This document shows positions 1-32,000 of a DNA stretch of 32,000 nucleotides, piece by piece (within the stretch, counting starts at the first letter, position 1; the number at the start of each line of letters is the position of its first letter). Made by a program: the position numbers and the translations under genes. The notes under the pieces are model-generated. The model saw only the letters and a program-made list of their open reading frames with translations. It did not search any database and was not told the origin of the DNA. This stretch comes from an uncultured Candidatus Scalindua sp. (GTDB lineage: Bacteria > Planctomycetota > Brocadiia > Brocadiales > Scalinduaceae): NCBI GenBank assembly GCA_964344685.1, contig CAYFOK010000007.1, positions 79,771 to 111,770 on the forward strand, in the 5' to 3' direction.

Positions 1-189
1 GAATAGCATATCTCAGTGAAATATTCTTCACAATACTTTACTTTTACTTTGCAATGCTAGCATCTATATATACTTGATGATCACTCCTCGATAGTAAAGC
101 ACTACCACCATTGGCCACAAAACAGAAAGTATTCTATTCATATATAGGCAAACGATCTATGACCGTCCTCAATTTTAACTGAAAGAATC

Positions 190-1359
190 GTGAAAGAGCA
201 CATAGTTAGTTACATACAAGACAATGAAGAGGAAATTGTTAGTCTGTCAACTGAGCTGATTGGCGCCGACACATCAAATCCACCCGGTAATGAATACCTG
301 GCGGTAAATATAATAAAAAAGTATTTCAATACTCATGGTATTACGTATGATACTTTTGAAAAGAGTACTGGTAGAACAAATATAATCGGGTATATAGGTA
401 AAGGAGAGCCGACTCTACTTGTTGCATGCCACATGGACGTTGTACCTCCCGGTAGCGGATGGAACACAGATCCTTTCAGCTCAGTAGTTAAAAACGGCAG
501 AATTTTCGGGCGCGGAGCAAATGACAATAAAGGACAAATGGCATCCATGCTGGTTTTGGCTAAATTCCTGAAGGATAATGAATCAAAGCTTAATGGCCGT
601 TTATTATTAATTGGTGCAGCTGATGAAGAGAAAGGTTCTCATCTGGGCTTGGAATATCTGCTTAAAGAGTGCGGTATAACCGCCGATTATGCAATTATAC
701 CTGATGTTGGAAACAATATGAAGATCATTGATGTCGGAGAAAAAGGAGCTCTTTTTATAAACATTACGGCATATGGTAAGCAGGCTCACGGTTCAACACC
801 GGAAAAGGGTATAAATGCTATATGGAATATGATTGAGCTGCTGAACCAATTAAAGAATATAAAATATAAATGCATGACACATGAGCTGTTTTCGCCTCCA
901 ACTCTTAACCTGGGCACTATCAGTGGTGGTGCAGCACATAATATTGTCCCTGCCAGATGCGAAGCAAAGCTTGATATCCGTTATTTACCCGGTGAGACAG
1001 AGAAAGAAATACTAAATGATATTTATGAAACTATCGCTTCAATCAAAAAGCATAATCCAACTGCAGAGTTTGACGTTGCCGTTGATACGCATCTGCCTCC
1101 TACCCAGATCCCGGAGGACAACCCATTGATCAGCTTAATATCAAGGCATTCTGAGTCTATACTTGGAACAAAACCGATACCCACAGGATTCTCAGGCGTG
1201 ACGGTGTCCAAGCAGTTAATAGAAAATGGTATTATGGCAGTAGGGTTTGGTCCCGGCGATGCAGATCAAGCTCACATTGCAAATGAATCTATAGAGATAC
1301 AGGAGTTAATAGATTTTGCAAAAATAATGGGCCTTATAATTTTCGATTTACTAAAGTAA
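190..1359 (+). CDS. M20-family metallopeptidase (ArgE/DapE/acetylornithine deacetylase-like)
   Basis: 389-aa ORF with GTG start. M20 metal-ligand motifs are readable: ACHMDVVPPG, GRGANDNKG, GAADEEKGS, and a C-terminal HIANE-type segment. Confidence 0.85.
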   Translation: MKEHIVSYIQDNEEEIVSLSTELIGADTSNPPGNEYLAVNIIKKYFNTHGITYDTFEKSTGRTNIIGYIGKGEPTLLVACHMDVVPPGSGWNTDPFSSVVKNGRIFGRGANDNKGQMASMLVLAKFLKDNESKLNGRLLLIGAADEEKGSHLGLEYLLKECGITADYAIIPDVGNNMKIIDVGEKGALFINITAYGKQAHGSTPEKGINAIWNMIELLNQLKNIKYKCMTHELFSPPTLNLGTISGGAAHNIVPARCEAKLDIRYLPGETEKEILNDIYETIASIKKHNPTAEFDVAVDTHLPPTQIPEDNPLISLISRHSESILGTKPIPTGFSGVTVSKQLIENGIMAVGFGPGDADQAHIANESIEIQELIDFAKIMGLIIFDLLK

Positions 1360-1535
1360 CTTGTCTTTAAATATTTCAAGAAAAGTAAAATTCGTCTTGA
1401 CTATGATTCCATGAAATATATAATTTTACATAAATAACTGGAAATGGAATACATAAATACGTATTTCACATCATAAAAACCTTTTAGGCTTCATAATTAA
1501 CATTTTGCTTATTGCAGTTTAAAAAGGAGATAAAG

Positions 1536-1718
1536 ATGGCTTCCAATTTAAAGGTACTTTTTAAACAGAATTGTAATAAAACGGAGAGGCTGGCTTTTTT
1601 AAAAGAGAGGTATAAAAAACTTATATTAGAACCTATCAAGGAAATAGAATCTGAGATAGAAAAAGACTTAAACGAAGAAGATGGAATTGATAATCCACCT
1701 GTTGACTGTCATTATTAG
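1536..1718 (+). CDS. small hypothetical protein (60 aa from the internal ATG)
   Basis: The ORF track gives 1512-1718. The ATG at 1536 is preceded by AAGGAG. I recognise no family. Confidence 0.3.
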   Translation: MASNLKVLFKQNCNKTERLAFLKERYKKLILEPIKEIESEIEKDLNEEDGIDNPPVDCHY

Positions 1719-1928
1719 TGAAAAATTTTGACATCTTTAAATTACTCAACTATTTTATTCATTCCTGATCAAATATAATATTTGTTATTAACATTCCTCA
1801 TAGTGACGCAGTATTTTATTTCACTACTTTAATTAAAAGCCCTTTTTCTGTTTCAAATTTTATCTATTTTAATAAGCAGCTAATACATATTCTGTAAATC
1901 ATTAAGGCTAAATTTTGAAATTAATAGT

Positions 1929-2006
1929 CGGGGCGTGGCTCAGCTTGGCTAGAGTGCCTGCCTTGGGAGCAGGAGGTCGCTGGTTCGAATCCAGTCGCCC
2001 CGACCA
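1929..2006 (+). tRNA. tRNA-Pro (anticodon UGG), with encoded CCA
   Basis: Hand-folded cloverleaf. Acceptor CGGGGCG/CGCCCCG. D stem GCTC/GAGT. Anticodon stem CCTGC/GCAGG with loop CTTGGGA (anticodon TGG, G37). T stem GCTGG/CCAGT with loop TTCGAAT. Discriminator A followed by CCA. Confidence 0.95.
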
Positions 2007-2008
2007 TT
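1962..2008 (+). repeat. attL: 47-bp core repeat (3' half of tRNA-Pro from the anticodon loop through CCA plus TT)
   Basis: Identical 47/47 to 18374-18420 in direct orientation. Confidence 0.85.
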
Positions 2009-2012
2009 CATA

Positions 2013-3074
2013 TCAACAACTTACGACATCAGGGTGGTTCTCATTTTCACCCACTGTCGCCAAATTGTCGCCAGAATTCAGTATCTGGATAGTAGATCGA
2101 AGCTTTTCCGGGCTGAGGTGAGCATACCGCTGAGTAGTCTTAACGTCCTTATGCCCTGCCAAACCCGCAACTGAATAAAGATCAGCACCCTTCTGAACTA
2201 ACTTTGAACAAAAATCATGCCTTAGATCGTGAAACCTGAAATTCTTGATACCTACTTTCCTGCACGTATCCCTGAAAGACTTACCAACCCAATTCCGGTT
2301 ATAAGGTTTGCCATTCTTACCATAACCAAATACATAGACGTTTTCCTTATCCATATATATCATTTTAAGTAAATTATGGACATTATCAGTCATTGGTATG
2401 CTATGTGGCTCCCCATTCTTTGTCCTCTCAAGGTTGATCATCCGGGAAAAGATATTAACCTGGTTCCACTCCAGATTAATAATGTTGGATAGTCTCAATC
2501 CTGTTTCCCTAGCAATTGTAACAATAGGCTTTAACCATTCAGGCAGTGCATTCATTAACCGCCCTTCTTCGTCTTGAGAAAGATATCTTACCCGTTTGAC
2601 ATCACCGCTGGGAATCTTGAATCTGGCAAAAGGAGTCTCGTCAACCAATTCCCAATCATGAATAGCCAGATTATAAGCATGTCGTAATAGACGAAGCTCG
2701 TGATTTACAGTAACATCCCCCACCCCATCATTACGTCTGTCTGTAATAAATCTAGAAAGATGTCTGGGCTTTACATCGTTAAGTAACTTCTTACCAAAAC
2801 ACTGAAGTATCCTTTTTGAGAAATAAATATCATTTTTGTAGGTAATTGTCCCCTTGTTTGGCTTAGAATGCTCAGCAAGATATTTATCAATCAGGCTTGC
2901 TACGGTTATCTTATTTCCTTTCGGTTTCTTAAAAAAGGAACCTTCGATAATTTCCATCCTGATTTTCGCCTCTATTGCCTGCGCAAGTTTTCGATTTGAA
3001 GTTCCAAGGCTTTTTTCTACTTTTTTTCCATCATGCCTTATTTTAGTCCACCAGATTCGGCCTCTTAAATACAT
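2013..3074 (-). CDS. int: tyrosine recombinase / phage integrase
   Basis: Catalytic motifs are readable: TGLRLSNIINLEW (Arg), HDLRH (His-x-x-Arg), GHKDVKTTQRYAHL (His, Tyr). The likely start is the ATG at 3074, preceded by AAGGAGG. The ORF track extends it to 3158. Confidence 0.9.
   Translation of the reverse strand: MYLRGRIWWTKIRHDGKKVEKSLGTSNRKLAQAIEAKIRMEIIEGSFFKKPKGNKITVASLIDKYLAEHSKPNKGTITYKNDIYFSKRILQCFGKKLLNDVKPRHLSRFITDRRNDGVGDVTVNHELRLLRHAYNLAIHDWELVDETPFARFKIPSGDVKRVRYLSQDEEGRLMNALPEWLKPIVTIARETGLRLSNIINLEWNQVNIFSRMINLERTKNGEPHSIPMTDNVHNLLKMIYMDKENVYVFGYGKNGKPYNRNWVGKSFRDTCRKVGIKNFRFHDLRHDFCSKLVQKGADLYSVAGLAGHKDVKTTQRYAHLSPEKLRSTIQILNSGDNLATVGENENHPDVVSC
2049..2073 (+). promoter_or_regulatory. 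candidate integrase arm-type binding site (ACCCAC TGTCGCCA AAT TGTCGCCA), copy 1
   Basis: This 25-bp sequence is repeated exactly at 18207-18231. Internally it holds two TGTCGCCA octamers 11 bp apart. It lies inside the 3' end of int, 41 bp from the att core. Confidence 0.5.
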
Positions 3075-3129
3075 ATTTTTACCTCCTTTCCGAAGCCTGA
3101 CGGTGTCTGAATGACTGTTACCGGCAGAA

Positions 3130-3396
3130 TTATATATCATTTCTGATAGTATCTCCAATAATTTTATCAGATGCTTCTTCTACTTGATTTATATTGCGTT
3201 TCATGGAAGCCATTAGCGCATTTATATCATTAAGATCAAAGAGAACTCTTCGACCCAACTTTACTGAGGGTATTTTCCCCTGAGCTGCCCATTCATACAA
3301 CGTCTTTACCGAGAGAGAGGTGTACTCAGATACTTTTTTGATACCTACATATCTTTCTCTGTTAATCTCATTTTTATCATTTAATTTGTTTGCCAT
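3130..3396 (-). CDS. xis: excisionase-family helix-turn-helix DNA-binding protein
   Basis: 88 aa, directly upstream of int on the same strand. The segment VSEYTSLSVKTLYEWAAQGKIPSVKLGRRVLF is typical of excisionase/MerR-like HTH_17 proteins. Confidence 0.75.
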   Translation of the reverse strand: MANKLNDKNEINRERYVGIKKVSEYTSLSVKTLYEWAAQGKIPSVKLGRRVLFDLNDINALMASMKRNINQVEEASDKIIGDTIRNDI

Positions 3397-3975
3397 ATTG
3401 TCCGCTGTTAGTATTTATTTGAACTACTGATAACTAATGATGAAGATATTGCGACGAGAATTTTAGATTATTCTAAATTTTGACTGTTACTGCCATTAAC
3501 ATTAAATGCCATATATAAACAAATCATATACCAAATAAATGGTAAGACAGATTATTCTATTTGCACATAGTAATGGAGGTTTTTAAATTGTTATTTGAGA
3601 AAGGGTTACACTAAAATAGTTTTTATTAATATTTTTCTTTTTCAAACAAATGTGTGACAAGAAATCAAGGAAAAGTATGCAATGACACAAAAGCATGCCA
3701 GACATCAATGTACCATCATGGAACGATTCTTAGTCTTACTGCATCATAATCATTCAGCGTCGAACCAATGAAGCATTTTCAGCAAAACATCAATATACTT
3801 CATAGTATTTAAGAAAGCTGATTTGCAAAATAGAAAGAGTCTATCACCGCCAGGCAGCAATTAAGAATACACTTGAAACAATCCAGATATACTATAAAAT
3901 TCGCTTTTATACAGAAACGATAATAGAGCTCGTTTGCCGTCATTAACCAAAACCACAAAATAGTATAATTATAGA

Positions 3976-4422
3976 ATGAAGAAAATATATTTAGACGTTT
4001 GCACTTTATGCCGTCCATTTGATAATCAGTCTATGATGCGAATACGTCTTGAAACAGACGCATACTATTTAATATTAAAAAGCATTCAGGATAAAACTTT
4101 CGAAATTATTGTATCTCCAGTACACTTCAAGGAGGTTGAAGCTATAGAAGATATATATGAACGTATAGAATTAACCGTTTTGTTAAATAAATACGGTAAA
4201 AAACCAACATTCAAATTGAATGAAATTAAAAAAAGAACTGAATATTTAAATTCCTTAAATTTTGGAATTGCTGATGCTGCCCATTTAGCATTTGCTGAAA
4301 CATCGGCAGATTATTTTATTACCTGCGATGATAAATTGTTAAAGAAAATTAGCAAAATAAAAGATATTAATATACAAGCAATTAATCCTGTAAACTTTTG
4401 TACAAAGGAGAACTTGAGGTGA
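3976..4422 (+). CDS. PIN-domain protein (VapC-like toxin candidate)
   Basis: 148 aa with PIN-like acidic residues in context: IYLDVC, FKEVEAIED, IADAAHLAFAE, ITCDDKLL. Confidence 0.8.
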   Translation: MKKIYLDVCTLCRPFDNQSMMRIRLETDAYYLILKSIQDKTFEIIVSPVHFKEVEAIEDIYERIELTVLLNKYGKKPTFKLNEIKKRTEYLNSLNFGIADAAHLAFAETSADYFITCDDKLLKKISKIKDINIQAINPVNFCTKENLR

Positions 4423-4622
4423 AGCAAGGACAATATATAAAAGAAGAGAAATTACTAAAACAAGGTGTTGATATTTTAATGGAAAAATTAGGACCAATAG
4501 AAACAAGTAGGTTTTTATCCTTTCCACCACAGAAGAGAATAGAATCTGTGAAAAGGCATCAAAAGTGGCAATCCGAGCTTGATAAAAACAAGTTTTTAGA
4601 TGATTTATTCGGAAGCAAGTAG
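4419..4622 (+). CDS. small protein translationally coupled to the PIN gene (antitoxin candidate)
   Basis: The GTG start overlaps the PIN stop (GGTGA) and AAGGAG lies 8 nt upstream. The LGPIETSRFLSF segment resembles small partner proteins of PIN genes, recalled from memory only. Confidence 0.45.
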   Translation: MKQGQYIKEEKLLKQGVDILMEKLGPIETSRFLSFPPQKRIESVKRHQKWQSELDKNKFLDDLFGSK

Positions 4623-4705
4623 GCTTTTCTAAATTGAAGTAAACTTATATGAAATATAGAAAAGGCCAAAGTACTGAGAAAAATATATAACGAGAGGAAA
4701 GGATC

Positions 4706-4891
4706 ATGAAAAATTATGAGAAGTTATTTCGAGAACAAATGCAAAATCCTGAATTTGCCAAAGCCTACCATGAAGCTAAATCAGAGAAGAAATTAGATGA
4801 GATGTTGGACGATTTAAAAGAAAAAATAGATAAAGATGCCCCTAAAAATCTTTTGCTGGAAACTATCAATTCAATTCAACATCAGATATGA
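4706..4891 (+). CDS. small helical hypothetical protein
   Basis: 61 aa with GAGAGGAAAGG upstream of the ATG. The charged helical sequence fits no family I recognise. Confidence 0.35.
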   Translation: MKNYEKLFREQMQNPEFAKAYHEAKSEKKLDEMLDDLKEKIDKDAPKNLLLETINSIQHQI

Positions 4892-4967
4892 TTACATCAG
4901 AATATTTTATAGAAAAAATTATTAATACTTCAAATAAATAACCAGAAATGTTTATAAAGAGGTAAAT

Positions 4968-5198
4968 ATGTCACGTTGTCATGTATACGGTTCAATAAAG
5001 GCAAAAGAAGAGTACACCAACGAAGTATTTCAGATCGATAACAAGCCTGTTTTAGTAGAACATATTCCAGCAATAGTCTGCGTCCGCTGTGGTGAAGAAA
5101 CATTTAGCCGTGAAACCACAGAACGGATTCGCCGCATGGTACACGGAGAAGCAAAACCTGTAAAATCTGTTTCAATGGAAGTATTCACTTTTATATAA
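4968..5198 (+). CDS. YgiT-type (MqsA N-terminal-like) zinc-finger protein
   Basis: 76 aa. VEHIPAIVCVRCGEETFS is the hallmark second zinc knuckle of YgiT-type fingers. The first knuckle is degenerate (RCHVYG). Confidence 0.55.
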   Translation: MSRCHVYGSIKAKEEYTNEVFQIDNKPVLVEHIPAIVCVRCGEETFSRETTERIRRMVHGEAKPVKSVSMEVFTFI

Positions 5199-5648
5199 AA
5201 ACCAAATAAAAAAGCATCTAACACCTATAAGCCCCCCACACACACACACACTTTTCAAGTAAGAAACCACCCCATATGATTAACAGATCAGAATAACATT
5301 ACATAAAAGATACTATAATCGAAATCACCAAGCATATGGGCAACATGACAATCGCAATATCGATAGTGACTCTAGCAAATATAATTGCTGTAATTATTCA
5401 GTTATACAAATAGAATTTAGCACACCAACATTATAAGGAACGAAAATGTGACCCCTTGCTTGTCACAAGAAAAAGAAGAAGTAGAGTTTTTTGGTTTTAG
5501 TTCTAACTGTATTGTTTTACTTAGGCTTAAGGCCAGAATGGGGAGTATGATTTACTCCCTGTTTTGGCCTGTTTTGATTTGCTTACTTGACAATTACTTG
5601 ACAGTAATAAAGTTTACATTAGACTGCTGAAGGATTAAGAAAAGTGAA

Positions 5649-5667
5649 GGTTGTTTCTTAAAATCAA
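5649..5667 (+). repeat. third, degenerate copy of the GGTTGTTTCTTA-N-ATCAA motif
   Basis: GGTTGTTTCTTAAAATCAA. The first 12 nt are identical to 17947-17958 and the orientation matches. Confidence 0.4.
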
Positions 5668-5866
5668 TGGGGGAAAAAGAGTATAAATTAAAGCTTCAGA
5701 TAATAAGAGGATTGGGGATCAGATAAAAATAGAATAATTATAGTTTTTATGACTATTTATTTGAGAAACACATTATCAAATCATTTTTAACTTTAATAAA
5801 AAAGGTGAGATGTGACCTCGTTCAGTTGTAATATAATTAAACTTAAAAGGTTACAGCTATTCTGCA

Positions 5867-6571
5867 TTACTCTCCATCAATTTGTTCGCTGCTATGAATC
5901 GTGTAATGCCGTTCAATGAATTTTATTGTGTTCGTGAATTTAACTTTGTCCTGTTTAGGTGCTTTTTGTTGCATCTCCTTTAACATTGGCAAAAGATAGC
6001 ATTTATGTCTATTACTTCCGTTTATAAATTGGTATGCATATACCTCTTCATCAAAAATAGAGAACTTCCTCATTGGTATATCCTGATTTATAAATCCATG
6101 GTTAAGAGGGCTGACATGCAATGAAATAAGTCGCTTTGAAGCTGACGGGGTTAAGACTAAACCAATCCAGTTTTGATCTTCGCAGTATTCGTATGCTTCA
6201 AGAAAGGCTTTGCCCATAATAATCTTACTGTTATGGCCTATAATTAAATTCCCATAAGAAACAGCGCCTCTTACTGGTAATCGCTTGAGAATGCAATTTC
6301 TAATAAAACCCTTTGATTTGTTAATGAACTCAGGGTATCCAGAATCATCTGGTGATGTTGCGTAAATAATAAATGTATCCGCATAGAATGTAAAGTTTAC
6401 TAAAGACTCAAAGTGAGTTGTTTGTTTCTGTAACTTTTTTAAAACTTCGTCAATAGAATCTTTAAGGATATCTAGGTACAATGAACGGTCTTCATTGTCA
6501 ATTTTATATTTGAATCCTATAACATCAAAGTGAGCAATCCAAGTGTTGTAACTTTTCCAATTATTATCCAT
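5867..6571 (-). CDS. nucleotidyl-cyclase-like palm-domain protein (class III cyclase / GGDEF / mCpol-like fold)
   Basis: 234 aa. Motifs are spaced as in class III cyclases: HFDVIGFK (F-x-D-x-x-G-F), FYADTFIIYA (second metal Asp), LPVRGAVSYGNLIIG (R-x-G-x-x-x-G), GKAFLEAYEYCE. Recognised by eye only. Confidence 0.5.
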   Translation of the reverse strand: MDNNWKSYNTWIAHFDVIGFKYKIDNEDRSLYLDILKDSIDEVLKKLQKQTTHFESLVNFTFYADTFIIYATSPDDSGYPEFINKSKGFIRNCILKRLPVRGAVSYGNLIIGHNSKIIMGKAFLEAYEYCEDQNWIGLVLTPSASKRLISLHVSPLNHGFINQDIPMRKFSIFDEEVYAYQFINGSNRHKCYLLPMLKEMQQKAPKQDKVKFTNTIKFIERHYTIHSSEQIDGE

Positions 6572-6642
6572 GTTATTCTTTCAGCTAATGCTGAAATCAC
6601 TTGCCAAAATGCACCAACTTTTTGGACAAGTGGATTGATTTA

Positions 6643-7239
6643 TTAGGAATTTTCTTTTCTTTCGATCTCTTCTTTGTACCATTTATCTATATGTTTTGCT
6701 CCCTCAAGAGACTTAACAGATGAGGCTGTCATTCCTAGTATTAAGGCAATCTTTTGATAATTTAATCCCTCTTTTCTAAGTTTTAAAATCAAGCACCTTC
6801 GACGATAGGGAACCTCAGCAGGAGCATCTAAGCTTGCACTTTTTTCTAGAGATTTGAGTCTCTGTTCTTCCGTTTGATGAAAAATAGGAGTTCTGAAAAA
6901 TTTTCCTTCAAAATAATCCCATCCTAGTAAGTGTGCGATTAGTTCTAATAGTTCAGCTATAACATGAGGTTCGCTATTTTCTTTAACGATTTTTTTTATG
7001 TCACTTTTTAGAATATCTAGGTCAGCCAAAATTGTAGCCTTCAATATTTCATCATTAGTTACAACCTGTATAATTCTTTTTTTTATTTTTCCTATAATCT
7101 TTAAACACTCATCTTTAAAATATTTTGGATTCTGATATGCCGATGCCATATCATGGGAGCATCTGTCTTTTCCATTATACTCCCAAGATGTGATTTCCAT
7201 CTGTAAGTTATAAGGGTAACATTTTTTCTTTTTATTCAT
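6643..7239 (-). CDS. hypothetical protein with a C-terminal sigma-70 region 4 / LuxR-like HTH
   Basis: 198 aa. The C-terminal RRRCLILKLRKEGLNYQKIALILGMTASSVKSL is HTH-like. Confidence 0.5.
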   Translation of the reverse strand: MNKKKKCYPYNLQMEITSWEYNGKDRCSHDMASAYQNPKYFKDECLKIIGKIKKRIIQVVTNDEILKATILADLDILKSDIKKIVKENSEPHVIAELLELIAHLLGWDYFEGKFFRTPIFHQTEEQRLKSLEKSASLDAPAEVPYRRRCLILKLRKEGLNYQKIALILGMTASSVKSLEGAKHIDKWYKEEIERKENS

Positions 7240-7583
7240 AACAAGTTATTCAATAATTCCCAGGTAACACCACTATGGCAACGATATTCAGAAGAATCAA
7301 ATTACTATACTTCTTTATAAGGAACAATTGCAGTCTGAAATATCAAAATAGCATTTATAGCAGATTATTTTTTTAGCCTGAGTTGCAATTCACGATTCTT
7401 TACAAATTCATCAAATTCATTCTTTTGTAGGCCAAGATTTTTGTTAATTTTTATCCATTTCTATCTCCTTTATCTTGCCTACACACTTCTTTTCTGTTTA
7501 CGGTCACACCCTTTGGAGCGCTAATACCTAGCTTGATCGTGTCTCTTCATTTCATTAACAAACATTTCTTGATCATCATTTTA

Positions 7584-7982
7584 TTAAGTCCACTTTAGAT
7601 AGTCAGGTAATTCAGGGGAACCAAACTTTTCATTATATTCATCTTGAAATACCTTCTGTTTATCGAGAGCATCGTCCAGTAACCGTTTCCAATTATCCAG
7701 ATCGGTGCCAAATTGCTGAAAGTCATCGTCTACAAAATGAGCGTACCTGATAGTGCCTATTTCTAACTTTGTTGGTTTCCCCTCGACAAGGTCTTCAAAG
7801 TATAGTTTATCTCGGGTCATAGTTTTTTGTACATCTGTCCAATAGTAATGCGGTAGGTCTGATACAAATGTAAACTTTAGATAGTGTTTCTTGAAAAAAG
7901 ACTTTGCAAACACAGCGTAGACGTGAATATATTTCTCTCCCTCTTTGAAAATATCAACAAAATCTAATTTGTGGAGCCTCAT
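7584..7982 (-). CDS. hypothetical protein
   Basis: 132-aa ORF with AAGGAGG upstream of the ATG. I recognise no family. Confidence 0.5.
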   Translation of the reverse strand: MRLHKLDFVDIFKEGEKYIHVYAVFAKSFFKKHYLKFTFVSDLPHYYWTDVQKTMTRDKLYFEDLVEGKPTKLEIGTIRYAHFVDDDFQQFGTDLDNWKRLLDDALDKQKVFQDEYNEKFGSPELPDYLKWT

Positions 7983-8361
7983 TCTTTCACCTCCTTTTGC
8001 TCTCTATATTAGTTTATAGTATCTGGAATACTGGTTGTCCTGTTTTCCTGTATACGATCACCATGGCTTCCAAGTATCATCACCCTCTTTGTATGGCGTG
8101 AACAGAAAATACAAACTTAATGCCAATAACAGCCCACCGATTTTATTGCTGAAGAATATCATGGTTAACAGGGATAAAAAAACATAAAACCAAGCAAATT
8201 ATTCTAAATATTTTTATGTCTTTTTTGTTAATTATCATTGTTTTTCAAATCACCCTGTATTTCTTTTTTTCTAATTTAAAGGATACATCTAAACACCACA
8301 TTTCAACAGAAAAGCAACAACAAAAATAGCAAGCCGCCTTTAATATAAAGAGATTTTTTCT

Positions 8362-8670
8362 TTAATAATTATTCTTTTTTGTCTGAACCCATCCATATAG
8401 AAATACAAGCACGGTAATGATATTTATTACTGCCCACGCTTCACGAAATAAATGAATTGGTTCTATGGGGTTGTAGACAATAGCGATTACTATGAAGGCC
8501 ACAGTAATAAAGCCACAACCCTTTTCTTTGTAATATTGATAAGCGATATATGCAGCACACCCACAGATTGCCCAGCGCATAAGCTGATAGTAATAGTACG
8601 GCAGCGAAAGCAGTGCGATAAGTAACAAGGCTATCGGCCCAATCCATAACAGTTTATTTGTTTTTGCCAT
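8362..8670 (-). CDS. small multi-pass membrane protein
   Basis: 102 aa with three or four hydrophobic segments. Confidence 0.6.
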   Translation of the reverse strand: MAKTNKLLWIGPIALLLIALLSLPYYYYQLMRWAICGCAAYIAYQYYKEKGCGFITVAFIVIAIVYNPIEPIHLFREAWAVINIITVLVFLYGWVQTKKNNY

Positions 8671-8938
8671 GCCTTAAAATTTAATAAATGCAAAGGATAA
8701 GAAAGATACGAGAGATCTGTGCTCTATAATGAGCCTTCAATATATTCACCTAGATCTACCATTCCTTGCATGAAGTTGACACAATTACGACATGCCATAT
8801 GAGTACCTTTACATAAGTCTTCATTAATGATTTATCAAATTTGTAAAGTATGAATTTGGTGAAGATATTGACAATCACCCATTACCACGACGAGACTCTC
8901 TACGGTAATCAAGTATCTCTCGAAAGATGTCATGTTTC

Positions 8939-9856
8939 TCAAAGCCTTAAGTCATGCGACTTCATCCTCCGCCCATATTTCATGTAAAGTATCTCTCGAA
9001 GGCTGTCACGTTTCTCCCAGTATTCTAACTCTAGATGCTCAATGCCCATCTTTTTGTAACATAATGCAATATGACGGTAGCATTCTAACTTGGAATAGCT
9101 TGCATAGCTTACAACCTCAGGCTTCAGCTCTATAGCCTTCTTAAAATTCTCTATCGCCTCCTCATATAGGCTAAGCCCCTTCTGTACGTAACCAAGAGAT
9201 TGGTAGTAGAATGAATCCTTTGGATTCAGCTCTATAGCCTTCTTATAATTTTCTATTGCATCCTCATATAGACTATCCATGTGTTGTGCGTTGGCAAGTT
9301 CATAGTAGTAGTCTGCAACCTTTGAATTCAGCTCTATAGCCTTTTCATAATTTTCGATTGCATCCTCATATAGACTAAGCTTATGCTGTGCACGACCAAG
9401 GTAATAGTAGTAATCAGCAACCTCTGGATTCAACTGTATGGCTTTCTTACAATTCTCTATTGCATCATTATTTAGGCTATCCCCAATTGAACTATCTTCG
9501 TATTGTGCACGGCCAAGGTGATAGTAGTAGTCTGCAACCTCTGGATTCAGCTCTATAGCCTTCTTACAATTCGATGTTGCATCCTCATATTCACACAGAG
9601 GATATTGTGCACGGCCAAGGTAATGGTAGTAGTCTGCAACATCTGGATTCAACTGTATGGCTTTCTCACAATTCTCTATTGCCTCGTCATACTCCCCTTT
9701 TATAATATGCTCTTTCCCTTTGAAGAAATAAAAATCAGCATCTCTGACTTGTTCTAAAGCAGTAAGCCCTCTAATGACAAGTTCTTTTCGTACTTTTGGG
9801 TCGTACCTTGTAATGGCAGTCGATCTTTTTACAATAGCCTTGTTCTTCTCGGTCAT
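8939..9856 (-). CDS. tetratricopeptide (TPR) repeat protein
   Basis: 305 aa with about seven AIE(N)xKKAIELNPxxADYYYxLGxAQ units. The start codon is 1 nt after the stop of the upstream J-domain gene. Confidence 0.9.
   Translation of the reverse strand: MTEKNKAIVKRSTAITRYDPKVRKELVIRGLTALEQVRDADFYFFKGKEHIIKGEYDEAIENCEKAIQLNPDVADYYHYLGRAQYPLCEYEDATSNCKKAIELNPEVADYYYHLGRAQYEDSSIGDSLNNDAIENCKKAIQLNPEVADYYYYLGRAQHKLSLYEDAIENYEKAIELNSKVADYYYELANAQHMDSLYEDAIENYKKAIELNPKDSFYYQSLGYVQKGLSLYEEAIENFKKAIELKPEVVSYASYSKLECYRHIALCYKKMGIEHLELEYWEKRDSLREILYMKYGRRMKSHDLRL
9121..9700 (-). repeat. intragenic tandem DNA repeats (about 96-117 bp period) encoding the TPR units
   Basis: GGATTCAGCTCTATAGCCTTCTTAnAATT-type blocks recur at about 9121, 9226, 9322, 9424, 9541 and 9644. 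Confidence 0.8.
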
Positions 9857-9857
9857 A

Positions 9858-10748
9858 TTAGTATTCTACCTCTTGGATTATTTCTTTATACTCCGCAACA
9901 AGTCCATCTAGTAATGTCTGATTATCGTCGATCTCTTCTTTTATATTGTCTGCAAGTTCCTGTAGTAAATCCCTGTCCTCTTTTTTCGCATCATCAACTT
10001 TCACTTTCAATTTATAGGTCTCGTCTTCTTTCAAATCATCAAGTTCCGCATACCGTTTTGCAATAATTCCAAGAATGGTGTCATAGTCTGCCTTCAATCT
10101 GGCAAGCGTCTCCACTGGGGTCTCTTTAGCTATTTTCTCTTCTCGTTCTGCTCGACTCATATATTCTCTTAGGGTTCTTTGATCCTTATTCCTGTATGCC
10201 TCATTTATCACAGCCATGATACTATGATATTTTTTTCTCCGCTTGTCGTCTCTTGCCTTGTCTGGATGGAATTTAATAGCAAGCCTTCGATATAGTCTTT
10301 TTAGTTCTTCTTTATCTTCCGTGTTAAGAGTTGGACCACTTTCTTCTTGCTCCAGATATTCTCTATATTCATCTGCTGCCTCGGACGCCTCGCCTCCAAG
10401 ATCATTAATCTTCTGCCTTTCTTCAGTAAAAGTCTGATTTACTTCATCTTCAATGCTATCTAAATCATGTTGAGAAGTTTTTTTACCCTGAGCAAGGTCA
10501 ATCCTAAGCTGATATTCTTTCACTTTTAATTTTATTTTGTCAAGTTTCACATAAAGCAAGCCAACCCTTGAATTATATTCACCCAAGAATACATTCAATG
10601 TAATATTTATGTTCTGGACTTGGATTAATAACTCAGACGCCTCATTCTCTTTTTCCGCTATACGAGCTTTCCAAATATTTAATTCCTTCTGGACATCACC
10701 TGTAGAAGGAACTAATTTATTACCCTTTGCTTTGTTATTTTCTGCCAT
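9858..10748 (-). CDS. J-domain (DnaJ-like) protein with flanking coiled coils
   Basis: 296 aa. The central LKRLYRRLAIKFHPDKARDD...AVINEAYR segment carries the HPD tripeptide. No Gly/Phe or zinc-finger regions of full DnaJ are present. Confidence 0.85.
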   Translation of the reverse strand: MAENNKAKGNKLVPSTGDVQKELNIWKARIAEKENEASELLIQVQNINITLNVFLGEYNSRVGLLYVKLDKIKLKVKEYQLRIDLAQGKKTSQHDLDSIEDEVNQTFTEERQKINDLGGEASEAADEYREYLEQEESGPTLNTEDKEELKRLYRRLAIKFHPDKARDDKRRKKYHSIMAVINEAYRNKDQRTLREYMSRAEREEKIAKETPVETLARLKADYDTILGIIAKRYAELDDLKEDETYKLKVKVDDAKKEDRDLLQELADNIKEEIDDNQTLLDGLVAEYKEIIQEVEY

Positions 10749-11039
10749 CGTGGAAACATTTTCCGATATTTTTCAACTTAAGATTATTTTACTTACACAT
10801 AAGTAATGTCAATCATTATACTTTGCAGGAAAGTTCATCTATTTGAATCCTTAAAAGAATAAACTTAATTTATAAAAGCATATCCTACCATCTAATGGTT
10901 GATTAATTTGTAGAGTGAAGTTGCTAGCGGTATAGTAGTGAGGATAGATATCAAAATCAAGATTAAAAACAAGGACTTACGACACATTTGATTAATTTGC
11001 AAGTATTTAATAAATAAAAACTTACAAAATAGAATGTTA

Positions 11040-11058
11040 GTTGTTTCTTGGTATCAAG
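11040..11058 (+). repeat. GTTGTTTCTTGGTATCAAG: downstream copy of the ori-like 19-mer
   Basis: 18/19 identical to 17948-17966 in the same orientation. On the minus strand it reads CTTGATACCAAGAAACAAC. Confidence 0.5.
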
Positions 11059-11152
11059 GTAAAGAAAGCATGGTTACTTCACCTTTTTTATTAAATTAAA
11101 AAGATTTGGTAACATACTTCTAAAAAAAAATTTAGAAACCATAGTTTTAAAA

Positions 11153-12061
11153 CTACAATTTCTCAATTTTTATTTCATCATTAATCTTTTTTTTATCAGT
11201 AACAGAAATCTTCACTTTTTTTAATCCTTTCTTGGTCTTCACAACATAATGACCGTCAATTATACCAATGATTTTATACATGTTATTATCCTCAACCTCT
11301 AATTCTTCAGGTTCAAGTTGTGGTTCCTGAACATCATCAATAACAGTCGCAGGAGTACGAATGTTATGCTTATTCATATTATGAAAGATGTTCATAAAAC
11401 CAAATCGAAAAATCAATCCAGCACATACAACCAAACCAACAAATATTAAAATATGCTTGAACGGAATACTTTTAATCTTTTCACCTTCACCTATTATCAT
11501 TGAACAGTACATTCCAAAGACTTTTTGATCTTGTTTTATTCTTTTTGTCTTGAAGCATTCATCTCCTGAGTAGAATTTATAGGTAAAACTTTTACCAATC
11601 GAGTTAGAACGCCTTACCGCTTTTATTTCATACTCTGCCAGCTCTCTCAACTCTTTAGCAAGGCAACGAGTATCCTGGGTTATTAAATAGATATCACACC
11701 CCAAATGGCGATGCATTTGAAAGAAAAGAAAAACATTAACATCATAAAATTTTCTATGAAAATAGTTACCACTCTGCGCTTCGTCAATAATATAAATAAC
11801 ATTAGAGTTCATGCAAAAAGTCTCTTGGTATTTATTATTGAAAAATGTAGAGAGCCCACCAGCATCAGCAATGAACTTATCAAGATCATCTCCAAGTTTC
11901 ATATTCTTGATATTTGTATATACTCTTACATCAACATCTCTTGCCTTAGGAACCCATTTGTCTAATTCATCAGACCAAGTATAATAAGATTTTAATACGT
12001 GATTAACAGCATAGTACGTTTTACCGGAACCAATTTTACCTTGAATTAATCGTATGGCCAT
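11153..12061 (-). CDS. Zot / pI-type filamentous-phage assembly ATPase
   Basis: 302 aa. N-terminal P-loop IQGKIGSGKTYYAV, Walker B VIYIIDEAQ, a central TM helix (ILIFVGLVVCAGLIFRFGF) and a short C-terminal domain give the standard Zot architecture. Confidence 0.85.
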   Translation of the reverse strand: MAIRLIQGKIGSGKTYYAVNHVLKSYYTWSDELDKWVPKARDVDVRVYTNIKNMKLGDDLDKFIADAGGLSTFFNNKYQETFCMNSNVIYIIDEAQSGNYFHRKFYDVNVFLFFQMHRHLGCDIYLITQDTRCLAKELRELAEYEIKAVRRSNSIGKSFTYKFYSGDECFKTKRIKQDQKVFGMYCSMIIGEGEKIKSIPFKHILIFVGLVVCAGLIFRFGFMNIFHNMNKHNIRTPATVIDDVQEPQLEPEELEVEDNNMYKIIGIIDGHYVVKTKKGLKKVKISVTDKKKINDEIKIEKL

Positions 12062-12062
12062 T

Positions 12063-13453
12063 TTATGTTTTCCTCACAAATTTAAGTCTCTGATTTTCAA
12101 AGTCCTTCTCATTAAAGAGAATTTCGACAGAGAGAAGCAAGATTAACTCTGTTTTAGTTTTGTTGATATCCTCTGACCTGAACATTTTTCCAAGATATGG
12201 AATATCACCAAGAAGCGGTATTTTCTGATTTTTTTGTTAGAAGAATTTTCCATTAAACCACCTACATAAATTTTCTGCCCATCATTAATCAATGTAGTCA
12301 TTTCAAGTGAGTTTTTAGTAAACGATGGTGAGTCAATCAAAGGGTTTTGAACGGTTTGAACAATGTCACTGATCTCTTGACTAAGATATAATTTAACAAC
12401 ATTGTTTTCTTCAACGTCAACCTTGACGTTTAGTAAAACGCCAACGTCTCGATATTCGATATTTTCAGATCGTAAACCATTTGCAGATACAGAAGTACCT
12501 TTTCGGATAGGTTCTTCACGTCCAATTTTAATAACGGAGGTCTGACCGTCCTGGACTAATACATGTGGCTTTGAAAGAATCTCTACTTTACTTTCAGAAT
12601 TTAAAATGGTGATGAAAGTGTTTACATCTCTATGAAAAGTAAAAGCTTTGAGCCCTTTACCAGCAAGACCAGTAGTCAAAGACGTTATTCCCTCTGTTAA
12701 TAGAGATATTTGACCGCCTCTATTATTTTTCGTCCTAAAGAAGTACTCGACACCATATTGAAGAGCATCGTTTAAAGTGACTTCCATAATTGTGAATTCT
12801 ACAAGTACCTGTTTTGGCCGTTTGTCAAAGGTTTTAATAACCTCCTTAACCTTATTATAATCGTCTTTACCGGCTTTTATGATAAGTACGTTAATGCTTT
12901 TGTTTTCAGTAATAGCAATTTCCGGGAAGACATCATTCAGTAAAGATTTTAGATTTCCAGAGCTTTCATATTGCAAACGATACAGATAAACATTTTTTGT
13001 GTCATCCGGTGAAGTTTGTATATTAAGATCATTCAGGTTTTCGTTATTATGAATTCCATATAACGCACCGTTTTTTATTAGTTGATAGTTTTTACTATTT
13101 AAAACGGTACGAACCATTTTCAGAATTTCATCTCTTTTAAATTTACCTTTTATTTCGATATCAACATTACCGATCAAATCATCAACGATAATGTAATTCT
13201 CTTTGATGATTCCCATCAAAAGACTAACAACATCTTTGAGTTCAACTTTCTCAAATTGCATATCAACGTCAATACCACCTCTTTTAAGTTCGGGCTTTAC
13301 CTTGCCCTCTTTTACTTTCCATTGCCAGTTTTCGACATTTTTTGTTTTAGCCGTATTGGTAAAAAGTTTTTTCTCTGGTTTCTTTTTTATGAGCGCACAA
13401 CCCGGAGCACAAAAACATATTACAAATACTAAGACACAGATTTTTCTCAGCAT
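12063..13453 (-). CDS. pIV/GspD-type secretin, interrupted by a frameshift at an A7 tract (12229-12235)
   Basis: The secretin core is readable (VLVEFTIMEVTLNDALQYGVEYF). The annotated frame ends at 12143 in nonsense sequence. The -1 frame after the A7 run reads NQKIPLLGDIPYLGKMFRSEDINKTKTELILLLSVEIL, the canonical secretin C-terminus, and stops at 12063-12065, 1 nt before the Zot ATG. The likely start is the ATG at 13453 (AAGGAG upstream), giving the signal MLRKICVLVFVICFCAPGC. Confidence 0.85.
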
Positions 13454-13559
13454 TTTTACAGTCTCCTTTTCAATAAGGAAATTTCTGCCAGTTAAAAAAT
13501 TCACGCCAAAGGTTAAGTTTTTTTGTCATGCTTTTTAAACTTCTGGAAACGTGTTGATT

Positions 13560-13805
13560 TTAATAACAATATAAAAAACCCAAAACAAAAAGGAGTTGTG
13601 ATTTTTGTTTTGGGTTTTTTACTAAAAGATCGGGGACGTACCGGTAACTTTTTTGATGAGAGTTATAACAAACCCAACCACTCAATAAATCCTTTTTAAG
13701 TAGTTCAATACAATAAGAGAGGCTTACAACTTTTTTAAGTCTGTTATATTCATCTTTTTTACTTAGTTTGTAAGTATTAGTATTAACCTTCTTCTTAGTA
13801 ATCAT
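13560..13805 (-). CDS. hypothetical basic protein
   Basis: 81 aa with an ATGA overlap onto the upstream ORF. Its last ~20 codons are a read-through of a perfect hairpin, so the 3' end is doubtful. Confidence 0.35.
   Translation of the reverse strand: MITKKKVNTNTYKLSKKDEYNRLKKVVSLSYCIELLKKDLLSGWVCYNSHQKSYRYVPDLLVKNPKQKSQLLFVLGFLYCY
13573..13620 (-). terminator. perfect 19-bp stem / 10-nt loop hairpin flanked by A/T runs
   Basis: AAAAAACCCAAAACAAAAA ggagttgtga TTTTTGTTTTGGGTTTTTT. It looks like an intrinsic terminator on either strand. Confidence 0.5.
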
Positions 13806-14026
13806 CCCAATCCTTCATTTTTGTTCCATTCATTCATTTCCATTTCTACACATTGTTCTGCTGTTAAAGTTTTTCCACTATCCAAATACATTTCCCAACC
13901 AACTAGACCATATTCCCTATAACTTAGACCGGTAGAATCAGAAAAATCACCTTCACGCAAACCACATTTATTTCTCAAATGCATTATATATCTATCAATA
14001 AATTCTTCTTTTTCTATATCTACCAT
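13802..14026 (-). CDS. hypothetical soluble protein (phage module)
   Basis: 74 aa. The start is 1 nt after the stop of the pVI-like gene. No family recognised. Confidence 0.5.
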   Translation of the reverse strand: MVDIEKEEFIDRYIMHLRNKCGLREGDFSDSTGLSYREYGLVGWEMYLDSGKTLTAEQCVEMEMNEWNKNEGLG

Positions 14027-14027
14027 T

Positions 14028-14363
14028 TTACAACCTCACAAAAGGTATCATCCGTATAGCCATTCTGAAAGCTACAGCAGACATAATAAGTGAAAACCCT
14101 TCAACAACTTTCAGGTGTATCGCGAACCACGCCGTAATGCCTGTAAAGTTGATTAAATAGCTATTGACGCCGTAAGTACCGTCAATGGTATTTAACGTGC
14201 TCATGACTCCCTCAATGAGCATATAGATCATTCTGCTAAACAAGACCGGAACAATGGTAATTACCAGCGTCCAGATGAATAACTTCATAGCGGTGAAACG
14301 TACAACACTATAACCAACCCAACTACCAAAGGCCGAAAGTAACCAGCTTAATAATGCAGGCAT
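14028..14363 (-). CDS. pVI-like minor coat / membrane protein
   Basis: 111 aa, multi-pass and hydrophobic. It starts MPALLSWLL, compared with M13 g6p (112 aa) starting MPVLLG, and sits directly after the pIII-like gene as in Ff phages. Confidence 0.55.
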   Translation of the reverse strand: MPALLSWLLSAFGSWVGYSVVRFTAMKLFIWTLVITIVPVLFSRMIYMLIEGVMSTLNTIDGTYGVNSYLINFTGITAWFAIHLKVVEGFSLIMSAVAFRMAIRMIPFVRL

Positions 14364-14386
14364 TTTTTAGACTCCCTTGAATTTAA

Positions 14387-15604
14387 TTACACTCCCATTG
14401 CTATAAAAACAGCTCTAATAGCCATTAATCCCAATACAAAACTACCAAACAGATCAACCATCCAATCTAATGAACAAAAATCAATAGTCATGGATTTCCC
14501 AAAGAGTGTCATTGGAAGTGAACAGGTTGCACCGGTTACATTGATCTGGCTATCCGTGGCCAGAAGTACCAAAGGATTGGATGCAAGATATCCGGTAATT
14601 AAACCAGTCCAGTCCGTTTCTCCAACCTCAGAAACATCTCCCGGAAGGCTTGCGTCATAGGTTGAACTGTCCGCAGTACCTACAGAACCAGAAACAGTAC
14701 CAACAGGAATAGACCCGGTATCGTCAAGACCTGATATATCATCTATACCGTCCTGGTTAGCATCAGTAAAATTTCCTGGAGGTTGTGAAACAGGAGTTCC
14801 AGTACCACACACACCACCATAATCAATCCCAGTTTCGTCCTGATTCATAATACCGTCAAAGCAGGTTTCCGCAGGAGGACACACAAGACCAAAATTAAGC
14901 TCACACACTCCACCACAATCAACACCTGTTTCGTCTTGATTCTGGATACCATCGAAACAATCAGGCAGTTGTGGAACATCTTCTTCAAACTCATAAAAAT
15001 CAACAGCTAAATCCAAAATAGGACCTTGATCTGTTGCACCTATAGTGCCTGAATAAACATTCCCCATTCCTCCCGGAACCGGATCATTAAGAAAAGGGTC
15101 ACCGATATTAGTATCCTGAAGAAATGTATCAGTTGCACTAATTACTCCTTTCCATTTAACATCACCATTTTCATTCATATATATCCAGAAACCAACATTT
15201 GAACCGGTAATAGCATTTGCTAATGCCTGTGACATACTCGTATTAGTCAACGTTGTCCACTGTGTAGTATTTGACCAGATTGAATCCATCCCCGGTAATA
15301 CAGGATAAAACTTTTTACCATCATTTTGATTTGTATATACAATTGAATCGGTACTTGAACCAAGAAAGGTATCAATAAAATCAACCTGACCTGTTGAAGT
15401 GTTAACATTACTAATTTGTCTTAGAGCAATGTCTCCATTGTCTTTTGTAAAATACATAATTGCACCAACTGTTAACGCAGCAGCAACATTAATACCTACC
15501 CAGAGAGCAAGAGGTACGACTGCATCTGCCTTTCTGGTCTGGACATAGAAAGAAGAAAAGAGAAATGTGATAGTTAAAACAAAAACTATTAAATATTTTT
15601 TCAT
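14387..15604 (-). CDS. pIII-like adsorption / minor coat protein
   Basis: 405 aa. It has an N-terminal signal and a central duplicated Cys-rich module. The C-terminal GKSMTIDFCSLDWMVDLFGSFVLGLMAIRAVFIAMGV resembles the M13 g3p membrane-anchor region in pattern (GK..IDC...LF.G.F..L). Confidence 0.6.
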   Translation of the reverse strand: MKKYLIVFVLTITFLFSSFYVQTRKADAVVPLALWVGINVAAALTVGAIMYFTKDNGDIALRQISNVNTSTGQVDFIDTFLGSSTDSIVYTNQNDGKKFYPVLPGMDSIWSNTTQWTTLTNTSMSQALANAITGSNVGFWIYMNENGDVKWKGVISATDTFLQDTNIGDPFLNDPVPGGMGNVYSGTIGATDQGPILDLAVDFYEFEEDVPQLPDCFDGIQNQDETGVDCGGVCELNFGLVCPPAETCFDGIMNQDETGIDYGGVCGTGTPVSQPPGNFTDANQDGIDDISGLDDTGSIPVGTVSGSVGTADSSTYDASLPGDVSEVGETDWTGLITGYLASNPLVLLATDSQINVTGATCSLPMTLFGKSMTIDFCSLDWMVDLFGSFVLGLMAIRAVFIAMGV

Positions 15605-15612
15605 AATTACCT

Positions 15613-15735
15613 TTAACTATATGTAATTGTATGAATAACTTTTTTAACTACCCAAATAACCGCCAATAATCCCACGATAGTGGAAGCAAATATAAAAATC
15701 TTTGATGTGTCTATACTTATCATTGAATAATCCAT
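15613..15735 (-). CDS. 40-aa major-coat-like protein, paralog 1
   Basis: MDYSMISIDTSKIFIFASTIVGLLAVIWVVKKVIHTITYS: acidic N-terminus, one TM helix, basic C-terminus (a Pf3-type coat layout with no signal peptide). This is the internal ATG of track ORF 15613-15798. Confidence 0.55.
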   Translation of the reverse strand: MDYSMISIDTSKIFIFASTIVGLLAVIWVVKKVIHTITYS

Positions 15736-15812
15736 AGTTTTTTCCTGATAGAAGAATTTATAAAAATGTTGGCCAGCCTCTAGAAAGCCAACCAACACCC
15801 GGCAAGGAATCG

Positions 15813-15935
15813 TTAAGAACGATTAGCTAGTTTGATAACCTTTTTTACTGCCCATATGCCAGCAATAGCGGTAACTATTACACCTGCCAGAACAAGCACC
15901 TGAGTAGTATCAATGGCCAATGTACTGAAATCCAA
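15813..15935 (-). CDS. 40-aa major-coat-like protein, paralog 2 (not in the ORF track)
   Basis: My translation: (M)DFSTLAIDTTQVLVLAGVIVTAIAGIWAVKKVIKLANRS. TTG start with AAAGGGGGTG upstream. 18/40 identical, ungapped, to paralog 1. Confidence 0.5.
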   Translation of the reverse strand: MDFSTLAIDTTQVLVLAGVIVTAIAGIWAVKKVIKLANRS

Positions 15936-15964
15936 GACTATCACCCCCTTTCCTGTTATAAAGG

Positions 15965-16270
15965 TTAAACTGCGTATTTAACACACACGTAAGCCAGCAG
16001 AGAACCACAGACCACACCCGCCAGACCCATAAGGAAATTCTCTGACCATACACCCTGCAGGGATACGGAAGAGAGGAAAACATGTATTGAATTTACAGGA
16101 GCATCAATTGTCATATTGCCAGAGCACAGGAAATTCAGAGGGGTCATACCGGAAGACATTAATACATCGCCATTCACGCCATTGGAAGTGATATTGATCA
16201 GACCGTTATAATTATTAGAAGAGATAACCACGTCCGACATATCACCACAATCATAGTTAGTAATAGCCAA
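15965..16270 (-). CDS. hypothetical protein with a C-terminal TM anchor
   Basis: 101 aa. TTG start with AAGGAG 8 nt upstream. C-terminal LMGLAGVVCGSLLAYVCV. Confidence 0.45.
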   Translation of the reverse strand: MAITNYDCGDMSDVVISSNNYNGLINITSNGVNGDVLMSSGMTPLNFLCSGNMTIDAPVNSIHVFLSSVSLQGVWSENFLMGLAGVVCGSLLAYVCVKYAV

Positions 16271-16274
16271 GTTT

Positions 16275-16439
16275 TTAACTCCTTGTCATAATATTAAAAA
16301 GCCATCCAACCATCATGGAGAGAACACCAAAAGACAACACCAGAGTAAAAAAATAATCGAACATAACATTTCCGGTTATATTTACCGGAAGAATGTCCCA
16401 CACTCCACCCCAATCACCAAAAGCACCTATAACAAGCAT
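16275..16439 (-). CDS. 54-aa hydrophobic protein (not in the ORF track)
   Basis: My translation: MLVIGAFGDWGGVWDILPVNITGNVMFDYFFTLVLSFGVLSMMVGWLFNIMTRS. GGAAAGGTGTGGATT lies immediately before the ATG. It is nearly identical to the initiation region of the gene at 16774. Confidence 0.4.
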   Translation of the reverse strand: MLVIGAFGDWGGVWDILPVNITGNVMFDYFFTLVLSFGVLSMMVGWLFNIMTRS

Positions 16440-16528
16440 AATCCACACCTTTCCAATTTTAAGTTTAAGAGGGAGGCCAGGAGAATAGCTCCATGTACTA
16501 CGGAGCTAACCTCCCCCTTAAAAACAAA

Positions 16529-16774
16529 CTATTTTTGTTTACCGTTTTCTAAAGTAACACGCTTAACATCCATACGAATTTCATTCCCTGACGGAAAGAA
16601 CTTGTTGAAATCAACCTTGACAGGGTCTCCCATGTTTAGAAGCTGTTCACCTTTAACTTTCTCCACAGGAAGAAATACTCTAAACGTGTCTCCAAGATCT
16701 TTACACATCACTTTAAAACCTACTCCCTTATCAGAAGCATTTACTAAACTAGCAACCATTCCATCAACTACCAT
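16529..16774 (-). CDS. candidate ssDNA-binding protein (gV position and size)
   Basis: 81 aa from the internal ATG at 16774, preceded by GAAAGGTGGTGGATT. It is small and beta-rich-looking and lies immediately after Rep. The call rests on position and size only. Confidence 0.4.
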   Translation of the reverse strand: MVVDGMVASLVNASDKGVGFKVMCKDLGDTFRVFLPVEKVKGEQLLNMGDPVKVDFNKFFPSGNEIRMDVKRVTLENGKQK

Positions 16775-16796
16775 AATCCACCACCTTTCAAAAAAA

Positions 16797-17858
16797 TTAA
16801 ACATTATTAAAAAAATAATCAGAACCGGAATATTCATCTTCATTTTCCGGTTCTGATTCCTCTACATCGCTACCTTTAAAAAGCTTATGCCCGGCAAAAT
16901 CAATTTCTATAAGTCCAATCTTAACTGCTTCGATTACATATGAGGCCAACTCTGAGTTAATTCCGGTTTCCTTAAAGGTTTTATAGACAACGCCTTTAAG
17001 TGTTCCAAATGTCACATACTCTTTTTCTTCTTCCTGGGTAAGTTCCTCCATGTCTTCACCGCCTATGTCAGCCATGTCTTTCAGGCCGTAACAATTACCA
17101 AACTTTGAAACCATCCTTTTCCCTTTCATGTCAATAATGATTTCTTTTAATCGATCATCATTAATATCAAGACCAAACTTCATTGCATATTTTGAGATTT
17201 CCTTACCATACCCTTCTGTAACCGGCCTGATATCTGAAATCTGACCAAGACCAACTTTCAGAAGAACGTGCTCAAGGTCTTTCTTTATTGGGTCTAAGAA
17301 TGTTCCTTGTTCAGTATTCCGCATATTCACAACATGTCTATCAACGGTTAGATCGACTAACATATGAGAGTGTATATGCCATCCGGTTCCTTCTTTGTAT
17401 GTCACTTCAATATGTTCAACACCTCCACGTATATACTTTTTCCACCATGAACGCTCTTTTTTAAGCAGACTTGTTGATTTTTTGTAACATTCCAAAGCAG
17501 TCTTCAAACTATCCCTGTTTAATTCGTTTGCAGTAATGGTTAAGAGATGAGGGTTTTGCATATCTTTACCAAGTTTTTCCACCCTGCGAGACAGTATTGA
17601 CGCACGGTATGAATTGCACACCGGGCAAACTCTATCTTTACAGCGAACTTGCGGTTCAAAAAGCACACTTGATATATCTCCTTTCTTCGCTTTAACAAAA
17701 ATTGTATTCCCGCATATACCCATTCGTTTTGCTCTCGATTCCTGATCAACTTCACGAATAAGTTTTTCAATACGGAATAAAGTTTTTAACCTCCAACTAT
17801 TCTTAACGGTCACAACAGACTCTAACTTTTTCTTCTTCTTAACGGCACATTCACACAT
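16797..17858 (-). CDS. HUH rolling-circle replication initiator (pC194/pUB110 Rep_1-like)
   Basis: 353 aa. CKDRVCPVCNSYRAS (zinc-ribbon-like N-terminal motif), GWHIHSHMLVD (HUH motif) and GKEISKYAMKFG (catalytic Tyr motif) occur in the expected order. GGAGGT lies upstream of the ATG. Confidence 0.8.
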   Translation of the reverse strand: MCECAVKKKKKLESVVTVKNSWRLKTLFRIEKLIREVDQESRAKRMGICGNTIFVKAKKGDISSVLFEPQVRCKDRVCPVCNSYRASILSRRVEKLGKDMQNPHLLTITANELNRDSLKTALECYKKSTSLLKKERSWWKKYIRGGVEHIEVTYKEGTGWHIHSHMLVDLTVDRHVVNMRNTEQGTFLDPIKKDLEHVLLKVGLGQISDIRPVTEGYGKEISKYAMKFGLDINDDRLKEIIIDMKGKRMVSKFGNCYGLKDMADIGGEDMEELTQEEEKEYVTFGTLKGVVYKTFKETGINSELASYVIEAVKIGLIEIDFAGHKLFKGSDVEESEPENEDEYSGSDYFFNNV

Positions 17859-17947
17859 AAATTACCTCCAAAAAAATCATTAAAAACGGCTGAAAATTGC
17901 CACATTGTAAGTTTCAATTTTTCAATGCCTTAAAAAATCGTGTTCCG

Positions 17948-17966
17948 GTTGTTTCTTAGTATCAAG
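17948..17966 (+). repeat. GTTGTTTCTTAGTATCAAG: upstream copy of the ori-like 19-mer, candidate Rep nick site
   Basis: On the minus strand it reads CTTGATACTAAGAAACAAC, about 90 nt upstream of the Rep ATG. CTTGATA is the nick-site core of pC194/pUB110/phiX174-type origins. Confidence 0.45.
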
Positions 17967-18009
17967 TCTATAGCTTCTTTCTCACAAATGAGCCAAATTG
18001 AGGCCAAAA

Positions 18010-18059
18010 AAAAACCAGTGTTTGCGCGCGCTTGGTGAGCGTGCTCAACACTGGTTTTT
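18010..18059. other. large hairpin: 13-bp stem (AAAAACCAGTGTT / AACACTGGTTTTT) with a GC-rich 24-nt loop
   Basis: Read directly. The loop TGCGCGCGCTTGGTGAGCGTGCTC can itself pair (GAGC/GCTC). It lies in the non-coding region upstream of Rep. It could be a minus-strand origin or packaging signal. Confidence 0.5.
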
Positions 18060-18134
18060 GTAGTTGATAAATTAATTTTTTTTACTATTATATTGTTGTT
18101 ATTCTTTTTCATTGGTGAATGGGAATAATAACTA

Positions 18135-18171
18135 GGAGGGCATAAGTTGCCGCTTATGTCTTCCTTTTTTT
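18135..18171 (+). terminator. terminator-like hairpin plus T7 run
   Basis: GGAGGGCATAAG ttgccg CTTATGTCTTCC (10/12 paired) followed by TTTTTTT. Confidence 0.4.
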
Positions 18172-18206
18172 AATAATAAAACTAAAAATAACTTTGAAAA
18201 AATAAA

Positions 18207-18231
18207 ACCCACTGTCGCCAAATTGTCGCCA
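18207..18231 (+). promoter_or_regulatory. candidate integrase arm-type binding site, copy 2
   Basis: Exact 25-bp copy of 2049-2073, located 142 bp inside attR. Confidence 0.5.
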
Positions 18232-18373
18232 ACTCCAGTTAAATTGACAGTAATCAGCGTGAAATGACAGAAAACAGTTGAGAGTCTTAAGCCATTATGT
18301 TATAAGTGGTAACAGTCGTAACAGACACTTTGTCAGGCAGTTATAAAATTAACAATAAATGGTTCTACCCTCT

Positions 18374-18420
18374 CTTGGGAGCAGGAGGTCGCTGGTTCGA
18401 ATCCAGTCGCCCCGACCATT
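18374..18420 (+). repeat. attR: 47-bp partial tRNA-Pro copy
   Basis: Identical to 1962-2008. The upstream sequence does not continue the tRNA 5' half. Confidence 0.85.
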
Positions 18421-18507
18421 TTTTGCTTATAACATTGAAAGAATATTCTTGATCTGTTATATAAACATCTGACTTTATCTTTCTAGCAAATTCCCCGGAA
18501 AAATATT

Positions 18508-19533
18508 ATGCGTGTAGCAATGTATTATAATAACAGTGACATCAGAGTGGAAGAGATGCCAACGCCGCAGATTGACCGTGGTGAGGTTTTATTAAAATCA
18601 ATTGCCTGTGGTATCTGCGGCAGTGACGTAATGGAGTGGTATCGCGTCCACAAAGCTCCGCTTGTACTTGGTCACGAGGCAACCGGTGAAATTGTTGAAG
18701 TCGGAGAGGGTGTTAAACGATTCAAAAAAGGAGACAGGGTCTTTGTATCTCACCATGTTCCCTGCAATACGTGTCATTATTGTCTAAACGGCAACCACAC
18801 CGTATGCGACACTTTACGCAGCACGAATTTTGATCCCGGCGGCTTTGCTGAATATGTACGAGTACCGGAAATTAATGTCGACAGAGGTGTCTTTGTACTT
18901 CCTGACAATATGTCACTGGAAGATGGGACGTTCATCGAACCACTGGCATGTGTTGTTCGCGGGCAACGAGTAGCGCGTCTTGAACCCGGACAGACAGTAG
19001 TTGTTATCGGCAGTGGAATGTCAGGACTGCTTCACATATTACTTGCCCGGTCACTGGGAGCAGGAAAAATTATTGCTACTGATATAAGTGAATATCGAAT
19101 GGAGATGGCAGGAAAGTTTGGAGCTGATTCTGTTATTAATGCAAAAGACGACCTCCCTTCTCACCTGCTCAAGCTTAACAGTAACAGGCTTGCAGATTGT
19201 GTGATAGTGACTGCCGGAGCCGACTCTGCTCTGTATTCAGCTCTAAAATCTGTAGACCGTGGAGGCACTGTACTGTTCTTTGCACCCGGTGGCCCTGATA
19301 CTCATCTTTCCGTACCATTTAATCAATTCTGGAAAGATTGTATAACACTATTACCTACATACGGTGCCAGCCCCTTAGACATAGAGGTGGCAATTAAGTT
19401 GATCAGCTCTCAGCGTGTTCCCGTACAGGATATGATTACCCACAGTCTGGGCCTGGCAGAAACCCAACAGGGCTTTAAGCTGGTTACTGAAGCCAAAGAT
19501 TCTATAAAAGTGGTCATCAACCCTCATAAATGA
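18508..19533 (+). CDS. zinc-dependent alcohol / threonine / sorbitol dehydrogenase family (MDR) oxidoreductase
   Basis: 341 aa. CGICGSD and GHEATGEIVEVGEGV (catalytic Zn), CNTCHYCLNGNHTVC (structural Zn), GSGMSGL (Rossmann). Confidence 0.9.
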   Translation: MRVAMYYNNSDIRVEEMPTPQIDRGEVLLKSIACGICGSDVMEWYRVHKAPLVLGHEATGEIVEVGEGVKRFKKGDRVFVSHHVPCNTCHYCLNGNHTVCDTLRSTNFDPGGFAEYVRVPEINVDRGVFVLPDNMSLEDGTFIEPLACVVRGQRVARLEPGQTVVVIGSGMSGLLHILLARSLGAGKIIATDISEYRMEMAGKFGADSVINAKDDLPSHLLKLNSNRLADCVIVTAGADSALYSALKSVDRGGTVLFFAPGGPDTHLSVPFNQFWKDCITLLPTYGASPLDIEVAIKLISSQRVPVQDMITHSLGLAETQQGFKLVTEAKDSIKVVINPHK

Positions 19534-19588
19534 ACATCTGCCGGCAACATAACCTCAAAGGTTCCGATAGATCCATCCGAACAAACAC

Positions 19589-20395
19589 ATGAAATCTGTT
19601 CGCCTAGTCGCTGACAAAATAAAGGATAACCTGCGTACAAATATAATAGGCAGGGAGGTAATTACACTTGAGCGTACAGCGTCTACAATGGACATTGCAA
19701 AGGAGATGCTCAAAGATGGCGTTATAGAGGGAACAACAATCTTTGTTGAAGAGCAAACCCGGGGACGAGGACGGACAGGGAAAGAGTGGTTCTGTAAGAA
19801 AGGGAAGGGCTTGTTACTATCTGTTGTATTAAGGCCGGCAATTCAACCTGAGAAATCATATCTTTTAACAGTTTTTACTGCAGTTGCAATCGTAAAAACT
19901 ATCAGGGATATGTTCAAATTACCGGTTGAAATAGACTGGCCTAATGACATTGTGATCAATAAAAAGAAATTAGGTGGAATAAGTGTAGAAACGCAAAATC
20001 ATACCGGAAATCCGAGTGACTATACTGTAGGAATTGGTATTAATGTCAATTTGAAAAAGCATGAATTACCGGAACAGATCGATCAACCGTCAACATCTCT
20101 TACAATTGAAAAGGAGACATTTATTGACCGTACCAATTTTGCAAGGGCATTACTGCAGAATCTGGATTCATGGTACTTAATCTTAAAGGATGAACGTTAC
20201 GAGCATATTGTGGAGAAGTGGCAGGAATTTTGTTTGAACATTGGCAGAATGGTTCATGTACGTAATGCCAAAAAAGATTATGCAGGAATTTTTCTAGGGA
20301 TATCAAATGATGGAGAATTGATCTTATTGCTGGACAATGAGCGCAAAATAAAATTAAAAGTCGAACACACTATTATGGAAGATTACAACTTATAA
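19589..20395 (+). CDS. birA: biotin--[acetyl-CoA-carboxylase] ligase (group I, no N-terminal HTH)
   Basis: 268 aa. QTRGRGRTGKEW is the GRGRxGRxW biotin-ligase signature, followed by KKLGGISVE. Confidence 0.9.
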   Translation: MKSVRLVADKIKDNLRTNIIGREVITLERTASTMDIAKEMLKDGVIEGTTIFVEEQTRGRGRTGKEWFCKKGKGLLLSVVLRPAIQPEKSYLLTVFTAVAIVKTIRDMFKLPVEIDWPNDIVINKKKLGGISVETQNHTGNPSDYTVGIGINVNLKKHELPEQIDQPSTSLTIEKETFIDRTNFARALLQNLDSWYLILKDERYEHIVEKWQEFCLNIGRMVHVRNAKKDYAGIFLGISNDGELILLLDNERKIKLKVEHTIMEDYNL

Positions 20396-20409
20396 TCTGT
20401 TATTTAAAA

Positions 20410-21021
20410 TCACCACACATCATCTAATTTTGTATCCTCGTAGTTTATCATGCCCTCATCAAGTTTTTTTTCTACAACTTCAAGCTTCGCCTCCAATTTA
20501 TCAATCTGTTTTGTCAGATCTCGATAGACGATGAAACCAAGGATCAGCAATAAAACCGTGTAAACAATTACAAATGCTGTTGCAGGGCTATCTTTTTGTG
20601 TTGTGTCGCGAGACTTAGTATGATAACCATATGCATCCTTGCCCAAAACTGCTCTTCTATTTGCCTCTGTTATGTCACTTGTTTCAAAAGCTCTTTCTTC
20701 CTGTCGGCTGTATGGTTCTGTTTTTTTAACAGGCTCACTAACCTTGCGTTCCTGTGATTTAAGCGTCTCTGATACATAAACAGACTCAAATGTTTTCTGT
20801 TCCGGTTGTTTTTTCAGCTTCTCTTCCGGCTTTTCTACTTGTTGTTTTACACCTGTTTCTTTCTTGACATTAGCTGTTTCGAGAGGTGTTTCTGCCTGTT
20901 TCCCCTGACTATCAATGTCACTCTTTGGGCTTTCAGTGTTTTCTTTCTTTTTCTCTTCCTTTTTTTTATCTTCTTTTAACCACTTTAAGGGATCAGTTCC
21001 AAGTACATTTTTCTTTTGCAT
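20410..21021 (-). CDS. K/E-rich, largely low-complexity protein with a single TM helix and a C-terminal coiled coil
   Basis: 203 aa. TM segment ATAFVIVYTVLLLILGFIVY, followed by KQIDKLEAKLEVVEKKLDE. Confidence 0.5.
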   Translation of the reverse strand: MQKKNVLGTDPLKWLKEDKKKEEKKKENTESPKSDIDSQGKQAETPLETANVKKETGVKQQVEKPEEKLKKQPEQKTFESVYVSETLKSQERKVSEPVKKTEPYSRQEERAFETSDITEANRRAVLGKDAYGYHTKSRDTTQKDSPATAFVIVYTVLLLILGFIVYRDLTKQIDKLEAKLEVVEKKLDEGMINYEDTKLDDVW

Positions 21022-21167
21022 ATCACTTTCCTTTAGCAGTAAATGAATTTTACCAACATTCCAGGATTGACAAACTAACTGATGCGGTTAGCTTAATCCA
21101 GTGGTTGAAACTACATCAGATGGAAACATATTCTCAAAATATTAATGCAGCCCCGTTATTATAATGT

Positions 21168-21929
21168 CTATTTCTCTTGAGCAACTATCTCTTTAGCTAA
21201 AGCCTCATAATCCAGAGCACCATTAGAATCCGGAGCGTATGATGTAATTGGCATACCATGACTTGTTGATTCTGAGAGTTTAATATTCTTTCTAATGGTA
21301 GTGGAAAAAACTTTACCTTCAAAATATTCTTTGATCTTGTCAAGCACTGCCTGTCCCAGCTTTGTCCTGCTATCATACATACAAGGTATTATTCCCGTAA
21401 TCTCCAGCGAGCTGTTCAACCGCTTCTTGATAACATCAAATGTCTGTAACAGTTTGCTTACTCCCTGCAAAGCAAAAAACTCCGTTTGTAACGGAATGAA
21501 AATTTCGTTAGCCACGGTAAGTGCATTCAGGGTCAGAAGCCCTAAAGAAGGCGGACAGTCAATTAGAACGTAATCATACTTTTTAATCATCTCGCCAATG
21601 TAAAACTTTACGATTGTTTCACGCCCTACCGTGTTAACAAGCTCTACCTCTGCACTTGCAAGATCAATGTCTGAAGGGATAAGGTCCAGACCTTTTATAG
21701 CTGTTTTTGTCAGTACTTCGGAAGCTTTCTTCTTGCCGCACATTATCTGATAAACAGAAGAGTCTTTTCCCTGGACATTAATACCGAAATGAATACTCAA
21801 ATTGGCTTGAGGATCGAGGTCAATGAGAAGTACCTTTTTACCAAGCGCAGCCAGACATGCTCCAACATTCGCAGTTGAAGTCGTTTTTCCTACCCCACCT
21901 TTTTGATTTATGAACGCAATACTACGCAT
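21168..21929 (-). CDS. parA: ParA/Soj-family ATPase
   Basis: 253 aa. Deviant Walker A NQKGGVGKTT, then LLIDLDPQANLS and VLIDCPPSLG. Confidence 0.9.
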   Translation of the reverse strand: MRSIAFINQKGGVGKTTSTANVGACLAALGKKVLLIDLDPQANLSIHFGINVQGKDSSVYQIMCGKKKASEVLTKTAIKGLDLIPSDIDLASAEVELVNTVGRETIVKFYIGEMIKKYDYVLIDCPPSLGLLTLNALTVANEIFIPLQTEFFALQGVSKLLQTFDVIKKRLNSSLEITGIIPCMYDSRTKLGQAVLDKIKEYFEGKVFSTTIRKNIKLSESTSHGMPITSYAPDSNGALDYEALAKEIVAQEK

Positions 21930-22432
21930 TCTTACCTTCTATCTTTCTGTTTTTTGTAACATATATATAATGTTAAGAATTCTAACCATACAAAATATGG
22001 TTGTCAAGTATATTTATATAAAAAACCCTACTAATGTTTATAGAAAGTCCTGTGATTTCACAGACTTACACATTTTTGCCGGTTATGCAGTTCCTACGTT
22101 CCTTGTTATACAAGCATCAAAAAGAGACATATGGGCTGCACTTTCTACACTAATTTCGATCTCATGCCGTTTGGAAGGATTATTTATTTATAACAAAGAC
22201 AATTATCCACAACGGGATTCAATCTAAATTGTCCTAAGATTGTTATTGACATATCGATATAAGTTTGTTATTTTCCCTGTTTCAATAATTTTGTTTGTGG
22301 CATAATCAAATTTCATCAATACTTTTAGACCAGCAATTTTTACAGAAACGGCTTCATAGTGCCAGTTTATTTATATTTGACTGGTATTATGAGTATAGTT
22401 AGATTTCTGGATGTTTTTAGGGAGGTAACATA

Positions 22433-22687
22433 TTGTCTGCAGAGAACTTAGAGAAGGATATTACTGCTATTGTAGCTGAAGTGACTGAGCTGGATGAGAA
22501 TGAGATATGGGAGAAAAGAGATGCCGATTTTTTTAAGGATTTAGAGATAGATTCCTTATTGGCATTGGAAATTCTGGCCCTTATAGAAAAGAAATTTAAA
22601 GTTCAAATTCCGGAAGAAAAACTCGTAGATATTACATCATTGAATGCAACAATTGAAATGACAAGGTCTACACTTGAAGGAAAATAG
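22433..22687 (+). CDS. acyl carrier protein
   Basis: 84 aa with TTG start after GGGAGG. The phosphopantetheine site is in LEIDSLLALEI. Confidence 0.85.
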   Translation: MSAENLEKDITAIVAEVTELDENEIWEKRDADFFKDLEIDSLLALEILALIEKKFKVQIPEEKLVDITSLNATIEMTRSTLEGK

Positions 22688-22788
22688 AAAACGAATGTAA
22701 CACGCTTCTTACAACATCTATTTGCCTATCCGCAAACAATTAAAGCGGTCAGGCAGTGGCTATTAAATAGAACGAAAGGTTATTACTA

Positions 22789-23238
22789 ATGTTGAACTTT
22801 GAGGAAGTAAGAGAGCTGGTTCCTCAAAAATACCCCTTCTTATTTATCGACAAAGTTATTGAGCTTCAAAAAGAGAGCAGAATTGTTTGCCAGAAGAATA
22901 TCTCTGGCAACGAGTCTTTCTTCACTGGACACTTCCCTGATTTTGCCATTATGCCGGGAGTTCTAATTGTAGAAGCCCTGGCGCAAGCCTCTATTATCCT
23001 CTTCAAAAAGAGCTTTGATACTGAGCAGTATAAAGGAAAGGTCTTTTTGTTAGCTTCCGCCAACGTACGTTTTTCTAAACCTGTTTTTCCCGGTGATCAG
23101 CTATTACTGGAAATTGAAATAGAAAAGGTTATTTCCAGTGCGGCAATTGTTAAGGGAGTTGCTAAGGTGGGAGACAAAGTTGTAACAAAAGCAACTTTGA
23201 GTTTTGGTGTTGCAGACAAAGATGCATTAACAGACTGA
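22789..23238 (+). CDS. fabZ: 3-hydroxyacyl-ACP dehydratase
   Basis: 149 aa. The hot-dog signature [23 protein letters not shown] carries the catalytic His and Glu. Confidence 0.9.
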
Positions 23239-23270
23239 AAGTATTAGTATTTGCAATAAAAATAAGAACT

Positions 23271-24491
23271 ATGGATAAAAGAATTGTAATTACCGGTGTG
23301 GGTGTCATTTCTCCAATTGGAAATCAGAATGATATATTTTGGGATGCATTAATTTCCGGCACGTCCGGTGTGTCTGAGGTCACATCATTCGACACTACTC
23401 CTTTTAAAGTACATAGAGGCTGTTTCGTCAAAGATTTCAATTATGATAGTTATATAAGTAATGGTTCAAGCCGGGAGATCGGTAAAGGCTCTCAATTTGC
23501 CGTTGCTGCAGCAAAGCTCGCTATTGATGACTCTAATATAGGTTTAAACAATATCGATCCGGAACGGGCAGGCGTTTCAATTGGAACAACTGCTGGTGAA
23601 ATTCAGATTCTGGAAAAAGTAAACTATATTAGGCACGAGAAGGGAGATGAAAATGTCGATCCCAGCCTGTTCCTTAAACACCCATGCGTAAATATGCCAT
23701 CTAACATATCTATTGAATTTGGTTTTAAGGGGCCAAGCACTATAATTCCTACTGCATGTGCAGCTGGAAACTATGCTATCGGTTATGCATGTGACTTGAT
23801 AAAATTAGGAAGAACAGACATAATGCTGGCCGGAGGCTCAGATCCGTTTTCTAAAGTGGCTTTTGTTGGTTTTAGCAGATTAAACGCAATCGCTCCGGAG
23901 ATTTGTCAGCCATTTGATAAAGACAGAAAAGGCCTGTTAGTTGGTGAAGGTGCCGGAATGCTGGTATTGGAATCCCTGGAAGGTGCACTGGCAAGAAATG
24001 CAAACATATATGCAGAAATCCTGGGTTACGGCCTGAGCTGTGACGGATATCACATAACAATTCCGCATCCGGAAGGAAATGGTGTTACTTCGGCAATGGA
24101 AAAGGCTTTGCAAAATGCCAAAATCAGTCCCGAAGATGTGCAATATATGAGTGCACATGGTACTGGAACGGTAGCCAACGACAAAGCTGAAACAATATCA
24201 ATAAAGAAAGTCTTTGGTGAACATGCAAAGAACCTGGCCATAAGCTCTATAAAATCAATGCTTGGTCATACAATGGGAGCTGCCAGTGCCATAGAGGCTA
24301 TTGCGTGCGCTTTAGCCATTAAAGAGAGTGTTGTACCACCAACTATAAACTATGAGACAAAAGACCCTGAGTGTGACCTTGATTTTGTACCTAATGTCAA
24401 ACGTGAAATGCAGGTTGATGTTGCTATGAATAACGCTTATGCTTTTGGTGGCAACAATAGCAGCCTCATACTAAAGAAGTACACAGGTTAA
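23271..24491 (+). CDS. fabF: beta-ketoacyl-ACP synthase II
   Basis: 406 aa with an intact Cys-His-His triad: [25 protein letters not shown]. Confidence 0.9.
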
Positions 24492-24535
24492 AAATAAGAA
24501 TTAAGATAAAAATTTTTTAGAGGTTAATTTGATAT

Positions 24536-25771
24536 ATGGATAATCGGCTGGTAATAACAGGAATAAGTATCTTGTCGCCAATCGGTGTTAACAAGGATGA
24601 GTTCTGGACCAATTTGACGAATGGTGTTTCCGGTATAAAAGATATCACGTTATTTGATGTCTCCAAATATAAAAGTAAAAAAGCCGGTGAAATATCAGAC
24701 TTTGATGCTAAAGAATACCTGGGCAAGAAGGGTATTCGCCACATAGACAGGACATCGTTATTAGTGTCTTCCGCGGCTAAACTTGCCATGGATGATGCCG
24801 GTCTAACTCATGATATTTACGATGCTGATGAACTGGGGATAGCAATCGGGTCAACATATGGCAGCATTGACAGTATCAGCTCATTTGACTTGGAGGGATT
24901 ACAGGAAGGGCCGACTTTTGTCAACCCCATGGCGTTCCCAAACACAGTCCTTAATGCACCAGCGAGCAGGGCATCTATTTTCTGCAATGCGACCGGTTTG
25001 AATTCTACAATATCTACAGGAACTGCCAGCGGGTTGGATGCTATCATTTATGCTTCAGATTTCCTGAAACTTGGCAGAGGAAAGGCTGTGCTAGCCGGTG
25101 GAGTTCATGGTTTAACTGCTGATATTTTCTGGGGAGCTTACAGTTCAGGAATATTGTCAGGGTGCAACAATGGAGACATCGAAATTTCTGCACCATTTGA
25201 TAAAAGACGTAATGGCTTTATAATTGGCGAAGCAGCCGCATTGCTGGTAATAGAAAGAGTTGAAGACGCGTTGGAACGCAATGCACAAATATATGCTGAG
25301 ATAAAAGGATACGGATGTACGTTTAATCCTGACAAGGTCTCTCATGTCGATATGGACACCACACAAGGAGTAAGGTGTATCTCCATGGCAATCGAAGATG
25401 CCGGAATTAGTTCTGACGACATTTCTTACATATCCGCATGTGCAAATTCCAGTGTGACAGGCGACAAAATGGAAGCTAAAATCATTAAAGACTATTTTGG
25501 TGATAACGCTGAAAAGATACCTGTGAGTGCAATAAAGTCTATGACAGGAGAATGCCTTGACGCATCAGGATCATTACAGTGTGTTGCCGGTATTTTGGCA
25601 ATTAAAAATGGTATTATCCCTCCAACAATAAACTTTCAGGAAAAAGATGAAGAGTGCAATCTGGATTGTGTACCCGGCAATAGCAGAGAATCAGAAATTA
25701 AAAATGTACTAGTCAACTCTTTTTCAGACACAGGTAACATTTCAACCGTAATCATCTCAAAATATTCATAA
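24536..25771 (+). CDS. ketosynthase-like protein lacking the catalytic triad (chain-length-factor-like partner)
   Basis: 411 aa, colinear with the upstream KS. At the triad positions it reads STGTASGLDA (Cys to Thr), SACANSS (His to Cys) and GECLDAS (His to Glu). Confidence 0.85.
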   Translation: MDNRLVITGISILSPIGVNKDEFWTNLTNGVSGIKDITLFDVSKYKSKKAGEISDFDAKEYLGKKGIRHIDRTSLLVSSAAKLAMDDAGLTHDIYDADELGIAIGSTYGSIDSISSFDLEGLQEGPTFVNPMAFPNTVLNAPASRASIFCNATGLNSTISTGTASGLDAIIYASDFLKLGRGKAVLAGGVHGLTADIFWGAYSSGILSGCNNGDIEISAPFDKRRNGFIIGEAAALLVIERVEDALERNAQIYAEIKGYGCTFNPDKVSHVDMDTTQGVRCISMAIEDAGISSDDISYISACANSSVTGDKMEAKIIKDYFGDNAEKIPVSAIKSMTGECLDASGSLQCVAGILAIKNGIIPPTINFQEKDEECNLDCVPGNSRESEIKNVLVNSFSDTGNISTVIISKYS

Positions 25772-25789
25772 CTTCAAGCGACAGTTTTC

Positions 25790-27223
25790 ATGAGTAATTT
25801 TTCCCTGAACAAATCTGAAATAGAATCCAAGTACGATGTGATCATTCTGGGAGCCGGGATTGCCGGTCTAATCTGCGGAACTTTTCTGGCAAAACATGGG
25901 AAGAAAGTGCTTATTGTTGAACAACATAGTATTCCCGGGGGTTATTGTACCTCTTTCAAAAGAAAAGGTTTTATTTTTGATGCGGCAGTTCACCATATTG
26001 GCGGATGTGGAAAATGGAGCGTAGTAGGCAGGTGCCTTAAAGAACTAGATATAAATATTAATTTTCTACATCTCGATCCAATGGATAGTATACATTTCCC
26101 TTCATTTTCCATTGATGTACCTGCAGAGATTGACGAATATATAGATCTGCTGAAGGAACGGTTTTCCTCAGAAAGTGATAAAATAACACTGTTTTTTAAG
26201 GAGTTTATTAAATTATACAGGGCCACTTTCAGCATAGAAAAGCATGATATGCTAATCAAATACCAGGACACTACTTATAAGGAGATGCTGGATAATTTCT
26301 TCTCAAACGAACAGCTCAAGATGACACTATCTGCACAGTGGGGGTACATAGGCTCTCCTCCTCATGAGGTTTCGGCTATTGGTATGTGTCAAATGCTGGT
26401 AAATTATCTGAAAGACGGGGCTTATTTCCCTGTTGGCGGCACACAGAATTTCGCTGATGCCATCACTCAGAAATTTATTGACTATGGCGGTCACATTATG
26501 CTATCTTCTAGCGTCGATAAAATACATACAGATGGCAATATTATAAAAGGAGTTACAACGAAAAAAGGAGGGAAAATTCCGGCTGAAACCTTTGTCTCAA
26601 ACATTGATCCCAAACAAACTTTTTTCAGCTTATTAGATAAAGATATCGTCGAGAACTCATTCTTTCGCAAGATCAGGAATATGAAAGAAAGTGTATCATT
26701 CTTTTTACTATACCTTGGCCTTGATAATAAAATAGACCTCAAAGAGCTGAAAAGAGGTTTTTACCATACATCTAATGATTTAAGCTTTTCCGGCAATGAC
26801 TGGTTTTATATTTCCGTTCCTACGGAAGTTGATTCAAGTCTGGCACCTGATAACAAACAAATAATTTCTGTTGTTGTCTCGTCAAGAGACAGTTACGACG
26901 ACATAGAAGATTGGGCAGCATATAAAGAGAAAATGAAAAAACATACAATAAACTACCTGGAAAACTTTGTACCAGATATTCAGGATCATATCGAGGTAAT
27001 AGACGCTGCCACACCTAAGACTCTTTATCGATATACTTACAACTCAAAAGGCGCAGCCTATGGCTGGGCCGTTACCGTAGACCAGACATGGTCAAACAGA
27101 CTTTCACACACAACACCCTTCAATAATCTTTTTCTGGCCGGGCACTGGACAAATCCGGGGCCGGGGATATGTGCGGTTGTATCCTCTGGTTGGAGGGTAG
27201 CTAATATGATTTTAAATAATTAG
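25790..27223 (+). CDS. phytoene-desaturase-family (CrtI-like) FAD-dependent oxidoreductase
   Basis: 477 aa. N-terminal dinucleotide fold YDVIILGAGIAGL..VLIVEQH..PGG, and a C-terminal LFLAGHWTNPGPG motif typical of the CrtI/amine-oxidase family. Confidence 0.85.
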   Translation: MSNFSLNKSEIESKYDVIILGAGIAGLICGTFLAKHGKKVLIVEQHSIPGGYCTSFKRKGFIFDAAVHHIGGCGKWSVVGRCLKELDININFLHLDPMDSIHFPSFSIDVPAEIDEYIDLLKERFSSESDKITLFFKEFIKLYRATFSIEKHDMLIKYQDTTYKEMLDNFFSNEQLKMTLSAQWGYIGSPPHEVSAIGMCQMLVNYLKDGAYFPVGGTQNFADAITQKFIDYGGHIMLSSSVDKIHTDGNIIKGVTTKKGGKIPAETFVSNIDPKQTFFSLLDKDIVENSFFRKIRNMKESVSFFLLYLGLDNKIDLKELKRGFYHTSNDLSFSGNDWFYISVPTEVDSSLAPDNKQIISVVVSSRDSYDDIEDWAAYKEKMKKHTINYLENFVPDIQDHIEVIDAATPKTLYRYTYNSKGAAYGWAVTVDQTWSNRLSHTTPFNNLFLAGHWTNPGPGICAVVSSGWRVANMILNN

Positions 27224-27234
27224 GAGGATAAAAA

Positions 27235-28698
27235 ATGAGAAAAATGATGCTTATCAATCCACATCCCCCAGGAAGGCATGGTGAGGAAAGTATAACTGTC
27301 ATAGTTCAAATGCCTTTAAACCTGGCATACATTGCAGCCCTTACACCGGGTGATTGGGAATTTGACGTAATCGATGAAAATATGGAACTGGCCATTGACG
27401 ATAACGGAGAAATCACATTTGACACAGTGGATATGGTTTGTATCACTTCTGTGACATATCAAGTGTCAAGAGCTTATAAAATTGCTGAGGCCTGCAGAAA
27501 AAAAGGTATGACTGTAGTAATGGGTGGTATACACGCTTCAGTAGTGCCTGAAGAAGCTTCAAAGTATGTAGACGCAATTTTCATCGGTGAAGCAGAAAAC
27601 CTCTGGCCACAAGTCATTAAAGATTTTGAAAACGGTGAACTCAAAAAGAGGTACGATGGTGGCCTGCCGGGTTTGTCAGAGATGAAACATGTATTTCCTG
27701 ACAGGGAACTCCTGAAGAAAAAATATGATTATAAATTTTCATCTATTGTAACAACAAAAGGTTGCCCAAATTACTGTGATTTCTGCAGCGTACCGACCTT
27801 TCAGGGGAAAAAATACAGAGAAAGGCCGTATGAGGATGTTCTGGATGAGATGGAAGCAACAGATTACAAGGGGCTCATGTTCGCAGAAGACAATTTTTAC
27901 GGTCATAGTAAGAACTCTGCCAACAGGGCAAAAGCACTCTTTCGTGGAATGATAGAAAGAGGTGTTAAAAAGGACTGGCTTGGATTTACTGCTCTTAATA
28001 TATCAAAGGATCCAGAAGTACTTGATCTTATGGCAAAGAGCGGAAATTTTGGATTTCTCTGCGGCATAGAATCAACAAATGAAGCAGTCTTGGAGAAGAT
28101 GAATAAAACTACTAACTTAAGGATTGGTGCTGATAAATATTATGACAGCGTTCAAAAAATACACGATCACGGCCTTGTCGTCTGGGGATCAATTGTCCTT
28201 GGTGCAGATGGTGATGACAAAGATTCATTCAAAAGAATGACGGAGTTTGTGCTCGCAAATAATATTGATGTTCTTACTTTCGGCATTAATTGTCCGTTTC
28301 CGAAGACAGCACTTTATGCAAGGCTGGATTCTGAAAAGAGGATCTTCAGAAAGAATTATCCTGAAGACTGGAAATATTACGATACTGCACATGTGGTTCA
28401 CAGACTTGTTGATATGACACTGGAAAATTTCATCGAAGGTATGCAATATATGTATGATAATCTATATGCAGGTGACAATCTGAGATTGAGATTCAGGAAA
28501 TCTCTTCAAACTATTGGCAGTACAACACATGGTAAGCGTAATGCAATGTTCGGTTTCAGAGTCGGTTCTGATTGGATACAGGTATTTGATCAAGTACTTG
28601 AAAACCTTCACAAACTATACGATTCGGGTGATTATTACCAGGATTGGTACAAGAGCAGTGCTGTTACCGTGCCATCAGACAAGGGTGTAGCTGTTTAA
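27235..28698 (+). CDS. B12-binding-domain radical SAM enzyme (class B)
   Basis: 487 aa. N-terminal cobalamin-binding-like domain (DMVCITSVTY...VVMGGIHAS), then the CxxxCxxC cluster TKGCPNYCDFCSVP. A strong RBS (TAGGAGG) lies 12 nt after the upstream stop. Confidence 0.9.
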   Translation: MRKMMLINPHPPGRHGEESITVIVQMPLNLAYIAALTPGDWEFDVIDENMELAIDDNGEITFDTVDMVCITSVTYQVSRAYKIAEACRKKGMTVVMGGIHASVVPEEASKYVDAIFIGEAENLWPQVIKDFENGELKKRYDGGLPGLSEMKHVFPDRELLKKKYDYKFSSIVTTKGCPNYCDFCSVPTFQGKKYRERPYEDVLDEMEATDYKGLMFAEDNFYGHSKNSANRAKALFRGMIERGVKKDWLGFTALNISKDPEVLDLMAKSGNFGFLCGIESTNEAVLEKMNKTTNLRIGADKYYDSVQKIHDHGLVVWGSIVLGADGDDKDSFKRMTEFVLANNIDVLTFGINCPFPKTALYARLDSEKRIFRKNYPEDWKYYDTAHVVHRLVDMTLENFIEGMQYMYDNLYAGDNLRLRFRKSLQTIGSTTHGKRNAMFGFRVGSDWIQVFDQVLENLHKLYDSGDYYQDWYKSSAVTVPSDKGVAV

Positions 28699-28716
28699 TT
28701 CAATTCATTTAAAAAT

Positions 28717-28768
28717 AAAAGGCACAGAAAGAAACTTTGTTATTGCATGTTATTTTTCTGTGCCTTTT
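28717..28768. terminator. bidirectional terminator-like hairpin between convergent genes
   Basis: AAAAGGCACAGAAA ...24-nt loop... TTTCTGTGCCTTTT (14-bp stem) with A/T runs on both sides. Confidence 0.5.
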
Positions 28769-28822
28769 TCTTACTCAATTATAAAAGGTCCTTGCTTACT
28801 GATCAGAAAGTTTGCTTAAAAT

Positions 28823-30775
28823 TCATCTCCTGTGTTCCCATCTCCATTTATCAATTTTCCGCTTTTTATCAAACCTTCTTTTCATTAACTTATTATCCAT
28901 CGGCCTCTGAAAGTCTCTTCTGTGTTGTGTAGGCCTTAAGGATCTCACCGGACGTACGTATCCGCGGTCATTGACCGGACTCCAACTGACAAAGCCATAA
29001 CTAAAATTCACATCCCATGCCGCATTAACCCCCTTTTTCCTGTCTCCGGTCCATATCCATTCCTGATACCTGTCGAAAACAGGTGAAATAAATAATCCAG
29101 CGTTCTTTTTGTCTGGCTCCAACAGCGACATTGCCTCTTCAAGTGTTGGCAAACGCCAATCATGATATCCGGCGTAGCCTCTGTTATTAAACTTCTGCAG
29201 AAGCCTTTTCGCTCCATTCCAGGTTACATCTCTTGGAGTACCGGACTGGTGCCACATCAATCCGGTAGAATGATCTATTACGACATTTTCATTATTGATT
29301 ATATTTACCTCATAATTGTGACTGATAGTACTGTACCCCTTGAACCCGTTCCTATTTTCCTCATTTATTGCTATATGCTGTACCGACTGCGCCTGTATCA
29401 GAGACAAATCTCTTTTATAGTGGGAACGAAGGGATACTCTTTGGTTTTCCCATTGGTCAGTGTGATGTGGCGGCGGTGGAGGTAGAGACGTTTTCTCCAT
29501 TTCCAACTGCCCCCATTCCTCTTCAATCAGTCTTCTTTCCTTGTCTAATTCCTGCCATTCCTCTTCAAGTTTTTGCCTTTCTTCATTCAAGCTACTCTCT
29601 CTCTCCTGCATCTCCATCTCTACTCTTGATATTTCCTGTTCTGCGGTCAAATTATGACCTGCCTCTTCTTCCAGATGCCTCCACTCCTCCTCAATCAGTC
29701 TTCTCTCCTTCTCTAGACTCTGCAACTCTTCTTCAATCCTTTGCCTCTCTTCTTCCAGTATTTTATCATCATTATCCTCAACGTTGTCCTGCTGTTCGTC
29801 TATTACAGTAGACTCGCTTAATACGAATACTTTTACATCTTTTTCACTTTCTTCGCTCTTTTCCGGGGAAGCTCCCGTGACTTCTTCAGTAGTTGTTGTA
29901 GAAGCTGCCTTATCCTCATCATCCAATACGAAAATAAAATCACCTTTATCTAACTTTGGATGACGTATCCTTCCATACTGTGGGTGCTGGCTGCCATTAC
30001 TGTAATTTACCACGCTGGTATCCAGGTACATACCCAATTCCGAACCGGTAATGTACCCATCTTCATTATAGTCCGCATCTCCTTTTATTCCCTGTATTAA
30101 AACCGTATTGAATATGCTGTCGTCAGGAACCTGTTCATCTTGATTACCGGCTGTTATAAACTGTCGGACCGGACGGTTACTCTTCTCAGATATATCGCTT
30201 GGCACACTTTTTAAGGACGCAAACACAGATCCTGAAAAACACGAATCAAACAACATGAGCACATGCTTCGATTTTATTCGTAATGCGTACGTCTCAATCA
30301 AATTCATACTGATTGCTTTTTCGCTGAACCCAATAAGATCCTGATTAAGGACCGGACAATCTTTAGGTATGATGTATCCCAATTTTTCCCCTGTAGCCAG
30401 GGTCTCCGTTTCACCATGACCGGAAAAATAGAACAGAATCGCACGGTCTTCCTCTCTTCCCAATTCATAAGCCAGATTATTTAATTCCTCCTTGAGCTCT
30501 CTGGAGGTTGGATTTAAGAGCATGCTTACGTTAAACCCGAAATCTTCCAGCGCTTTCGACGTTTCCCTGATATCTTCCTCAACCCCCTGCAGATCAGGCC
30601 AGTAATCGTAATTACCAACCCCCACCACCAGTGCATAATAATCCTTGTATAGGTAAAGGCTCTTGCCCTCTTTTGAGACAACACTTATGCCGCGTGTGGA
30701 TGCAAATAGTTGTAACGGAACAATGAGAAGCACCAGTATGAATGCTAAAAAACACAATTGAATAGTTATTCTCAT
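28823..30775 (-). CDS. secreted caspase-like (peptidase C14) protein with a coiled-coil linker and a DUF1566-like C-terminal domain
   Basis: His/Cys dyad context ILFYFSGHGE and VLMLFDSCFSG. The signal peptide is MRITIQLCFLAFILVLLIVPLQLFAS, from the ATG at 30775 (GAGG upstream); the track start is 30814. An E/R/W-rich duplicated coiled coil follows. The C-terminal HDWRLPTLEEAMSL is typical of DUF1566/Lcl-like domains. Confidence 0.8.
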   Translation of the reverse strand: MRITIQLCFLAFILVLLIVPLQLFASTRGISVVSKEGKSLYLYKDYYALVVGVGNYDYWPDLQGVEEDIRETSKALEDFGFNVSMLLNPTSRELKEELNNLAYELGREEDRAILFYFSGHGETETLATGEKLGYIIPKDCPVLNQDLIGFSEKAISMNLIETYALRIKSKHVLMLFDSCFSGSVFASLKSVPSDISEKSNRPVRQFITAGNQDEQVPDDSIFNTVLIQGIKGDADYNEDGYITGSELGMYLDTSVVNYSNGSQHPQYGRIRHPKLDKGDFIFVLDDEDKAASTTTTEEVTGASPEKSEESEKDVKVFVLSESTVIDEQQDNVEDNDDKILEEERQRIEEELQSLEKERRLIEEEWRHLEEEAGHNLTAEQEISRVEMEMQERESSLNEERQKLEEEWQELDKERRLIEEEWGQLEMEKTSLPPPPPHHTDQWENQRVSLRSHYKRDLSLIQAQSVQHIAINEENRNGFKGYSTISHNYEVNIINNENVVIDHSTGLMWHQSGTPRDVTWNGAKRLLQKFNNRGYAGYHDWRLPTLEEAMSLLEPDKKNAGLFISPVFDRYQEWIWTGDRKKGVNAAWDVNFSYGFVSWSPVNDRGYVRPVRSLRPTQHRRDFQRPMDNKLMKRRFDKKRKIDKWRWEHRR

Positions 30776-30898
30776 AGAAATACCTCTATATATTATTTGG
30801 TATTCAATGTTCACTAAAAATGTGGTTCAATCCATCAGATTTGAGCTAGATCCTCTGTAAAAAATCTATTTCATACTTTTTGTCAGTAAATCTCAGGC

Positions 30899-31990
30899 TT
30901 AATGAATCTTATATTTTATAATGGCCTCAGCCTGTTTTATATTGTCAACAAACACAATCTCCTTGTCCTTATCAGTCAGGTGTACAGAATCATAATTCAT
31001 GTTCAGAGAGTTACTTTTAATATTGCCGCTTCCCCTTCTCAGTGAAATTATAATAAGAATAGTGGTATACAGAACAATGTATCCAATACAAATGTAATTC
31101 AATATCAATGTCAAATCACGCGAATCGGCAATCTCAAATTCAATAGTACCATCTCTGTTTTTGATCAATATCCTGCCGGTCTGGTTTGTTTTTTCGAAAC
31201 GTTTTGATAAGCGTAATAAGGGAATGTCCTTAACGTTCTCACGCGGGAACCCACTCCTTATCAGCTTTTCTTTTACTTTCCTTGGATTCTTGACAGGCAA
31301 ATTTATGGCAATCAGAGAGTTATCCAGTCCAGATGATTGAATGTTATCCCAGAGAAGGAATCTAATAGGAAGATAGGCAACCGACAGTGACCATATTATC
31401 AAGGCAATCCACATAAAGATATTTCTGGTTGACAATGACCATAATCTGCTGAAAAAAAATGGAGATTTTTCTGAATTCTCAATATCTATGTTCCGTGAAG
31501 GGTTTATCTTGAAGTCAATATCTTGCTTCTGATTGATCCAGTTTATGGCTTCCTGTCTGTTTTCAGACGGAATCAGTATGTGTCTTATTATTTTAGAATC
31601 TATTGCAGACTTAAGTTTTGCTCTTGTTCCGCCTACTCCACCAATTACACCTTGAGAATCCTTCACCTCTCCGGAAAAGCACCACTCCTCCCACACATTC
31701 TCCCACATCTCTTTCCAATTATTCAAGCACGCTCCAATTCCAACTGCAATAGAAAGACCCATTGAGCTGAAATCGTCACATAAATTGTCATCATCTTTTA
31801 AGGCAGTATCTATCGTGAACTTCTGATCATGGTTATTATTAGAAGACATAACCCTCTCTATTGTCGACCTTAAACTGTTATAGAACCGTGATGGAATTAC
31901 CATATGTTCCTGGTTATTTGGAAAGACAACTATATTGTGGACATTCCCTGCTCCGGAACTTCCATTTCCCGTTACCAGAATTGCCTTCAC
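30899..31990 (-). CDS. Lon-protease C-terminal (S16)-like domain membrane protein, possibly 5'-truncated by the window edge
   Basis: DFSSMGLSIAVGIGA and FSGEVKDSQGVIGGVGGTRAKLKSAIDSKIIRHILIPSENRQEA match the Lon proteolytic-domain pattern (GPSAG..., MTGE...G.V..IGG..EK..AA...G....IIP..N). Two TM segments follow. There is no in-frame stop between 31990 and the window end. Confidence 0.5.
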   Translation of the reverse strand: MKAILVTGNGSSGAGNVHNIVVFPNNQEHMVIPSRFYNSLRSTIERVMSSNNNHDQKFTIDTALKDDDNLCDDFSSMGLSIAVGIGACLNNWKEMWENVWEEWCFSGEVKDSQGVIGGVGGTRAKLKSAIDSKIIRHILIPSENRQEAINWINQKQDIDFKINPSRNIDIENSEKSPFFFSRLWSLSTRNIFMWIALIIWSLSVAYLPIRFLLWDNIQSSGLDNSLIAINLPVKNPRKVKEKLIRSGFPRENVKDIPLLRLSKRFEKTNQTGRILIKNRDGTIEFEIADSRDLTLILNYICIGYIVLYTTILIIISLRRGSGNIKSNSLNMNYDSVHLTDKDKEIVFVDNIKQAEAIIKYKIH

Positions 31991-32000
31991 TTTTATGAAG

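Follow-up and report, generated by a model that had tools for sequence, protein, structure and literature searches.

What kind of element has inserted into the tRNA-Pro(UGG) gene of Candidatus Scalindua, a marine anammox bacterium? In this work, we have analysed a 32,000-nucleotide stretch of its DNA (the window), for which a preliminary description had proposed a mobile element integrated in the tRNA gene with precise ends at a 47-bp repeat, leaving the kind of element open. The repeat, the tRNA, the integrase and empty sites in relatives all support that reading, and because the right 7 kb of the element reads as a complete filamentous-phage module, we identify it from its genes as a temperate inovirus prophage. 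We propose that a single temperate and integrative filamentous phage makes up the whole 16.4-kb stretch (probability about 0.85). Its integrase (Int) and excisionase (Xis) genes lie at the end with the regenerated tRNA and the inovirus core at the other, with toxin-antitoxin-like genes and variable cargo between them (Table 1).

The two copies of the repeat are identical at 47/47 positions and in the same orientation, as had been described, and an exact repeat of this length has an estimated chance expectation of ~1e-20 in 32 kb. By repeat search and direct reading, the identity block is closed by mismatches at 1960-1961 versus 18372-18373 and at 2009 versus 18421. The description had placed its start at the anticodon loop, and indeed the 7-nt loop CTTGGGA (anticodon 1964-1966) starts at position 1962, from which the repeat runs through the CCA (2004-2006) plus TT. 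The tRNA-Pro(tgg) at the left copy, on the plus strand, is the one tRNA that ARAGORN finds in the window and the sole Rfam match within 1-20500, in agreement with the claim that only this copy belongs to a complete cloverleaf. In the whole genome (46 contigs) ARAGORN counts 42 tRNAs, with Pro(tgg) and Pro(ggg) once each, tRNA-Pro(UGG) being single-copy in the assembly. Being identical, the two copies are compatible with a crossover anywhere within the 47 bp.

In silico deletion of the interior leaves, as predicted, an intact tRNA-Pro followed by the ADH/BirA genes; the joint aligns end to end with a genome of the same genus (G005; 81% over 1188 bp) and also fits the true empty sites of G014 and G017. 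In both of the latter, the tRNA is directly followed by a homologue of the window sequence from 18421 onward, into the ADH gene. The remaining points of the preliminary description were borne out as well: the integrase stop codon (2013-2015) lies 4 nt past the repeat, an excisionase-type HTH_17 gene is present at 3130-3396, nearly every interior gene in the ORF list is on the minus strand, and the island is AT-rich, with a GC content of 0.350 versus 0.393 for the genome, a value equally low in 1.4% of 766 same-size genome windows. In the Islander scheme, the ends of an active tDNA island are marked to the nucleotide by a regenerated tDNA and a displaced, like-oriented piece of its 3' part (PMC4383910); here we find a whole tRNA gene whose cognate 3' fragment follows downstream in direct orientation, a tyrosine-recombinase gene with the catalytic R..HxxR..H/W..Y residues inside the interval, and presence/absence polymorphism exactly at the repeat, with empty attB sites in relatives. 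Roux et al. 2019 detect inovirus prophages by a pI-like ATPase together with a direct repeat, 10 bp or longer, that lies in a tRNA or adjoins an integrase (PMC6813254); the 16.4-kb element fits this logic and has canonical att sites in their sense.

Table 1. Features of the integrated element and its ends (positions in the window).
Feature	Position	Strand	Basis
Regenerated complete tRNA-Pro(UGG)	1929..2006	+	ARAGORN; Rfam RF00005, 64 bits
attL core, 47 bp, anticodon loop to CCA+TT	1962..2008	+	Exact repeat of 18374-18420
Tyrosine integrase, 353 aa, ATG at 3074	2013..3074	-	Pfam Phage_integrase (PF00589) 2.7e-35
P' arm, exact 25-bp element, TGTCGCCA twice at 11-bp offset	2049..2073	+	Repeat search
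Excisionase-type HTH_17 protein, 88 aa	3130..3396	-	Pfam PF12728 1.5e-11
Toxin-antitoxin-like block: PIN-like 148-aa gene overlapping 74-aa partner	3976..4622	+	Weak PIN match, E 0.018
61-aa ORF and 76-aa zinc-finger protein	4706..5198	+	Weak Pfam MqsA_antitoxin match, E 0.0016, below curated cut-off
Cargo block: 234-aa, 198-aa C-terminal HTH, 132-aa, DUF6804 (102 aa), 305-aa TPR, 296-aa J-domain	5867..10748	-	Pfam
Second Rep nick-like motif, sense strand CTTGATACCAAGAAACAAC	11039..11058	-	Motif search; 95 nt past zot stop
pI/Zot-type morphogenesis ATPase, 302 aa	11153..12061	-	Pfam Zot (PF05707) 1.4e-14; PHROG 197 4.7e-32
pIV-type secretin	12063..13504	-	Pfam Secretin 1.2e-24; PHROG 1012 (M13 protein IV) 7.5e-50
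Two small ORFs, 81 and 74 aa	13560..14026	-	ORF list
pVI-like minor coat protein, 111 aa, hydrophobic	14028..14363	-	PHROG 974 3.9e-09; TM segments
pIII-like adsorption protein candidate, 405 aa	14387..15604	-	Position and topology
Two paralogous ~40-aa major-coat-like proteins	15613..15944	-	ORF and hydropathy analysis
Small core ORFs: 101 aa (C-terminal TM), 57 aa (TM), 104 aa	15965..16843	-	Topology; kept in sister copies
Rolling-circle replication initiator, Rep_1 family, 353 aa	16797..17858	-	Pfam Rep_1 7.1e-13
Conserved 60-aa ORF (p60) upstream of rep	17930..18112	-	Sequence comparison
P arm: second exact 25-bp tandem-octamer element (18207-18231) and tandem motif pair	18207..18277	+	Repeat search
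attR core, displaced 3' fragment of tRNA-Pro outside any cloverleaf	18374..18420	+	Repeat search, ARAGORN

The integrase carries, as read in translation, the catalytic motifs TGLR, HDLRH and GH..Y (RYAH), and its best match among solved structures is XerA (5hxy, 3e-15); the HTH_17 protein is kept beside int in sister elements with 52-67% amino acid identity. The octamer TGTCGCCA occurs five times in the window against 0.45 expected, and four of the five lie in the two arms. The P' arm sits within the last codons of int and is kept in three relatives (G006, G018, G008) and in part in the scar of G005, while the P arm, which also holds the tandem pair ATTGACAG..AA.CAG at 18243-18257 and 18263-18277, is 78-87% conserved beside attR in G018, G006 and G012. 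Such 25-bp tandem-octamer repeats on either side of the core look as expected for integrase arm sites. The tyrosine integrase, the regenerated tDNA, the displaced fragment and the arm-type repeats on both sides of the core are shared with Islander-type islands and the lambda-type attP, although in the Scalindua element one arm site falls inside the int coding region, and the anticodon loop is one of two insertion hot spots in tDNAs (PMC1635311). The integration module shows no departure from the tDNA-island or lambda type.

The check for empty sites in relatives was positive. Within the genus, the tRNA-Pro site is empty in seven genomes, next to ADH in two (G014, G017) and next to tRNA-Arg/His in five (G001, G002, G007, G009, G016); it bears a ~70-bp scar in G005, a related integrase in two (G006 and G018, with int at 80-83% nucleotide identity at the same tRNA and attR on other contigs) and a decayed copy in G012. 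Since empty, scarred, occupied and decayed sites coexist, the insertion is polymorphic and not fixed, and these counts exclude that all relatives carry the same interior. One relative uses tRNA-Gly(CCC) as target instead. The order P arm, p60, Rep, core, Zot, cargo, PIN block, Xis, Int is repeated in sister copies on another contig of the same genome (C23) and on contig C27 of G017, which have a different integrase and different cargo. The PIN block is 88-95% conserved in C23 and is present in several other genomes, and the DNA of the adjoining 61-aa and zinc-finger genes is 80-90% conserved at scattered loci of other genomes. For the cargo block, no counterpart was found in C23, no match in a PADLOC defence search except a generic TPR, and no informative match in the PDB. 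The cargo bay takes up 6.5 kb, and the total of 16.4 kb is a large size for an inovirus.

The core genes, between 11153 and 18112, are all co-oriented on the minus strand. Rep has, on reading its sequence, the HUH motif HIHSH and a Tyr in EISKYAMKF, and a nick-like motif (17947-17966, sense strand CTTGATACTAAGAAACAAC) lies inside p60; upstream of rep this motif recurs, with at most two mismatches, in nearly all compared copies that still have rep (G017 x5, C23, C1, G009). Zot has a Walker A motif GSGKT, a Walker B motif IIDEA and one TM segment near residues 203-225. The pVI-like protein has 91-98% amino acid identity in sister copies. The presumptive pIII-like protein, with an N-terminal signal/TM and a C-terminal TM anchor, has 48-64% identity in sister copies, is the most divergent core protein apart from the 104-aa protein (p104), and gave no match in Pfam or PHROG searches. 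The two coat-like proteins, which gave no family match in the PHROG search, have an acidic N-terminus, a hydrophobic centre and a basic C-terminus, and p104 is by its position a candidate ssDNA-binding protein; the pIII-like, coat and ssDNA-binding assignments are candidates from position and topology. Pfam and PHROG searches gave no family match for the 81- and 74-aa ORFs, and no lysogeny repressor was identified in the element.

Is this phage still functional? The open frame of the secretin stops at 12143 and the last 56 aa lie in another frame, with a 1-nt deficit near 12222-12235; the intact 486-aa copy of C23 (tblastn) reveals the frameshift, and five homologues have one more A. If real, this frameshift would prevent the export of virions, except where a secretin is provided by a sister prophage. 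It is thus possible, if rather doubtful, that we are looking at a defective, immobilised prophage that no longer completes its own cycle, perhaps for want of induction too, and stays as a cargo-bearing resident island. The genus is full of decayed copies, with many Zot fragments bearing stop codons, the scar of G005 and the fossil of G012; a frameshift also interrupts zot in the sister copy C23; and episomal attP was not found, a pattern scan for the joint giving 0 in IMG/VR and two short contigs in metagenomes, which are better read as attR on a site already bearing a scar. However, apart from the secretin the core reading frames, Rep and Zot among them, are all open, as are Int and Xis; the catalytic motifs of Int, Rep and Zot are intact and attL and attR are identical. 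A one-base difference in an A run may also be an artefact of assembling the genome from a metagenome, and if C23 shares the cell, its intact secretin could complement the defect in trans. Because the repeats are perfect and the int and xis genes intact, the insertion is probably recent and can probably still recombine.

A composite origin, which we consider improbable, would assign the 47-bp repeats to a 9.5-kb integrative island (int, xis, toxin-antitoxin genes and cargo), inside which a 6.9-kb inovirus moves separately. The latter would be released as a single-stranded circle, without excision, by Rep starting at 17947-17966 and stopping at 11039-11058, as CTX-phi is from prophage/RS1 arrays. 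Two near-identical direct CTTGATAC..AAGAAACAAC motifs do bracket the phage core exactly (a degenerate third copy is at 5649), sister-copy homology ends right at the zot stop codon, and in G018 and G012 a P arm adjoins non-phage DNA as well. However, the motif downstream of zot is missing from five other full cores (C23, G017 x3, G009) and is therefore not a family feature. In nearly all compared copies, including minimal p60-Rep-Int elements, the rep end adjoins the att-proximal region with int or xis-int at the far side, which argues that rep and int form one backbone; moreover, a 6.9-kb virion genome lacking an integrase leaves the repeated int-linked insertions unexplained. Least probable is an integrated rolling-circle plasmid or other non-viral integrative element whose secretin and Zot-like ATPase serve export of some other kind. 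In its favour, the Rep_1 family is typically one of plasmids, Rep is unmatched in 50,697 deposited phage genomes and several core ORFs are without family matches; but the gene set and order are those of an inovirus, the secretin matches the M13 protein IV family and Zot matches PHROG 197 (Table 1), a pVI-like match and two coat-like proteins are present, the best Zot matches among deposited phages are Vibrio and Pseudomonas inoviruses (at most 28% identity), and IMG/VR contains a related fragment.

How would a single integrative filamentous phage use this site? We infer that attP on its circular double-stranded form consists of the 47-bp core and flanking arm-type integrase sites, the tandem TGTCGCCA octamers lying 143 bp from it on one side and 41 bp on the other. 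Int would join attP to the tRNA-Pro gene, with strand exchange probably in the anticodon loop, and the single, essential tRNA-Pro(UGG) would be restored by the phage copy of its 3' part; Xis and Int together would reverse the reaction. The excised circle may then undergo rolling-circle replication from the CTTGATA-type nick site upstream of rep, and the single strand, once coated, would be extruded by the Zot ATPase via the phage's own secretin, without lysis.

The closest analogues are the Pf prophages of Pseudomonas aeruginosa (Pf-tRNA-Gly, e.g. Pf4; Pf-tRNA-Met, e.g. Pf6), temperate inoviruses that enter tRNA genes via their own tyrosine integrase. Their attP is a 3' piece of the tRNA, 27-46 bp long; they encode an HTH_17 excisionase as well as accessory genes, toxin-antitoxin genes among them, the integrase type correlates with the target, and a genome holds several related prophages (PMC7549136). 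All these traits are seen in the Scalindua element, which differs in its host, a Planctomycetota anammox bacterium, in having its own pIV secretin, in its target, tRNA-Pro(UGG), with an identity block from the anticodon loop, and in its size with the large cargo bay. The likeness is one of lifestyle and architecture only: membership in the Pf lineage by sequence is not borne out, given the low identity of Zot to Pseudomonas inoviruses (26-27% over 71% of its length) and the absence of a match for Rep among deposited phages. CTX-phi of Vibrio is likewise a filamentous prophage with a rolling-circle Rep, but it lacks an integrase and relies on the XerCD of its host at dif, whereas the Scalindua element targets a tRNA with an Int and Xis of its own. 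Mini elements on contig C27 of G017, with rep but no morphogenesis genes and in tandem with full phages, recall RS1 next to CTX.

The bacterium KSU-1 is also an anammox bacterium. In Supplementary Table 4 of Roux et al. 2019, Planctomycetes have five inovirus species, and 'Planctomycetaceae bacterium KSU-1' is named as carrying an example prophage (PMC6813254). A search of supplementary tables of that study gave no entry for Scalindua, Brocadia or Kuenenia (PMC6813254), and the catalogue describes no anatomy for the anammox elements. The insertion described here is of a textbook kind, and the viruses of its host group have hardly been characterised; in this work, the att sites, the arms, the empty sites and the family architecture have been worked out for an inovirus of an anammox host.

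Our analysis supports and sharpens the interpretation given in the preliminary description: the 16.4-kb element is a temperate inovirus prophage in the tRNA-Pro(UGG) gene of Candidatus Scalindua. Its right 7 kb form a filamentous-phage core running from a rolling-circle initiator to a Zot ATPase (Table), and where relatives of the Zot gene are named, they come from Candidatus Scalindua MAGs. The genes for the integrase, whose closest solved structure is XerA, and for the excisionase-type protein adjoin the regenerated tRNA. The interior had also been said to be poorer in GC than its surroundings and to be coded mostly on the minus strand. Both statements hold, as the island has a GC content of 0.350 versus 0.393 for the 3.48-Mb assembly, a level equalled or undercut by 1.4% of 766 equal-sized genome windows, and nearly all genes inside it lie on the minus strand.

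Table. Features of the prophage and its right flank, in window coordinates
Feature	Position	Strand	Basis and remarks
tRNA-Pro(tgg)	1929-2006	+	sole tRNA in the window (ARAGORN)
attL core	1962-2008		47 bp
Anticodon	1964-1966		
Tyrosine integrase (Int)	2013-3074	-	Pfam Phage_integrase 2.7e-35; TGLR, HDLRH, GH..RYAH intact
25-bp element, P' arm	2049-2073		beside attL, inside the int end
Excisionase-type protein (Xis), 88 aa	3130-3396		HTH_17 (Pfam)
~156-bp sequence	5448-5603		18-bp-stem hairpin and T run at 5530-5570
Cargo block	5867-10748		234-aa unknown, HTH protein, 132-aa unknown, DUF6804, TPR, J-domain
Second nick-like motif	11039-11058		95 nt after zot
pI/Zot ATPase			Walker A and B, one TM segment; Pfam 1.4e-14, PHROG 197 4.7e-32
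pIV secretin			PHROG 1012 (M13 protein IV) 7.5e-50
Secretin frame change	12063-12240		453 aa, then 56 aa in another frame
pVI-like protein			PHROG 974
405-aa protein at pIII position			N-terminal signal/TM, C-terminal anchor
Small hydrophobic ORFs			two ~40-aa coat-like paralogues among them
Rep_1 rolling-circle initiator	16797-17858		HUH and Tyr motifs
25-bp element, P arm	18207-18231		
attR core	18374-18420		47 bp
Lipid-type gene cluster	23271-28698		
663-aa protein	28823-30814	-	internal 168-bp repeats

The attachment site is precisely delimited. The preliminary description had reported a direct 47-bp repeat that opens with the anticodon loop and ends with CCA plus TT. Both a repeat finder and the raw sequence confirm that the two copies are identical over 47 bp, and they diverge right outside (1960-1961 versus 18372-18373, and 2009 versus 18421); the position of the anticodon places the start of the repeat on the first base of the loop, and its end does include CCA plus TT. 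An exact repeat of this length within 32 kb is far beyond chance, and on its length and the context of int, xis and arms we rejected both a chance origin and a duplication of the tRNA. A Rfam search of window positions 1-20500 returned nothing besides this tRNA-Pro. Since tRNA-Pro(UGG) is present in one copy in the assembly, its restoration upon insertion was necessary.

On both sides of the core there are further sequences of the kind on which an integrase acts in phage lambda. An exact 25-bp element, containing TGTCGCCA twice at an 11-bp offset, is found in the P' arm and again in the P arm, and circularisation would place the first 41 bp to one side of the core and the second 143 bp to the other. 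The TGTCGCCA octamer is present 5 times in the window where 0.45 would be expected, 4 of the 5 lying inside the two arms, and in the non-coding P arm a ATTGACAG..AA.CAG motif also occurs twice in tandem. Beside attR the P arm is 78-87% conserved in three other species, and the P' arm is kept in G006, G018 and G008, three of the compared genomes. Judged from its sequence, this core with two-sided arms is a lambda-type attP layout. In both G006 and G018, attR matches the tRNA over five more bases, into the anticodon stem, which fits a crossover in the anticodon loop, the exact position being unreadable from identical sequences. The anticodon loop is one of the two known hot spots of insertion into tDNA (PMC1635311). 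DNA folding gave nothing decisive (z +1.1 for the P arm and z -2.0 for the gap after zot), and a scan for promoters and terminators stayed at background level.

How is this site occupied in related genomes? Among the same-genus species genomes that were classified, the site is empty in G014 and G017, where tRNA-Pro is followed by the ADH gene, and in G001, G002, G007, G009 and G016, where it is followed by tRNA-Arg(tct) and tRNA-His(gtg). G005 carries a deletion scar, a ~70-bp P'-arm remnant fused to ADH. The site is occupied in G006 and G018, with an integrase 80-83% identical at the nucleotide level after the tRNA and attR plus the P arm on other contigs, and G012 holds a fossil, with the last 39 int codons at attL and a mutated attR core beside a host peptidase gene. 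With empty, scarred, occupied and decayed sites in the genus, the insertion is polymorphic exactly at the joint that had been predicted, which is the outcome of a check proposed in the preliminary description. In G008 (contig C74, locus L026) a close relative of the integrase, 81% identical in nucleotides, lies with a conserved P' arm beside tRNA-Gly(CCC) and not tRNA-Pro; it is a recent target change, with the enzyme little altered.

The neighbourhood of tRNA-Pro bears other traces. P'-arm remnants of ~55-70 bp, each with one TGTCGCCA, persist after tRNA-Pro in L005 (G005:C155) and in the metagenome contigs L045 and L046, the latter two with the P arm and core directly upstream of the remnant, which suggests that elements have inserted and decayed at tRNA-Pro more than once. 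In most Scalindua species (L051, L053, L054, L057, L058) the order is tRNA-Pro, tRNA-Arg(tct), tRNA-His(gtg), and in the window's own genome (window 1929-18510), G005, G014 and G017 the ADH-BirA genes follow instead, so a rearrangement breakpoint falls exactly at the phage attachment site. In the right flank of the window lies a gene cluster that resembles those for ladderane lipids in anammox bacteria. It codes for a CrtI-family desaturase, two ketosynthases of the FabF type and a radical-SAM protein of the B12-binding type; for the last of these, NCBIfam gives the 'ladder' lipid family as the best match, under the curated cut-off. The 663-aa protein next to it has an EACC1-associated caspase-type domain, also under the curated cut-off.

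The prophage belongs to a family that is common in the genus. Zot homologues are present in 12 of the 20 species genomes of the genus and, at 41-46% identity, in 6 of 47 genomes from a sister family within the order (G063:C2, G065:C1, G042, G045, G067 and G040, complete genomes included); thus inovirus-like prophages reach beyond Scalindua among anammox bacteria. A protein map of the related loci gives a recurrent backbone: P arm, p60 (a conserved 60-aa ORF), Rep, core, Zot, variable cargo, PIN block, Xis, Int. This backbone is shared by a sister copy that fills a whole contig of the window's own genome (C23, 1-19707; L022, 19.7 kb), whose core is 77-85% identical to that of the window in nucleotides and whose integrase is only 35% identical. 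Its cargo consists of a type IIG restriction-modification-like set (Eco57I/MmeI methylase, ResIII/T5orf172), an SMC-like ATPase and an IS with an rve transposase. In the window, a PIN-like/74-aa gene pair and a weak MqsA-like zinc-finger pair lie inward of xis. PADLOC found no defence match in the cargo block except a generic TPR, and PDB sequence searches yielded nothing informative on the 234-aa, PIN-like and HTH proteins; reading the 234-aa ORF as a cyclase was unsupported by Pfam, PADLOC and PDB sequence searches. Copies of the ~156-bp sequence with 79-88% identity occur at several loci, both in this genome and in others of Scalindua; they may represent a mobile terminator or a MITE-like repeat.

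Is the whole 16.4 kb one unit? Minimal elements of p60, Rep, in some cases the 104-aa core ORF p104, and Int, lacking morphogenesis genes, are found in the window's own genome (C1:60788-64270, L035), beside tRNA-Leu(CAG) and the tmRNA gene, and in G017 (C27:9675-12530, L027), in tandem with a full phage, an arrangement that recalls RS1 beside CTX-phi. These may be satellites of the inovirus family. Together with the recurrent backbone they place Rep and Int in one backbone, which argues that the 16.4 kb is a single unit. A rival is that the core would be released from two putative origins, independently of excision. A CTTGATA-type motif, which we take to be the nick-site type of Rep_1/pC194-type replicons and phiX174, is kept upstream of rep in nearly all compared rep-carrying copies, and the second nick-like motif, after zot, brackets a 6.9-kb core; however, the latter is missing in five other full cores, and we therefore rank the two-origin model as a minority rival and do not take it as the mechanism of the family.

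Is the phage alive? The perfect att cores and the open Int, Xis, Rep, Zot and other core ORFs count in its favour, and the frameshifted secretin counts against it. In the run that follows TCAG, the secretin gene is one A shorter than in five homologues; by alignment the missing base belongs to the A4/A5 run and not to the A7 tract, a placement that is ambiguous in homopolymers, and the frameshift may be either real or an assembly error in the A run. The C23 copy is the reverse, with an intact secretin of 486 aa and a frameshifted zot. Also against activity, a pattern joining the conserved end of the P arm to the start of the P' arm across a 56-64-nt gap detected no episomal attP in IMG/VR (0 matches) or metagenomes. 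In the two short metagenome contigs that it retrieved, the P' arm after the core is only ~55 bp long and gives way to an unrelated lipoprotein-like gene; we read them not as attP but as attR formed at a tRNA-Pro already scarred as in G005.

One could imagine a mobile unit on two levels, in which Int and Xis would carry the whole 16.4 kb from one tRNA-Pro site to another, the integrated copy would use its two direct Rep nick sites to release an infectious single-stranded 6.9-kb mini-genome with no excision, and neither sister prophage would export particles without the other, the secretin being broken in one and zot in the other. If active, such a phage would give marine anammox bacteria their first tractable virus-and-integrase toolkit. 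We consider this two-level scheme improbable, and retain the reading of a single temperate inovirus prophage.

In lifestyle, the closest analogue of this prophage is the Pseudomonas Pf group. In Pf phages the type of tyrosine integrase goes with the target, and HTH_17 excisionases and toxin-antitoxin morons are present as well (PMC7549136). Kinship in sequence to deposited phages is remote, the window Zot being at most 28% identical to theirs and Rep giving no match among them; IMG/VR holds one 4.9-kb fragment with a Zot 84% identical to that of the window. Prophages of such kind were defined as canonical by Roux et al. 2019, whose list has 5 inovirus species for Planctomycetes, a prophage of strain KSU-1 among them (PMC6813254). 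A full-text literature search brought up no description of inoviruses from anammox bacteria, and a search on viruses of anammox bacteria found almost nothing. KSU-1 is an anammox bacterium.

As a type of element this prophage is ordinary, and its moderate interest comes mainly from its host. Anammox bacteria account for a large share of marine nitrogen loss; they are not known to grow outside enrichment cultures, and no genetic system is known for them. The locus shows a temperate inovirus of Candidatus Scalindua delimited in full: its integrase and excisionase are defined, as are the core and arms of attP, attB lies in a single-copy tRNA, and sister species offer empty targets; these parts are raw material for an integration vector, and the locus is a marker for phage-host dynamics in oxygen-minimum-zone metagenomes. 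Its cargo bay is swappable, with J-domain and TPR genes in the window and the restriction-modification-like set in the sister copy, and since the family is common in the genus, it is a plausible carrier of genes between anammox populations.

Follow-up and report, generated by a model that had tools for sequence, protein, structure and literature searches.

The two-gene operon that we analyzed, which lies in a 32,000-nucleotide stretch of an uncultured Candidatus Scalindua genome (referred to as a whole as the window), belongs to a widespread and conserved bacterial module in which one J-domain scaffold protein is paired with a tagged partner whose body is exchangeable. In our favored reading, the operon is probably a dedicated two-part Hsp70 co-chaperone module, in which the J protein works with a plug-in adaptor or client protein. 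The site of Hsp70 action is set by J-domain proteins and, to our knowledge, only a handful of specialized bacterial J proteins (DnaJ, CbpA, DjlA, and HscB) are understood. The module described here follows a different design, in which one J scaffold is conserved and a partner encoded by a separate gene retains a short tag but varies in its binding domain. If the tag is the coupling device, this would offer a testable rule for aiming bacterial DnaK at new targets, and the function of the module would become approachable in the model organism Synechocystis. The reading of the window itself is corrected at the same time, from a phage-borne DnaK hijacker to island cargo representing a general cellular module.

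The J protein and its tagged partner

The upstream gene of the operon (9858..10748, minus strand) encodes a 296-residue helical scaffold protein with a J-domain, which we assigned to class C and to an Sll0909-like superfamily using its ORF, Pfam, an AF2 model, and hhalign. The J-domain proper, corresponding to helices II to IV (10131..10322, minus strand, with the HPD codons at 10260–10268), is genuine and stand-alone. Residues 143–185 match the Pfam DnaJ family (PF00226) with 30.1 bits, which is above the curated gathering cut-off of 27.8 bits, helix I being outside the match, and a profile of the family matches solved J-domains in the PDB at E 7e-07 over a segment spanning helix II, HPD, and helix III. 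Helix II is basic, as it is in DnaJ. In the alignment, H161-P162-D163 is invariant in 43 relatives, and the residues of helices II and III that flank it are conserved in 43 sequences with identities down to 32%. DnaJ is the sole Pfam match of the protein at E ≤ 0.01 and, since no second Pfam domain was found, G/F region, zinc finger, and DnaJ_C are all absent; neither the Pfam search nor the AF2 model revealed the features of class A/B DnaJ (G/F, CxxCxGxG zinc finger, and DnaJ C-terminal domain). The initial annotation, which had described a J-domain with an HPD motif and none of the G/F, zinc-finger, or C-terminal parts of DnaJ, was thus accurate on both counts. The AF2 model is all helical (pLDDT 89, pTM 0.77) and consists mostly of non-J helices. 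When this model was compared to the PDB using Foldseek, generic helical bundles alone were retrieved (best E 0.02), with no significant match for the scaffold, and the PHROGs database returned nothing informative for the J protein.

The downstream gene (8939..9856, minus strand) encodes a 305-residue partner in which an N-terminal tag precedes an array of TPR units. The protein matches Pfam TPR families, best illustrated by TPR_11 (E 5.8e-40), and its array is made of six 102-nt tandem DNA repeats followed by a degenerate last unit, which amounts to about seven TPR units, the number proposed originally. The tag itself, defined by translation and alignment, is ~38 residues long (9743..9856, minus strand) with a core reading R-K-E-L-V-I-R-G-L-x-A-L. 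Its family-wide version is K-S-L-V-K...R-K-E-L-V-V-R-G-L-x-A-L, in which L, R, G, and L are invariant in the tag alignment. The two genes meet in a TAA-T-ATG junction (9854..9860, minus strand), in which one base separates the J stop from the partner start, exactly the 1-nt spacing noted before, and translational coupling of the two genes is probable. The same stop-N-ATG arrangement recurs in most of 33 independent loci and also in L004 (the closest relative), L007, L009, L012, and L133.

On the upstream side of the operon, a consensus scan identified a promoter-like site, TTGACA-18-AATAAT (10783..10812, minus strand), which is a consensus match only, with 11 of 12 positions matching. It precedes the J start by ~35 nt and lies within the stretch conserved with L004, with which DNA homology extends to 10863. 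On the downstream side is a gene for a 102-residue small membrane protein of the DUF6804 family (8362..8670, minus strand; Pfam E 5e-22). Besides following the pair here, DUF6804 genes accompany the J gene at close range in 4 of 14 loci, and DUF6804 is fused to the N terminus of the J protein in P0112 and P0121. DUF6804 is therefore likely, as far as gene context and fusions can tell, to be a third component of the module or its membrane anchor.

Conservation of the module and exchange of the partner body

Homologs of the J protein form 119 clusters from many phyla, with 27 to 90% identity and most of them above 50%, and representative homologs number roughly 1,400. In every complete locus examined, the adjacency between J and partner genes is strict. 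While a word-based search with the window tag had found just two proteins, a scan of metagenomes with a degenerate pattern of the tag alone uncovered 33 loci, 31 of which have a J gene directly upstream. In these partners, the tag is followed by a variable domain, and one tag is common to five body types, with TPR in most partners and FGE-sulfatase, Lcl_C, receiver, or ankyrin in the remainder. Across 17 loci, mean identity is 60% for the J protein, 57% for the tag, and 34% for the body, with a rho relative to J identity of 0.60 for the tag and 0.38 for the body. When the window is compared with L004, identity reaches 90% for the J proteins and 58% for the partners, and dN is 0.043 for the J protein and 0.316 for the TPR body. 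Natural fusions complete this picture. Fusions of J and TPR are rare (L014 and P0140), and in one protein J is fused to a PQQ propeller (P0166). An AF2 model of a natural J–TPR fusion, built to look for docking of the tag, has a pTM of 0.51, with a pLDDT <50 for tag and linker. Because adjacency is strict, the 1-nt junction is found in most relatives, and natural J–TPR fusions exist, there is support for the earlier suggestion that the J and TPR genes form a functional pair. The module is patchily distributed over at least ten phyla, and horizontal transfer has shaped this distribution. Literature searches on DUF6804, J-domain/TPR conflict systems, and J-domain defense systems retrieved nothing on the present J-protein family.

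A related J-protein/tagged-TPR pair is present in Synechocystis, which we take to be sll0909/sll0910, encoding a class C DnaJ, and which was compared using the orthologs from Synechocystis sp. PCC 7338/7339. The two J proteins can be aligned by hhalign over 191 columns (99%, E 4.5e-18) and their homology includes, besides the J-domain, an N-terminal helix with an F..Y motif and the helices of the C terminus. Conservation of HPD and of the flanking helices extends to this branch, and positions 146–286 of the family profile are matched in cyanobacterial genomes. Gene order is the same, the Synechocystis partner starting 4 nt past the J stop and carrying its TPRs behind a related tag, Y-S-S-N-L-V-K-K-G-L-D-L. 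There are also differences, since the Synechocystis J protein is about 230 residues long and is devoid of residues ~83–130 of the window protein, and since the pair is chromosomal in that genus, whereas the window pair is carried by an island and missing from relatives. The window operon displays what characterizes an Sll0909-type module, i.e., J-protein homology beyond the J-domain and a downstream partner with a ...L-V-x-(K/R)-G-L... tag and a variable domain. Judging from these alignments, the window and Synechocystis pairs are members of the same superfamily. Sll0909, the sole relative that has been studied, was reported to be nonessential (PMC13710413, table 1; PMC7609799).

Proposed mechanism and comparison with known systems

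The genome encodes one full-length DnaK and, since none of the loci has an Hsp70 gene linked to the cassette, we assume that the module uses the housekeeping DnaK. The J-domain would switch on the ATPase of this single host DnaK, while the partner would be produced in step with the J protein through the 1-nt junction. We infer that the ~38-residue tag couples the partner to the J protein and that the TPR array confers specificity. One option is that the tag docks on the J protein's helical scaffold; the other, by analogy with HscB delivering IscU to HscA, is that it forms a basic-hydrophobic-basic handle clamped by DnaK. With either option, the cellular role of the module would be to direct DnaK to the ligand of the TPR array, or to have DnaK regulate that ligand, and membrane placement of the complex would probably be due to DUF6804. 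The module would be an old and horizontally mobile cassette, carried here as cargo by the non-phage half of the island. A broader version of this model is speculative but conceivable, in which J scaffold and tag would be a general plug-in coupling any sensor domain (TPR, propeller, lectin-like, receiver, or sigma-derived) to Hsp70, the tag being a DnaK handle that would turn ligand or signal into DnaK-driven remodeling or arrest. On islands, such a plug-in may be a chaperone-based immune or exclusion sensor of a kind not described so far.

Several known systems share some of these properties. In the HscB (Jac1)–IscU–HscA (Ssq1) system, Hsp70 recognizes a short motif in a dedicated partner. Much like the window protein, HscB is a class C J protein with a J-domain, a helical bundle, and one dedicated partner, and the family profile has a weak match to Jac1 over residues 145–258, beyond the J-domain (E 0.002). 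In contrast, the window J protein has no Pfam match to HSCB_C, the body of its partner is variable, and its tag is a putative, rather than established, Hsp70 handle. No Fe–S genes (isc/suf) were found in the neighborhoods examined. DNAJC3 (p58IPK) and DNAJC7 (Tpr2) also combine a J-domain with a TPR array that binds clients or chaperones, and DNAJC3 is among the PDB matches via its J-domain (2y4t). However, they are single chains with the TPRs ahead of the J-domain, while the window encodes two proteins with J first, and there is no homology to the window proteins outside the J-domain. We know of no tag and no swappable body in DNAJC3 or DNAJC7. Finally, in the CbpA–CbpM system of Escherichia coli, the modulator gene is immediately downstream in the same operon, much like the partner gene in the window, and the J-domain of CbpA is among the PDB matches. 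CbpM differs from the window partner in being a small MerR-like protein without tag or repeats, and CbpA has a DnaJ-type C-terminal domain that is absent from the window J protein.

Island cargo and alternative explanations

The operon is carried by a 16.4-kb integrative island at tRNA-Pro (1957..18420), delineated by the tRNA, repeats, integrase, Zot, secretin, and Rep, which is bounded by 52-nt att repeats (1957–2008 and 18369–18420) and encodes an integrase at 2013–3158. Its non-phage cargo part, which holds the operon, extends up to about 11144 and is followed by an inovirus backbone of roughly 7 kb (11145–18202) that was defined by blastn to other prophage copies. Between the att repeats but outside the inovirus backbone, and found in none of 40 related genomes, the J/partner pair is accessory island cargo, as claimed initially, and not a phage gene. 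It is very improbable that this is a phage-encoded J protein that reprograms the DnaK of the host so that the inovirus can replicate, assemble, or exclude superinfection. A precedent for a phage J protein is documented, since Rki, a stand-alone J-domain protein encoded on a mobile element like the window protein, acts on DnaK and sigma-32 (PMC3486835). The operon is also on the same strand as pI (Zot), 404 nt downstream of it, and inside the att-bounded element. However, Rki is a gene of the T4-like lytic phage RB43, whereas viral contigs yielded no member of the present family, which also has a tagged partner. In four other copies of this inovirus, homology ends just past the Zot stop (11145–11151), and none of them carries the J/partner operon. 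Moreover, Zot is present in 13 of 19 congeners and the J gene in none, while the 41 matches in IMG/VR are to the J-domain alone, with ≤38 bits and no full-length member of the family. The cassette also recurs where there are no phage genes and is preceded by a promoter-like site of its own, and the pIV gene of the prophage is frameshifted. A phage-encoded DnaK hijacker is largely refuted by synteny, and the module is not phage-specific. The initial annotation had set its mobile-element reading against homologs that are chromosomal housekeeping genes. This refuting case applies by half. Most homologs do sit among ordinary chromosomal genes, as does the Synechocystis branch, but they are patchily distributed and horizontally transferred, which is not the behavior of housekeeping genes. 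Nor are the homologs phage genes.

Another explanation, rather unlikely in our view, is a conflict or defense module in which the variable domain, made of repeats or lectin-like, would sense a protein of an invader and the J protein would redirect or titrate DnaK, causing growth arrest or a block in phage replication, with the tag restraining the J protein until triggered, just as CbpM restrains CbpA. This would agree with a patchy distribution (50 to 60% identity across phyla, absence from 40 relatives), the location on an island in the window, the fast evolution of the TPR body, and a TPR-S "sensor" model matched by 10 of 29 partners. It would also agree with the genes surrounding some relatives, L004 being found amid BrnT/A, HigB/A-like, and HicB genes, another relative next to an MmeI-type restriction enzyme, and L009 next to a trypsin-like protease, with PADLOC matches to protease domains. 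However, PADLOC 2.0 had no match for the J protein or DUF6804 and merely a generic TPR match for the partner, the core pair has no toxic effector domain, and the surroundings are housekeeping at many loci. Signaling is indicated instead by partners with receiver domains and by Ser/Thr kinases encoded in adjacent genes, and the Synechocystis branch is a chromosomal pair. It is improbable, too, that the module regulates transcription, either by recruiting DnaK to a sigma factor or to the RNA polymerase, or through a partner that is a DnaK-controlled anti-sigma-like or sigma-like factor. Sigma-32 is under the control of DnaK/DnaJ, a Sigma70_r3 domain is inserted in 7 of 29 partners (E down to 2.9e-21), a subset of J proteins have a true N-terminal Sigma70_r1_1 domain (E 1.9e-16), and a sigma-4-like HTH gene is linked in two Brocadiales loci. 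Yet, neither the J protein nor the partner in the window has a sigma-derived domain, none of the loci examined combines the r1.1-J with the r3-partner variant, and most partners are plain TPR proteins. As for the J-like segment being a structural relic within a coiled-coil scaffold that works without Hsp70, a Pfam score barely over the cut-off, the unmatched helix I, and the predominance of non-J helices might suggest it, but it is extremely unlikely when HPD and its helix II/III flanks show the conservation described above, in the Synechocystis branch as well.

We also considered a circular form of the cassette in L004, mediated by bracketing direct repeats, and rejected it since the repeats were not found and the overlap was a BLAST artifact. 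Also in the window is a gene for a 198-residue protein with a sigma-4/HTH_23-like C terminus (6643..7239, minus strand; weak Pfam HTH matches). In L004, the gene for its ortholog immediately precedes the J gene, and linkage to the cassette is seen in Brocadiales loci.

A J-domain protein with a tagged, exchangeable partner

The minus-strand ORF at 9858-10748 encodes a 296-aa protein (the J protein), which the initial annotation described as a J-domain protein without the other parts of DnaJ. This description was borne out. Pfam detects a DnaJ domain at residues 143-185 (30.1 bits, for a curated cut-off of 27.8) and no other domain, so it lacks the G/F region, the zinc finger, and the C-terminal part of DnaJ. 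A profile of 43 relatives matched solved J-domains (DNAJA1, E. coli DnaJ, CbpA, and others) across helix II, HPD, and helix III, with E down to 7e-07, and H161-P162-D163 is invariant in these relatives. The J-domain, which by translation lies at 10131-10322 (minus strand) with its HPD codons at 10260-10268, is intact. An AlphaFold2 model of the J protein computed from an alignment of relatives is entirely helical (mean pLDDT 89, pTM 0.77), and a PDB structure search with this model returned nothing significant.

The gene directly downstream (8939-9856, minus strand), which is made up of 102-nt DNA repeats, encodes a 305-aa TPR protein (TPR_11, E 5.8e-40) and starts 1 nt after the J stop (TAA-T-ATG), as originally noted. 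This tight translational arrangement is conserved, with the partner gene starting no more than a few bases from the J stop in every locus with sufficient sequence, stop-N-ATG being the usual junction. The body of the partner is exchanged among loci. It consists of TPRs in most of them, but also of an FGE-sulfatase (L001), a receiver domain (L007), ankyrin repeats (L017), or Lcl_C/DUF1566 (L185), and in 7 of 29 partners a Sigma70_r3 domain is inserted in the TPR protein (seen in L013, L159, and L177-L184). All these partner types share an N-terminal tag of ~38 aa (9743-9856 in the window, minus strand, by translation), with the consensus M-x-E-x-E-K-S-L-V-K-x-S-x-A-L-T-R-F-D-P-K-A-R-K-E-L-V-x-R-G-L-x-A-L, in which L, R, G, and L are invariant.

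The tag is conserved with the J protein and specific to it. Over 17 loci, the J proteins (60%) and the tags (57%) have a higher mean pairwise identity than the bodies (34%), and J identity is tracked more by the tag (rho 0.60) than by the body (rho 0.38), these pairs being non-independent. When metagenomes were scanned with the tag only, a family J gene was found directly 5' in 31 of 33 confirmed loci, one of the two exceptions having no upstream sequence. Natural fusions join parts of the module to TPR (L014, 561 aa, and P0140), PQQ propeller (P0166), and membrane domains, the latter in DUF6804-J proteins (P0112 and P0121). DUF6804, a small predicted membrane protein, is also encoded as a separate gene 3' of the pair, at 8362-8670 in the window and likewise in 4 of 14 loci. 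The proposal that the J and TPR proteins are a functional pair is thus strongly supported, and is extended by the tag, the swappable bodies, and the DUF6804 link. The module is probably a co-chaperone of the class C J-domain type whose partner is tagged, exchangeable, and encoded by its own gene.

At its N-terminus, which is disordered, the J protein (10706-10748; M-x-x-x-N-K...L-V...K-E-L) resembles the partner tag closely enough for MAFFT to align them; this likeness may reflect a common short motif or chance. In L017, from Thermodesulfobacteriota, an ORF of 72 aa (8747-8965) encodes the tag on its own and overlaps the ankyrin-repeat ORF (8949-9452), which may represent a frameshifted or split partner gene.

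Distribution of the family and its place in the island

Clustering at 90% identity sorts the J-protein homologues, which are about 290-300 aa long and mostly 50-90% identical, into 119 clusters. Their assigned taxa are Planctomycetota, Poribacteria, Chloroflexota, Atribacterota, Cloacimonadota, Elusimicrobiota, Thermodesulfobacteriota, Acidobacteriota, Chlamydiota, and CPR bacteria. When 1.84 billion representatives were searched with the profile, 65 reached E <= 1e-30, and 1,386 passed the looser threshold of E <= 1e-10.

In the window, a tRNA-Pro gene (1929-2006) and a 52-nt direct repeat (att; 1957-2008 and 18369-18420) delimit a 16.4-kb element, which encodes a tyrosine integrase (2013-3158) and the filamentous-phage genes pI/Zot (11153-12061), pIV secretin (12143-13504), pVI-like (14028-14363), and Rep_1 (16797-17858). 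BLASTN against four other copies of this inovirus (two in one congener, one in another, and one in the same genome as the window but on a different contig) showed that their common backbone is restricted to 11145-18202 and stops just past the Zot stop. The J-TPR operon is outside this backbone, in the remaining half of the island, and is absent from all four copies. Of 19 genomes of congeneric species, 13 contain Zot, but none of the 40 related genomes searched contains the J gene. Scanning 2.9 million viral contigs yielded 41 matches, all restricted to the J-domain and <=38 bits. The nearest homologue (90% identity), on a Brocadiales metagenome contig (L004), is in an equivalent cassette of an HTH gene, J, TPR, and DUF6804, which contains no phage genes and is flanked by BrnT/A, HigB/A-like, and HicB genes; between the two loci, J has a dN of 0.043 and the TPR body one of 0.316. 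Prophage copies without the operon, viral matches confined to the J-domain, and the phage-free L004 cassette together indicate that the J-TPR operon is accessory island cargo rather than a phage gene. The phage-specific role envisaged for the pair is not supported.

Several other features of these loci were apparent. The pIV secretin is frameshifted at ~12209-12236, its last ~56 residues being in another frame relative to an intact congeneric copy, and the pIV/pI junction has an 81-nt gap instead of the usual 1 nt; the prophage may be defective, or the assembly may be in error. Just inside the two att sites (2049-2073 and 18207-18231) is an exact 25-nt direct repeat in which TGTCGCCA occurs twice; it may provide arm-type integrase binding sites. 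A second, broken inovirus copy exists in the same genome (contig C23, L154) and others in congeners (L151, L152, and L153), with different DNA 3' of Zot in each; one congener has three intact Zot genes, and tandem arrays also exist. In L004, a 97-nt direct repeat (6059-6155 and 6994-7090; 87% identity) with a TTGACA...promoter-like core brackets BrnT/BrnA just upstream of the J cassette, and may be a repeated cassette promoter.

Possible mechanism and cellular role

The J-domain would activate host DnaK; the genome has one full-length DnaK gene, and no private Hsp70 is linked to the cassette in any locus. The tag would couple the partner to this system, either by binding the helical scaffold of the J protein or by serving as a DnaK-binding handle. 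DnaK prefers hydrophobic stretches flanked by basic residues, as established by peptide-binding studies, and the tag is a candidate handle because basic residues flank the hydrophobic L-V-V-x-G-L at its core. In an AlphaFold2 model of a natural J-TPR fusion used to look for tag docking (pTM 0.51), the tag is below pLDDT 50. The closest working analogy is HscB delivering IscU to HscA. Jac1, which is akin to HscB, gives a weak extended match to the family profile; since Pfam finds no HSCB_C domain in the J protein, the family does not belong to HscB.

As for the process served, receiver-domain partners and adjoining Ser/Thr kinases suggest signalling, while sigma-70 region 1.1 on some J proteins and region 3 in some partners suggest that some variants are linked to transcription. 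A role in conflict or defence is still a live alternative, in keeping with the horizontal mobility of the module, its toxin-antitoxin and restriction neighbors, and its fast-evolving, sensor-like repeats, but no PADLOC model matched, apart from a generic TPR hit to the partner.

The region 1.1 domain is genuine and N-terminal (P0098-P0105; L202:5001-6017), and did not co-occur with region 3 partners in the loci examined. In two loci that are unrelated (L012:6222-7865 and L203:3102-4292), the kinase genes directly precede the J gene, and in L202 an MmeI-type restriction-modification gene (307-3345) is two genes upstream of it.

Cyanobacterial relatives

The module has a relative in an uncharacterised gene pair of cyanobacteria. 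Among 401 cyanobacterial genomes searched, the family profile gave matches over positions ~146-286, well past the J-domain, the best locus being that of Synechocystis sp. PCC 7338/7339, whose J gene we take to be the putative counterpart of sll0909. In the literature searched, Sll0909 is described simply as a class C DnaJ-like protein that is nonessential (PMC13710413 table 1; PMC7609799; PMC9948308), and no paper mentions DUF6804 or a J/tagged-partner module. The 232-aa PCC 7338/7339 J protein aligns with the family over 191 columns (hhalign probability 99%, E 4.5e-18). The alignment takes in the N-terminal F..Y helix as well as the C-terminal helices. The partner of this J protein starts 4 nt past the J stop with ...Y-S-S-N-L-V-K-K-G-L-D-L... 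followed by TPRs. A third clade, in CPR bacteria and a gammaproteobacterium, has 267-aa J proteins and the tag ...S-S-L-A-K-R-G-L-R-D-I.... With J homology extending past the J-domain in Synechocystis, and with related tags, the window family, the Synechocystis pair, and this third clade form one superfamily.

Follow-up and report, generated by a model that had tools for sequence, protein, structure and literature searches.

In the CTXphi/RS1 tandem arrays of Vibrio cholerae, rolling-circle production of phage DNA proceeds between two Ig-1 origins and is independent of excision (PMC8265649), and CTXphi integration uses host Xer recombinases (PMC3442271). Plasmids of the pC194/pUB110 type carry Rep_1 (PF01446) initiators, for which CTTGATA is the published nick site of the double-strand origin (dso) (PMC10378824). 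Integrase-type inovirus prophages in tRNA genes combine Zot/pI, a pIV secretin, small coat-like genes, and a rolling-circle Rep with a tyrosine integrase beside the tRNA, direct att repeats, and a morphogenesis module followed by variable cargo (Roux et al. 2019, PMC6813254).

Here, we analyzed a 32,000-nt stretch (the window) of Candidatus Scalindua, a marine anammox bacterium of the planctomycetes, in which two direct repeats with a CTTGATA core flank a filamentous phage core. A full-text literature search returned no paper in which Scalindua and inoviruses occur together.

Organization of the prophage

The mobile unit is, judged by its sequence, a 16.4-kb integrase-type filamentous (inovirus) prophage in tRNA-Pro, delimited by a 52-nt direct repeat of the tRNA-Pro 3' half (Table 1). 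It shares all the features listed above with the inoviruses of Roux et al., and it differs in its anammox planctomycete host and in its mosaic state: this copy carries an additional, truncated origin and a zot remnant, and its pIV gene is frameshifted. Three relatives (L060, L063, and L067) are arranged alike, with the cargo following the rep-to-zot block, xis and int following the cargo, and a single origin.

Table 1. Features of the prophage and the repeat pair in the window
Feature	Position	Strand	Basis or remark
attL, 3' half of tRNA-Pro(TGG)	1957..2008	+	tRNA gene 1929-2006
Tyrosine integrase (381 aa) and HTH_17 excisionase-like gene (88 aa)	2013..3396	-	PF00589, E=3e-35; PF12728, E=1.5e-11
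Arm-type repeat ACCCACTGTCGCCAAATTGTCGCCA (two TGTCGCCA units)	2049..2073	+	Inside prophage, adjoining attL
Inverted remnant, second zot 3' end and trailer	5590..5808	+	Aligns to minus strand 11270-11075
Cargo block (234 aa, HTH/sigma-like 198 aa, 132 aa, DUF6804, TPR, J-domain protein)	5867..10748	-	
Orphan junction segment with copy B	10864..11147		285 nt, between phage core and cargo block
Origin-like fragment (nick motif and about 45 nt of origin-to-rep leader)	10994..11058	-	nhmmer, pairwise alignments, blastn
Copy B, CTTGATACCAAGAAACAAC	11040..11058	-	Best-conserved stretch of truncated origin copy
zot / pI-type assembly ATPase, 302 aa	11153..12061	-	PF05707, phrog_197; last gene of conserved core
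pIV-type secretin gene, frameshifted near 3' end	12063..13504	-	PF00263, phrog_1012
pVI-like minor virion protein, 111-aa membrane protein	14028..14363	-	phrog_974, E=4e-9
405-aa protein	14387..15604	-	Signal/TM start, duplicated Cys-rich motif, C-terminal TM
Two short ORFs, 43 and 61 aa	15613..15944	-	Hydrophobic helix, basic C-terminus
Small conserved gene, 104 aa	16529..16843	-	tblastn 43-89% directly after rep in relatives
rep, Rep_1-family HUH rolling-circle initiator, 353 aa	16797..17858	-	PF01446
Copy A, CTTGATACTAAGAAACAAC	17948..17966	-	Presumed plus-strand origin (dso) nick-site motif of phage Rep
Conserved non-coding block 5' of nick motif	17967..18208	-	Belongs to shared phage core
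GC-rich hairpin, then T9 run	18006..18059	-	40-65 nt 5' of nick motif; terminator-like
Identical arm-type repeat	18207..18231	+	Inside prophage, adjoining attR; right end of core homology
attR, direct repeat of tRNA-Pro 3' half	18369..18420	+	50/52 identical; bounds 16.4-kb prophage

As an earlier note on this DNA had stated, the block between the two repeats runs from Rep to Zot; its genes include those for a Rep_1 initiator, a pIV-type secretin, and Zot/pI. Rep scores 49 bits against PF01446 (cut-off 33.2) and has invariant HUH and E-x-x-x-Y motifs, with WHxHSH and GYGKEIxKY unchanged across 13 family members. The 104-aa gene is retained even by reduced elements; its product, possibly an ssDNA-binding protein, had no family match, nor did the products of the two short ORFs, which look coat-protein-like. 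The 405-aa protein, a putative pIII-like adsorption protein, has homologues at the equivalent position in relatives, with a variable N-terminal part, and the pVI-like protein is 52-94% identical in relatives. The secretin gene has A4 rather than A5 at about 12221-12224, so that its conserved C-terminus sits in a displaced ORF (12063-12185), whereas five relatives have a single continuous ORF of 483-496 aa. The same frameshifted sequence is present in an independent assembly (L069).

Sequence comparisons mark the cargo as a separate module with its own history. It is 83-90% identical at the nucleotide level in L082/L083, which lack the phage core, and it lies convergent to another intact core in L090/L091. 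In addition, the inverted zot remnant matches the zot ends of L052 and L082 at 82-85% identity. With this remnant and its frameshifted secretin gene, the locus is mosaic and decaying.

Two copies of an origin-type motif

The 19-mers lie where the earlier note had placed them, on the plus strand as GTTGTTTCTTGGTATCAAG at 11040-11058 (copy B) and GTTGTTTCTTAGTATCAAG at 17948-17966 (copy A), and are direct repeats identical at 18 of 19 positions. Its distances of ~90 nt to rep and ~95 nt past zot measure 89 nt, from the end of copy A to the rep ATG (17858) on the upstream side, and 94 nt, from the zot stop (11153) to the start of copy B. Within the window, the similarity of the copies exceeds 19 nt on the rep-proximal side only (29/38 positions). 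The note had also listed a bare CTTGATA inside zot at 11906-11912; it does occur there, but it is not confined to that place, since the heptamer has 17 occurrences in the window (6.4 expected), including two further sense-strand copies in the core, at 11878-11884 (zot) and 17165-17171 (rep). It had, moreover, overlooked the larger setting, the tRNA-Pro direct repeats with the integrase and the excisionase-like gene.

This frequency, in an AT-rich window, is what would favor a chance repeat within AT-rich intergenic DNA. Two 19-mer matches, however, arose in 0/100 dinucleotide-preserving shuffles (expected 0.04), a profile built without the window detects copy B at E=8e-5, and the flank similarity of copy B lies above every shuffled control. 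Chance is therefore already refuted, and the pair is real.

Copy A is very probably the plus-strand origin of the filamentous prophage. Its first 14 nt correspond to CTTGATACT(A/T)AGAA, which is invariant in 16/16 intact unique rep-proximal sites of relatives and always lies about 90-108 nt upstream of rep, and an nhmmer profile made from relatives only recovers copy A at E=2e-30. The motif-bearing relatives are about 20 Scalindua elements whose Rep proteins are 56-92% identical (L002-8, L051, L055, L063, L071-81, and L086-89). The proposal that copy A holds the nick-site core of a pC194-type HUH Rep agrees well with this fixed position and invariance, and we infer that Rep nicks there. The hairpin 5' of the motif is the dominant fold of the region (z=-2.8) and is found in all relatives, with stem sequences that vary and complementarity that is kept; a minus-strand origin or a packaging signal could be its alternative roles.

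As in pC194/pUB110-type replicons, Rep passes the Pfam threshold with its HUH and Glu/Tyr motifs, and CTTGATA is found on the rep-sense strand, upstream of the gene (PMC10378824, PMC5037232). The heptamer alone is common to both origins: the pC194 dso reads TCTTTCTTATCTTG/ATAATA (PMC5037232), with its quoted conserved part 5' of the nick (TCTTTCTTAT), whereas the extension of the Scalindua family lies 3' of it (ATACTAAGAA). Moreover, the nick site here is a predicted one, in a planctomycete integrative inovirus and not in a small Gram-positive plasmid.

Copy B appears from these comparisons to be a truncated extra origin, present at this locus only. Its similarity to family origins begins exactly at the C of CTTG and extends 53-65 nt in the 3' direction; nhmmer aligns it to model positions 41-93 (11058 to 11006), and pairwise alignments with L081, L079, L071, and L005 beat shuffled-flank controls. 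The nick heptamer is intact, and copy B departs from three family-invariant positions, with AC for GA just 5' of CTTG and C for T at position 9. A mismatch search and the origin profile found no second site after zot in about 15 relatives whose sequence covers zot and the DNA beyond it. No rep remnant was found after copy B, the junction interior (10864..11147) gave no matches except family origins, and no donor sequence for the segment was found.

Alternative explanations

The earlier note had taken the 19-mers to bracket the phage as a two-origin system. Rep would nick at copy A, copy rep to zot, stop at copy B, and free a 6.9-kb sense-strand circle. The template would be the chromosome itself, with no excision, or the excised 16.4-kb circle, which would be divided into phage and cargo/integration parts. 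The sense-strand direct repeats are ordered rightly for strand displacement, and the polarity of copy A fits sense-strand displacement from A towards B. Copy B keeps the heptamer and 18/19 positions and has about 45 nt of further origin-like 3' flank, and tandem full origins occur naturally in the family (S. japonica L089). [quoted passage not shown] For pC194, the relevant passage of PMC7072734, citing Gros 1989, has 36-bp origin fragments sufficing to end rolling-circle replication, and circles being freed between the initiation signal and such short termination signals; because such short fragments terminate, the truncated copy B could by analogy still work as a stop signal.

Several observations weigh against this release. 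Among homologous prophages, which the earlier note had proposed to align for the motif at both borders, none of the about 15 relatives covering zot and beyond has a second copy after zot, and this lack of the flanking repeat is an outcome that the note had itself named as contrary to its reading. Copy B is without the invariant GA 5' of CTTG and the invariant T at position 9, and the origin regenerated on the circle would carry its non-consensus 5' flank. The circle would also exclude two features that all relatives keep on the 5' side of copy A, the hairpin and a non-coding block of 240 nt. An efficient stop at copy B would block replication of the int/att/cargo half, and the secretin gene is frameshifted. 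Since att repeats, an integrase, an excisionase, and arm-type repeats are present, release independent of excision is not needed. The predicted hybrid junction (about 11055 to about 17962; ...CTTTACCTTG/ATACTAAGAAAC...) was not found in IMG/VR or in 88 loci, and independent contigs continue straight through both copies. The downstream site of CTXphi is also a full Ig-1 origin region (167 bp) belonging to a complete neighboring element, whereas copy B is truncated and altered, and the two-site arrangement is not conserved among Scalindua relatives. The CTXphi initiator RstA belongs to a different Pfam family, Rep_trans; to our knowledge, CTXphi cannot excise, whereas the Scalindua element encodes an integrase and an excisionase and has att sites. 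Release of a 6.9-kb circle between two origins is mechanistically possible, unsupported, and not conserved, and we consider it unlikely. If the 19-mer were instead an operator, bound by a regulator or an autorepressing Rep and present in two copies so as to control rep as well as the cargo operon, the fixed position of copy A, immediately ahead of the probable rep promoter region, would be accounted for, as would a weakly similar promoter-like sequence after copy B. Yet the top-ranking promoter candidate of the J-domain operon (10812-10783) is part of the cargo module and about 230 nt away from copy B, this module with its promoter candidate occurs elsewhere without copy B, and the motif holds the exact Rep_1 nick heptamer (PMC10378824); the lack of a second site in relatives likewise makes such a role quite improbable.

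The earlier note had offered, as its own alternative, that a 6.9-kb inovirus entered an older island and that the 19-mers are a duplicated target or recombination site at its ends. One part stands, in that the cargo is a module of its own and occurs elsewhere in the absence of this core; all relatives also diverge directly after zot, including those with the closest cores (L050, L051, L052, L067, L089, and L090; Zot 82-90%). The 19-mers, however, are not the module borders in these alignments. Conserved core homology spans 11148 to 18171-18208, passing through copy A and extending about 240 nt beyond it in at least six relatives, among them L051 (87%), L089, L076, L079, L081, and L055. On the left, homology to L051, L052, L067, L050, L049, L089, and L090 stops at 11141-11153, 90 nt before copy B, and that of the cargo to L082/L083 stops at 10863. 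The motif, moreover, belongs to the Rep module and is present in cargo-free elements. Given the location of copy A, well within the conserved core, the repeats are not junctions of an insertion, and we give this proposal very little credence. Collectively, the observation of the repeats is confirmed and its earlier interpretation partly supported.

A proposed single origin and a probable stray copy

On balance, we lean towards a single conserved origin at copy A in an integrase-type prophage, with copy B as a stray truncated origin. Under this single-origin account, the Rep_1 initiator would cut the sense strand at copy A, by analogy as CTTG/ATA, and rolling-circle copying would run towards rep and on to zot. 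Copy B would be the rep-proximal half (nick motif and leader) of the origin of another family member, severed precisely at the nick motif and left behind in the 285-nt junction that joins the core to a cargo block carrying the relic of yet another inovirus.

Copy B is most likely a recombination scar, left by a past event at a replication origin. Michel and Ehrlich reportedly described in 1986 illegitimate recombination at the rolling-circle origins of M13 and pC194. As in such recombination and in IS91-type rolling-circle transposition (PMC5714925), the novel joint has the nick motif at one of its ends. Origin-derived sequence lies 3' of the nick and unrelated sequence lies 5' of it, as would be expected had Rep linked the 5' end bound to it with a 3' end from elsewhere. 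In contrast to those systems, no donor or target sequences were recovered for the proposed event, and the core in relatives is not bounded by ori/ter-type ends and moves with an integrase. The route is speculative: Rep might have made the joint at the nick, or a tandem array might have formed and then undergone a deletion that left copy B.

Because its heptamer and 19-mer are intact, unlike the clearly decayed family origin of L075 (ATTTATAC..., CTTG lost), copy B may be recent or under some constraint. We infer both its derivation and its lack of function from the comparisons above. Replication in this family would involve the whole excised circle and end back at its single origin, and the life cycle of the element would not need copy B.

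Prophage organization and gene content

The tRNA-Pro gene, tyrosine integrase, excisionase-like gene, and att and arm-type repeats together identify the mobile unit as a 16.4-kb integrase-type prophage. The arrangement that marks a tRNA-type prophage is present, in that the tyrosine integrase sits beside a tRNA gene whose 3' end recurs as a direct repeat at the opposite border, and the 25-nt repeats fit arm-type integrase sites, as expected. The rep-to-zot core (i.e., the phage block from the initiator gene to the Zot ATPase gene) forms the right-hand 7 kb. Between rep and zot lie small genes and genes for a 405-aa pIII-like protein, a pVI-like protein, and a pIV-type secretin. The morphogenesis module (PF05707/phrog_197, PF00263/phrog_1012, phrog_974, and coat-like short ORFs) is co-directional with Rep, and more than 10 relatives show synteny across the rep and morphogenesis block. 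A distant-mode blastn comparison of the core with 50,697 deposited phage genomes returned no match, and the tRNA was the sole match in an Rfam scan.

Positions of the main features of the locus (window coordinates)
Feature	Position	Strand	Remarks
tRNA-Pro gene	1929-2006		
52-nt direct repeat, tRNA 3' half	1957-2008 and 18369-18420		50/52 identical
Tyrosine integrase	2013-3158		Adjoins tRNA-Pro
25-nt repeat	2049-2073 and 18207-18231		Exact; two TGTCGCCA units; just inside both prophage ends
HTH_17 excisionase-like gene	3130-3396		
Inverted remnant of second zot 3' end and trailer	5590-5808	+	
Copy B of the 19-mer	11040-11058		Plus-strand letters GTTGTTTCTTGGTATCAAG
Zot/pI ATPase	11153-12061	-	PF05707, phrog_197
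Rep_1-family initiator	16797-17858	-	
Copy A of the 19-mer	17948-17966		Plus-strand letters GTTGTTTCTTAGTATCAAG

The secretin gene (12063-13504) carries a one-base deletion (A4, not A5, at ~12221-12224) relative to five relatives, in which it is a single continuous gene, and its conserved C terminus (IPLLGDIPYLGKMFRS...TELILLL) now lies in a separate, overlapping, displaced ORF. The frameshift is present identically in an independent assembly. Not all essential genes are thus intact, as they would be in an active phage, and virion export by the prophage may be impossible unless a host secretin stands in.

The gene for the pIII-like protein contains a doubled Cys-rich motif, CFDGIxNQDETGxDxGGVC (14800-15010), which is doubled in the related locus L001 as well. 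The N-terminal half of this protein is far more variable among relatives than the C-terminal half, as expected of a putative receptor-binding domain. At the edge of the conserved block upstream of the secretin gene, a perfect 20-bp inverted repeat with a 10-nt loop (13572-13621) is a candidate terminator or packaging hairpin within the core.

The Rep initiator and the family origin

PF01446, one of the replication-protein models applied to Microviridae/Inoviridae (PMC7000223), matches Rep with 49 bits (cut-off, 33.2) over residues 72-277, and a precomputed match to it exists in all but two of 97 Rep homologues. An alignment of 13 family members shows W160-H161-x-H163-S-H165 and E220-I-x-K-Y224 to be invariant in Rep; these motifs correspond to an HUH metal-binding site and a Tyr with a Glu four residues upstream, from which catalysis is predicted. 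In pC194 RepA, the catalytic pair is Glu210/Tyr214. No PDB chain matched the Rep profile at the sequence level. Rep homologues are abundant (56-93% identical), and the relatives in reference genomes come, with one exception, from Candidatus Scalindua/Brocadiaceae (anammox Planctomycetota) assemblies.

Both 19-mers reported in the earlier note, copy A upstream of rep and copy B past zot, are present in the same orientation with 18 of 19 positions identical, and 100 dinucleotide-preserving shuffles never yielded two matches. The distance from the end of copy A to the downstream rep is 89 nt, and that from the zot stop to the start of copy B is 94 nt, in agreement with the spacing described there. 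All genes between the copies have the minus strand as their sense strand, on which the 19-mers read CTTGATAC(C/T)AAGAAACAAC. Counting both strands, the window contains 17 copies of the bare heptamer CTTGATA (6.4±2.4 expected; 0 of 100 shuffles reached 17), so many that specificity can rest only on the extended motif. The earlier note was right about the latter and underestimated the former, as two further sense-strand copies lie within the core. The excess of CTTGATA in the window extends outside the prophage too.

In the ~30 related loci that we fetched, the motif lies ~90-108 nt before the rep start wherever the sequence includes the region upstream of rep (L002-8, L051, L055, L063, L071-81, and L086-89). 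The 16 unique intact sites yield the consensus cTAtaGA|CTTGATACT(A/T)AGAA, in which variation is practically absent from the first 14 nt and GA directly precedes CTTG in every site. A profile HMM built from the origins of relatives only recovered copy A with an E value of 2e-30. Rep_1 origins have CTTGATA as their published nick site (PMC10378824), and the pC194 origin reads TCTTTCTTATCTTG|ATAATA (PMC5037232). Given its fixed position and invariance, the published heptamer, and the Rep motifs, we take the nick-site core of the plus-strand origin to be copy A, at which Rep presumably nicks. The proposal that CTTGATA is a Rep_1 nick-site core is supported at copy A by its invariance across the 16 unique related sites.

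At 40-65 nt 5' of the motif, every relative has a GC-rich hairpin with a T-run after it (18006-18059, minus strand, in the window). Its stems differ in sequence between relatives and keep their complementarity; possible roles are those of an insulating terminator, a minus-strand origin, and a packaging signal. RNAalifold did not recover the hairpin from this region, because the divergent stems misalign; it is visible in the individual sequences. These features define a likely origin for the family, comprising the motif CTTGATACTAAGAA, the conserved 5' hairpin, and a Rep_1-type initiator. Farther upstream, ATTCACCAATGAAAAAGAATAA (18096-18117, minus strand) is invariant in six aligned origin regions, ~130 nt 5' of the nick motif, in surroundings that are otherwise variable and AT-rich.

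Copy B is truncated and unique to this locus

No second motif was found after zot, allowing up to four mismatches, in relatives that include zot and downstream DNA (L050, L051, L052, L055-58, L060, L061, L063, L067, L089, and L090/91), and the origin profile HMM found no second copy in them either. In the five closest cores, the sequence diverges directly past the zot stop. An alignment of homologous prophages, which the earlier note had suggested as a check for the motif at both borders, hence finds it conserved upstream of rep and absent after zot. Homologous elements without the flanking repeat, as found here, were what the earlier note itself had named as evidence against its two-origin system.

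Copy B matches the origin profile HMM with an E value of 8e-5 over model positions 41-93 of 150 (53 nt toward the expected rep side). As the alignment starts at model position 41, homology begins exactly at the C of CTTG, and the entire 5' half of the origin, as well as the hairpin, is missing. Pairwise alignments of copy B to family origins reach ~+65 and beat all shuffled-flank controls (e.g., a score of 50 with the L081 origin vs 33.4±1.1 in the controls); they also start at CTTG, except with the divergent, T-rich L063 origin. The 5' flank of copy B (CTTTAC) shares nothing with the family 5' flank, and three invariant positions are altered (AC vs GA before CTTG, and C vs T at position 9). 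With 97 Rep homologues as queries, no rep pseudogene was found after copy B.

Two sources for copy B were considered and rejected. It cannot be the origin of the inovirus behind the inverted zot remnant, as the sense strand of that phage is the opposite strand, or that of a simple tandem neighbor of the S. japonica type, as the origin 5' half and hairpin are missing. The adjacent 5' flank (11059-11078, CTTTCTTTACCTTGATA) resembles a conserved 5' part of the pC194 origin, CTTTCTTATCTTGATA (PMC5037232), which family origins do not; this likeness may be a coincidence in T/C-rich DNA.

Module borders and mosaic structure

Nucleotide homology to L051 (Rep, 92%) spans 11148 to 18171, and homology to L089, L076, L079, L081, and L055 runs on to 18198-18208, the start of the arm-type repeat. 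The conserved core consequently takes in copy A plus ~240 nt beyond it and ends ~90 nt before copy B; judged by these extents, the 19-mers are not module borders. Beyond copy B lies a cargo block encoding a J-domain protein, a TPR protein, DUF6804, and an HTH protein, which occurs at 83-90% identity and without any phage core in L082/83, another Brocadiales contig, with homology ending at 10863. The intervening 285 nt (10864-11147), within which copy B lies, have no matches apart from the part matching family origins. The zot remnant shares ~73% identity with the end of the resident zot and 82-85% with other lineages. L090/91 carries this cargo block convergent to an intact core, which is the layout of remnant and cargo in the window and indicates that the cargo came together with a relic of another inovirus. 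The comparison shows that the locus is mosaic and decayed.

Two further short stretches recur elsewhere. An ~85-nt element (7307-7392) is found at 80-86% identity twice each in L057 and L063 and once each in L081 and L082; it has no Rfam match and could be a small dispersed repeat or RNA. Positions 4953-5206 are 85-94% identical to L051 (14513-14767) and to L002-L004, where the counterpart overlaps a 55-aa gene 1.4 kb past the integrase; this is a conserved stretch associated with mobile elements, either a small gene or a repeat.

Two-origin release and alternative explanations

The earlier note had proposed that Rep nicks copy A and terminates at copy B, releasing a ~6.9-kb circle without excision. 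The chemistry is plausible, since the displaced strand carries the motifs as direct repeats and in the correct order, and there are precedents: short origin fragments of pC194 end replication and release circles (Gros et al. 1987 and 1989, as cited in PMC7072734), CTXphi is produced between two origins (PMC8265649), and complete tandem origins exist within the family (S. japonica L089). We nevertheless regard two-origin release of the core as unlikely. The arrangement is not conserved among relatives, the element has its own excision system, and two of the three changes in copy B fall in the 5' flank that a released circle would inherit. Such a circle would also lack the hairpin and non-coding block kept 5' of the nick in every relative, and an efficient stop at copy B would keep the half with the integrase, att site, and cargo from being replicated. 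The predicted A/B hybrid junction, ...GCTTTCTTTACCTTG|ATACTAAGAAACAACCGG..., was absent as a 22-mer from IMG/VR and from 88 loci, and independent contigs of the same project that are identical to the window (L069 and L070) continue uninterrupted through both sites. It is likewise unlikely that copy B is a working termination signal, with Rep freeing a 6.9-kb core circle either directly out of the chromosome or out of the 16.4-kb circle after excision.

The parallel with CTXphi drawn in the earlier note does not hold either. CTXphi-type systems have a complete downstream origin and rely on host Xer integration with no excision of their own, whereas copy B covers only profile positions 41-93 of 150 with three invariant positions changed, does not recur in relatives, and sits in an element with an integrase, an excisionase-like protein, and att repeats. 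As these defining features are lacking, the element does not fall into the CTXphi-type two-origin class. IS91-type units are bounded by ori and ter and travel as such to new sites; here, in contrast, the homologous cores are not bounded by the two motifs, share sequence past copy A, and occur together with integrases and att sites. An operator role for the 19-mers is improbable, and the other suggestion of the earlier note, that they are insertion junctions of an inovirus, is very improbable, being contradicted by the borders of the core. That the repeat arose by chance is scarcely credible.

The explanation toward which we lean, with some reserve, is that copy A is the nick site of the family and copy B a truncated half-origin of another member, stranded where recombination joined the core to foreign cargo. 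Copy B would be the rep-proximal half of an origin, cut at the nick motif. Rep-mediated joining of a Rep-bound 5' end to a foreign 3' end could have created the joint, and a breakpoint at the nick site is the outcome that such joining would give; alternatively, a tandem array may have formed and then suffered a deletion. Rep-type joining events of this sort have been described for M13 and pC194.

Related elements in Scalindua

Reduced elements consisting of the origin motif, Rep, (a small post-rep gene), Xis, and Int occur in L002-L008, L071, L073, L086, and L088 (e.g., L005, 9894-13391). They have no morphogenesis genes, although some retain a short remnant of the secretin N terminus, and identical Rep proteins are found on dozens of contigs from different samples. 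They may represent prophages in decay, or else integrative replicons of a satellite-like kind that need full phages. Each of the 6-8-kb Rep contigs (L086-L088) holds either a reduced integrated element or an incomplete core, and a search for circular contigs revealed no terminal overlaps in any fetched locus. Neither exact 19-mer type occurs in IMG/VR, and a 16-mer scan of that database gave 40 matches, none with a Rep relative, which we dismissed as chance matches.

The S. japonica contig BAOS01000027.1 (L089) has two complete origin regions (865-1024 and 4246-4392, with origins at 916 and 4284) in direct orientation, 3.4 kb apart, in the array [origin-Rep-Xis-Int][origin-Rep...Zot]. This is the only natural two-origin array that we found, and what lies between its two origins is a Rep-Xis-Int element upstream of the phage rather than the phage; the array could free the small element by rolling-circle copying. 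After zot, this contig carries defense-type cargo (DUF2326 and a type I restriction-modification system).

The element belongs to known kinds: it is an inovirus prophage of the integrase type, located at a tRNA gene (PMC6813254) and equipped with a Rep_1 initiator and a pC194-type heptamer. The prophage family was previously undescribed, and as far as the literature searched shows, anammox Scalindua is a new host group for such phage. If copy B did stop replication, the prophage would be split into a self-replicating phage part and a non-replicating cargo and integrase part, a single-prophage natural analogue of CTXphi-RS1 arising by half-origin capture in an integrase-type anammox inovirus; origin capture would then reshape prophage packaging, which the present evidence does not favor. 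A short repeat with the look of a purpose-built two-origin system can instead be the scar of a single recombination event, and comparison with relatives decides between them. The mobile elements of the marine anammox (Scalindua) group are poorly known. The prophage family described here is common in it and comprises numerous reduced Rep-Xis-Int derivatives as well as one or more tandem arrays.

Follow-up and report, generated by a model that had tools for sequence, protein, structure and literature searches.

In the Ff phages (M13, f1, and fd; Inoviridae), the genes for the replication initiator, ssDNA-binding protein, small hydrophobic proteins, and coat are followed by those for a large C-terminally anchored adsorption protein, pVI, the pI ATPase, and a phage-encoded secretin. 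The coat protein of Pf3, a Pseudomonas inovirus, has no leader and runs from an acidic N-terminus through a hydrophobic core to a basic C-terminus. CTXphi and other integrated Zot inoviruses are chromosomal filamentous prophages with a Zot-domain pI; CTXphi integrates by XerCD at dif and has neither secretin nor integrase. Plasmids of the pC194/pUB110 type encode Rep_1 initiators with HUH and Tyr motifs and carry upstream of rep the consensus CTTGATA, the nick site of the Rep_1 dso (PMC10378824). Inovirus prophages have been listed in Planctomycetes, with strain KSU-1 as an example (contig BAFH01000003; Roux et al. 2019, PMC6813254, supplementary file 6).

The 11153-17858 region of a 32,000-nt stretch of Candidatus Scalindua DNA (the window) is, with a probability of roughly 0.85, the genome of a filamentous phage (inovirus, order Tubulavirales) integrated in the chromosome. 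It follows the Ff order down to the ~111-aa pVI-like gene, and the ORF order and family matches bear out the one exception named in the initial annotation, a secretin ahead of pI. In Brocadia relatives, the secretin is located after the gV-like gene. Further differences from the Ff phages are a Rep of the Rep_1/pC194 rather than the gpII family, two coat paralogues without a signal peptide, and apparent integration via a tyrosine integrase. No homology to g3p, g5p, g7p, g8p, or g9p was detected in Pfam, PHROGs, and fold searches.

The likeness to the Pf3 coat (about 40-44 aa, leaderless, same charge layout) is one of size and layout, and the coat gene is duplicated here. As with CTXphi-type prophages, adjacent partial copies are seen, for instance the second origin-Rep of the Ca. 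S. japonica locus; in contrast to CTXphi, the Scalindua element has a tyrosine integrase and a tRNA att site, and its relatives encode their own secretin. Unlike the pC194/pUB110 plasmids, the replicon drives a phage morphogenesis module, and its nicking is predicted. pI is only 24-28% identical to that of Vibrio and Pseudomonas inoviruses, the same range as for the nearest deposited or cultured phages.

Table 1. Features of the island and of the inovirus core, in window coordinates.
Feature	Position	Strand	Evidence or remark
tRNA-Pro(UGG), intact	1929-2006	+	ARAGORN; Rfam tRNA 64 bits
attL, 52-nt direct repeat, 3' part of tRNA-Pro	1957-2008	+	repeat D4, 96% identity
Tyrosine integrase, intact, HDLRH and RYAHL motifs	2013-3158	-	PF00589 2.7e-35
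HTH_17 protein, excisionase-like, directly upstream of integrase	3130-3396	-	PF12728 1.5e-11
Two-gene cassette, 148 aa and 74 aa	3976-4622	+	weak PIN match; candidate toxin-antitoxin cargo
TPR cargo protein, after pI	8939-9856	-	TPR_11 5.8e-40
DnaJ-domain cargo protein, after pI	9858-10748	-	Pfam DnaJ 5.4e-7
Second copy of candidate nick-site 19-mer, CTTGATACCAAGAAACAAC	11040-11058	-	18/19 bases as in 17948-17966
pI/Zot-type morphogenesis ATPase	11153-12061	-	PF05707 1.4e-14; phrog_197 4.7e-32
Secretin (pIV-like), repaired frame	12063-13453	-	462 aa
Secretin (pIV-like), as read	12143-13453	-	PF00263, Secretin_N, GspD N0 domain
81-aa basic protein	13560-13805	-	ORF; elsewhere only in L022-L024 (tblastn against related loci)
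74-aa acidic protein	13802-14026	-	ORF; only in the window (tblastn against related loci)
pVI-like minor virion or membrane protein, 111 aa	14028-14363	-	phrog_974 3.9e-9
pIII-like adsorption protein, 405 aa	14387-15604	-	domain architecture
Coat-like 40-aa protein, second copy	15613-15735	-	ORF list, transmembrane scan
Coat-like 40-aa protein, first copy	15813-15935	-	ORF list, transmembrane scan
101-aa protein, C-terminal transmembrane segment	15965-16270	-	ORF list, transmembrane scan
54-aa protein, C-terminal transmembrane segment	16275-16439	-	ORF list, transmembrane scan
81-aa OB-fold protein, candidate ssDNA-binding (gV analogue)	16529-16774	-	homologues, structure model
Rep, Rep_1 (pC194/pUB110) rolling-circle initiator	16797-17858	-	PF01446 7.1e-13
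Conserved non-coding origin region	17859-18202	-	alignment with five relatives
Exact 25-nt repeat, holds TGTCGCCA twice	18207-18231	+	repeat D9, 100% identity; twin at 2049-2073
attR, duplicated 3' part of tRNA-Pro	18369-18420	+	repeat D4

Gene Content, Conservation, and Selection

Each of the 12 ORFs of the initial annotation lies on the minus strand where it had been reported and has the reported size (ORF list). The genes are tightly packed, but not in the manner described: 1-nt gaps or 4-nt overlaps, said to mark most junctions, occur at three of 11 by the ORF coordinates, while the other eight are gaps of 4-106 nt. The conserved unit also exceeds the claimed span, since the core kept across Scalindua contigs in sequence comparison (~7.1 kb, ~11100-18202, minus strand) runs on to an origin at ~18202. 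It adjoins one end of a 16.4 kb island (2009-18420) with cargo, an excisionase-like HTH protein, and a tyrosine integrase.

More than 20 independent contigs share the gene order, which recurs in Scalindua MAGs, Ca. S. japonica, and contigs from metagenomes and IMG/VR. This recurrence, together with Pfam and PHROGs E-values of about 1e-13 to 7.5e-50, puts the module, as judged from its sequence, far beyond chance. All nine genes tested have dN/dS ratios of 0.02-0.28, with the maximum in the pIII-like gene, and by this measure the module genes are under purifying selection. A search among related contigs turned up no close relative in circular or episomal form; thus, a replicating or packaged form is not directly seen.

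Replication Module

Rep scores 49 bits against PF01446 (cutoff 33.2), and its proposed HUH (HIHSH) and Tyr (ISKYAMK) motifs are present and kept in Scalindua relatives, which establishes it by profile and motif as a Rep_1 initiator. Its dN/dS is 0.11, and no match was found among the nearest deposited phages. The origin region (DNA fold z-score -2.6) has hairpins at 18134-18165 and, larger, at ~18006-18059; one hairpin in the region is terminator-like. After the hairpins, 108 nt before the Rep ATG, stands the invariant TAGACTTGATACTAAGAA, which contains CTTGATA at 17960-17966. The spacing of CTTGATA to Rep is 107-108 nt in Scalindua relatives and 65-93 nt in distant ones. The element matches the Rep_1/pC194-type nick consensus, and nicking at this site is predicted. 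A candidate gene, 'orf60' (17930-18112), overlaps the origin hairpins and the CTTGATA element and is probably not a gene.

The second 19-mer lies 95 nt past the pI stop, is oriented like the first, and closes a ~190-nt block (10867-11059) in common with a close relative (79% identical to L018 2-196).

The 81-aa protein downstream of Rep has 53 homologues, nearly all of 76-86 aa, and its AF2 model (pLDDT 88.9) is a five-strand barrel. Foldseek ranks OB folds first (TM up to 0.73, E about 0.03), generic ones with weak E-values and no inovirus gVp among them. The description "gV-sized" therefore holds for size and modeled fold but not for gVp homology, and the protein is a candidate ssDNA-binding protein by fold rather than by homology.

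Virion and Membrane Proteins

The 54-aa and 101-aa proteins occupy the position of Ff pVII/pIX and may have corresponding roles. They are 82-96% conserved in relatives (dN/dS 0.08-0.15) and have no family match in PHROGs and profile searches. The two 40-aa coat-like proteins are leaderless paralogues with an acidic N-terminus, hydrophobic core, and basic C-terminus; they are 93-97% conserved in relatives (dN/dS 0.02-0.15), and the gene is single-copy in distant ones.

The putative pIII-like protein begins with a signal peptide and a beta-rich domain that differs between relatives, followed by a Cys-rich repeat, CxDGxxNQDETGxDxGGxC, in two copies. A linker that is acidic and of low model confidence leads to a hairpin and a transmembrane anchor, both conserved, at the C-terminus. 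The anchor agrees with the initial annotation, but Pfam, PHROGs, and fold searches gave no sequence or fold match to g3p or any known adsorption protein; the assignment thus follows architecture, not homology. Its dN/dS (0.25-0.28) is the highest of the module. For the 111-aa protein, the proposed pVI likeness is backed by a match to a PHROGs minor-coat family (phrog_974), and it is kept in all relatives, down to 25% identity (dN/dS 0.03). Between it and the secretin, 13560-14026 (minus strand) is a variable slot with two small ORFs, whose products have no family match in Pfam, PHROGs, and a further profile search.

Export Machinery and the Secretin Lesion

In the pI protein, a P-loop domain is followed by a single transmembrane helix (residues ~196-226) and, at the C-terminus, a tail of ~80 aa. 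It scores 54.5 bits against PF05707 (cutoff 20.3), and neither Walker A (G8..K14-T15) nor Walker B (D93-E94) varies in the alignment; these features and the PHROGs match establish it as a Zot/pI ATPase. The secretin has a lipoprotein-like signal followed by N0, Secretin_N, and secretin domains, carries the PHROGs label 'protein IV of M13' (7.5e-50), and matches PDB chains of GspD and f1 pIV (7OFH, 2e-14). The three families named as the check on these assignments, PF05707, PF00263, and PF01446, all score above the Pfam gathering cutoffs.

The gene set that led to the module being called complete is present, yet the word overstates the case because the secretin is frameshifted in the present copy. 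Its ORF halts at 12143, whereas the canonical C-terminus, IPLLGDIPYLGKMFRSEDINKTKTEL..., continues in the -1 frame to 12063. The lesion is a 1-nt deletion in the A run 12221-12224 (A4 versus A5) that is absent from ~20 relatives. It strips the end of the secretin domain: the Pfam match covers profile positions 2-137 of 169 (87 bits) as read and 2-168 (134 bits) after repair.

It is possible, if doubtful, that the prophage is fully intact and potentially active and that the frameshift is a sequencing or assembly error. The lesion is one base in a homopolymer, all other core ORFs and the integrase are intact, and no decay has followed it, since the post-shift segment is still 90-97% aa-identical to close relatives in the shifted frame and the repaired gene ends, as theirs do, 1 nt before pI. 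However, homopolymer errors typically affect runs longer than A4/A5, and an ENA metagenome contig (L001, 1810 nt, 100% identical), maybe from the same reads, has the same deletion. Moreover, such prophages do erode, as shown by the decayed remnants of pI that two other populations (L040 and L047) have at this att site.

Integration Site, Cargo, and Ownership of the Integrase

The intact integrase adjoins the tRNA-Pro/att duplication, and in the empty sites of five related metagenome contigs (L039, L042, L043, L044, and L046) the left flank runs through a single tRNA-Pro into the right flank. The att repeats and empty sites support, at the level of sequence comparison, insertion by site-specific recombination in the tRNA-Pro 3' end. 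The 25-nt repeats are candidate arm-type integrase sites because they would flank the att core in the excised circle. Within the cargo, the 148-aa protein has a PIN match below threshold (E=0.018), and tblastn against related loci did not find the DnaJ and TPR genes beside the core.

A composite origin, in which a separate 7.1-kb core landed in or beside an integrase-bearing tRNA-Pro island (by, e.g., Rep- or Xer-mediated entry), is an unlikely but serious alternative, and the integrase would then not be the phage's. Conservation is limited to the 7.1-kb block, with flanks that differ in every relative, and the second 19-mer, a candidate nick site, bounds the block on the pI side. The integrase-phage link is not universal, as four close relatives (L017-L020) have the core and no integrase within 4-10 kb. 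Two loci (L041 and L045) have the arm/attR region without an adjacent inovirus origin, and at this tRNA L047 carries a 3-kb island that includes parts of the present cargo.

In contrast, ten relatives (L006, L008, L010, L013, L014, and L034-L038) have a tyrosine integrase at most a few kb from pI, with a 51% identical HTH_17 homologue beside that of L006 and a tRNA-Asp directly past that of L010. In S. japonica, an HTH-integrase pair adjoins the phage origin on its upstream side, an arrangement that circularization of the present island would also give. The pI pseudogene of L040 directly abuts the same arm/attR sequence, and in L047 a short pI remnant at this site immediately precedes the right-flank gene. 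The cassette recurs downstream of pI in an IMG/VR contig (L023; 88% and 97% identical), and 5 nt separate the arm-type repeat from the end of the block conserved with relatives. The favored, still putative, arrangement is that the phage uses this integrase.

Viral Nature and Proposed Mechanism

The locus is very unlikely to be a piece of a type II secretion system or type IV pilus of the host, or an integrated rolling-circle plasmid with a secretin and a Zot-like ATPase. In favor of such a reading, GspD is a stronger match to the secretin than f1 pIV is (PDB, NCBIfam), and Rep_1 is best known from plasmids. Against it, there are no other T2SS or T4P genes, PHROGs assigns pI and pVI-like families in addition to pIV, the co-oriented small single-transmembrane proteins between Rep and pI, conserved and under purifying selection, are an inovirus signature, and relatives are catalogued in IMG/VR.

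In an integrated inovirus of this kind, the HUH initiator would nick at the CTTGATA origin and drive rolling-circle synthesis of single-stranded DNA, which the OB-fold protein would coat. The four small membrane proteins, including the two Pf3-like coat paralogues, would belong to the virion module, with the pIII-like protein serving as tip and in adsorption and the pVI-like protein alongside. The outer-membrane secretin and the inner-membrane pI/Zot ATPase would together extrude the filament without lysis, and the tyrosine integrase would insert the island into the tRNA-Pro 3' end.

Host and Implications

FabF and radical-SAM proteins that flank the island on the same 211-kb contig fall in 90%-identity clusters with Candidatus Scalindua/Scalinduaceae proteins, and a protein of Ca. 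Scalindua japonica shares 90% identity with pI. By these matches the host is an anammox planctomycete (Candidatus Scalindua, marine), as the initial annotation held. Its statement that no experimentally characterized filamentous phage is known from such a host stands, as a literature search found no paper describing one.

IMG/VR already contains nine members of the clade (L021-L029; pI identity 50-84%, gene order as in the window). Strain KSU-1 is an anammox bacterium, Ca. Jettenia caeni, and its prophage resembles the Scalindua element in being a computationally detected inovirus prophage of a planctomycete. The phage type is thus already computationally detected in anammox genomes, and the present one is a distant addition; its novelty is lower than the initial annotation implied, as the planctomycete prophages of Roux et al. 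2019 and the IMG/VR members predate it.

These are catalogue entries without described anatomy, to which the window adds host flanks, att sites, an origin, and an empty-site comparison. Provided that the sequence is correct, this prophage either has no working export pore of its own or borrows a host secretin, on which, like CTXphi-type phages, it may depend.

Inovirus Gene Content

The twelve ORFs listed in the initial annotation are all found at the sizes given, on the minus strand between 11153 and 17858, and place an inovirus gene content in 6.7 kb of co-oriented sequence. Their packing is looser than described. The 1-nt gaps or 4-nt overlaps ascribed to most junctions occur at 3 of 11, the others being gaps of 4–106 nt. 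Nor is the module complete, because the secretin ORF is broken in the window copy. The finding is nonetheless real and its main reading is correct, with completeness and novelty lower than originally stated.

The Zot, secretin, and Rep assignments all score above the Pfam gathering cutoffs. The 302-aa pI matches Zot (PF05707, 1.4e-14, 54.5 bits vs. a cutoff of 20.3) as well as the phrog_197 Zot-like families of PHROGs (4.7e-32). It consists of a P-loop domain, one transmembrane helix (approximately residues 196–226), and a short C-terminal tail, and its Walker A and B residues are invariant. Rep matches Rep_1 (PF01446, 7.1e-13, 49 bits vs. a cutoff of 33.2 in Pfam), and its HUH motif HIHSH and catalytic tyrosine motif ISKYAMK are kept across Scalindua relatives. 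Between the replication and morphogenesis genes, transmembrane segments are found in the 54-, 101-, 40-, 40-, and 111-aa proteins, the last of which is pVI-like as proposed, matching a minor virion protein family of PHROGs (3.9e-9). Three elements of the inovirus definition used in large-scale mining, namely a pI ATPase, small single-transmembrane proteins, and a rolling-circle initiator, are thus present.

dN/dS ratios come from comparison with two relatives, one in Ca. S. japonica (L013) and one from a metagenome (L017). They are 0.02–0.15 for the 40-, 54-, and 101-aa proteins, 0.03 for the pVI-like protein, 0.07–0.12 for pI, and 0.11 for Rep. All genes tested lie far below 1, a degree of sequence constraint indicating that the small ORFs are real genes. 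The highest ratio among them, 0.25–0.28, belongs to the pIII-like gene, as expected for a receptor-binding protein. A terminal overlap, the mark of a circular genome, is absent from every close relative and occurs only in the distant L037 (40 nt).

Features of the phage, its island, and the neighboring genes (window coordinates)
Feature	Position	Remarks
tRNA-Pro(UGG)	1929-2006	intact
attL	1957-2008	52-nt repeat
Island	2009-18420	16.4 kb
25-nt repeat, left copy	2049-2073	inside integrase 3′ coding end
Cargo pair	3976-4622	148 aa (weak PIN match) and 74 aa
MqsA-like ORF	4968-5198	E = 0.0016, below threshold
Block shared with L018	10867-11059	~190 nt
Second 19-mer copy	11040-11058	95 nt past pI stop
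Conserved phage block	~11100-11143 to 18202	DNA-level conservation, past Rep start
pI	11153-12061	Zot-type ATPase
Secretin	12063-13453	pIV-like
Secretin N-terminus	13400-13453	signal sequence
81-aa ORF	13560-13805	variable slot
Inverted repeat	13572-13621	perfect, 20 nt
pVI-like	14028-14363	111 aa
pIII-like	14387-15604	405 aa
gV-like	16529-16774	81 aa
Rep	16797-17858	Rep_1 initiator
orf60	17930-18112	rejected as a gene
Putative nick-site 19-mer	17948-17966	
Large hairpin	~18006-18059	upstream of Rep, then invariant TAGACTTGATACTAAGAA
Hairpin	18134-18165	upstream of Rep
25-nt repeat, right copy	18207-18231	138 nt left of attR, 5 nt past conserved phage block
attR	18369-18420	52-nt repeat
Host operon	22433-28698	ACP, FabZ, two FabF, CrtI-family oxidoreductase, B12 radical-SAM
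Caspase-domain gene	28823-30814	minus strand, 663 aa
89-nt repeats	29501-29757	internal to caspase-domain gene

Candidate Virion Proteins and the Variable Slot

The gV-like protein was singled out for its size, which almost all of its homologues share (76–86 aa), and its confident model is a five-stranded OB-fold barrel (pLDDT 88.9). The nearest folds are OB domains of the ssDNA/RNA type, namely OB-B of Teb1 (TM 0.73), cold-shock proteins (Csp), and RPA on ssDNA, with weak E-values of ~0.03. Neither Pfam nor PHROGs yields a family match, and no inovirus gVp or g5p is among the top fold matches, Foldseek against BFVD returning generic OB/CSD folds only. Owing to these weak E-values and the missing gVp match, the modeled protein is best regarded as a plausible functional analogue of gV rather than a demonstrated homologue. 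A 104-aa form beginning at an upstream ATG was rejected in favor of the 81-aa start at 16774, since almost all of the 53 homologues are 76–86 aa long and none reaches far enough upstream.

The two 40-aa proteins are paralogues. Each is acidic at the N-terminus, hydrophobic in the core, and basic at the C-terminus, and neither has a signal peptide; this leaderless, coat-like pair follows the style of the Pf3 coat protein.

For the 405-aa protein, the pIII-like designation is sustained by position, architecture, and a conserved C-terminal anchor, while the implied likeness to g3p is not borne out by sequence or fold. At its N-terminus, a signal peptide is followed by a beta-rich domain, the part that differs from one relative to another; toward the C-terminus, a low-confidence acidic linker leads to a conserved hairpin and membrane anchor. 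Pfam, PHROGs, and NCBIfam give no homology to the N1/N2 or C-terminal domains of g3p, and Foldseek of the partly confident model (mean pLDDT 62) against the PDB returns nothing below E = 0.7, so that the label depends on position and architecture. Two Cys-rich repeats, CFDGIQNQDETGVDCGGVC and CFDGIMNQDETGIDYGGVC, occupy approximately residues 216–266. They share 40–70% local identity with many surface proteins of DPANN archaea, CPR/Patescibacteria, Omnitrophica, and Flavobacteriales, and no Pfam model matches them.

The stretch from the pVI-like gene to the secretin gene is, from the comparison of loci, a variable slot: its 74-aa ORF occurs in the window alone among the loci compared, and its 81-aa ORF is otherwise found only in three IMG/VR contigs (L022–L024). 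At the 3′ end of the latter ORF, just upstream of the secretin gene, lies the inverted repeat TAAAAAACCCAAAACAAAAA / TTTTTGTTTTGGGTTTTTTA, which may be a terminator or regulatory hairpin within the slot.

The Secretin and Its Lesion

The 453-aa secretin ORF harbors the Secretin (PF00263), Secretin_N, and GspD N0 domains of Pfam and matches “protein IV of M13” in PHROGs (7.5e-50). As read, it stops at 12143, and the canonical C-terminus lies in the −1 frame, ending 1 nt before the pI start. At the lesion, nine aligned relatives have AGAAAAATACCG or a near variant, and the window has AGAAAATACCG. By tblastn, the two pieces are contiguous in ~20 relatives and encode 462–463 aa. The addition of one A at 12221-12224 restores a 462-aa secretin and extends coverage of the Secretin profile from 2–137 of 169 positions (87 bits) to 2–168 of 169 (134 bits); the window copy as read lacks a complete C-terminal secretin domain.

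The segment past the lesion is still 90–97% identical to close relatives, and the lesion is therefore either very recent or an artefact. An identical ENA contig of 1.8 kb bears the same lesion, although possibly not independently. Programmed frameshifting at a conserved recoding site was rejected, as the ORF is continuous in every relative.

FCAPGC closes the signal sequence of the secretin and precedes ALIKKK. Because FCAPGC resembles a lipoprotein lipobox, the secretin may be lipidated and hence self-piloting. A secretin encoded by the phage is consistent with anammox cells having an outer membrane of the Gram-negative type.

Predicted Replication Origin and a Second Copy of the Putative Nick Site

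A conserved non-coding stretch of 344 nt precedes Rep and contains two hairpins. Within this region, CTTGATA is found 107–108 nt upstream of the Rep ATG in all aligned Scalindua relatives (108 nt in the window), inside an 18-nt block without variation among them; L007, L028, and L029, which are distant relatives, have it 65–93 nt before Rep. The pC194 initiator and others of the Rep_1 type recognize this sequence as their nick consensus (dso; PMC10378824). On its own, the heptamer is common in the AT-rich window (17 matches), and the origin argument thus relies on its position and invariance, which mark the copy upstream of Rep as a putative Rep nick site. A candidate gene in this region, orf60, was rejected because it overlaps the conserved hairpins and the nick site and is not kept as an ORF in relatives.

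A 19-mer containing the putative nick site is present twice in direct orientation, the copies being 18/19 identical, 6908 nt apart, and bracketing the phage genes. The second copy ends a block that is 79% identical to positions 2-196 of the related contig L018, where the counterpart is inverted, is followed by an origin-like hairpin, and lies ~1.2 kb upstream of that phage’s conserved block. Other relatives lack the second copy downstream of pI. It may be the remnant of a neighboring or tandem origin: S. japonica has a partial second unit of origin and Rep, and four related contigs (L017–L020) carry a stray 3′ fragment of pI 2 kb downstream. Alternatively, Rep might terminate at the second 19-mer and so release a core-sized circle, which is doubtful because such a circle would leave the origin hairpins outside.

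A more ambitious reading would join these elements, and we hold it to be improbable as a whole. The clade would then represent a filamentous phage that is active and replicates chronically in marine anammox bacteria. It would cross the outer membrane of Scalindua by extrusion from its own lipoprotein-type secretin and adsorb through a protein whose Cys-rich modules are otherwise found on DPANN/CPR surface proteins. Its Rep would free a core-sized ssDNA circle from the chromosome between the 19-nt sites (17966 and 11058) without an integrase. This would amount to a replicative escape of the CTXphi type with a minimal terminator site.

Integration at tRNA-Pro

An Rfam scan of the window detects tRNA only. 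The last 52 nt of tRNA-Pro recur at the far boundary of the island with 96% identity, and the tRNA gene is adjoined by a tyrosine integrase (PF00589, 2.7e-35), itself accompanied by an excisionase-like gene of the HTH_17 type. The right-flank ADH protein gave no record in an exact look-up; scanning metagenomes with it revealed the empty site in five related contigs (L039, L042, L043, L044, and L046). Each of these carries one tRNA-Pro between the left flank and the dehydrogenase gene of the right flank, with ~80% nucleotide identity to the window in the flanks. Since the empty sites join both flanks without the island, the island is an insertion. With its integrase beside a tRNA, the tRNA 3′ end repeated directly at the opposite boundary, and empty sites in related contigs, it has the characteristics of a tRNA-integrase prophage.

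One copy of a perfect 25-nt direct repeat, ACCCACTGTCGCCAAATTGTCGCCA, which contains two TGTCGCCA units, is located near each att. In the excised circle, these copies would bracket the att core, one 41 nt and the other 138 nt from it, suggesting that they are candidate arm-type integrase sites.

A single integrative phage with variable cargo is the favored reading of the island. A few kb at most separate pI from a related integrase in L006, L008, L010, L013, L014, and L034–L038, which counts for ownership by the phage, and in S. japonica an HTH–integrase pair directly upstream of the phage origin reproduces the order expected of the circularized window island. In L040 (1405-2052), a degenerate pI abuts the same arm/attR sequence; L047, at this tRNA-Pro site too, retains a short pI remnant close upstream of the right-flank gene. 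The cargo pair also recurs downstream of a 56% identical pI in the IMG/VR contig L023 (5104-5877), with 88% and 97% identity. Counting against ownership, the core occurs without a nearby integrase in L017–L020 and the arm region without an adjacent phage origin in L041 and L045; a composite of an inovirus core and a separate island is a less likely but plausible alternative. The tRNA-Pro att fragment was not found in the relatives’ loci, nor were flanking direct repeats around the core in L017. In L041 and L045, the arm/attR region stands beside unrelated genes, and L047 contains a 3.1-kb mini-island (2730-5941) with fragments of the window island’s cargo. The tRNA-Pro site is a hotspot in related Scalindua populations, in which these prophages erode.

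The recurrence of the cargo pair in L023 suggests a recently exchanged cassette, possibly a toxin–antitoxin pair. An MqsA-like ORF lies near it, and PADLOC detects no defense system in the cargo. Elsewhere in the window, a protein with a caspase domain of the EACC1-associated type is encoded (NCBIfam 2.3e-12; PADLOC caspase 2.2e-13).

Host and Distribution

The proposed anammox planctomycete host is confirmed by the flanking FabF and B12 radical-SAM proteins, which fall into 90%-identity clusters that have Candidatus Scalindua or Scalinduaceae as their named members; their genes share a 211,183-nt contig with pI. No hydrazine-synthase genes are present within the window. Assignment of the radical-SAM protein to the “ladderane” equivalog TIGR04072 was rejected (86 bits vs. 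a cutoff of 360), and because that match confers no membership, the host call relies on sequence identity.

A close relative occurs in Ca. S. japonica, whose SCALIN_C27_0021 is 90% identical to pI. Its contig (L013, BAOS01000027) holds a partial second unit at 673-3838, upstream of the complete phage at 4047-10909. That partial unit combines an origin and a 328-aa Rep with HTH_17, an integrase, and part of the intergenic region that precedes the secretin. The double unit resembles a tandem or satellite arrangement, comparable to RS1/CTXphi.

Distant relatives, with pI identities of 37–49%, occur in two Ca. Brocadia genomes and in one MAG each of Nitrospinae, Nitrospirae, and unclassified Planctomycetota. 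The two freshwater anammox representatives, Ca. Brocadia carolinensis (L008) and Brocadia sp. WS118 (L010), have a pI of 37–38% identity and a 600-aa secretin whose gene immediately follows that of the gV-like protein; their Rep differs, aligning with the window Rep at 24% identity. The L010 integrase is encoded downstream of pI and is itself followed directly by a tRNA-Asp. A pI of 90% identity is also found in an Anaerolineae MAG (L005, 3.3-kb contig) and one of 58% in an Alphaproteobacteria MAG (L004, 16-kb contig). Both may reflect mis-binning, quite plausibly so for the 3.3-kb contig, and hosts assigned from such bins are thus not trustworthy. One pI variant is indexed in 60 blocks of the assembly collection, and the clade recurs in many metagenome assemblies.

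Known Relatives and Significance

Among GenBank phages, the nearest are Vibrio and Pseudomonas inoviruses, with pI identities of 24–28%, and none matches Rep; IMG/VR contains at least nine contigs of this clade. Roux et al. (2019) reported five inovirus detections in Planctomycetes, exemplified by an integrated prophage in strain KSU-1 (PMC6813254). In agreement with the initial annotation, full-text searches gave no paper on an experimentally characterized filamentous phage of anammox bacteria and none linking filamentous phages with Scalindua. Strain KSU-1 is the anammox bacterium Ca. Jettenia caeni. The window phage is a well-resolved addition to a known kind of inovirus, not a new kind. 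It changes no concept, inoviruses having already been predicted in nearly all bacterial phyla, Planctomycetes included.

Scalindua is responsible for much of the fixed-nitrogen loss in marine oxygen-minimum zones, and to our knowledge almost nothing is known about its viruses. On the basis of its recurrence in many assemblies and in the S. japonica genome, the clade makes a concrete and testable candidate for an infection of anammox bacteria that is chronic and non-lytic. It is also a possible basis for genetic tools in these organisms, a group that has none.

What the first reader, a model, noticed from the sequence alone, without database searches (positions are those of the whole stretch)
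22433..28698. ACP-FabZ-KS-KS'-CrtI-like-B12-rSAM operon: architecture of the proposed ladderane-lipid cluster of anammox bacteria
Six same-strand genes with short gaps encode a dedicated ACP, a FabZ dehydratase and an intact KAS II. They also encode a triad-less KS homolog, a phytoene-desaturase-family flavoenzyme and a class B (cobalamin) radical SAM enzyme. From memory, this exact order is one of the clusters singled out by comparative genomics in Kuenenia stuttgartiensis (reported as kuste3603-3608) as candidate ladderane (fused cyclobutane) fatty-acid biosynthesis genes. The chemistry of ladderane formation is still experimentally unresolved. The cluster also serves as a taxonomic marker for the host of the prophage. 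BirA (biotin ligase for acetyl-CoA carboxylase) lies 2 kb upstream.
Basis: partly seen in the sequence, partly recalled or inferred. Interest (0 to 1): 0.75.

Follow-up and report, generated by a model that had tools for sequence, protein, structure and literature searches.

The report
Known anammox ladderane-candidate lipid operon

Summary
Six + strand genes (22433-28698) are separated by gaps of 101, 32, 44, 18 and 11 nt. A strong RBS precedes the TTG start and a hairpin terminator follows the last gene.

The genes are, in order:
- an ACP
- a FabZ
- an intact KS (C163/H296/H333)
- a triad-less KS' (T163/C302/E339)
- a CrtI-family flavoprotein
- a radical SAM (rSAM) enzyme with the B12-type domain architecture

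The ACP is about 98% identical to crystallised Scalindua brodae amxACP and the FabZ about 92% identical to amxFabZ. KS and KS' best match the two chains of the Brocadia amxFabF heterodimer. The same gene order occurs in Kuenenia (kuste3603-3608), Brocadia and Tripitaka. All published signature residues tested are present.

All six exact proteins are already public, in clusters named Scalindua, so this is already known. The link to ladderanes remains inferred in the literature.

Caveats:
- Cobalamin use by the rSAM is not shown.
- BirA adjacency is coincidental.
- The architecture alone is not an anammox marker. Colinear, divergent homologues with the same signatures occur on 58-70% GC contigs, one of them Acidobacteriota-like.

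The parts
22246..22274 (+). Candidate sigma-70-type promoter (TTGACA, 17 nt spacer, TATTTT with an upstream TG), about 160 nt before the ACP start
   Evidence: 10 of 12 consensus matches. The number of promoter-like sites in the region is no higher than in shuffles (21 found against 21.4 expected), so this is a position-based guess only.
22419..22425 (+). Shine-Dalgarno sequence AGGGAGG, 7 nt upstream of the TTG start of the ACP gene
   Evidence: Read directly from the sequence.
22433..22687 (+). amxACP orthologue (84 aa). The phosphopantetheine attachment site is Ser41, in the motif DSLL.
   Evidence: Pfam PP-binding, E = 5e-14. It scores below every canonical AcpP cut-off in NCBIfam. It matches 80 of 82 aligned residues of S. 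brodae amxACP (PDB 7qv0_D, E = 3e-45). Identity to the Kuenenia, Brocadia and Tripitaka copies is 77-83%.
22789..23238 (+). amxFabZ orthologue (149 aa), a 3-hydroxyacyl-ACP dehydratase. It has catalytic His48 and Glu62, and Ile69 in place of the tunnel Gly of canonical FabZ.
   Evidence: Pfam FabA, E = 2.7e-27. About 92% identical to S. brodae amxFabZ (PDB 8ayi, 7qv0_A; E = 1e-83). Residues checked. Their meaning comes from PMC10139942. Its 90% identity cluster includes Ca. Scalindua japonica FabZ.
23271..24491 (+). amxFabF2 orthologue (406 aa), the active ketosynthase. It has Cys163/His296/His333, Lys328 and the gate residue Phe392.
   Evidence: Best PDB hit is 9s5h_B, the B. fulgida amxFabF2 chain (671 bits, E = 4e-201), against 370 bits for B. 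subtilis FabF. It passes NCBIfam NF005589 but scores below the fabF equivalog cut-off. Residues checked.
24536..25771 (+). amxFabFmut orthologue (411 aa), a catalytically dead, chain-length-factor-like partner. The triad is replaced by Thr163/Cys302/Glu339, and the tunnel residues Phe134 and Val138 are conserved.
   Evidence: Best PDB hit is 9s5h_C, the B. fulgida amxFabFmut chain (581 bits), against 295 bits for FabF. It scores below all FabF cut-offs in NCBIfam. Thr at the Cys position is the state published for Scalindua brodae. Residues checked.
25790..27223 (+). Phytoene-dehydrogenase-like (PDH) flavoprotein, the kuste3607 orthologue (477 aa). The FAD-binding motif GAGIAG starts at residue 21.
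   Evidence: Pfam Amino_oxidase, E = 4e-26. It scores 165 against a cut-off of 238 for the NCBIfam crtI_fam subfamily. Its best solved relative is CrtI 4dgk, at only E = 1e-25. Identity to anammox copies is 57-83%. The Kuenenia orthologue does not complement CrtI (PMC4790861).
27235..28698 (+). Radical SAM enzyme with an N-terminal B12-type domain, the kuste3608 orthologue (487 aa). It has the CxxxCxxC motif at Cys177/181/184 and GGIH at residue 97. A strong AGGAGG RBS precedes the start codon.
   Evidence: Pfam Radical_SAM plus B12-binding. No NCBIfam family is passed: TIGR04072 scores 85.7 against a cut-off of 360. It is 79-80% identical to the Kuenenia and Brocadia copies and 91% to L001. 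The AlphaFold2 model has pLDDT 91.4. The nearest folds are AprD4, MgmA, TsrM, TokK, CysS and OxsB.
28717..28768 (.). Long hairpin followed by a U-run, a probable intrinsic terminator. It is probably bidirectional, as it lies between convergent genes.
   Evidence: minimum free energy -24 kcal/mol, z = -5.28, and 0 of 200 shuffles fold as well.

Best explanation
The locus is the Scalinduaceae orthologue of anammox 'Cluster I' (kuste3603-3608 in Kuenenia; Scabro02228-02230 plus the adjacent amxACP gene in S. brodae). It is a single operon encoding a dedicated, ACP-tethered, short-chain type II FAS/PKS-like module.

Steps shown for orthologues in the literature:
- The intact KS and the triad-less KS' form an obligate KS/chain-length-factor-like heterodimer.
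- The heterodimer decarboxylates malonyl-amxACP and makes acetoacetyl-amxACP.
- In crosslinking assays the heterodimer reacted faster and more completely with the C8 probe than with C16; the C6 reaction was slower, incomplete and poorly reproducible.
- amxFabZ dehydrates 3-hydroxyacyl chains only when they are carried on amxACP. Ile69 restricts it to roughly C6-C8.

Steps that are inferred:
- The CrtI-like flavoprotein introduces or moves C=C bonds in the tethered chain.
- The B12-domain radical SAM enzyme performs radical C-H activation or C-C bond formation on it.
- Ketoreduction, enoyl reduction and malonyl loading are supplied from elsewhere, because no KR, ER or MAT gene is in the operon.
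- The product feeds ladderane lipid synthesis. This is the consensus inference and has not been demonstrated.

My confidence that this is Cluster I is about 0.97. My confidence that Cluster I really acts in ladderane synthesis is about 0.6.
For: Identity to characterised proteins:
- The ACP matches 80 of 82 residues of S. brodae amxACP.
- The FabZ is about 92% identical to S. brodae amxFabZ.
- KS and KS' best match chains B and C of 9s5h, at 671 and 581 bits. That is roughly double their scores against any FabF.

Synteny: all six genes are colinear in Kuenenia L081, Brocadia L082, and Tripitaka L083/L002. Four and a half genes are present on the truncated closest genome, L001.

Signature residues all present:
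- KS: C/H/H and the gate Phe392
- KS': T/C/E, with Thr being the Scalindua brodae state, plus Phe134 and Val138
- FabZ: H48/E62/I69
- ACP: Ser41
- rSAM: CxxxCxxC

Phylogeny: the window's rSAM sits inside the anammox Cluster I clade beside Scalindua-named sequences.

Public status: the exact proteins are already public, in 90% clusters named Ca. Scalindua japonica, Scalindua sp. and Scalinduaceae.

Operon structure: short gaps, a strong RBS and a terminator.

Functional statements come from PMC10139942 and bioRxiv 10.64898/2026.05.19.726425. Class-B fold relatives TokK and CysS were crystallised with pantetheine-type ligands according to their PDB entry titles, a precedent for carrier-tethered substrates.
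Against: - No experiment links any Cluster I protein to a ladderane. This is stated explicitly in PMC10139942 and in the 2026 preprint.
- E. coli expressing kuste3603-3608 made all six proteins but no ladderanes or new fatty acids (PMC4790861).
- The heterodimer has so far shown only priming, not elongation, in vitro.
- Colinear homologues with the same signature residues occur on 58-70% GC contigs. One of them has Acidobacteriota-like flanks. The cassette's chemistry may therefore not be ladderane-specific.
- Cobalamin binding is unproven. By my recollection the nearest fold, AprD4, does not use cobalamin (fold match).
- No anammox catabolic marker lies in the window, so the host assignment rests on protein identity alone.
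Confidence: 0.85

Rival explanations
1. The cassette makes a more generic product that is not ladderane-specific, such as a short polyenoyl, polyunsaturated or otherwise modified acyl chain. In anammox bacteria it would at most supply a precursor, or serve another lipid. Any cyclobutane-forming chemistry would lie elsewhere, for example in the kuste2802-2805-type or kuste3335-3352-type clusters.
For: - Colinear ACP-FabZ(Ile69)-KS-KS'-PDH-rSAM cassettes occur in L084 (60% GC, Acidobacteriota-like flank) and L088 (58% GC). With insertions, they also occur in L090 (66% GC) and L092 (70% GC).
- Their intact KS is closer to the window's (52-57% identity) than the anammox kuste2804-type paralogue is (45%).
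- Rattray 2009 found extensive synteny with Desulfotalea psychrophila, which makes polyunsaturated hydrocarbons and no ladderanes.
- Heterologous expression of kuste3603-3608 gave no ladderanes.
Against: - The anammox orthologues form a tight clade conserved across the anammox loci examined here (Scalindua-type, Kuenenia, Brocadia, Tripitaka-type and L086).
- The cluster is highly expressed in Kuenenia.
- The C6-C8 preference of amxFabZ, and the heterodimer's preference for C8 over C16, match the linear part of ladderane lipids.
- The lipids of the high-GC organisms are unknown, so they might themselves make ladderane-like lipids.
Confidence: 0.25
2. It is an aryl-polyene or other type II PKS secondary-metabolite cluster unrelated to membrane lipids.
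For: The precomputed Pfam hits recorded for the Kuenenia, Brocadia and other FabZ homologues include ApeI-like and ApeP-like (aryl-polyene dehydratase) models; the window's own FabZ scan did not list them. KS/CLF pairs are typical of type II PKS. antiSMASH 'ladderane' calls are common in many phyla.
Against: - Best hits and full synteny lie in anammox genomes, at 57-98% identity.
- No aryl-starter, ammonia-lyase, LolA-like or acyl/glycosyl-transferase gene flanks the operon.
- No cyclase or aromatase is present in the window's operon.
Confidence: 0.03
3. It is a redundant housekeeping FAS II segment making ordinary straight-chain fatty acids.
For: FabZ and KS score close to the curated FabZ and FabF thresholds, and each passes one NCBIfam model.
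Against: - The ACP falls below every AcpP cut-off, and KS' below every FabF cut-off.
- KS' lacks the catalytic triad.
- S. brodae amxFabZ does not act on canonical ACP and disfavours chains above C8.
- Anammox genomes carry a separate canonical FAS II: kustd1386-1391, and Scabro02654 (FabF) and Scabro02655 (ACP).
- A flavin desaturase homologue and an rSAM enzyme have no role in ordinary FAS II.
Confidence: 0.02

Closest known systems
Anammox 'Cluster I': kuste3603-3608 of Kuenenia stuttgartiensis, and Scabro02228-02230 plus the amxACP gene of Scalindua brodae (Rattray 2009; Javidpour 2016; Dietl 2023; Granatino 2026 preprint)
   Same: Same six genes, order and strand. Protein identity to Kuenenia is 59-80%. 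Identity to S. brodae is about 98% for the ACP and about 92% for the FabZ. All published signature residues are present, including the S. brodae Thr at the KS' Cys position.
   Different: Species-level divergence only. The ACP, KS' and PDH proteins are singletons at 90% identity clustering. The KS' triad is T/C/E rather than the V/N/E of Kuenenia and Brocadia. The KS' residue at the gate position is Asp rather than Arg. The flanking genes differ: there is no downstream Pyr_redox gene as in Kuenenia and Brocadia.
kuste2802-2805-type anammox cluster (ACPS, B12-rSAM, FabF, non-canonical FabB; seen here in L085 and L086)
   Same: A B12-domain rSAM next to a KS/degenerate-KS pair. The rSAM is 51-52% identical to the window's. 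This cluster is physically adjacent to Cluster I in L086, and a related rSAM-KS unit directly follows the Cluster I-like core in L088 and L090.
   Different: The gene order differs (rSAM first). It has no ACP, FabZ or PDH gene, and adds OYE-type reductase and enoyl-CoA hydratase genes. The degenerate KS has F/N/E. No such cluster is present in this window.
Type II PKS ketosynthase/chain-length-factor pairs (actinorhodin ActA/ActB; ishigamide Iga11/Iga12)
   Same: An intact KS is followed by a triad-less homologue that forms a heterodimer and shapes the acyl tunnel. Iga11 (PDB 6kxd) is among the better sequence hits for the KS (348 bits).
   Different: The window's pair belongs to the FabF-like anammox clade, at roughly twice the score against 9s5h. 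In the alignments here the Cys position of KS' is Thr, Val or Glu in the anammox copies and Ala or Leu in L084 and L088; that many aromatic type II PKS chain-length factors carry Gln there is my recollection. The operon has no cyclase or aromatase.
Desulfotalea psychrophila FAS II-like clusters (polyunsaturated hydrocarbon producer; Rattray 2009)
   Same: They combine FabF paralogues, PDH-like flavoproteins and rSAM enzymes, and were reported as syntenic with the anammox lipid clusters.
   Different: That organism does not make ladderanes. I did not fetch its loci, so per-gene orthology to this operon is untested.
Structurally characterised class-B-type radical SAM enzymes (AprD4, MgmA, TsrM, TokK, CysS, OxsB)
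   Same: Same fold: an N-terminal Rossmann B12-type domain plus the rSAM barrel. Foldseek gives E = 1e-18 to 1e-13 and TM-score 0.56-0.68.
   Different: Sequence identity is only 12-20%. No curated family is matched. The reaction type cannot be inferred; by their PDB titles and my recollection these relatives include methylases, a ring-contracting enzyme and a dehydratase.
CrtI phytoene desaturase (PDB 4dgk) and the CrtI/CrtISO/CrtD family
   Same: Full-length Amino_oxidase fold, with the FAD-binding GxGxxG motif at the N-terminus.
   Different: It scores below the crtI_fam cut-off, 165 against 238. The Kuenenia orthologue gives no lycopene in a CrtI complementation assay. The substrate is presumably an acyl-ACP rather than a carotenoid; that is an inference.

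Membership tests
Anammox Cluster I (kuste3603-3608 orthologues) | Six genes in the order ACP-FabZ-KS-KS'-PDH-rSAM on one strand | tested here: met
   for the window. The same order is found in L081, L082, L083 and L002.
Anammox Cluster I (kuste3603-3608 orthologues) | A dedicated amxACP distinct from canonical AcpP | tested here: met
   80 of 82 residues identical to S. brodae amxACP, 7qv0_D. It scores below all AcpP cut-offs. Ser41 is present.
Anammox Cluster I (kuste3603-3608 orthologues) | amxFabZ with catalytic His and Glu, and Ile69 replacing the canonical tunnel Gly | tested here: met
   H48, E62 and I69 are present. About 92% identical to 8ayi/7qv0_A. The criterion comes from PMC10139942.
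Anammox Cluster I (kuste3603-3608 orthologues) | amxFabF2 with an intact Cys-His-His triad and the gate Phe | tested here: met
   C163, H296, H333 and F392 are present. Best PDB hit is 9s5h_B.
Anammox Cluster I (kuste3603-3608 orthologues) | amxFabFmut with Cys replaced by Val or Thr, the two His replaced by Asn, Glu or Cys, and tunnel Phe and Val retained | tested here: met
   T163, C302, E339, F134 and V138 are present. Best PDB hit is 9s5h_C. The criteria come from the 2026 preprint.
Anammox Cluster I (kuste3603-3608 orthologues) | Electrostatic asymmetry of the helix-loop-helix and partner helix that enforces heterodimerisation | tested here: inconclusive
   Linear net-charge counts over the aligned segments did not reproduce the published asymmetry, even for Brocadia. 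The proxy is therefore invalid. A surface-potential calculation on a heterodimer model is needed.
Anammox Cluster I (kuste3603-3608 orthologues) | The rSAM and the PDH are orthologous to kuste3608 and kuste3607 | tested here: met
   The rSAM is 79% identical to Kuenenia's and lies inside the Cluster I clade of a 137-sequence NJ tree. The PDH is 59% identical to Kuenenia's and 83% to L001's, in syntenic position. No PDH tree was made.
Anammox Cluster I (kuste3603-3608 orthologues) | The host is an anammox bacterium (hzs/hdh present, Brocadiales) | not testable with these tools
   No catabolic marker lies in the 32-kb window. Indirect support comes from the exact proteins sitting in 90% clusters named Ca. 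Scalindua japonica, Scalindua sp. and Scalinduaceae.
Anammox Cluster I (kuste3603-3608 orthologues) | The product is a ladderane lipid | not testable with these tools
   This has not been shown for any orthologue. Heterologous expression was negative.
NCBIfam TIGR04072 'rSAM_ladder_B12' (lipid biosynthesis B12-binding/radical SAM protein) | Score at or above the curated cut-off of 360 bits | tested here: not met
   The window's rSAM scores 85.7 bits. kuste3608 itself scores 87, and the kuste2803-type, L089-type and other paralogues score 76-91. The model describes a different rSAM.
Class B (cobalamin-dependent) radical SAM enzymes | N-terminal B12-type Rossmann domain plus a CxxxCxxC rSAM barrel | tested here: met
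   Pfam B12-binding, E = 1.4e-10, plus Radical_SAM. C177, C181 and C184 are present. Fold matches to MgmA, TsrM, TokK, CysS and OxsB.
Class B (cobalamin-dependent) radical SAM enzymes | Actually binds and uses cobalamin | not testable with these tools
   The top fold hit is AprD4, which by my recollection has this architecture without using cobalamin. This needs cofactor analysis of purified protein.
CrtI-type phytoene desaturases | Passes the crtI_fam or equivalog thresholds and desaturates phytoene | tested here: not met
   165 bits against a cut-off of 238. The Kuenenia orthologue fails CrtI complementation (PMC4790861). It is a family relative, not a CrtI.
Canonical FabF (KAS II) | Passes the TIGR03150 equivalog cut-off of 493.75 bits | tested here: not met
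   KS scores 470.6 and KS' 354.5. KS passes only the broader NF005589 subfamily model.

The most novel reading that the evidence does not exclude
Cluster I would not be an anammox invention. It would instead be the anammox branch of a wider, older cassette family: ACP, Ile69-type FabZ, a KS/dead-KS pair, a PDH-like flavoprotein and a B12-domain rSAM.

This family also exists in high-GC bacteria that do not look like anammox organisms:
- L084, with Acidobacteriota-like flanks, 60% GC
- L088, named 'Planctomycetota', 58% GC
- L090, 66% GC
- L092, 70% GC

In L088 and L090 a second rSAM-KS unit resembling the kuste2802-2805-type genes directly follows the cassette, and L092 carries ACPS, enoyl-CoA hydratase and SDR genes downstream. 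The two units are also immediate neighbours in the anammox-type genome L086.

If this reading is right, two consequences follow. The two anammox clusters would be halves of one functional unit that must be co-expressed. And either ladderane-like lipids exist outside anammox bacteria, or the cassette makes a generic precursor. Heterotrophic carriers might then give the genetic access that anammox bacteria lack.
Probability: 0.4. Interest if true: 0.6.

Novelty: already known. Interest (0 to 1): 0.25.

Why it matters
Ladderane biosynthesis is a real, long-standing open problem, and this operon is the leading candidate for it. This copy adds nothing that the Kuenenia, Brocadia and S. brodae orthologues do not already offer. 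Those have been studied since 2009 and now have crystal structures for four of the six proteins.

Its practical values are modest:
- It is a secure host marker, by sequence identity, for the adjacent mobile element: the host is a member of the Scalinduaceae.
- It is one more natural sequence variant of the uncharacterised PDH-like and rSAM enzymes.

The side observation may matter more. The cassette, complete with its signature residues, occurs on high-GC contigs that do not look like anammox genomes, and there it is physically linked to kuste2802-2805-type genes. This qualifies the published statement that the cluster is 'encountered exclusively' in ladderane producers. It also suggests which genes to co-express in reconstitution attempts.

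Tried and rejected
- Promoter scan: the number of promoter-like sites equals the shuffle expectation, so no promoter is claimed with confidence.
- Terminator scan: the consensus scan missed the real hairpin because of its loop-size limit. Folding recovered it.
- ACP-FabZ spacer (101 nt): its fold is not significant (z = -1.95), its length is not conserved in other genera and Rfam finds nothing. No regulatory element is claimed.
- TIGR04072 'rSAM_ladder_B12': I considered it as the rSAM's family and rejected it. Neither the window's enzyme, kuste3608, nor any paralogue tested reaches the cut-off.
Only L001-L004 were useful, so synteny was obtained through exact-protein look-ups instead.
- Linear charge counts as a proxy for the published heterodimer electrostatics failed even on Brocadia, and I discarded them.
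- BirA as a functional neighbour: rejected. It is separated from the operon by two opposite-strand genes and is absent from the Kuenenia, Brocadia and Tripitaka neighbourhoods.
- Aryl-polyene and housekeeping FAS II readings: rejected on best hits, synteny and residue evidence.
- I could not establish whether the genomes carrying L084, L088, L090 and L092 have hzs/hdh. Only one flanking gene, in L084, was checked for taxonomic affinity. Just two of its listed hits carry taxon names, both Acidobacteriota.

Full report
**Observation.**
- 22433-22687, 84 aa, TTG start
- 22789-23238, 149 aa
- 23271-24491, 406 aa
- 24536-25771, 411 aa
- 25790-27223, 477 aa
- 27235-28698, 487 aa

The gaps between them are 101, 32, 44, 18 and 11 nt. 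The unusual TTG start is credible because AGGGAGG lies 7 nt upstream. The last gene has an AGGAGG site. Nineteen bases after the final stop codon there is a long hairpin at 28717-28768 (-24 kcal/mol, z = -5.3, none of 200 shuffles as stable) followed by a U-run. It lies between convergent genes and is probably a bidirectional terminator. The promoter scan is no better than chance. A TTGACA/TATTTT site at 22246-22274 is only a positional candidate.

**Domains.** Pfam and NCBIfam confirm every domain call:
- PP-binding
- FabA/FabZ
- two full ketoacyl-synthase proteins
- an Amino_oxidase/CrtI-family flavoprotein
- a B12-binding plus Radical_SAM protein

**Identity of the locus.** Comparison with solved structures is decisive for four of the genes.
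- The ACP matches 80 of 82 residues of chain D of 7QV0.
- The FabZ is about 92% identical to 8AYI and 7QV0 chain A.
- PMC10139942 identifies those entries as Scalindua brodae amxACP and amxFabZ.
- The two KS proteins best match chains B and C of 9S5H respectively, at 671 and 581 bits. That is about twice their scores against any FabF.
- These chains correspond to the Brocadia fulgida amxFabF2/amxFabFmut heterodimer of bioRxiv 10.64898/2026.05.19.726425.

tblastn of the six window proteins shows the same order in several loci:

| Locus | Identity range |
|---|---|
| Kuenenia (L081) | 59-80% |
| Brocadia (L082) | 62-83% |
| Tripitaka-type (L083, L002) | 57-77% |
| L001, truncated Hainich groundwater MAG, the closest genome | 75-91% protein, 81-82% DNA |

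All six exact protein sequences are already in public collections on one 211-kb contig. Their 90% identity clusters carry the names Ca. Scalindua japonica, Scalindua sp. and Scalinduaceae. The ACP, KS' and PDH proteins are singletons at that threshold. The source is therefore a distinct member of the Scalinduaceae, not S. brodae itself.

**Signature residues.** Every published diagnostic I could test is met.
- KS: Cys163/His296/His333, Lys328 and the gate Phe392.
- KS': Thr163/Cys302/Glu339. The preprint states that Val replaces the Cys in most anammox genera and Thr in Scalindua brodae. The tunnel residues are Phe134 and Val138, equivalent to Phe135 and Val139 in Brocadia numbering.
- FabZ: His48, Glu62 and Ile69. 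According to PMC10139942, Ile69 protrudes into the tunnel and explains the preference for short chains.
- ACP: Ser41.
- rSAM: Cys177/181/184.

One feature could not be tested. The electrostatic asymmetry said to enforce heterodimerisation was not recovered by simple charge counts, even in Brocadia. The proxy is inadequate.

**The two uncharacterised enzymes.**
- The PDH-like protein scores below the crtI_fam cut-off, 165 against 238. Its best solved relative is CrtI, at only E = 1e-25. Its Kuenenia orthologue does not complement CrtI.
- The rSAM passes no curated family. It scores 85.7 against a cut-off of 360 for TIGR04072 'rSAM_ladder_B12'. That model also fails on kuste3608 and on every paralogue I tried, so it describes a different enzyme.
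- A high-confidence AlphaFold2 model (pLDDT 91.4) matches the class-B architecture: AprD4, MgmA, TsrM, TokK, CysS and OxsB, with TM-scores of 0.56-0.68.
- By my recollection, AprD4 does not use cobalamin. The architecture is therefore confirmed, but the cofactor is not.
- The PDB titles of TokK and CysS show pantetheine-type ligands, a precedent for an ACP-tethered substrate.

**Mechanism.** What has been shown for orthologues is as follows.
- KS and KS' are inactive when alone.
- Together they form a KS/chain-length-factor-like heterodimer. It decarboxylates malonyl-amxACP and forms acetoacetyl-amxACP.
- In crosslinking assays the heterodimer reacted faster and more completely with the C8 probe than with C16; the C6 reaction was slower, incomplete and poorly reproducible.
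- amxFabZ acts only on amxACP-bound substrates and prefers chains up to C6-C8.

What is inferred:
- The flavoprotein desaturates or isomerises the tethered chain.
- The rSAM carries out radical C-H activation or C-C bond formation.
- KR, ER and MAT functions come from elsewhere, because none is encoded in the operon or the window.
- The product enters ladderane synthesis.

That last step is a consensus inference only. No ladderane has been made in vitro, there is no genetic system, and E. coli expressing kuste3603-3608 made none. The 2026 review still lists three competing schemes (PMC13459092).

**Distribution beyond anammox.** The rSAM homologues fall into tiers. An NJ tree of 137 sequences gives this picture:
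- The window sits inside an anammox Cluster I clade, next to Scalindua-type sequences.
- The tier at about 51% identity is the kuste2803-type paralogue. It lies in ACPS-rSAM-KS-KS-OYE-ECH clusters (L085, L086). Its degenerate KS shows the published Kuste2805 pattern F/N/E.
- Between these two groups lie two large, mostly unnamed clades.

Contigs from those intermediate clades carry the Cluster I core itself:
- L084: all six genes, same order, 60% GC.
- L088: all six genes, then rSAM-KS-x-SDR, 58% GC.
- L090: the core with two inserted genes, then rSAM-MIase-KS-KS'-Fer4-ECH-SDR and more, 66% GC.
- L092: the core with an extra rSAM, then ACPS-Fer4-ECH-SDR-MAT, 70% GC.

L084 and L088 keep an intact KS, a triad-less KS', the Ile69 FabZ and the rSAM cysteines. 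The KS and KS' triads of L090 and L092 follow the same pattern. Their intact KS is closer to the window's (52-57% identity) than the anammox kuste2804-type paralogue is (45%). In L084 and L088 the cluster's GC equals that of its flanks. The only two taxon-named relatives of a flanking L084 gene are a Terriglobia bacterium (74%) and an Acidobacteria bacterium (54%). By contrast, every anammox locus here is 34-52% GC.

These observations qualify the statement that the cluster is 'encountered exclusively' in ladderane producers (PMC10139942). The idea that related clusters exist elsewhere is not new. Rattray 2009 reported synteny with Desulfotalea, which makes polyunsaturated hydrocarbons and no ladderanes. 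antiSMASH 'ladderane' calls are also common in many phyla. I could not check whether the high-GC genomes have hzs/hdh, so this remains a lead.

A second lead concerns linkage. Cluster I and the kuste2802-2805-type cluster are immediate divergent neighbours in the anammox-type genome L086, and a second rSAM-KS unit directly follows the Cluster I-like core in L088 and L090. This suggests one ancestral functional unit.

**Context in the window.**
- BirA (19589-20395) is real. It is separated from the operon by an unknown minus-strand gene and a ParA-type ATPase. No biotin ligase accompanies the cluster in Kuenenia, Brocadia or Tripitaka. I treat the adjacency as coincidental.
It consists of tRNA-Pro (1929-2006), a tyrosine integrase (2013-3158), Zot (11153-12061), a secretin (12143-13504) and Rep_1 (16797-17858).

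**Verdict.** The locus is already known: its sequences are public, and its orthologues have been studied since 2009, four of them at the structural level. It does not make the ladderane problem more testable than existing orthologues do. Interest is therefore low (0.25). The comparative by-products noted above are the only parts that might merit follow-up.

Noticed in passing
window 1929-17858: An integrated filamentous-phage-like (inovirus-type) element. It comprises tRNA-Pro (1929-2006) abutting a tyrosine integrase (2013-3158, minus strand), a Zot/pI-like ATPase (11153-12061), a secretin (12143-13504) and a Rep_1 rolling-circle replication protein (16797-17858). Several ORFs between them have no Pfam match.
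   Followed up: partly
L084:4476-10476, L088:4338-10434, L090:4101-11437, L092:1751-9290: Cluster I-like cassettes sit on 58-70% GC contigs that do not look like anammox genomes. They keep the same gene order (strictly colinear in L084 and L088), an intact KS and a triad-less KS'; the Ile69-type FabZ was confirmed in L084 and L088 only. The two taxon-named relatives of an L084 flanking gene are Terriglobia and Acidobacteria. This qualifies the published claim that the cluster is exclusive to ladderane producers.
   Followed up: partly
L086:2035-12952; L088:4338-14838; L090:4101-17519: Cluster I and a second rSAM-KS unit are physically linked. In L086, which belongs to the Anammoxibacter-containing clade, Cluster I and a kuste2802-2805-type cluster are divergent neighbours 283 nt apart. 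In L088 and L090 a second rSAM-KS unit directly follows the core in tandem. This suggests the two anammox clusters are halves of one functional unit.
   Followed up: partly
window 27235-28698, and L081, L085, L086, L089, L084, L088, L090, L092 rSAM genes: NCBIfam TIGR04072, named 'rSAM_ladder_B12', is not reached by kuste3608, by the window's orthologue or by any paralogue tested: 76-91 bits against a cut-off of 360 where the model appears in the output, and below the reporting threshold for L084, L088 rSAM2 and L092. The name is misleading for this cluster.
   Followed up: yes
window 24536-25771 (KS' residues 163, 302, 339, 398): The dead-triad residues vary by lineage: T/C/E here, V/N/E in Kuenenia and Brocadia, E/N/D in Tripitaka, V/C/E in L086, A/F/D in L084 and L/C/D in L088. 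The residue at the gate-Phe position is Asp here and in L086, but Arg in Kuenenia and Brocadia.
   Followed up: partly
window 28823-30814 (minus strand); L001:5727-5852: The convergent downstream gene encodes a 663-aa protein. It has an N-terminal caspase (Peptidase_C14) domain, a Glu/Arg-rich repetitive middle region and a C-terminal Lcl_C domain. Only a 42-aa remnant of its C-terminus (74% identical) lies at the same position in the closest genome, L001.
   Followed up: partly
window 22433-22687, 24536-25771, 25790-27223: The exact ACP, KS' and PDH proteins are public but are singletons at 90% identity clustering. The FabZ, KS and rSAM instead fall in multi-member clusters (14, 212 and 206 members) carrying Scalindua names. 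The CLF-like and PDH-like components therefore evolve faster than the catalytic KS and the rSAM.
   Followed up: no
bioRxiv 10.64898/2026.05.19.726425, compared with window 23271-25771 and L081-L083: The preprint text says amxFabFmut is encoded 'just upstream' of amxFabF2. In the window and in every locus examined, the intact KS comes first and the triad-less KS' second, reading in the ACP-to-rSAM direction. This is the usual KS-then-CLF order.
   Followed up: yes
L089:3080-4516 (P0075) and its clade: A third rSAM paralogue clade, about 55-58% identical to the window's rSAM, includes sequences named Brocadiales, Brocadiaceae and Tripitaka. In L089 it is a solitary gene next to cbb3-type oxidase genes, with no lipid genes nearby.
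   Followed up: no

Follow-up and report, generated by a model that had tools for sequence, protein, structure and literature searches.

The triad-less ketosynthase homologue of a Candidatus Scalindua Cluster I locus is very probably amxFabFmut, the chain-length-setting partner of amxFabF2

How ladderane lipids, among the strangest of natural products, are made is an unsolved problem. The main candidate for their biosynthesis is a set of anammox genes called "Cluster I" (bioRxiv 10.64898/2026.05.19.726425); its link to ladderanes is circumstantial. One of the few parts of this candidate cluster for which experimental data exist is a pair of ketosynthase (KS) homologues, one of which is dead. 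The dead one has, of course, been noticed before. Rattray et al. (2009; PMC2649909) reported that Kuste3606, Kuste2805 and Kuste3348 are FabF/FabB paralogues with deviant active-site residues, and concluded that normal elongation is not possible for them. Their proposal was that a ladderane moiety is made separately and then brought into fatty-acid synthesis by the deviant FabF. Javidpour et al. (2016) later termed kuste3606 a "non-canonical FabF."

Data on the heterodimer come from a preprint of May 2026 by Granatino et al. (bioRxiv 10.64898/2026.05.19.726425). Here, the dead subunit is amxFabFmut. Its catalytic Cys is replaced by Val in most anammox species and by Thr in Scalindua brodae, while the His residues are replaced by Asn, Glu or Cys. 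The Kuenenia proteins amxFabF2 and amxFabFmut are inactive singly and co-purify on co-expression; only as a pair do they decarboxylate malonyl-amxACP and form acetoacetyl-amxACP. No activity was detectable with isolated Kuenenia amxFabFmut, and isolated Brocadia amxFabFmut crosslinked with none of the probes. Crystal structures of the Brocadia fulgida heterodimer, by itself and together with C8-amxACP (PDB 9S5H/9S5I), show one active-site tunnel, partly lined by Phe135, Thr138 and Val139 of the dead subunit, and mutations of these residues shift the preference among C6, C8 and C16 probes. The orthologous complex favors C6-C8 probes over C16, and hexanoyl-ACP was not elongated by it in vitro.

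The same preprint (Granatino et al., 2026) holds several further structural results. In 9S5I, both subunits are in contact with amxACP. A second tunnel in the Brocadia structure leads to the mutated triad and holds a bound PEG; it has no access to a catalytic triad. When S. brodae amxFabFmut is crystallised alone, it forms a homodimer in which a helix-loop-helix motif is disordered. The specificity for the heterodimer is ascribed to opposite surface charge in Brocadia, and the authors state that their own data refute the 2009 proposal.

The window, the whole stretch of DNA that was analysed, comprises 32,000 nucleotides from an uncultured Candidatus Scalindua whose genome is assembled in 46 contigs (3.48 Mb). 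Open reading frames with their Pfam and NCBIfam assignments give six closely spaced genes on the plus strand, between positions 22433 and 28698. The series begins with the dedicated acyl carrier protein amxACP (22433-22687, with a TTG start; PF00550, E 5e-14), which differs from S. brodae amxACP (PDB 7QV0 chain D) at two of 82 aligned residues (E 3e-45). It continues with amxFabZ, the anammox-specific 3-hydroxyacyl-ACP dehydratase (22789-23238; PF07977), near-identical to the amxFabZ structures 8AYI, 7QV0 and 8AYB (E about 1e-83), all of which are identified as S. brodae entries in PMC10139942. Then come the two ketosynthase homologues. KS1 (23271-24491), the active subunit amxFabF2, has an intact Cys163/His296/His333 triad, passes the cut-off of the KAS-II model NF005589 (455 bits against 387), and aligns gaplessly with 9S5H chain B, the Brocadia fulgida amxFabF2 (E 4e-201). 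KS2 (24536-25771) is the triad-less homologue that concerns us here.

Two further genes complete the series. The flavoenzyme of the phytoene-desaturase family (CrtI-like), the "PDH" of Cluster I, lies at 25790-27223 (PF01593) and matches TIGR02734 crtI_fam with E 2e-48, under the cut-off of that model. The B12-binding radical SAM (rSAM) enzyme lies at 27235-28698 (PF02310 and PF04055); its best NCBIfam match is TIGR04072 rSAM_ladder_B12, at 85.7 bits far under the cut-off of 360. Because the ACP and FabZ are so near to solved S. brodae proteins, and because KS1 and KS2 match the chains of 9S5H, the six genes are the Scalindua copy of Cluster I (KustE3603-3608), and KS2 occupies the place of amxFabFmut within it.

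Upstream of the cluster lie a Zn-dependent alcohol dehydrogenase (18508-19533), a gene of the BirA-like biotin/lipoate protein ligase family (19589-20395), and, on the minus strand, a ParA-type ATPase (21168-21929). Downstream, also on the minus strand, is a caspase-domain protein that carries an Lcl domain at its C-terminus (28823-30814). None of these four flanking genes is kept beside Cluster I in the other families examined. A scan of 21900-28900 for promoters and terminators gave counts equal to those in shuffled sequence.

The KS2 reading frame is on the plus strand and translates without a stop into 411 amino acids, which contain the whole of both Pfam ketosynthase domains (PF00109 at residues 3-245, PF02801 at 253-367). 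Against TIGR03150 (fabF) it covers model positions 1-406 of 407 with 354.5 bits, under the cut-off of 493.75. With that score, and with the triad absent, KS2 is not a canonical FabF (KAS II, TIGR03150). An AlphaFold2 monomer model (pLDDT 88.6, pTM 0.89) superposes on Bacillus subtilis FabF with a TM score of 0.90 at 40% identity. The only stretch of low confidence in this model is residues 105-140.

A preliminary description of this DNA had held that the two paralogs align without difficulty, and that KS2 has exchanged Cys for Thr, His for Cys, and His for Glu. Both statements stand. In BLASTP the two paralogs are 37% identical from end to end (E 9e-89), and TACAAG is paired with TGTASG, SAHGTGT with SACANSS, and GHTMGAA with GECLDAS. 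Thus, C163, H296 and H333 of KS1 fall opposite T163, C302 and E339 of KS2. A formal alignment with FabF, which the same description had named as a check, leaves these residues where they were: in phmmer against B. subtilis FabF (PDB 4LS6), T163, C302 and E339 again face the Cys and the two His residues of that enzyme. The same pairing, gap-free at the three triad sites, comes from the solved orthologue, chain C of 9S5H (B. fulgida amxFabFmut; E 9e-174). A shift of register that would restore Cys/His/His was considered and set aside, as four alignments, independent of one another, and the structure model agree on the register. Judged by its sequence, KS2 alone should be unable to carry out condensation because the Cys that accepts the acyl group and both His residues that serve decarboxylation are missing.

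What natural history has done with these positions can be read from 115 full-length amxFabFmut sequences. None of the 115 has a Cys-His-His triad. The Cys position is occupied by T in 59, V in 47, I in 5 and E in 4, and all 59 of the Thr sequences are at least 84% identical to KS2 of the window, which limits Thr to the closest Scalindua clade. The first His is replaced by Cys in 99 sequences and by Asn in 16. The second, by contrast, is Glu in every one, with Cys as the next residue each time. The question had been posed in advance whether Thr, Cys and Glu are conserved in all orthologues; this proves true of Glu, but not of Thr or Cys. As far as sequences can tell, Thr163 and Cys302 are lineage-specific, and Glu339-Cys340 is the constrained remnant of the site.

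The most conserved part of KS2 lies elsewhere, in the motif that would form tunnel and interface. This helix-loop-helix motif (codons 105-145, positions 24848-24970 on the plus strand) contains Phe134-Pro-Asn-Thr137-Val138, of which Phe134, Thr137 and Val138 are the counterparts of Phe135, Thr138 and Val139 in the Brocadia tunnel. Across the same 115 orthologues, positions conserved at 99% or more make up 138 of 411 in the whole protein and 30 of 41 in the motif. This pattern would fit selection on a dimer interface and a tunnel wall rather than on catalysis. The low confidence of the monomer model in the same region would likewise fit a motif that is disordered without its partner.

The closest named homologues of KS2 belong to Candidatus Scalindua species (86-90% identity), and the Brocadia proteins are about 65% identical. 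The order ACP-FabZ-FabF2-FabFmut-PDH-rSAM is kept at 16 Scalindua loci and at four loci from two other families of Brocadiales; at these four, FabF2 is 68-73% and FabFmut 60-66% identical to the window's proteins. Gene order also touches a small point in the preprint, which places amxFabFmut "just upstream" of its partner amxFabF2. At each of the 20 related loci, as in the window, it lies immediately downstream, and the published wording appears to be a slip. In a phylum sample of 301 genomes, with orthologues taken at 60% identity or more, amxFabFmut was found in 14 of the 15 genomes of the window's order and was absent from the remaining 285. The fifteenth genome (G296, of family f3 in the same order, ~94% complete) has a best match of 36% identity in place of an orthologue; perhaps the assembly has a gap here, or perhaps Cluster I is missing from this member of the order. 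A further locus, from a Logan assembly (L030:644-11079, SRR32147499), has the six-gene order of Cluster I at 44-59% identity with Glu/Gly/Glu in its dead KS, and carries two more B12 radical-SAM genes and another KS beyond the six. It belongs either to a deep-branching relative of the anammox bacteria or to an organism outside them that carries the complete cluster.

Since triad-less orthologues number 115 of 115 and the gene is intact in 14 of the 15 genomes of the order, neither chance nor gene decay is the source of the triad loss. How the lineage arose was followed among 1.84 billion representative proteins. The nearest relatives of KS2 outside anammox bacteria are 36-49% identical, mostly triad-less, and usually have Glu at the second His position. 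Some relatives, of ~800 amino acids, contain two domains; all 39 tabulated (among P0126-P0275) consist of an intact N-terminal KS followed by a triad-less C-terminal KS'. Relatives named Omnitrophota are 41-46% identical. At one locus (L031), KS' stands beside a short-chain reductase, a FabA/ApeI-like dehydratase and an FAD enzyme, with no rSAM gene.

Trees were built with FastTree (168 rows) and with an IQ-TREE mixture model (60 rows) from a sample chosen by similarity to KS2 and with the root unknown; they speak to clustering, not to direction. KS2 and the orthologues from Brocadia and other anammox bacteria form one clade (99* in FastTree, 94% SH-aLRT in IQ-TREE), and amxFabFmut lies among foreign triad-less proteins inside a starred clade. 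KS1 falls within a starred clade together with the genome's other partner KS and the N-terminal domains of the KS-KS' fusions. One half of the fusion P0147 groups with FabF2, and the other half with FabFmut. One branch of the IQ-TREE tree (SH-aLRT 99) divides all sequences that bear the triad from all that lack it; the FastTree tree requires four triad changes, of which starred branches force two. A recent, anammox-specific duplication and decay of FabF was rejected on two grounds: KS2 is nearer to foreign triad-less proteins than to KS1, and the IQ-TREE split lies on one branch. As these trees have it, the KS1/KS2 pair descends from an old and widespread KS/KS' module that also occurs as single-chain fusions.

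The same genome holds a second adjacent pair of KS and dead KS, on contig 7 at bases 5371-13709 (L029), ~95 kb upstream of the window. Here, the genes run acpS, B12-rSAM, KS, KS', an OYE/FadH-type flavoenzyme, enoyl-CoA hydratase and FabG. The KS (7250-8617) has an intact triad, and the KS' (8819-10051) has Phe/Asn/Glu at the triad positions. This KS' is the closest paralogue of KS2 in the genome, at 39% identity. The counterpart of this locus in Rattray et al. (2009; PMC2649909) is kuste2802-2805.

Taken together, these observations make it very probable that KS2 is the Scalindua orthologue of amxFabFmut (KustE3606/Broful02170/Scabro02228), the obligate heterodimer partner that sets chain length for amxFabF2. 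Here, KS2 would keep the thiolase fold of a KAS-II enzyme and would most likely form an obligate heterodimer with the product of the gene upstream, amxFabF2, which would contribute the sole active site of the pair. The helix-loop-helix of KS2, through Phe134, Thr137 and Val138, would supply part of the wall of the acyl-binding tunnel, and KS2 would also help to form the surface on which amxACP docks. The chain lengths that the pair accepts would thereby be set by KS2. The KS-KS' fusions speak for such a pairing as Rosetta-stone evidence. By analogy, the Scalindua pair is expected to behave like its Kuenenia and Brocadia orthologues, and we infer that its product feeds ladderane lipid synthesis. 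An inactive partner, resembling a chain-length factor, for the adjacent KS on a dedicated ACP is what the preliminary description had suggested; the suggestion agrees with what has been demonstrated for the Kuenenia and Brocadia orthologues, and KS1 and KS2 match the two chains of the Brocadia heterodimer. The same description had also raised polyene-type chemistry as a possibility. On the other side stand the homodimer that S. brodae amxFabFmut forms when crystallised alone, the failure of the orthologous pair to elongate hexanoyl-ACP in vitro, the circumstantial nature of the link to ladderanes, and a crude linear tally of charges over the helix-loop-helix and partner-helix segments (KS2 residues 108-141 and 192-207 and the aligned KS1 segments). 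In this tally the opposite charges described for Brocadia are not evident, as the helix-loop-helix segments come out at -2 for KS1 and -4 for KS2; it is one-dimensional, not electrostatics.

Other roles for a dead ketosynthase can, of course, be imagined. The invariance of Glu339 and Cys340 over 115 orthologues invites the thought that KS2 acts as an independent enzyme whose chemistry is not Claisen condensation, either as Rattray et al. put forward (PMC2649909) or with Glu339-Cys340, joined in Scalindua by Cys302, as a new active site. The PEG-binding second tunnel to the mutated triad in Brocadia would suit such an enzyme. That tunnel, however, has no access to a catalytic triad, and the old site offers no conserved reactive set, with T, V, I or E in place of the nucleophile and C or N in place of the first His. 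Moreover, activity was undetectable in the isolated Kuenenia protein, no probe crosslinked to the isolated Brocadia protein, and the authors of the preprint regard the 2009 proposal as refuted by their data; an independent enzyme is thus very improbable. Glu339-Cys340 and the second, non-catalytic tunnel might instead be a site for a pathway intermediate or a regulator, for example a strained ladderane precursor meant for the rSAM or desaturase-like enzymes, and this is unlikely.

KS2 might also be an adaptor bound to KS1, whose main work is to recruit the desaturase-like or radical-SAM enzymes, or to hold acyl-ACP for them. Strict co-occurrence and a fixed order with the PDH and B12-rSAM genes speak for an adaptor, as does the contact of amxACP with both subunits in 9S5I. 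Yet some related triad-less partners are encoded in operons that have no rSAM gene, and the shift in probe-length preference on mutation of the dead subunit's tunnel residues is how a chain-length factor behaves; such an adaptor is still less to be expected than an independent enzyme. Least credible of all, and close to negligible, is a functionless duplicate of the neighboring KS in decay, for which the loss of all three catalytic residues is the argument. Every orthologue is a full-length intact reading frame, identity across the order (60-66%) is like that of FabZ and PDH, and 138 positions are at least 99% conserved. Nor is KS2 a recent duplicate, because it is nearer to foreign triad-less proteins (46-49% identity) than to its neighbor (37%). 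A chain-length-setting partner of amxFabF2 is the reading that the evidence prefers.

This locus is then a further Scalindua copy of a published protein, and adds no new principle. That amxFabFmut is an inactive partner is already known: its deviant site was recorded in 2009, and biochemistry and crystal structures accounted for it in 2026. The gain is comparative: the constrained residues of the dead site are Glu339 and Cys340, not Thr163 or Cys302. Further, the existence of an old and widespread KS/KS' module beyond anammox bacteria tempers the claim that this is a chain-length factor specific to producers of ladderanes.

The best-known dead ketosynthases are the chain-length factors (CLFs, or KS-beta) of type II polyketide synthases. 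In aromatic type II systems, CLFs carry Gln at the Cys position, and are associated with decarboxylative priming. Like them, KS2 is a ketosynthase fold that has no catalytic Cys and is encoded beside an active KS. CLFs such as ActI-ORF2 (1TQY chain B), Iga12 (6KXD-6KXF) and AntE (6SMO/6SMP) heterodimerise and shape the acyl tunnel, as the amxFabFmut orthologues do. The Gln itself is absent. KS2 has Thr at this position (T163), just as the preliminary description had remarked, and the 115 orthologues have T, V, I or E, never Gln. Unlike the CLFs, KS2 stands in the context of a fatty-acid-type ACP and FabZ, not of an aromatic polyketide pathway. Its best solved relatives, by sequence and by model, are FabF enzymes among the best 60 sequence and best 50 fold matches listed (the latter from a Foldseek copy of the PDB to 8 April 2026, which did not include 9S5H). 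Among these same best 60 and best 50 matches, the KS-alpha chains 1TQY_A, 6KXD_A and 6SMO_B are present and the known CLF chains are absent, and membership of the actinomycete CLF family was rejected on this basis. KS2 would work like a CLF without being a member of the CLF family.

Two other comparisons bear on KS2. The "non-canonical FabB" of the Kuste2805 type (kuste2802-2805 operon; Rattray 2009; Javidpour 2016) is, like KS2, a triad-less partner of a KS. It belongs, however, to a different subclade of the triad-less lineage in the trees, and its operon differs from Cluster I in having no ACP, FabZ or PDH, and in having an OYE-type reductase, enoyl-CoA hydratase and FabG. No heterodimer data for a pair of the kuste2804/2805 type were found. 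The KS-KS' didomain proteins (~800 amino acids; for example P0155, from a metagenome-assembled genome of Acidobacteriota) place an intact KS before a triad-less KS, which is the gene order of the window; they differ from the window pair in being one fused chain, and in coming from other phyla.

Nearest of all are the amxFabFmut orthologues themselves. KS2 shares with them its position in the same six-gene cluster, the loss of the triad, and Glu in place of the second His. Its differences are at the level of lineages only: Thr rather than Val, Ile or Glu at the Cys site, and Cys rather than Asn at the first His. The Thr of KS2 is the state that the preprint gives for S. brodae, and its Cys is one of the His substitutes named there. 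A physical heterodimer with amxFabF2, active as a pair only, is known from the Kuenenia and Brocadia orthologues; the other marks of amxFabFmut are all present in KS2: a KAS-II fold with a replaced triad, orthology, the neighbors of Cluster I, and a host among the Brocadiales.
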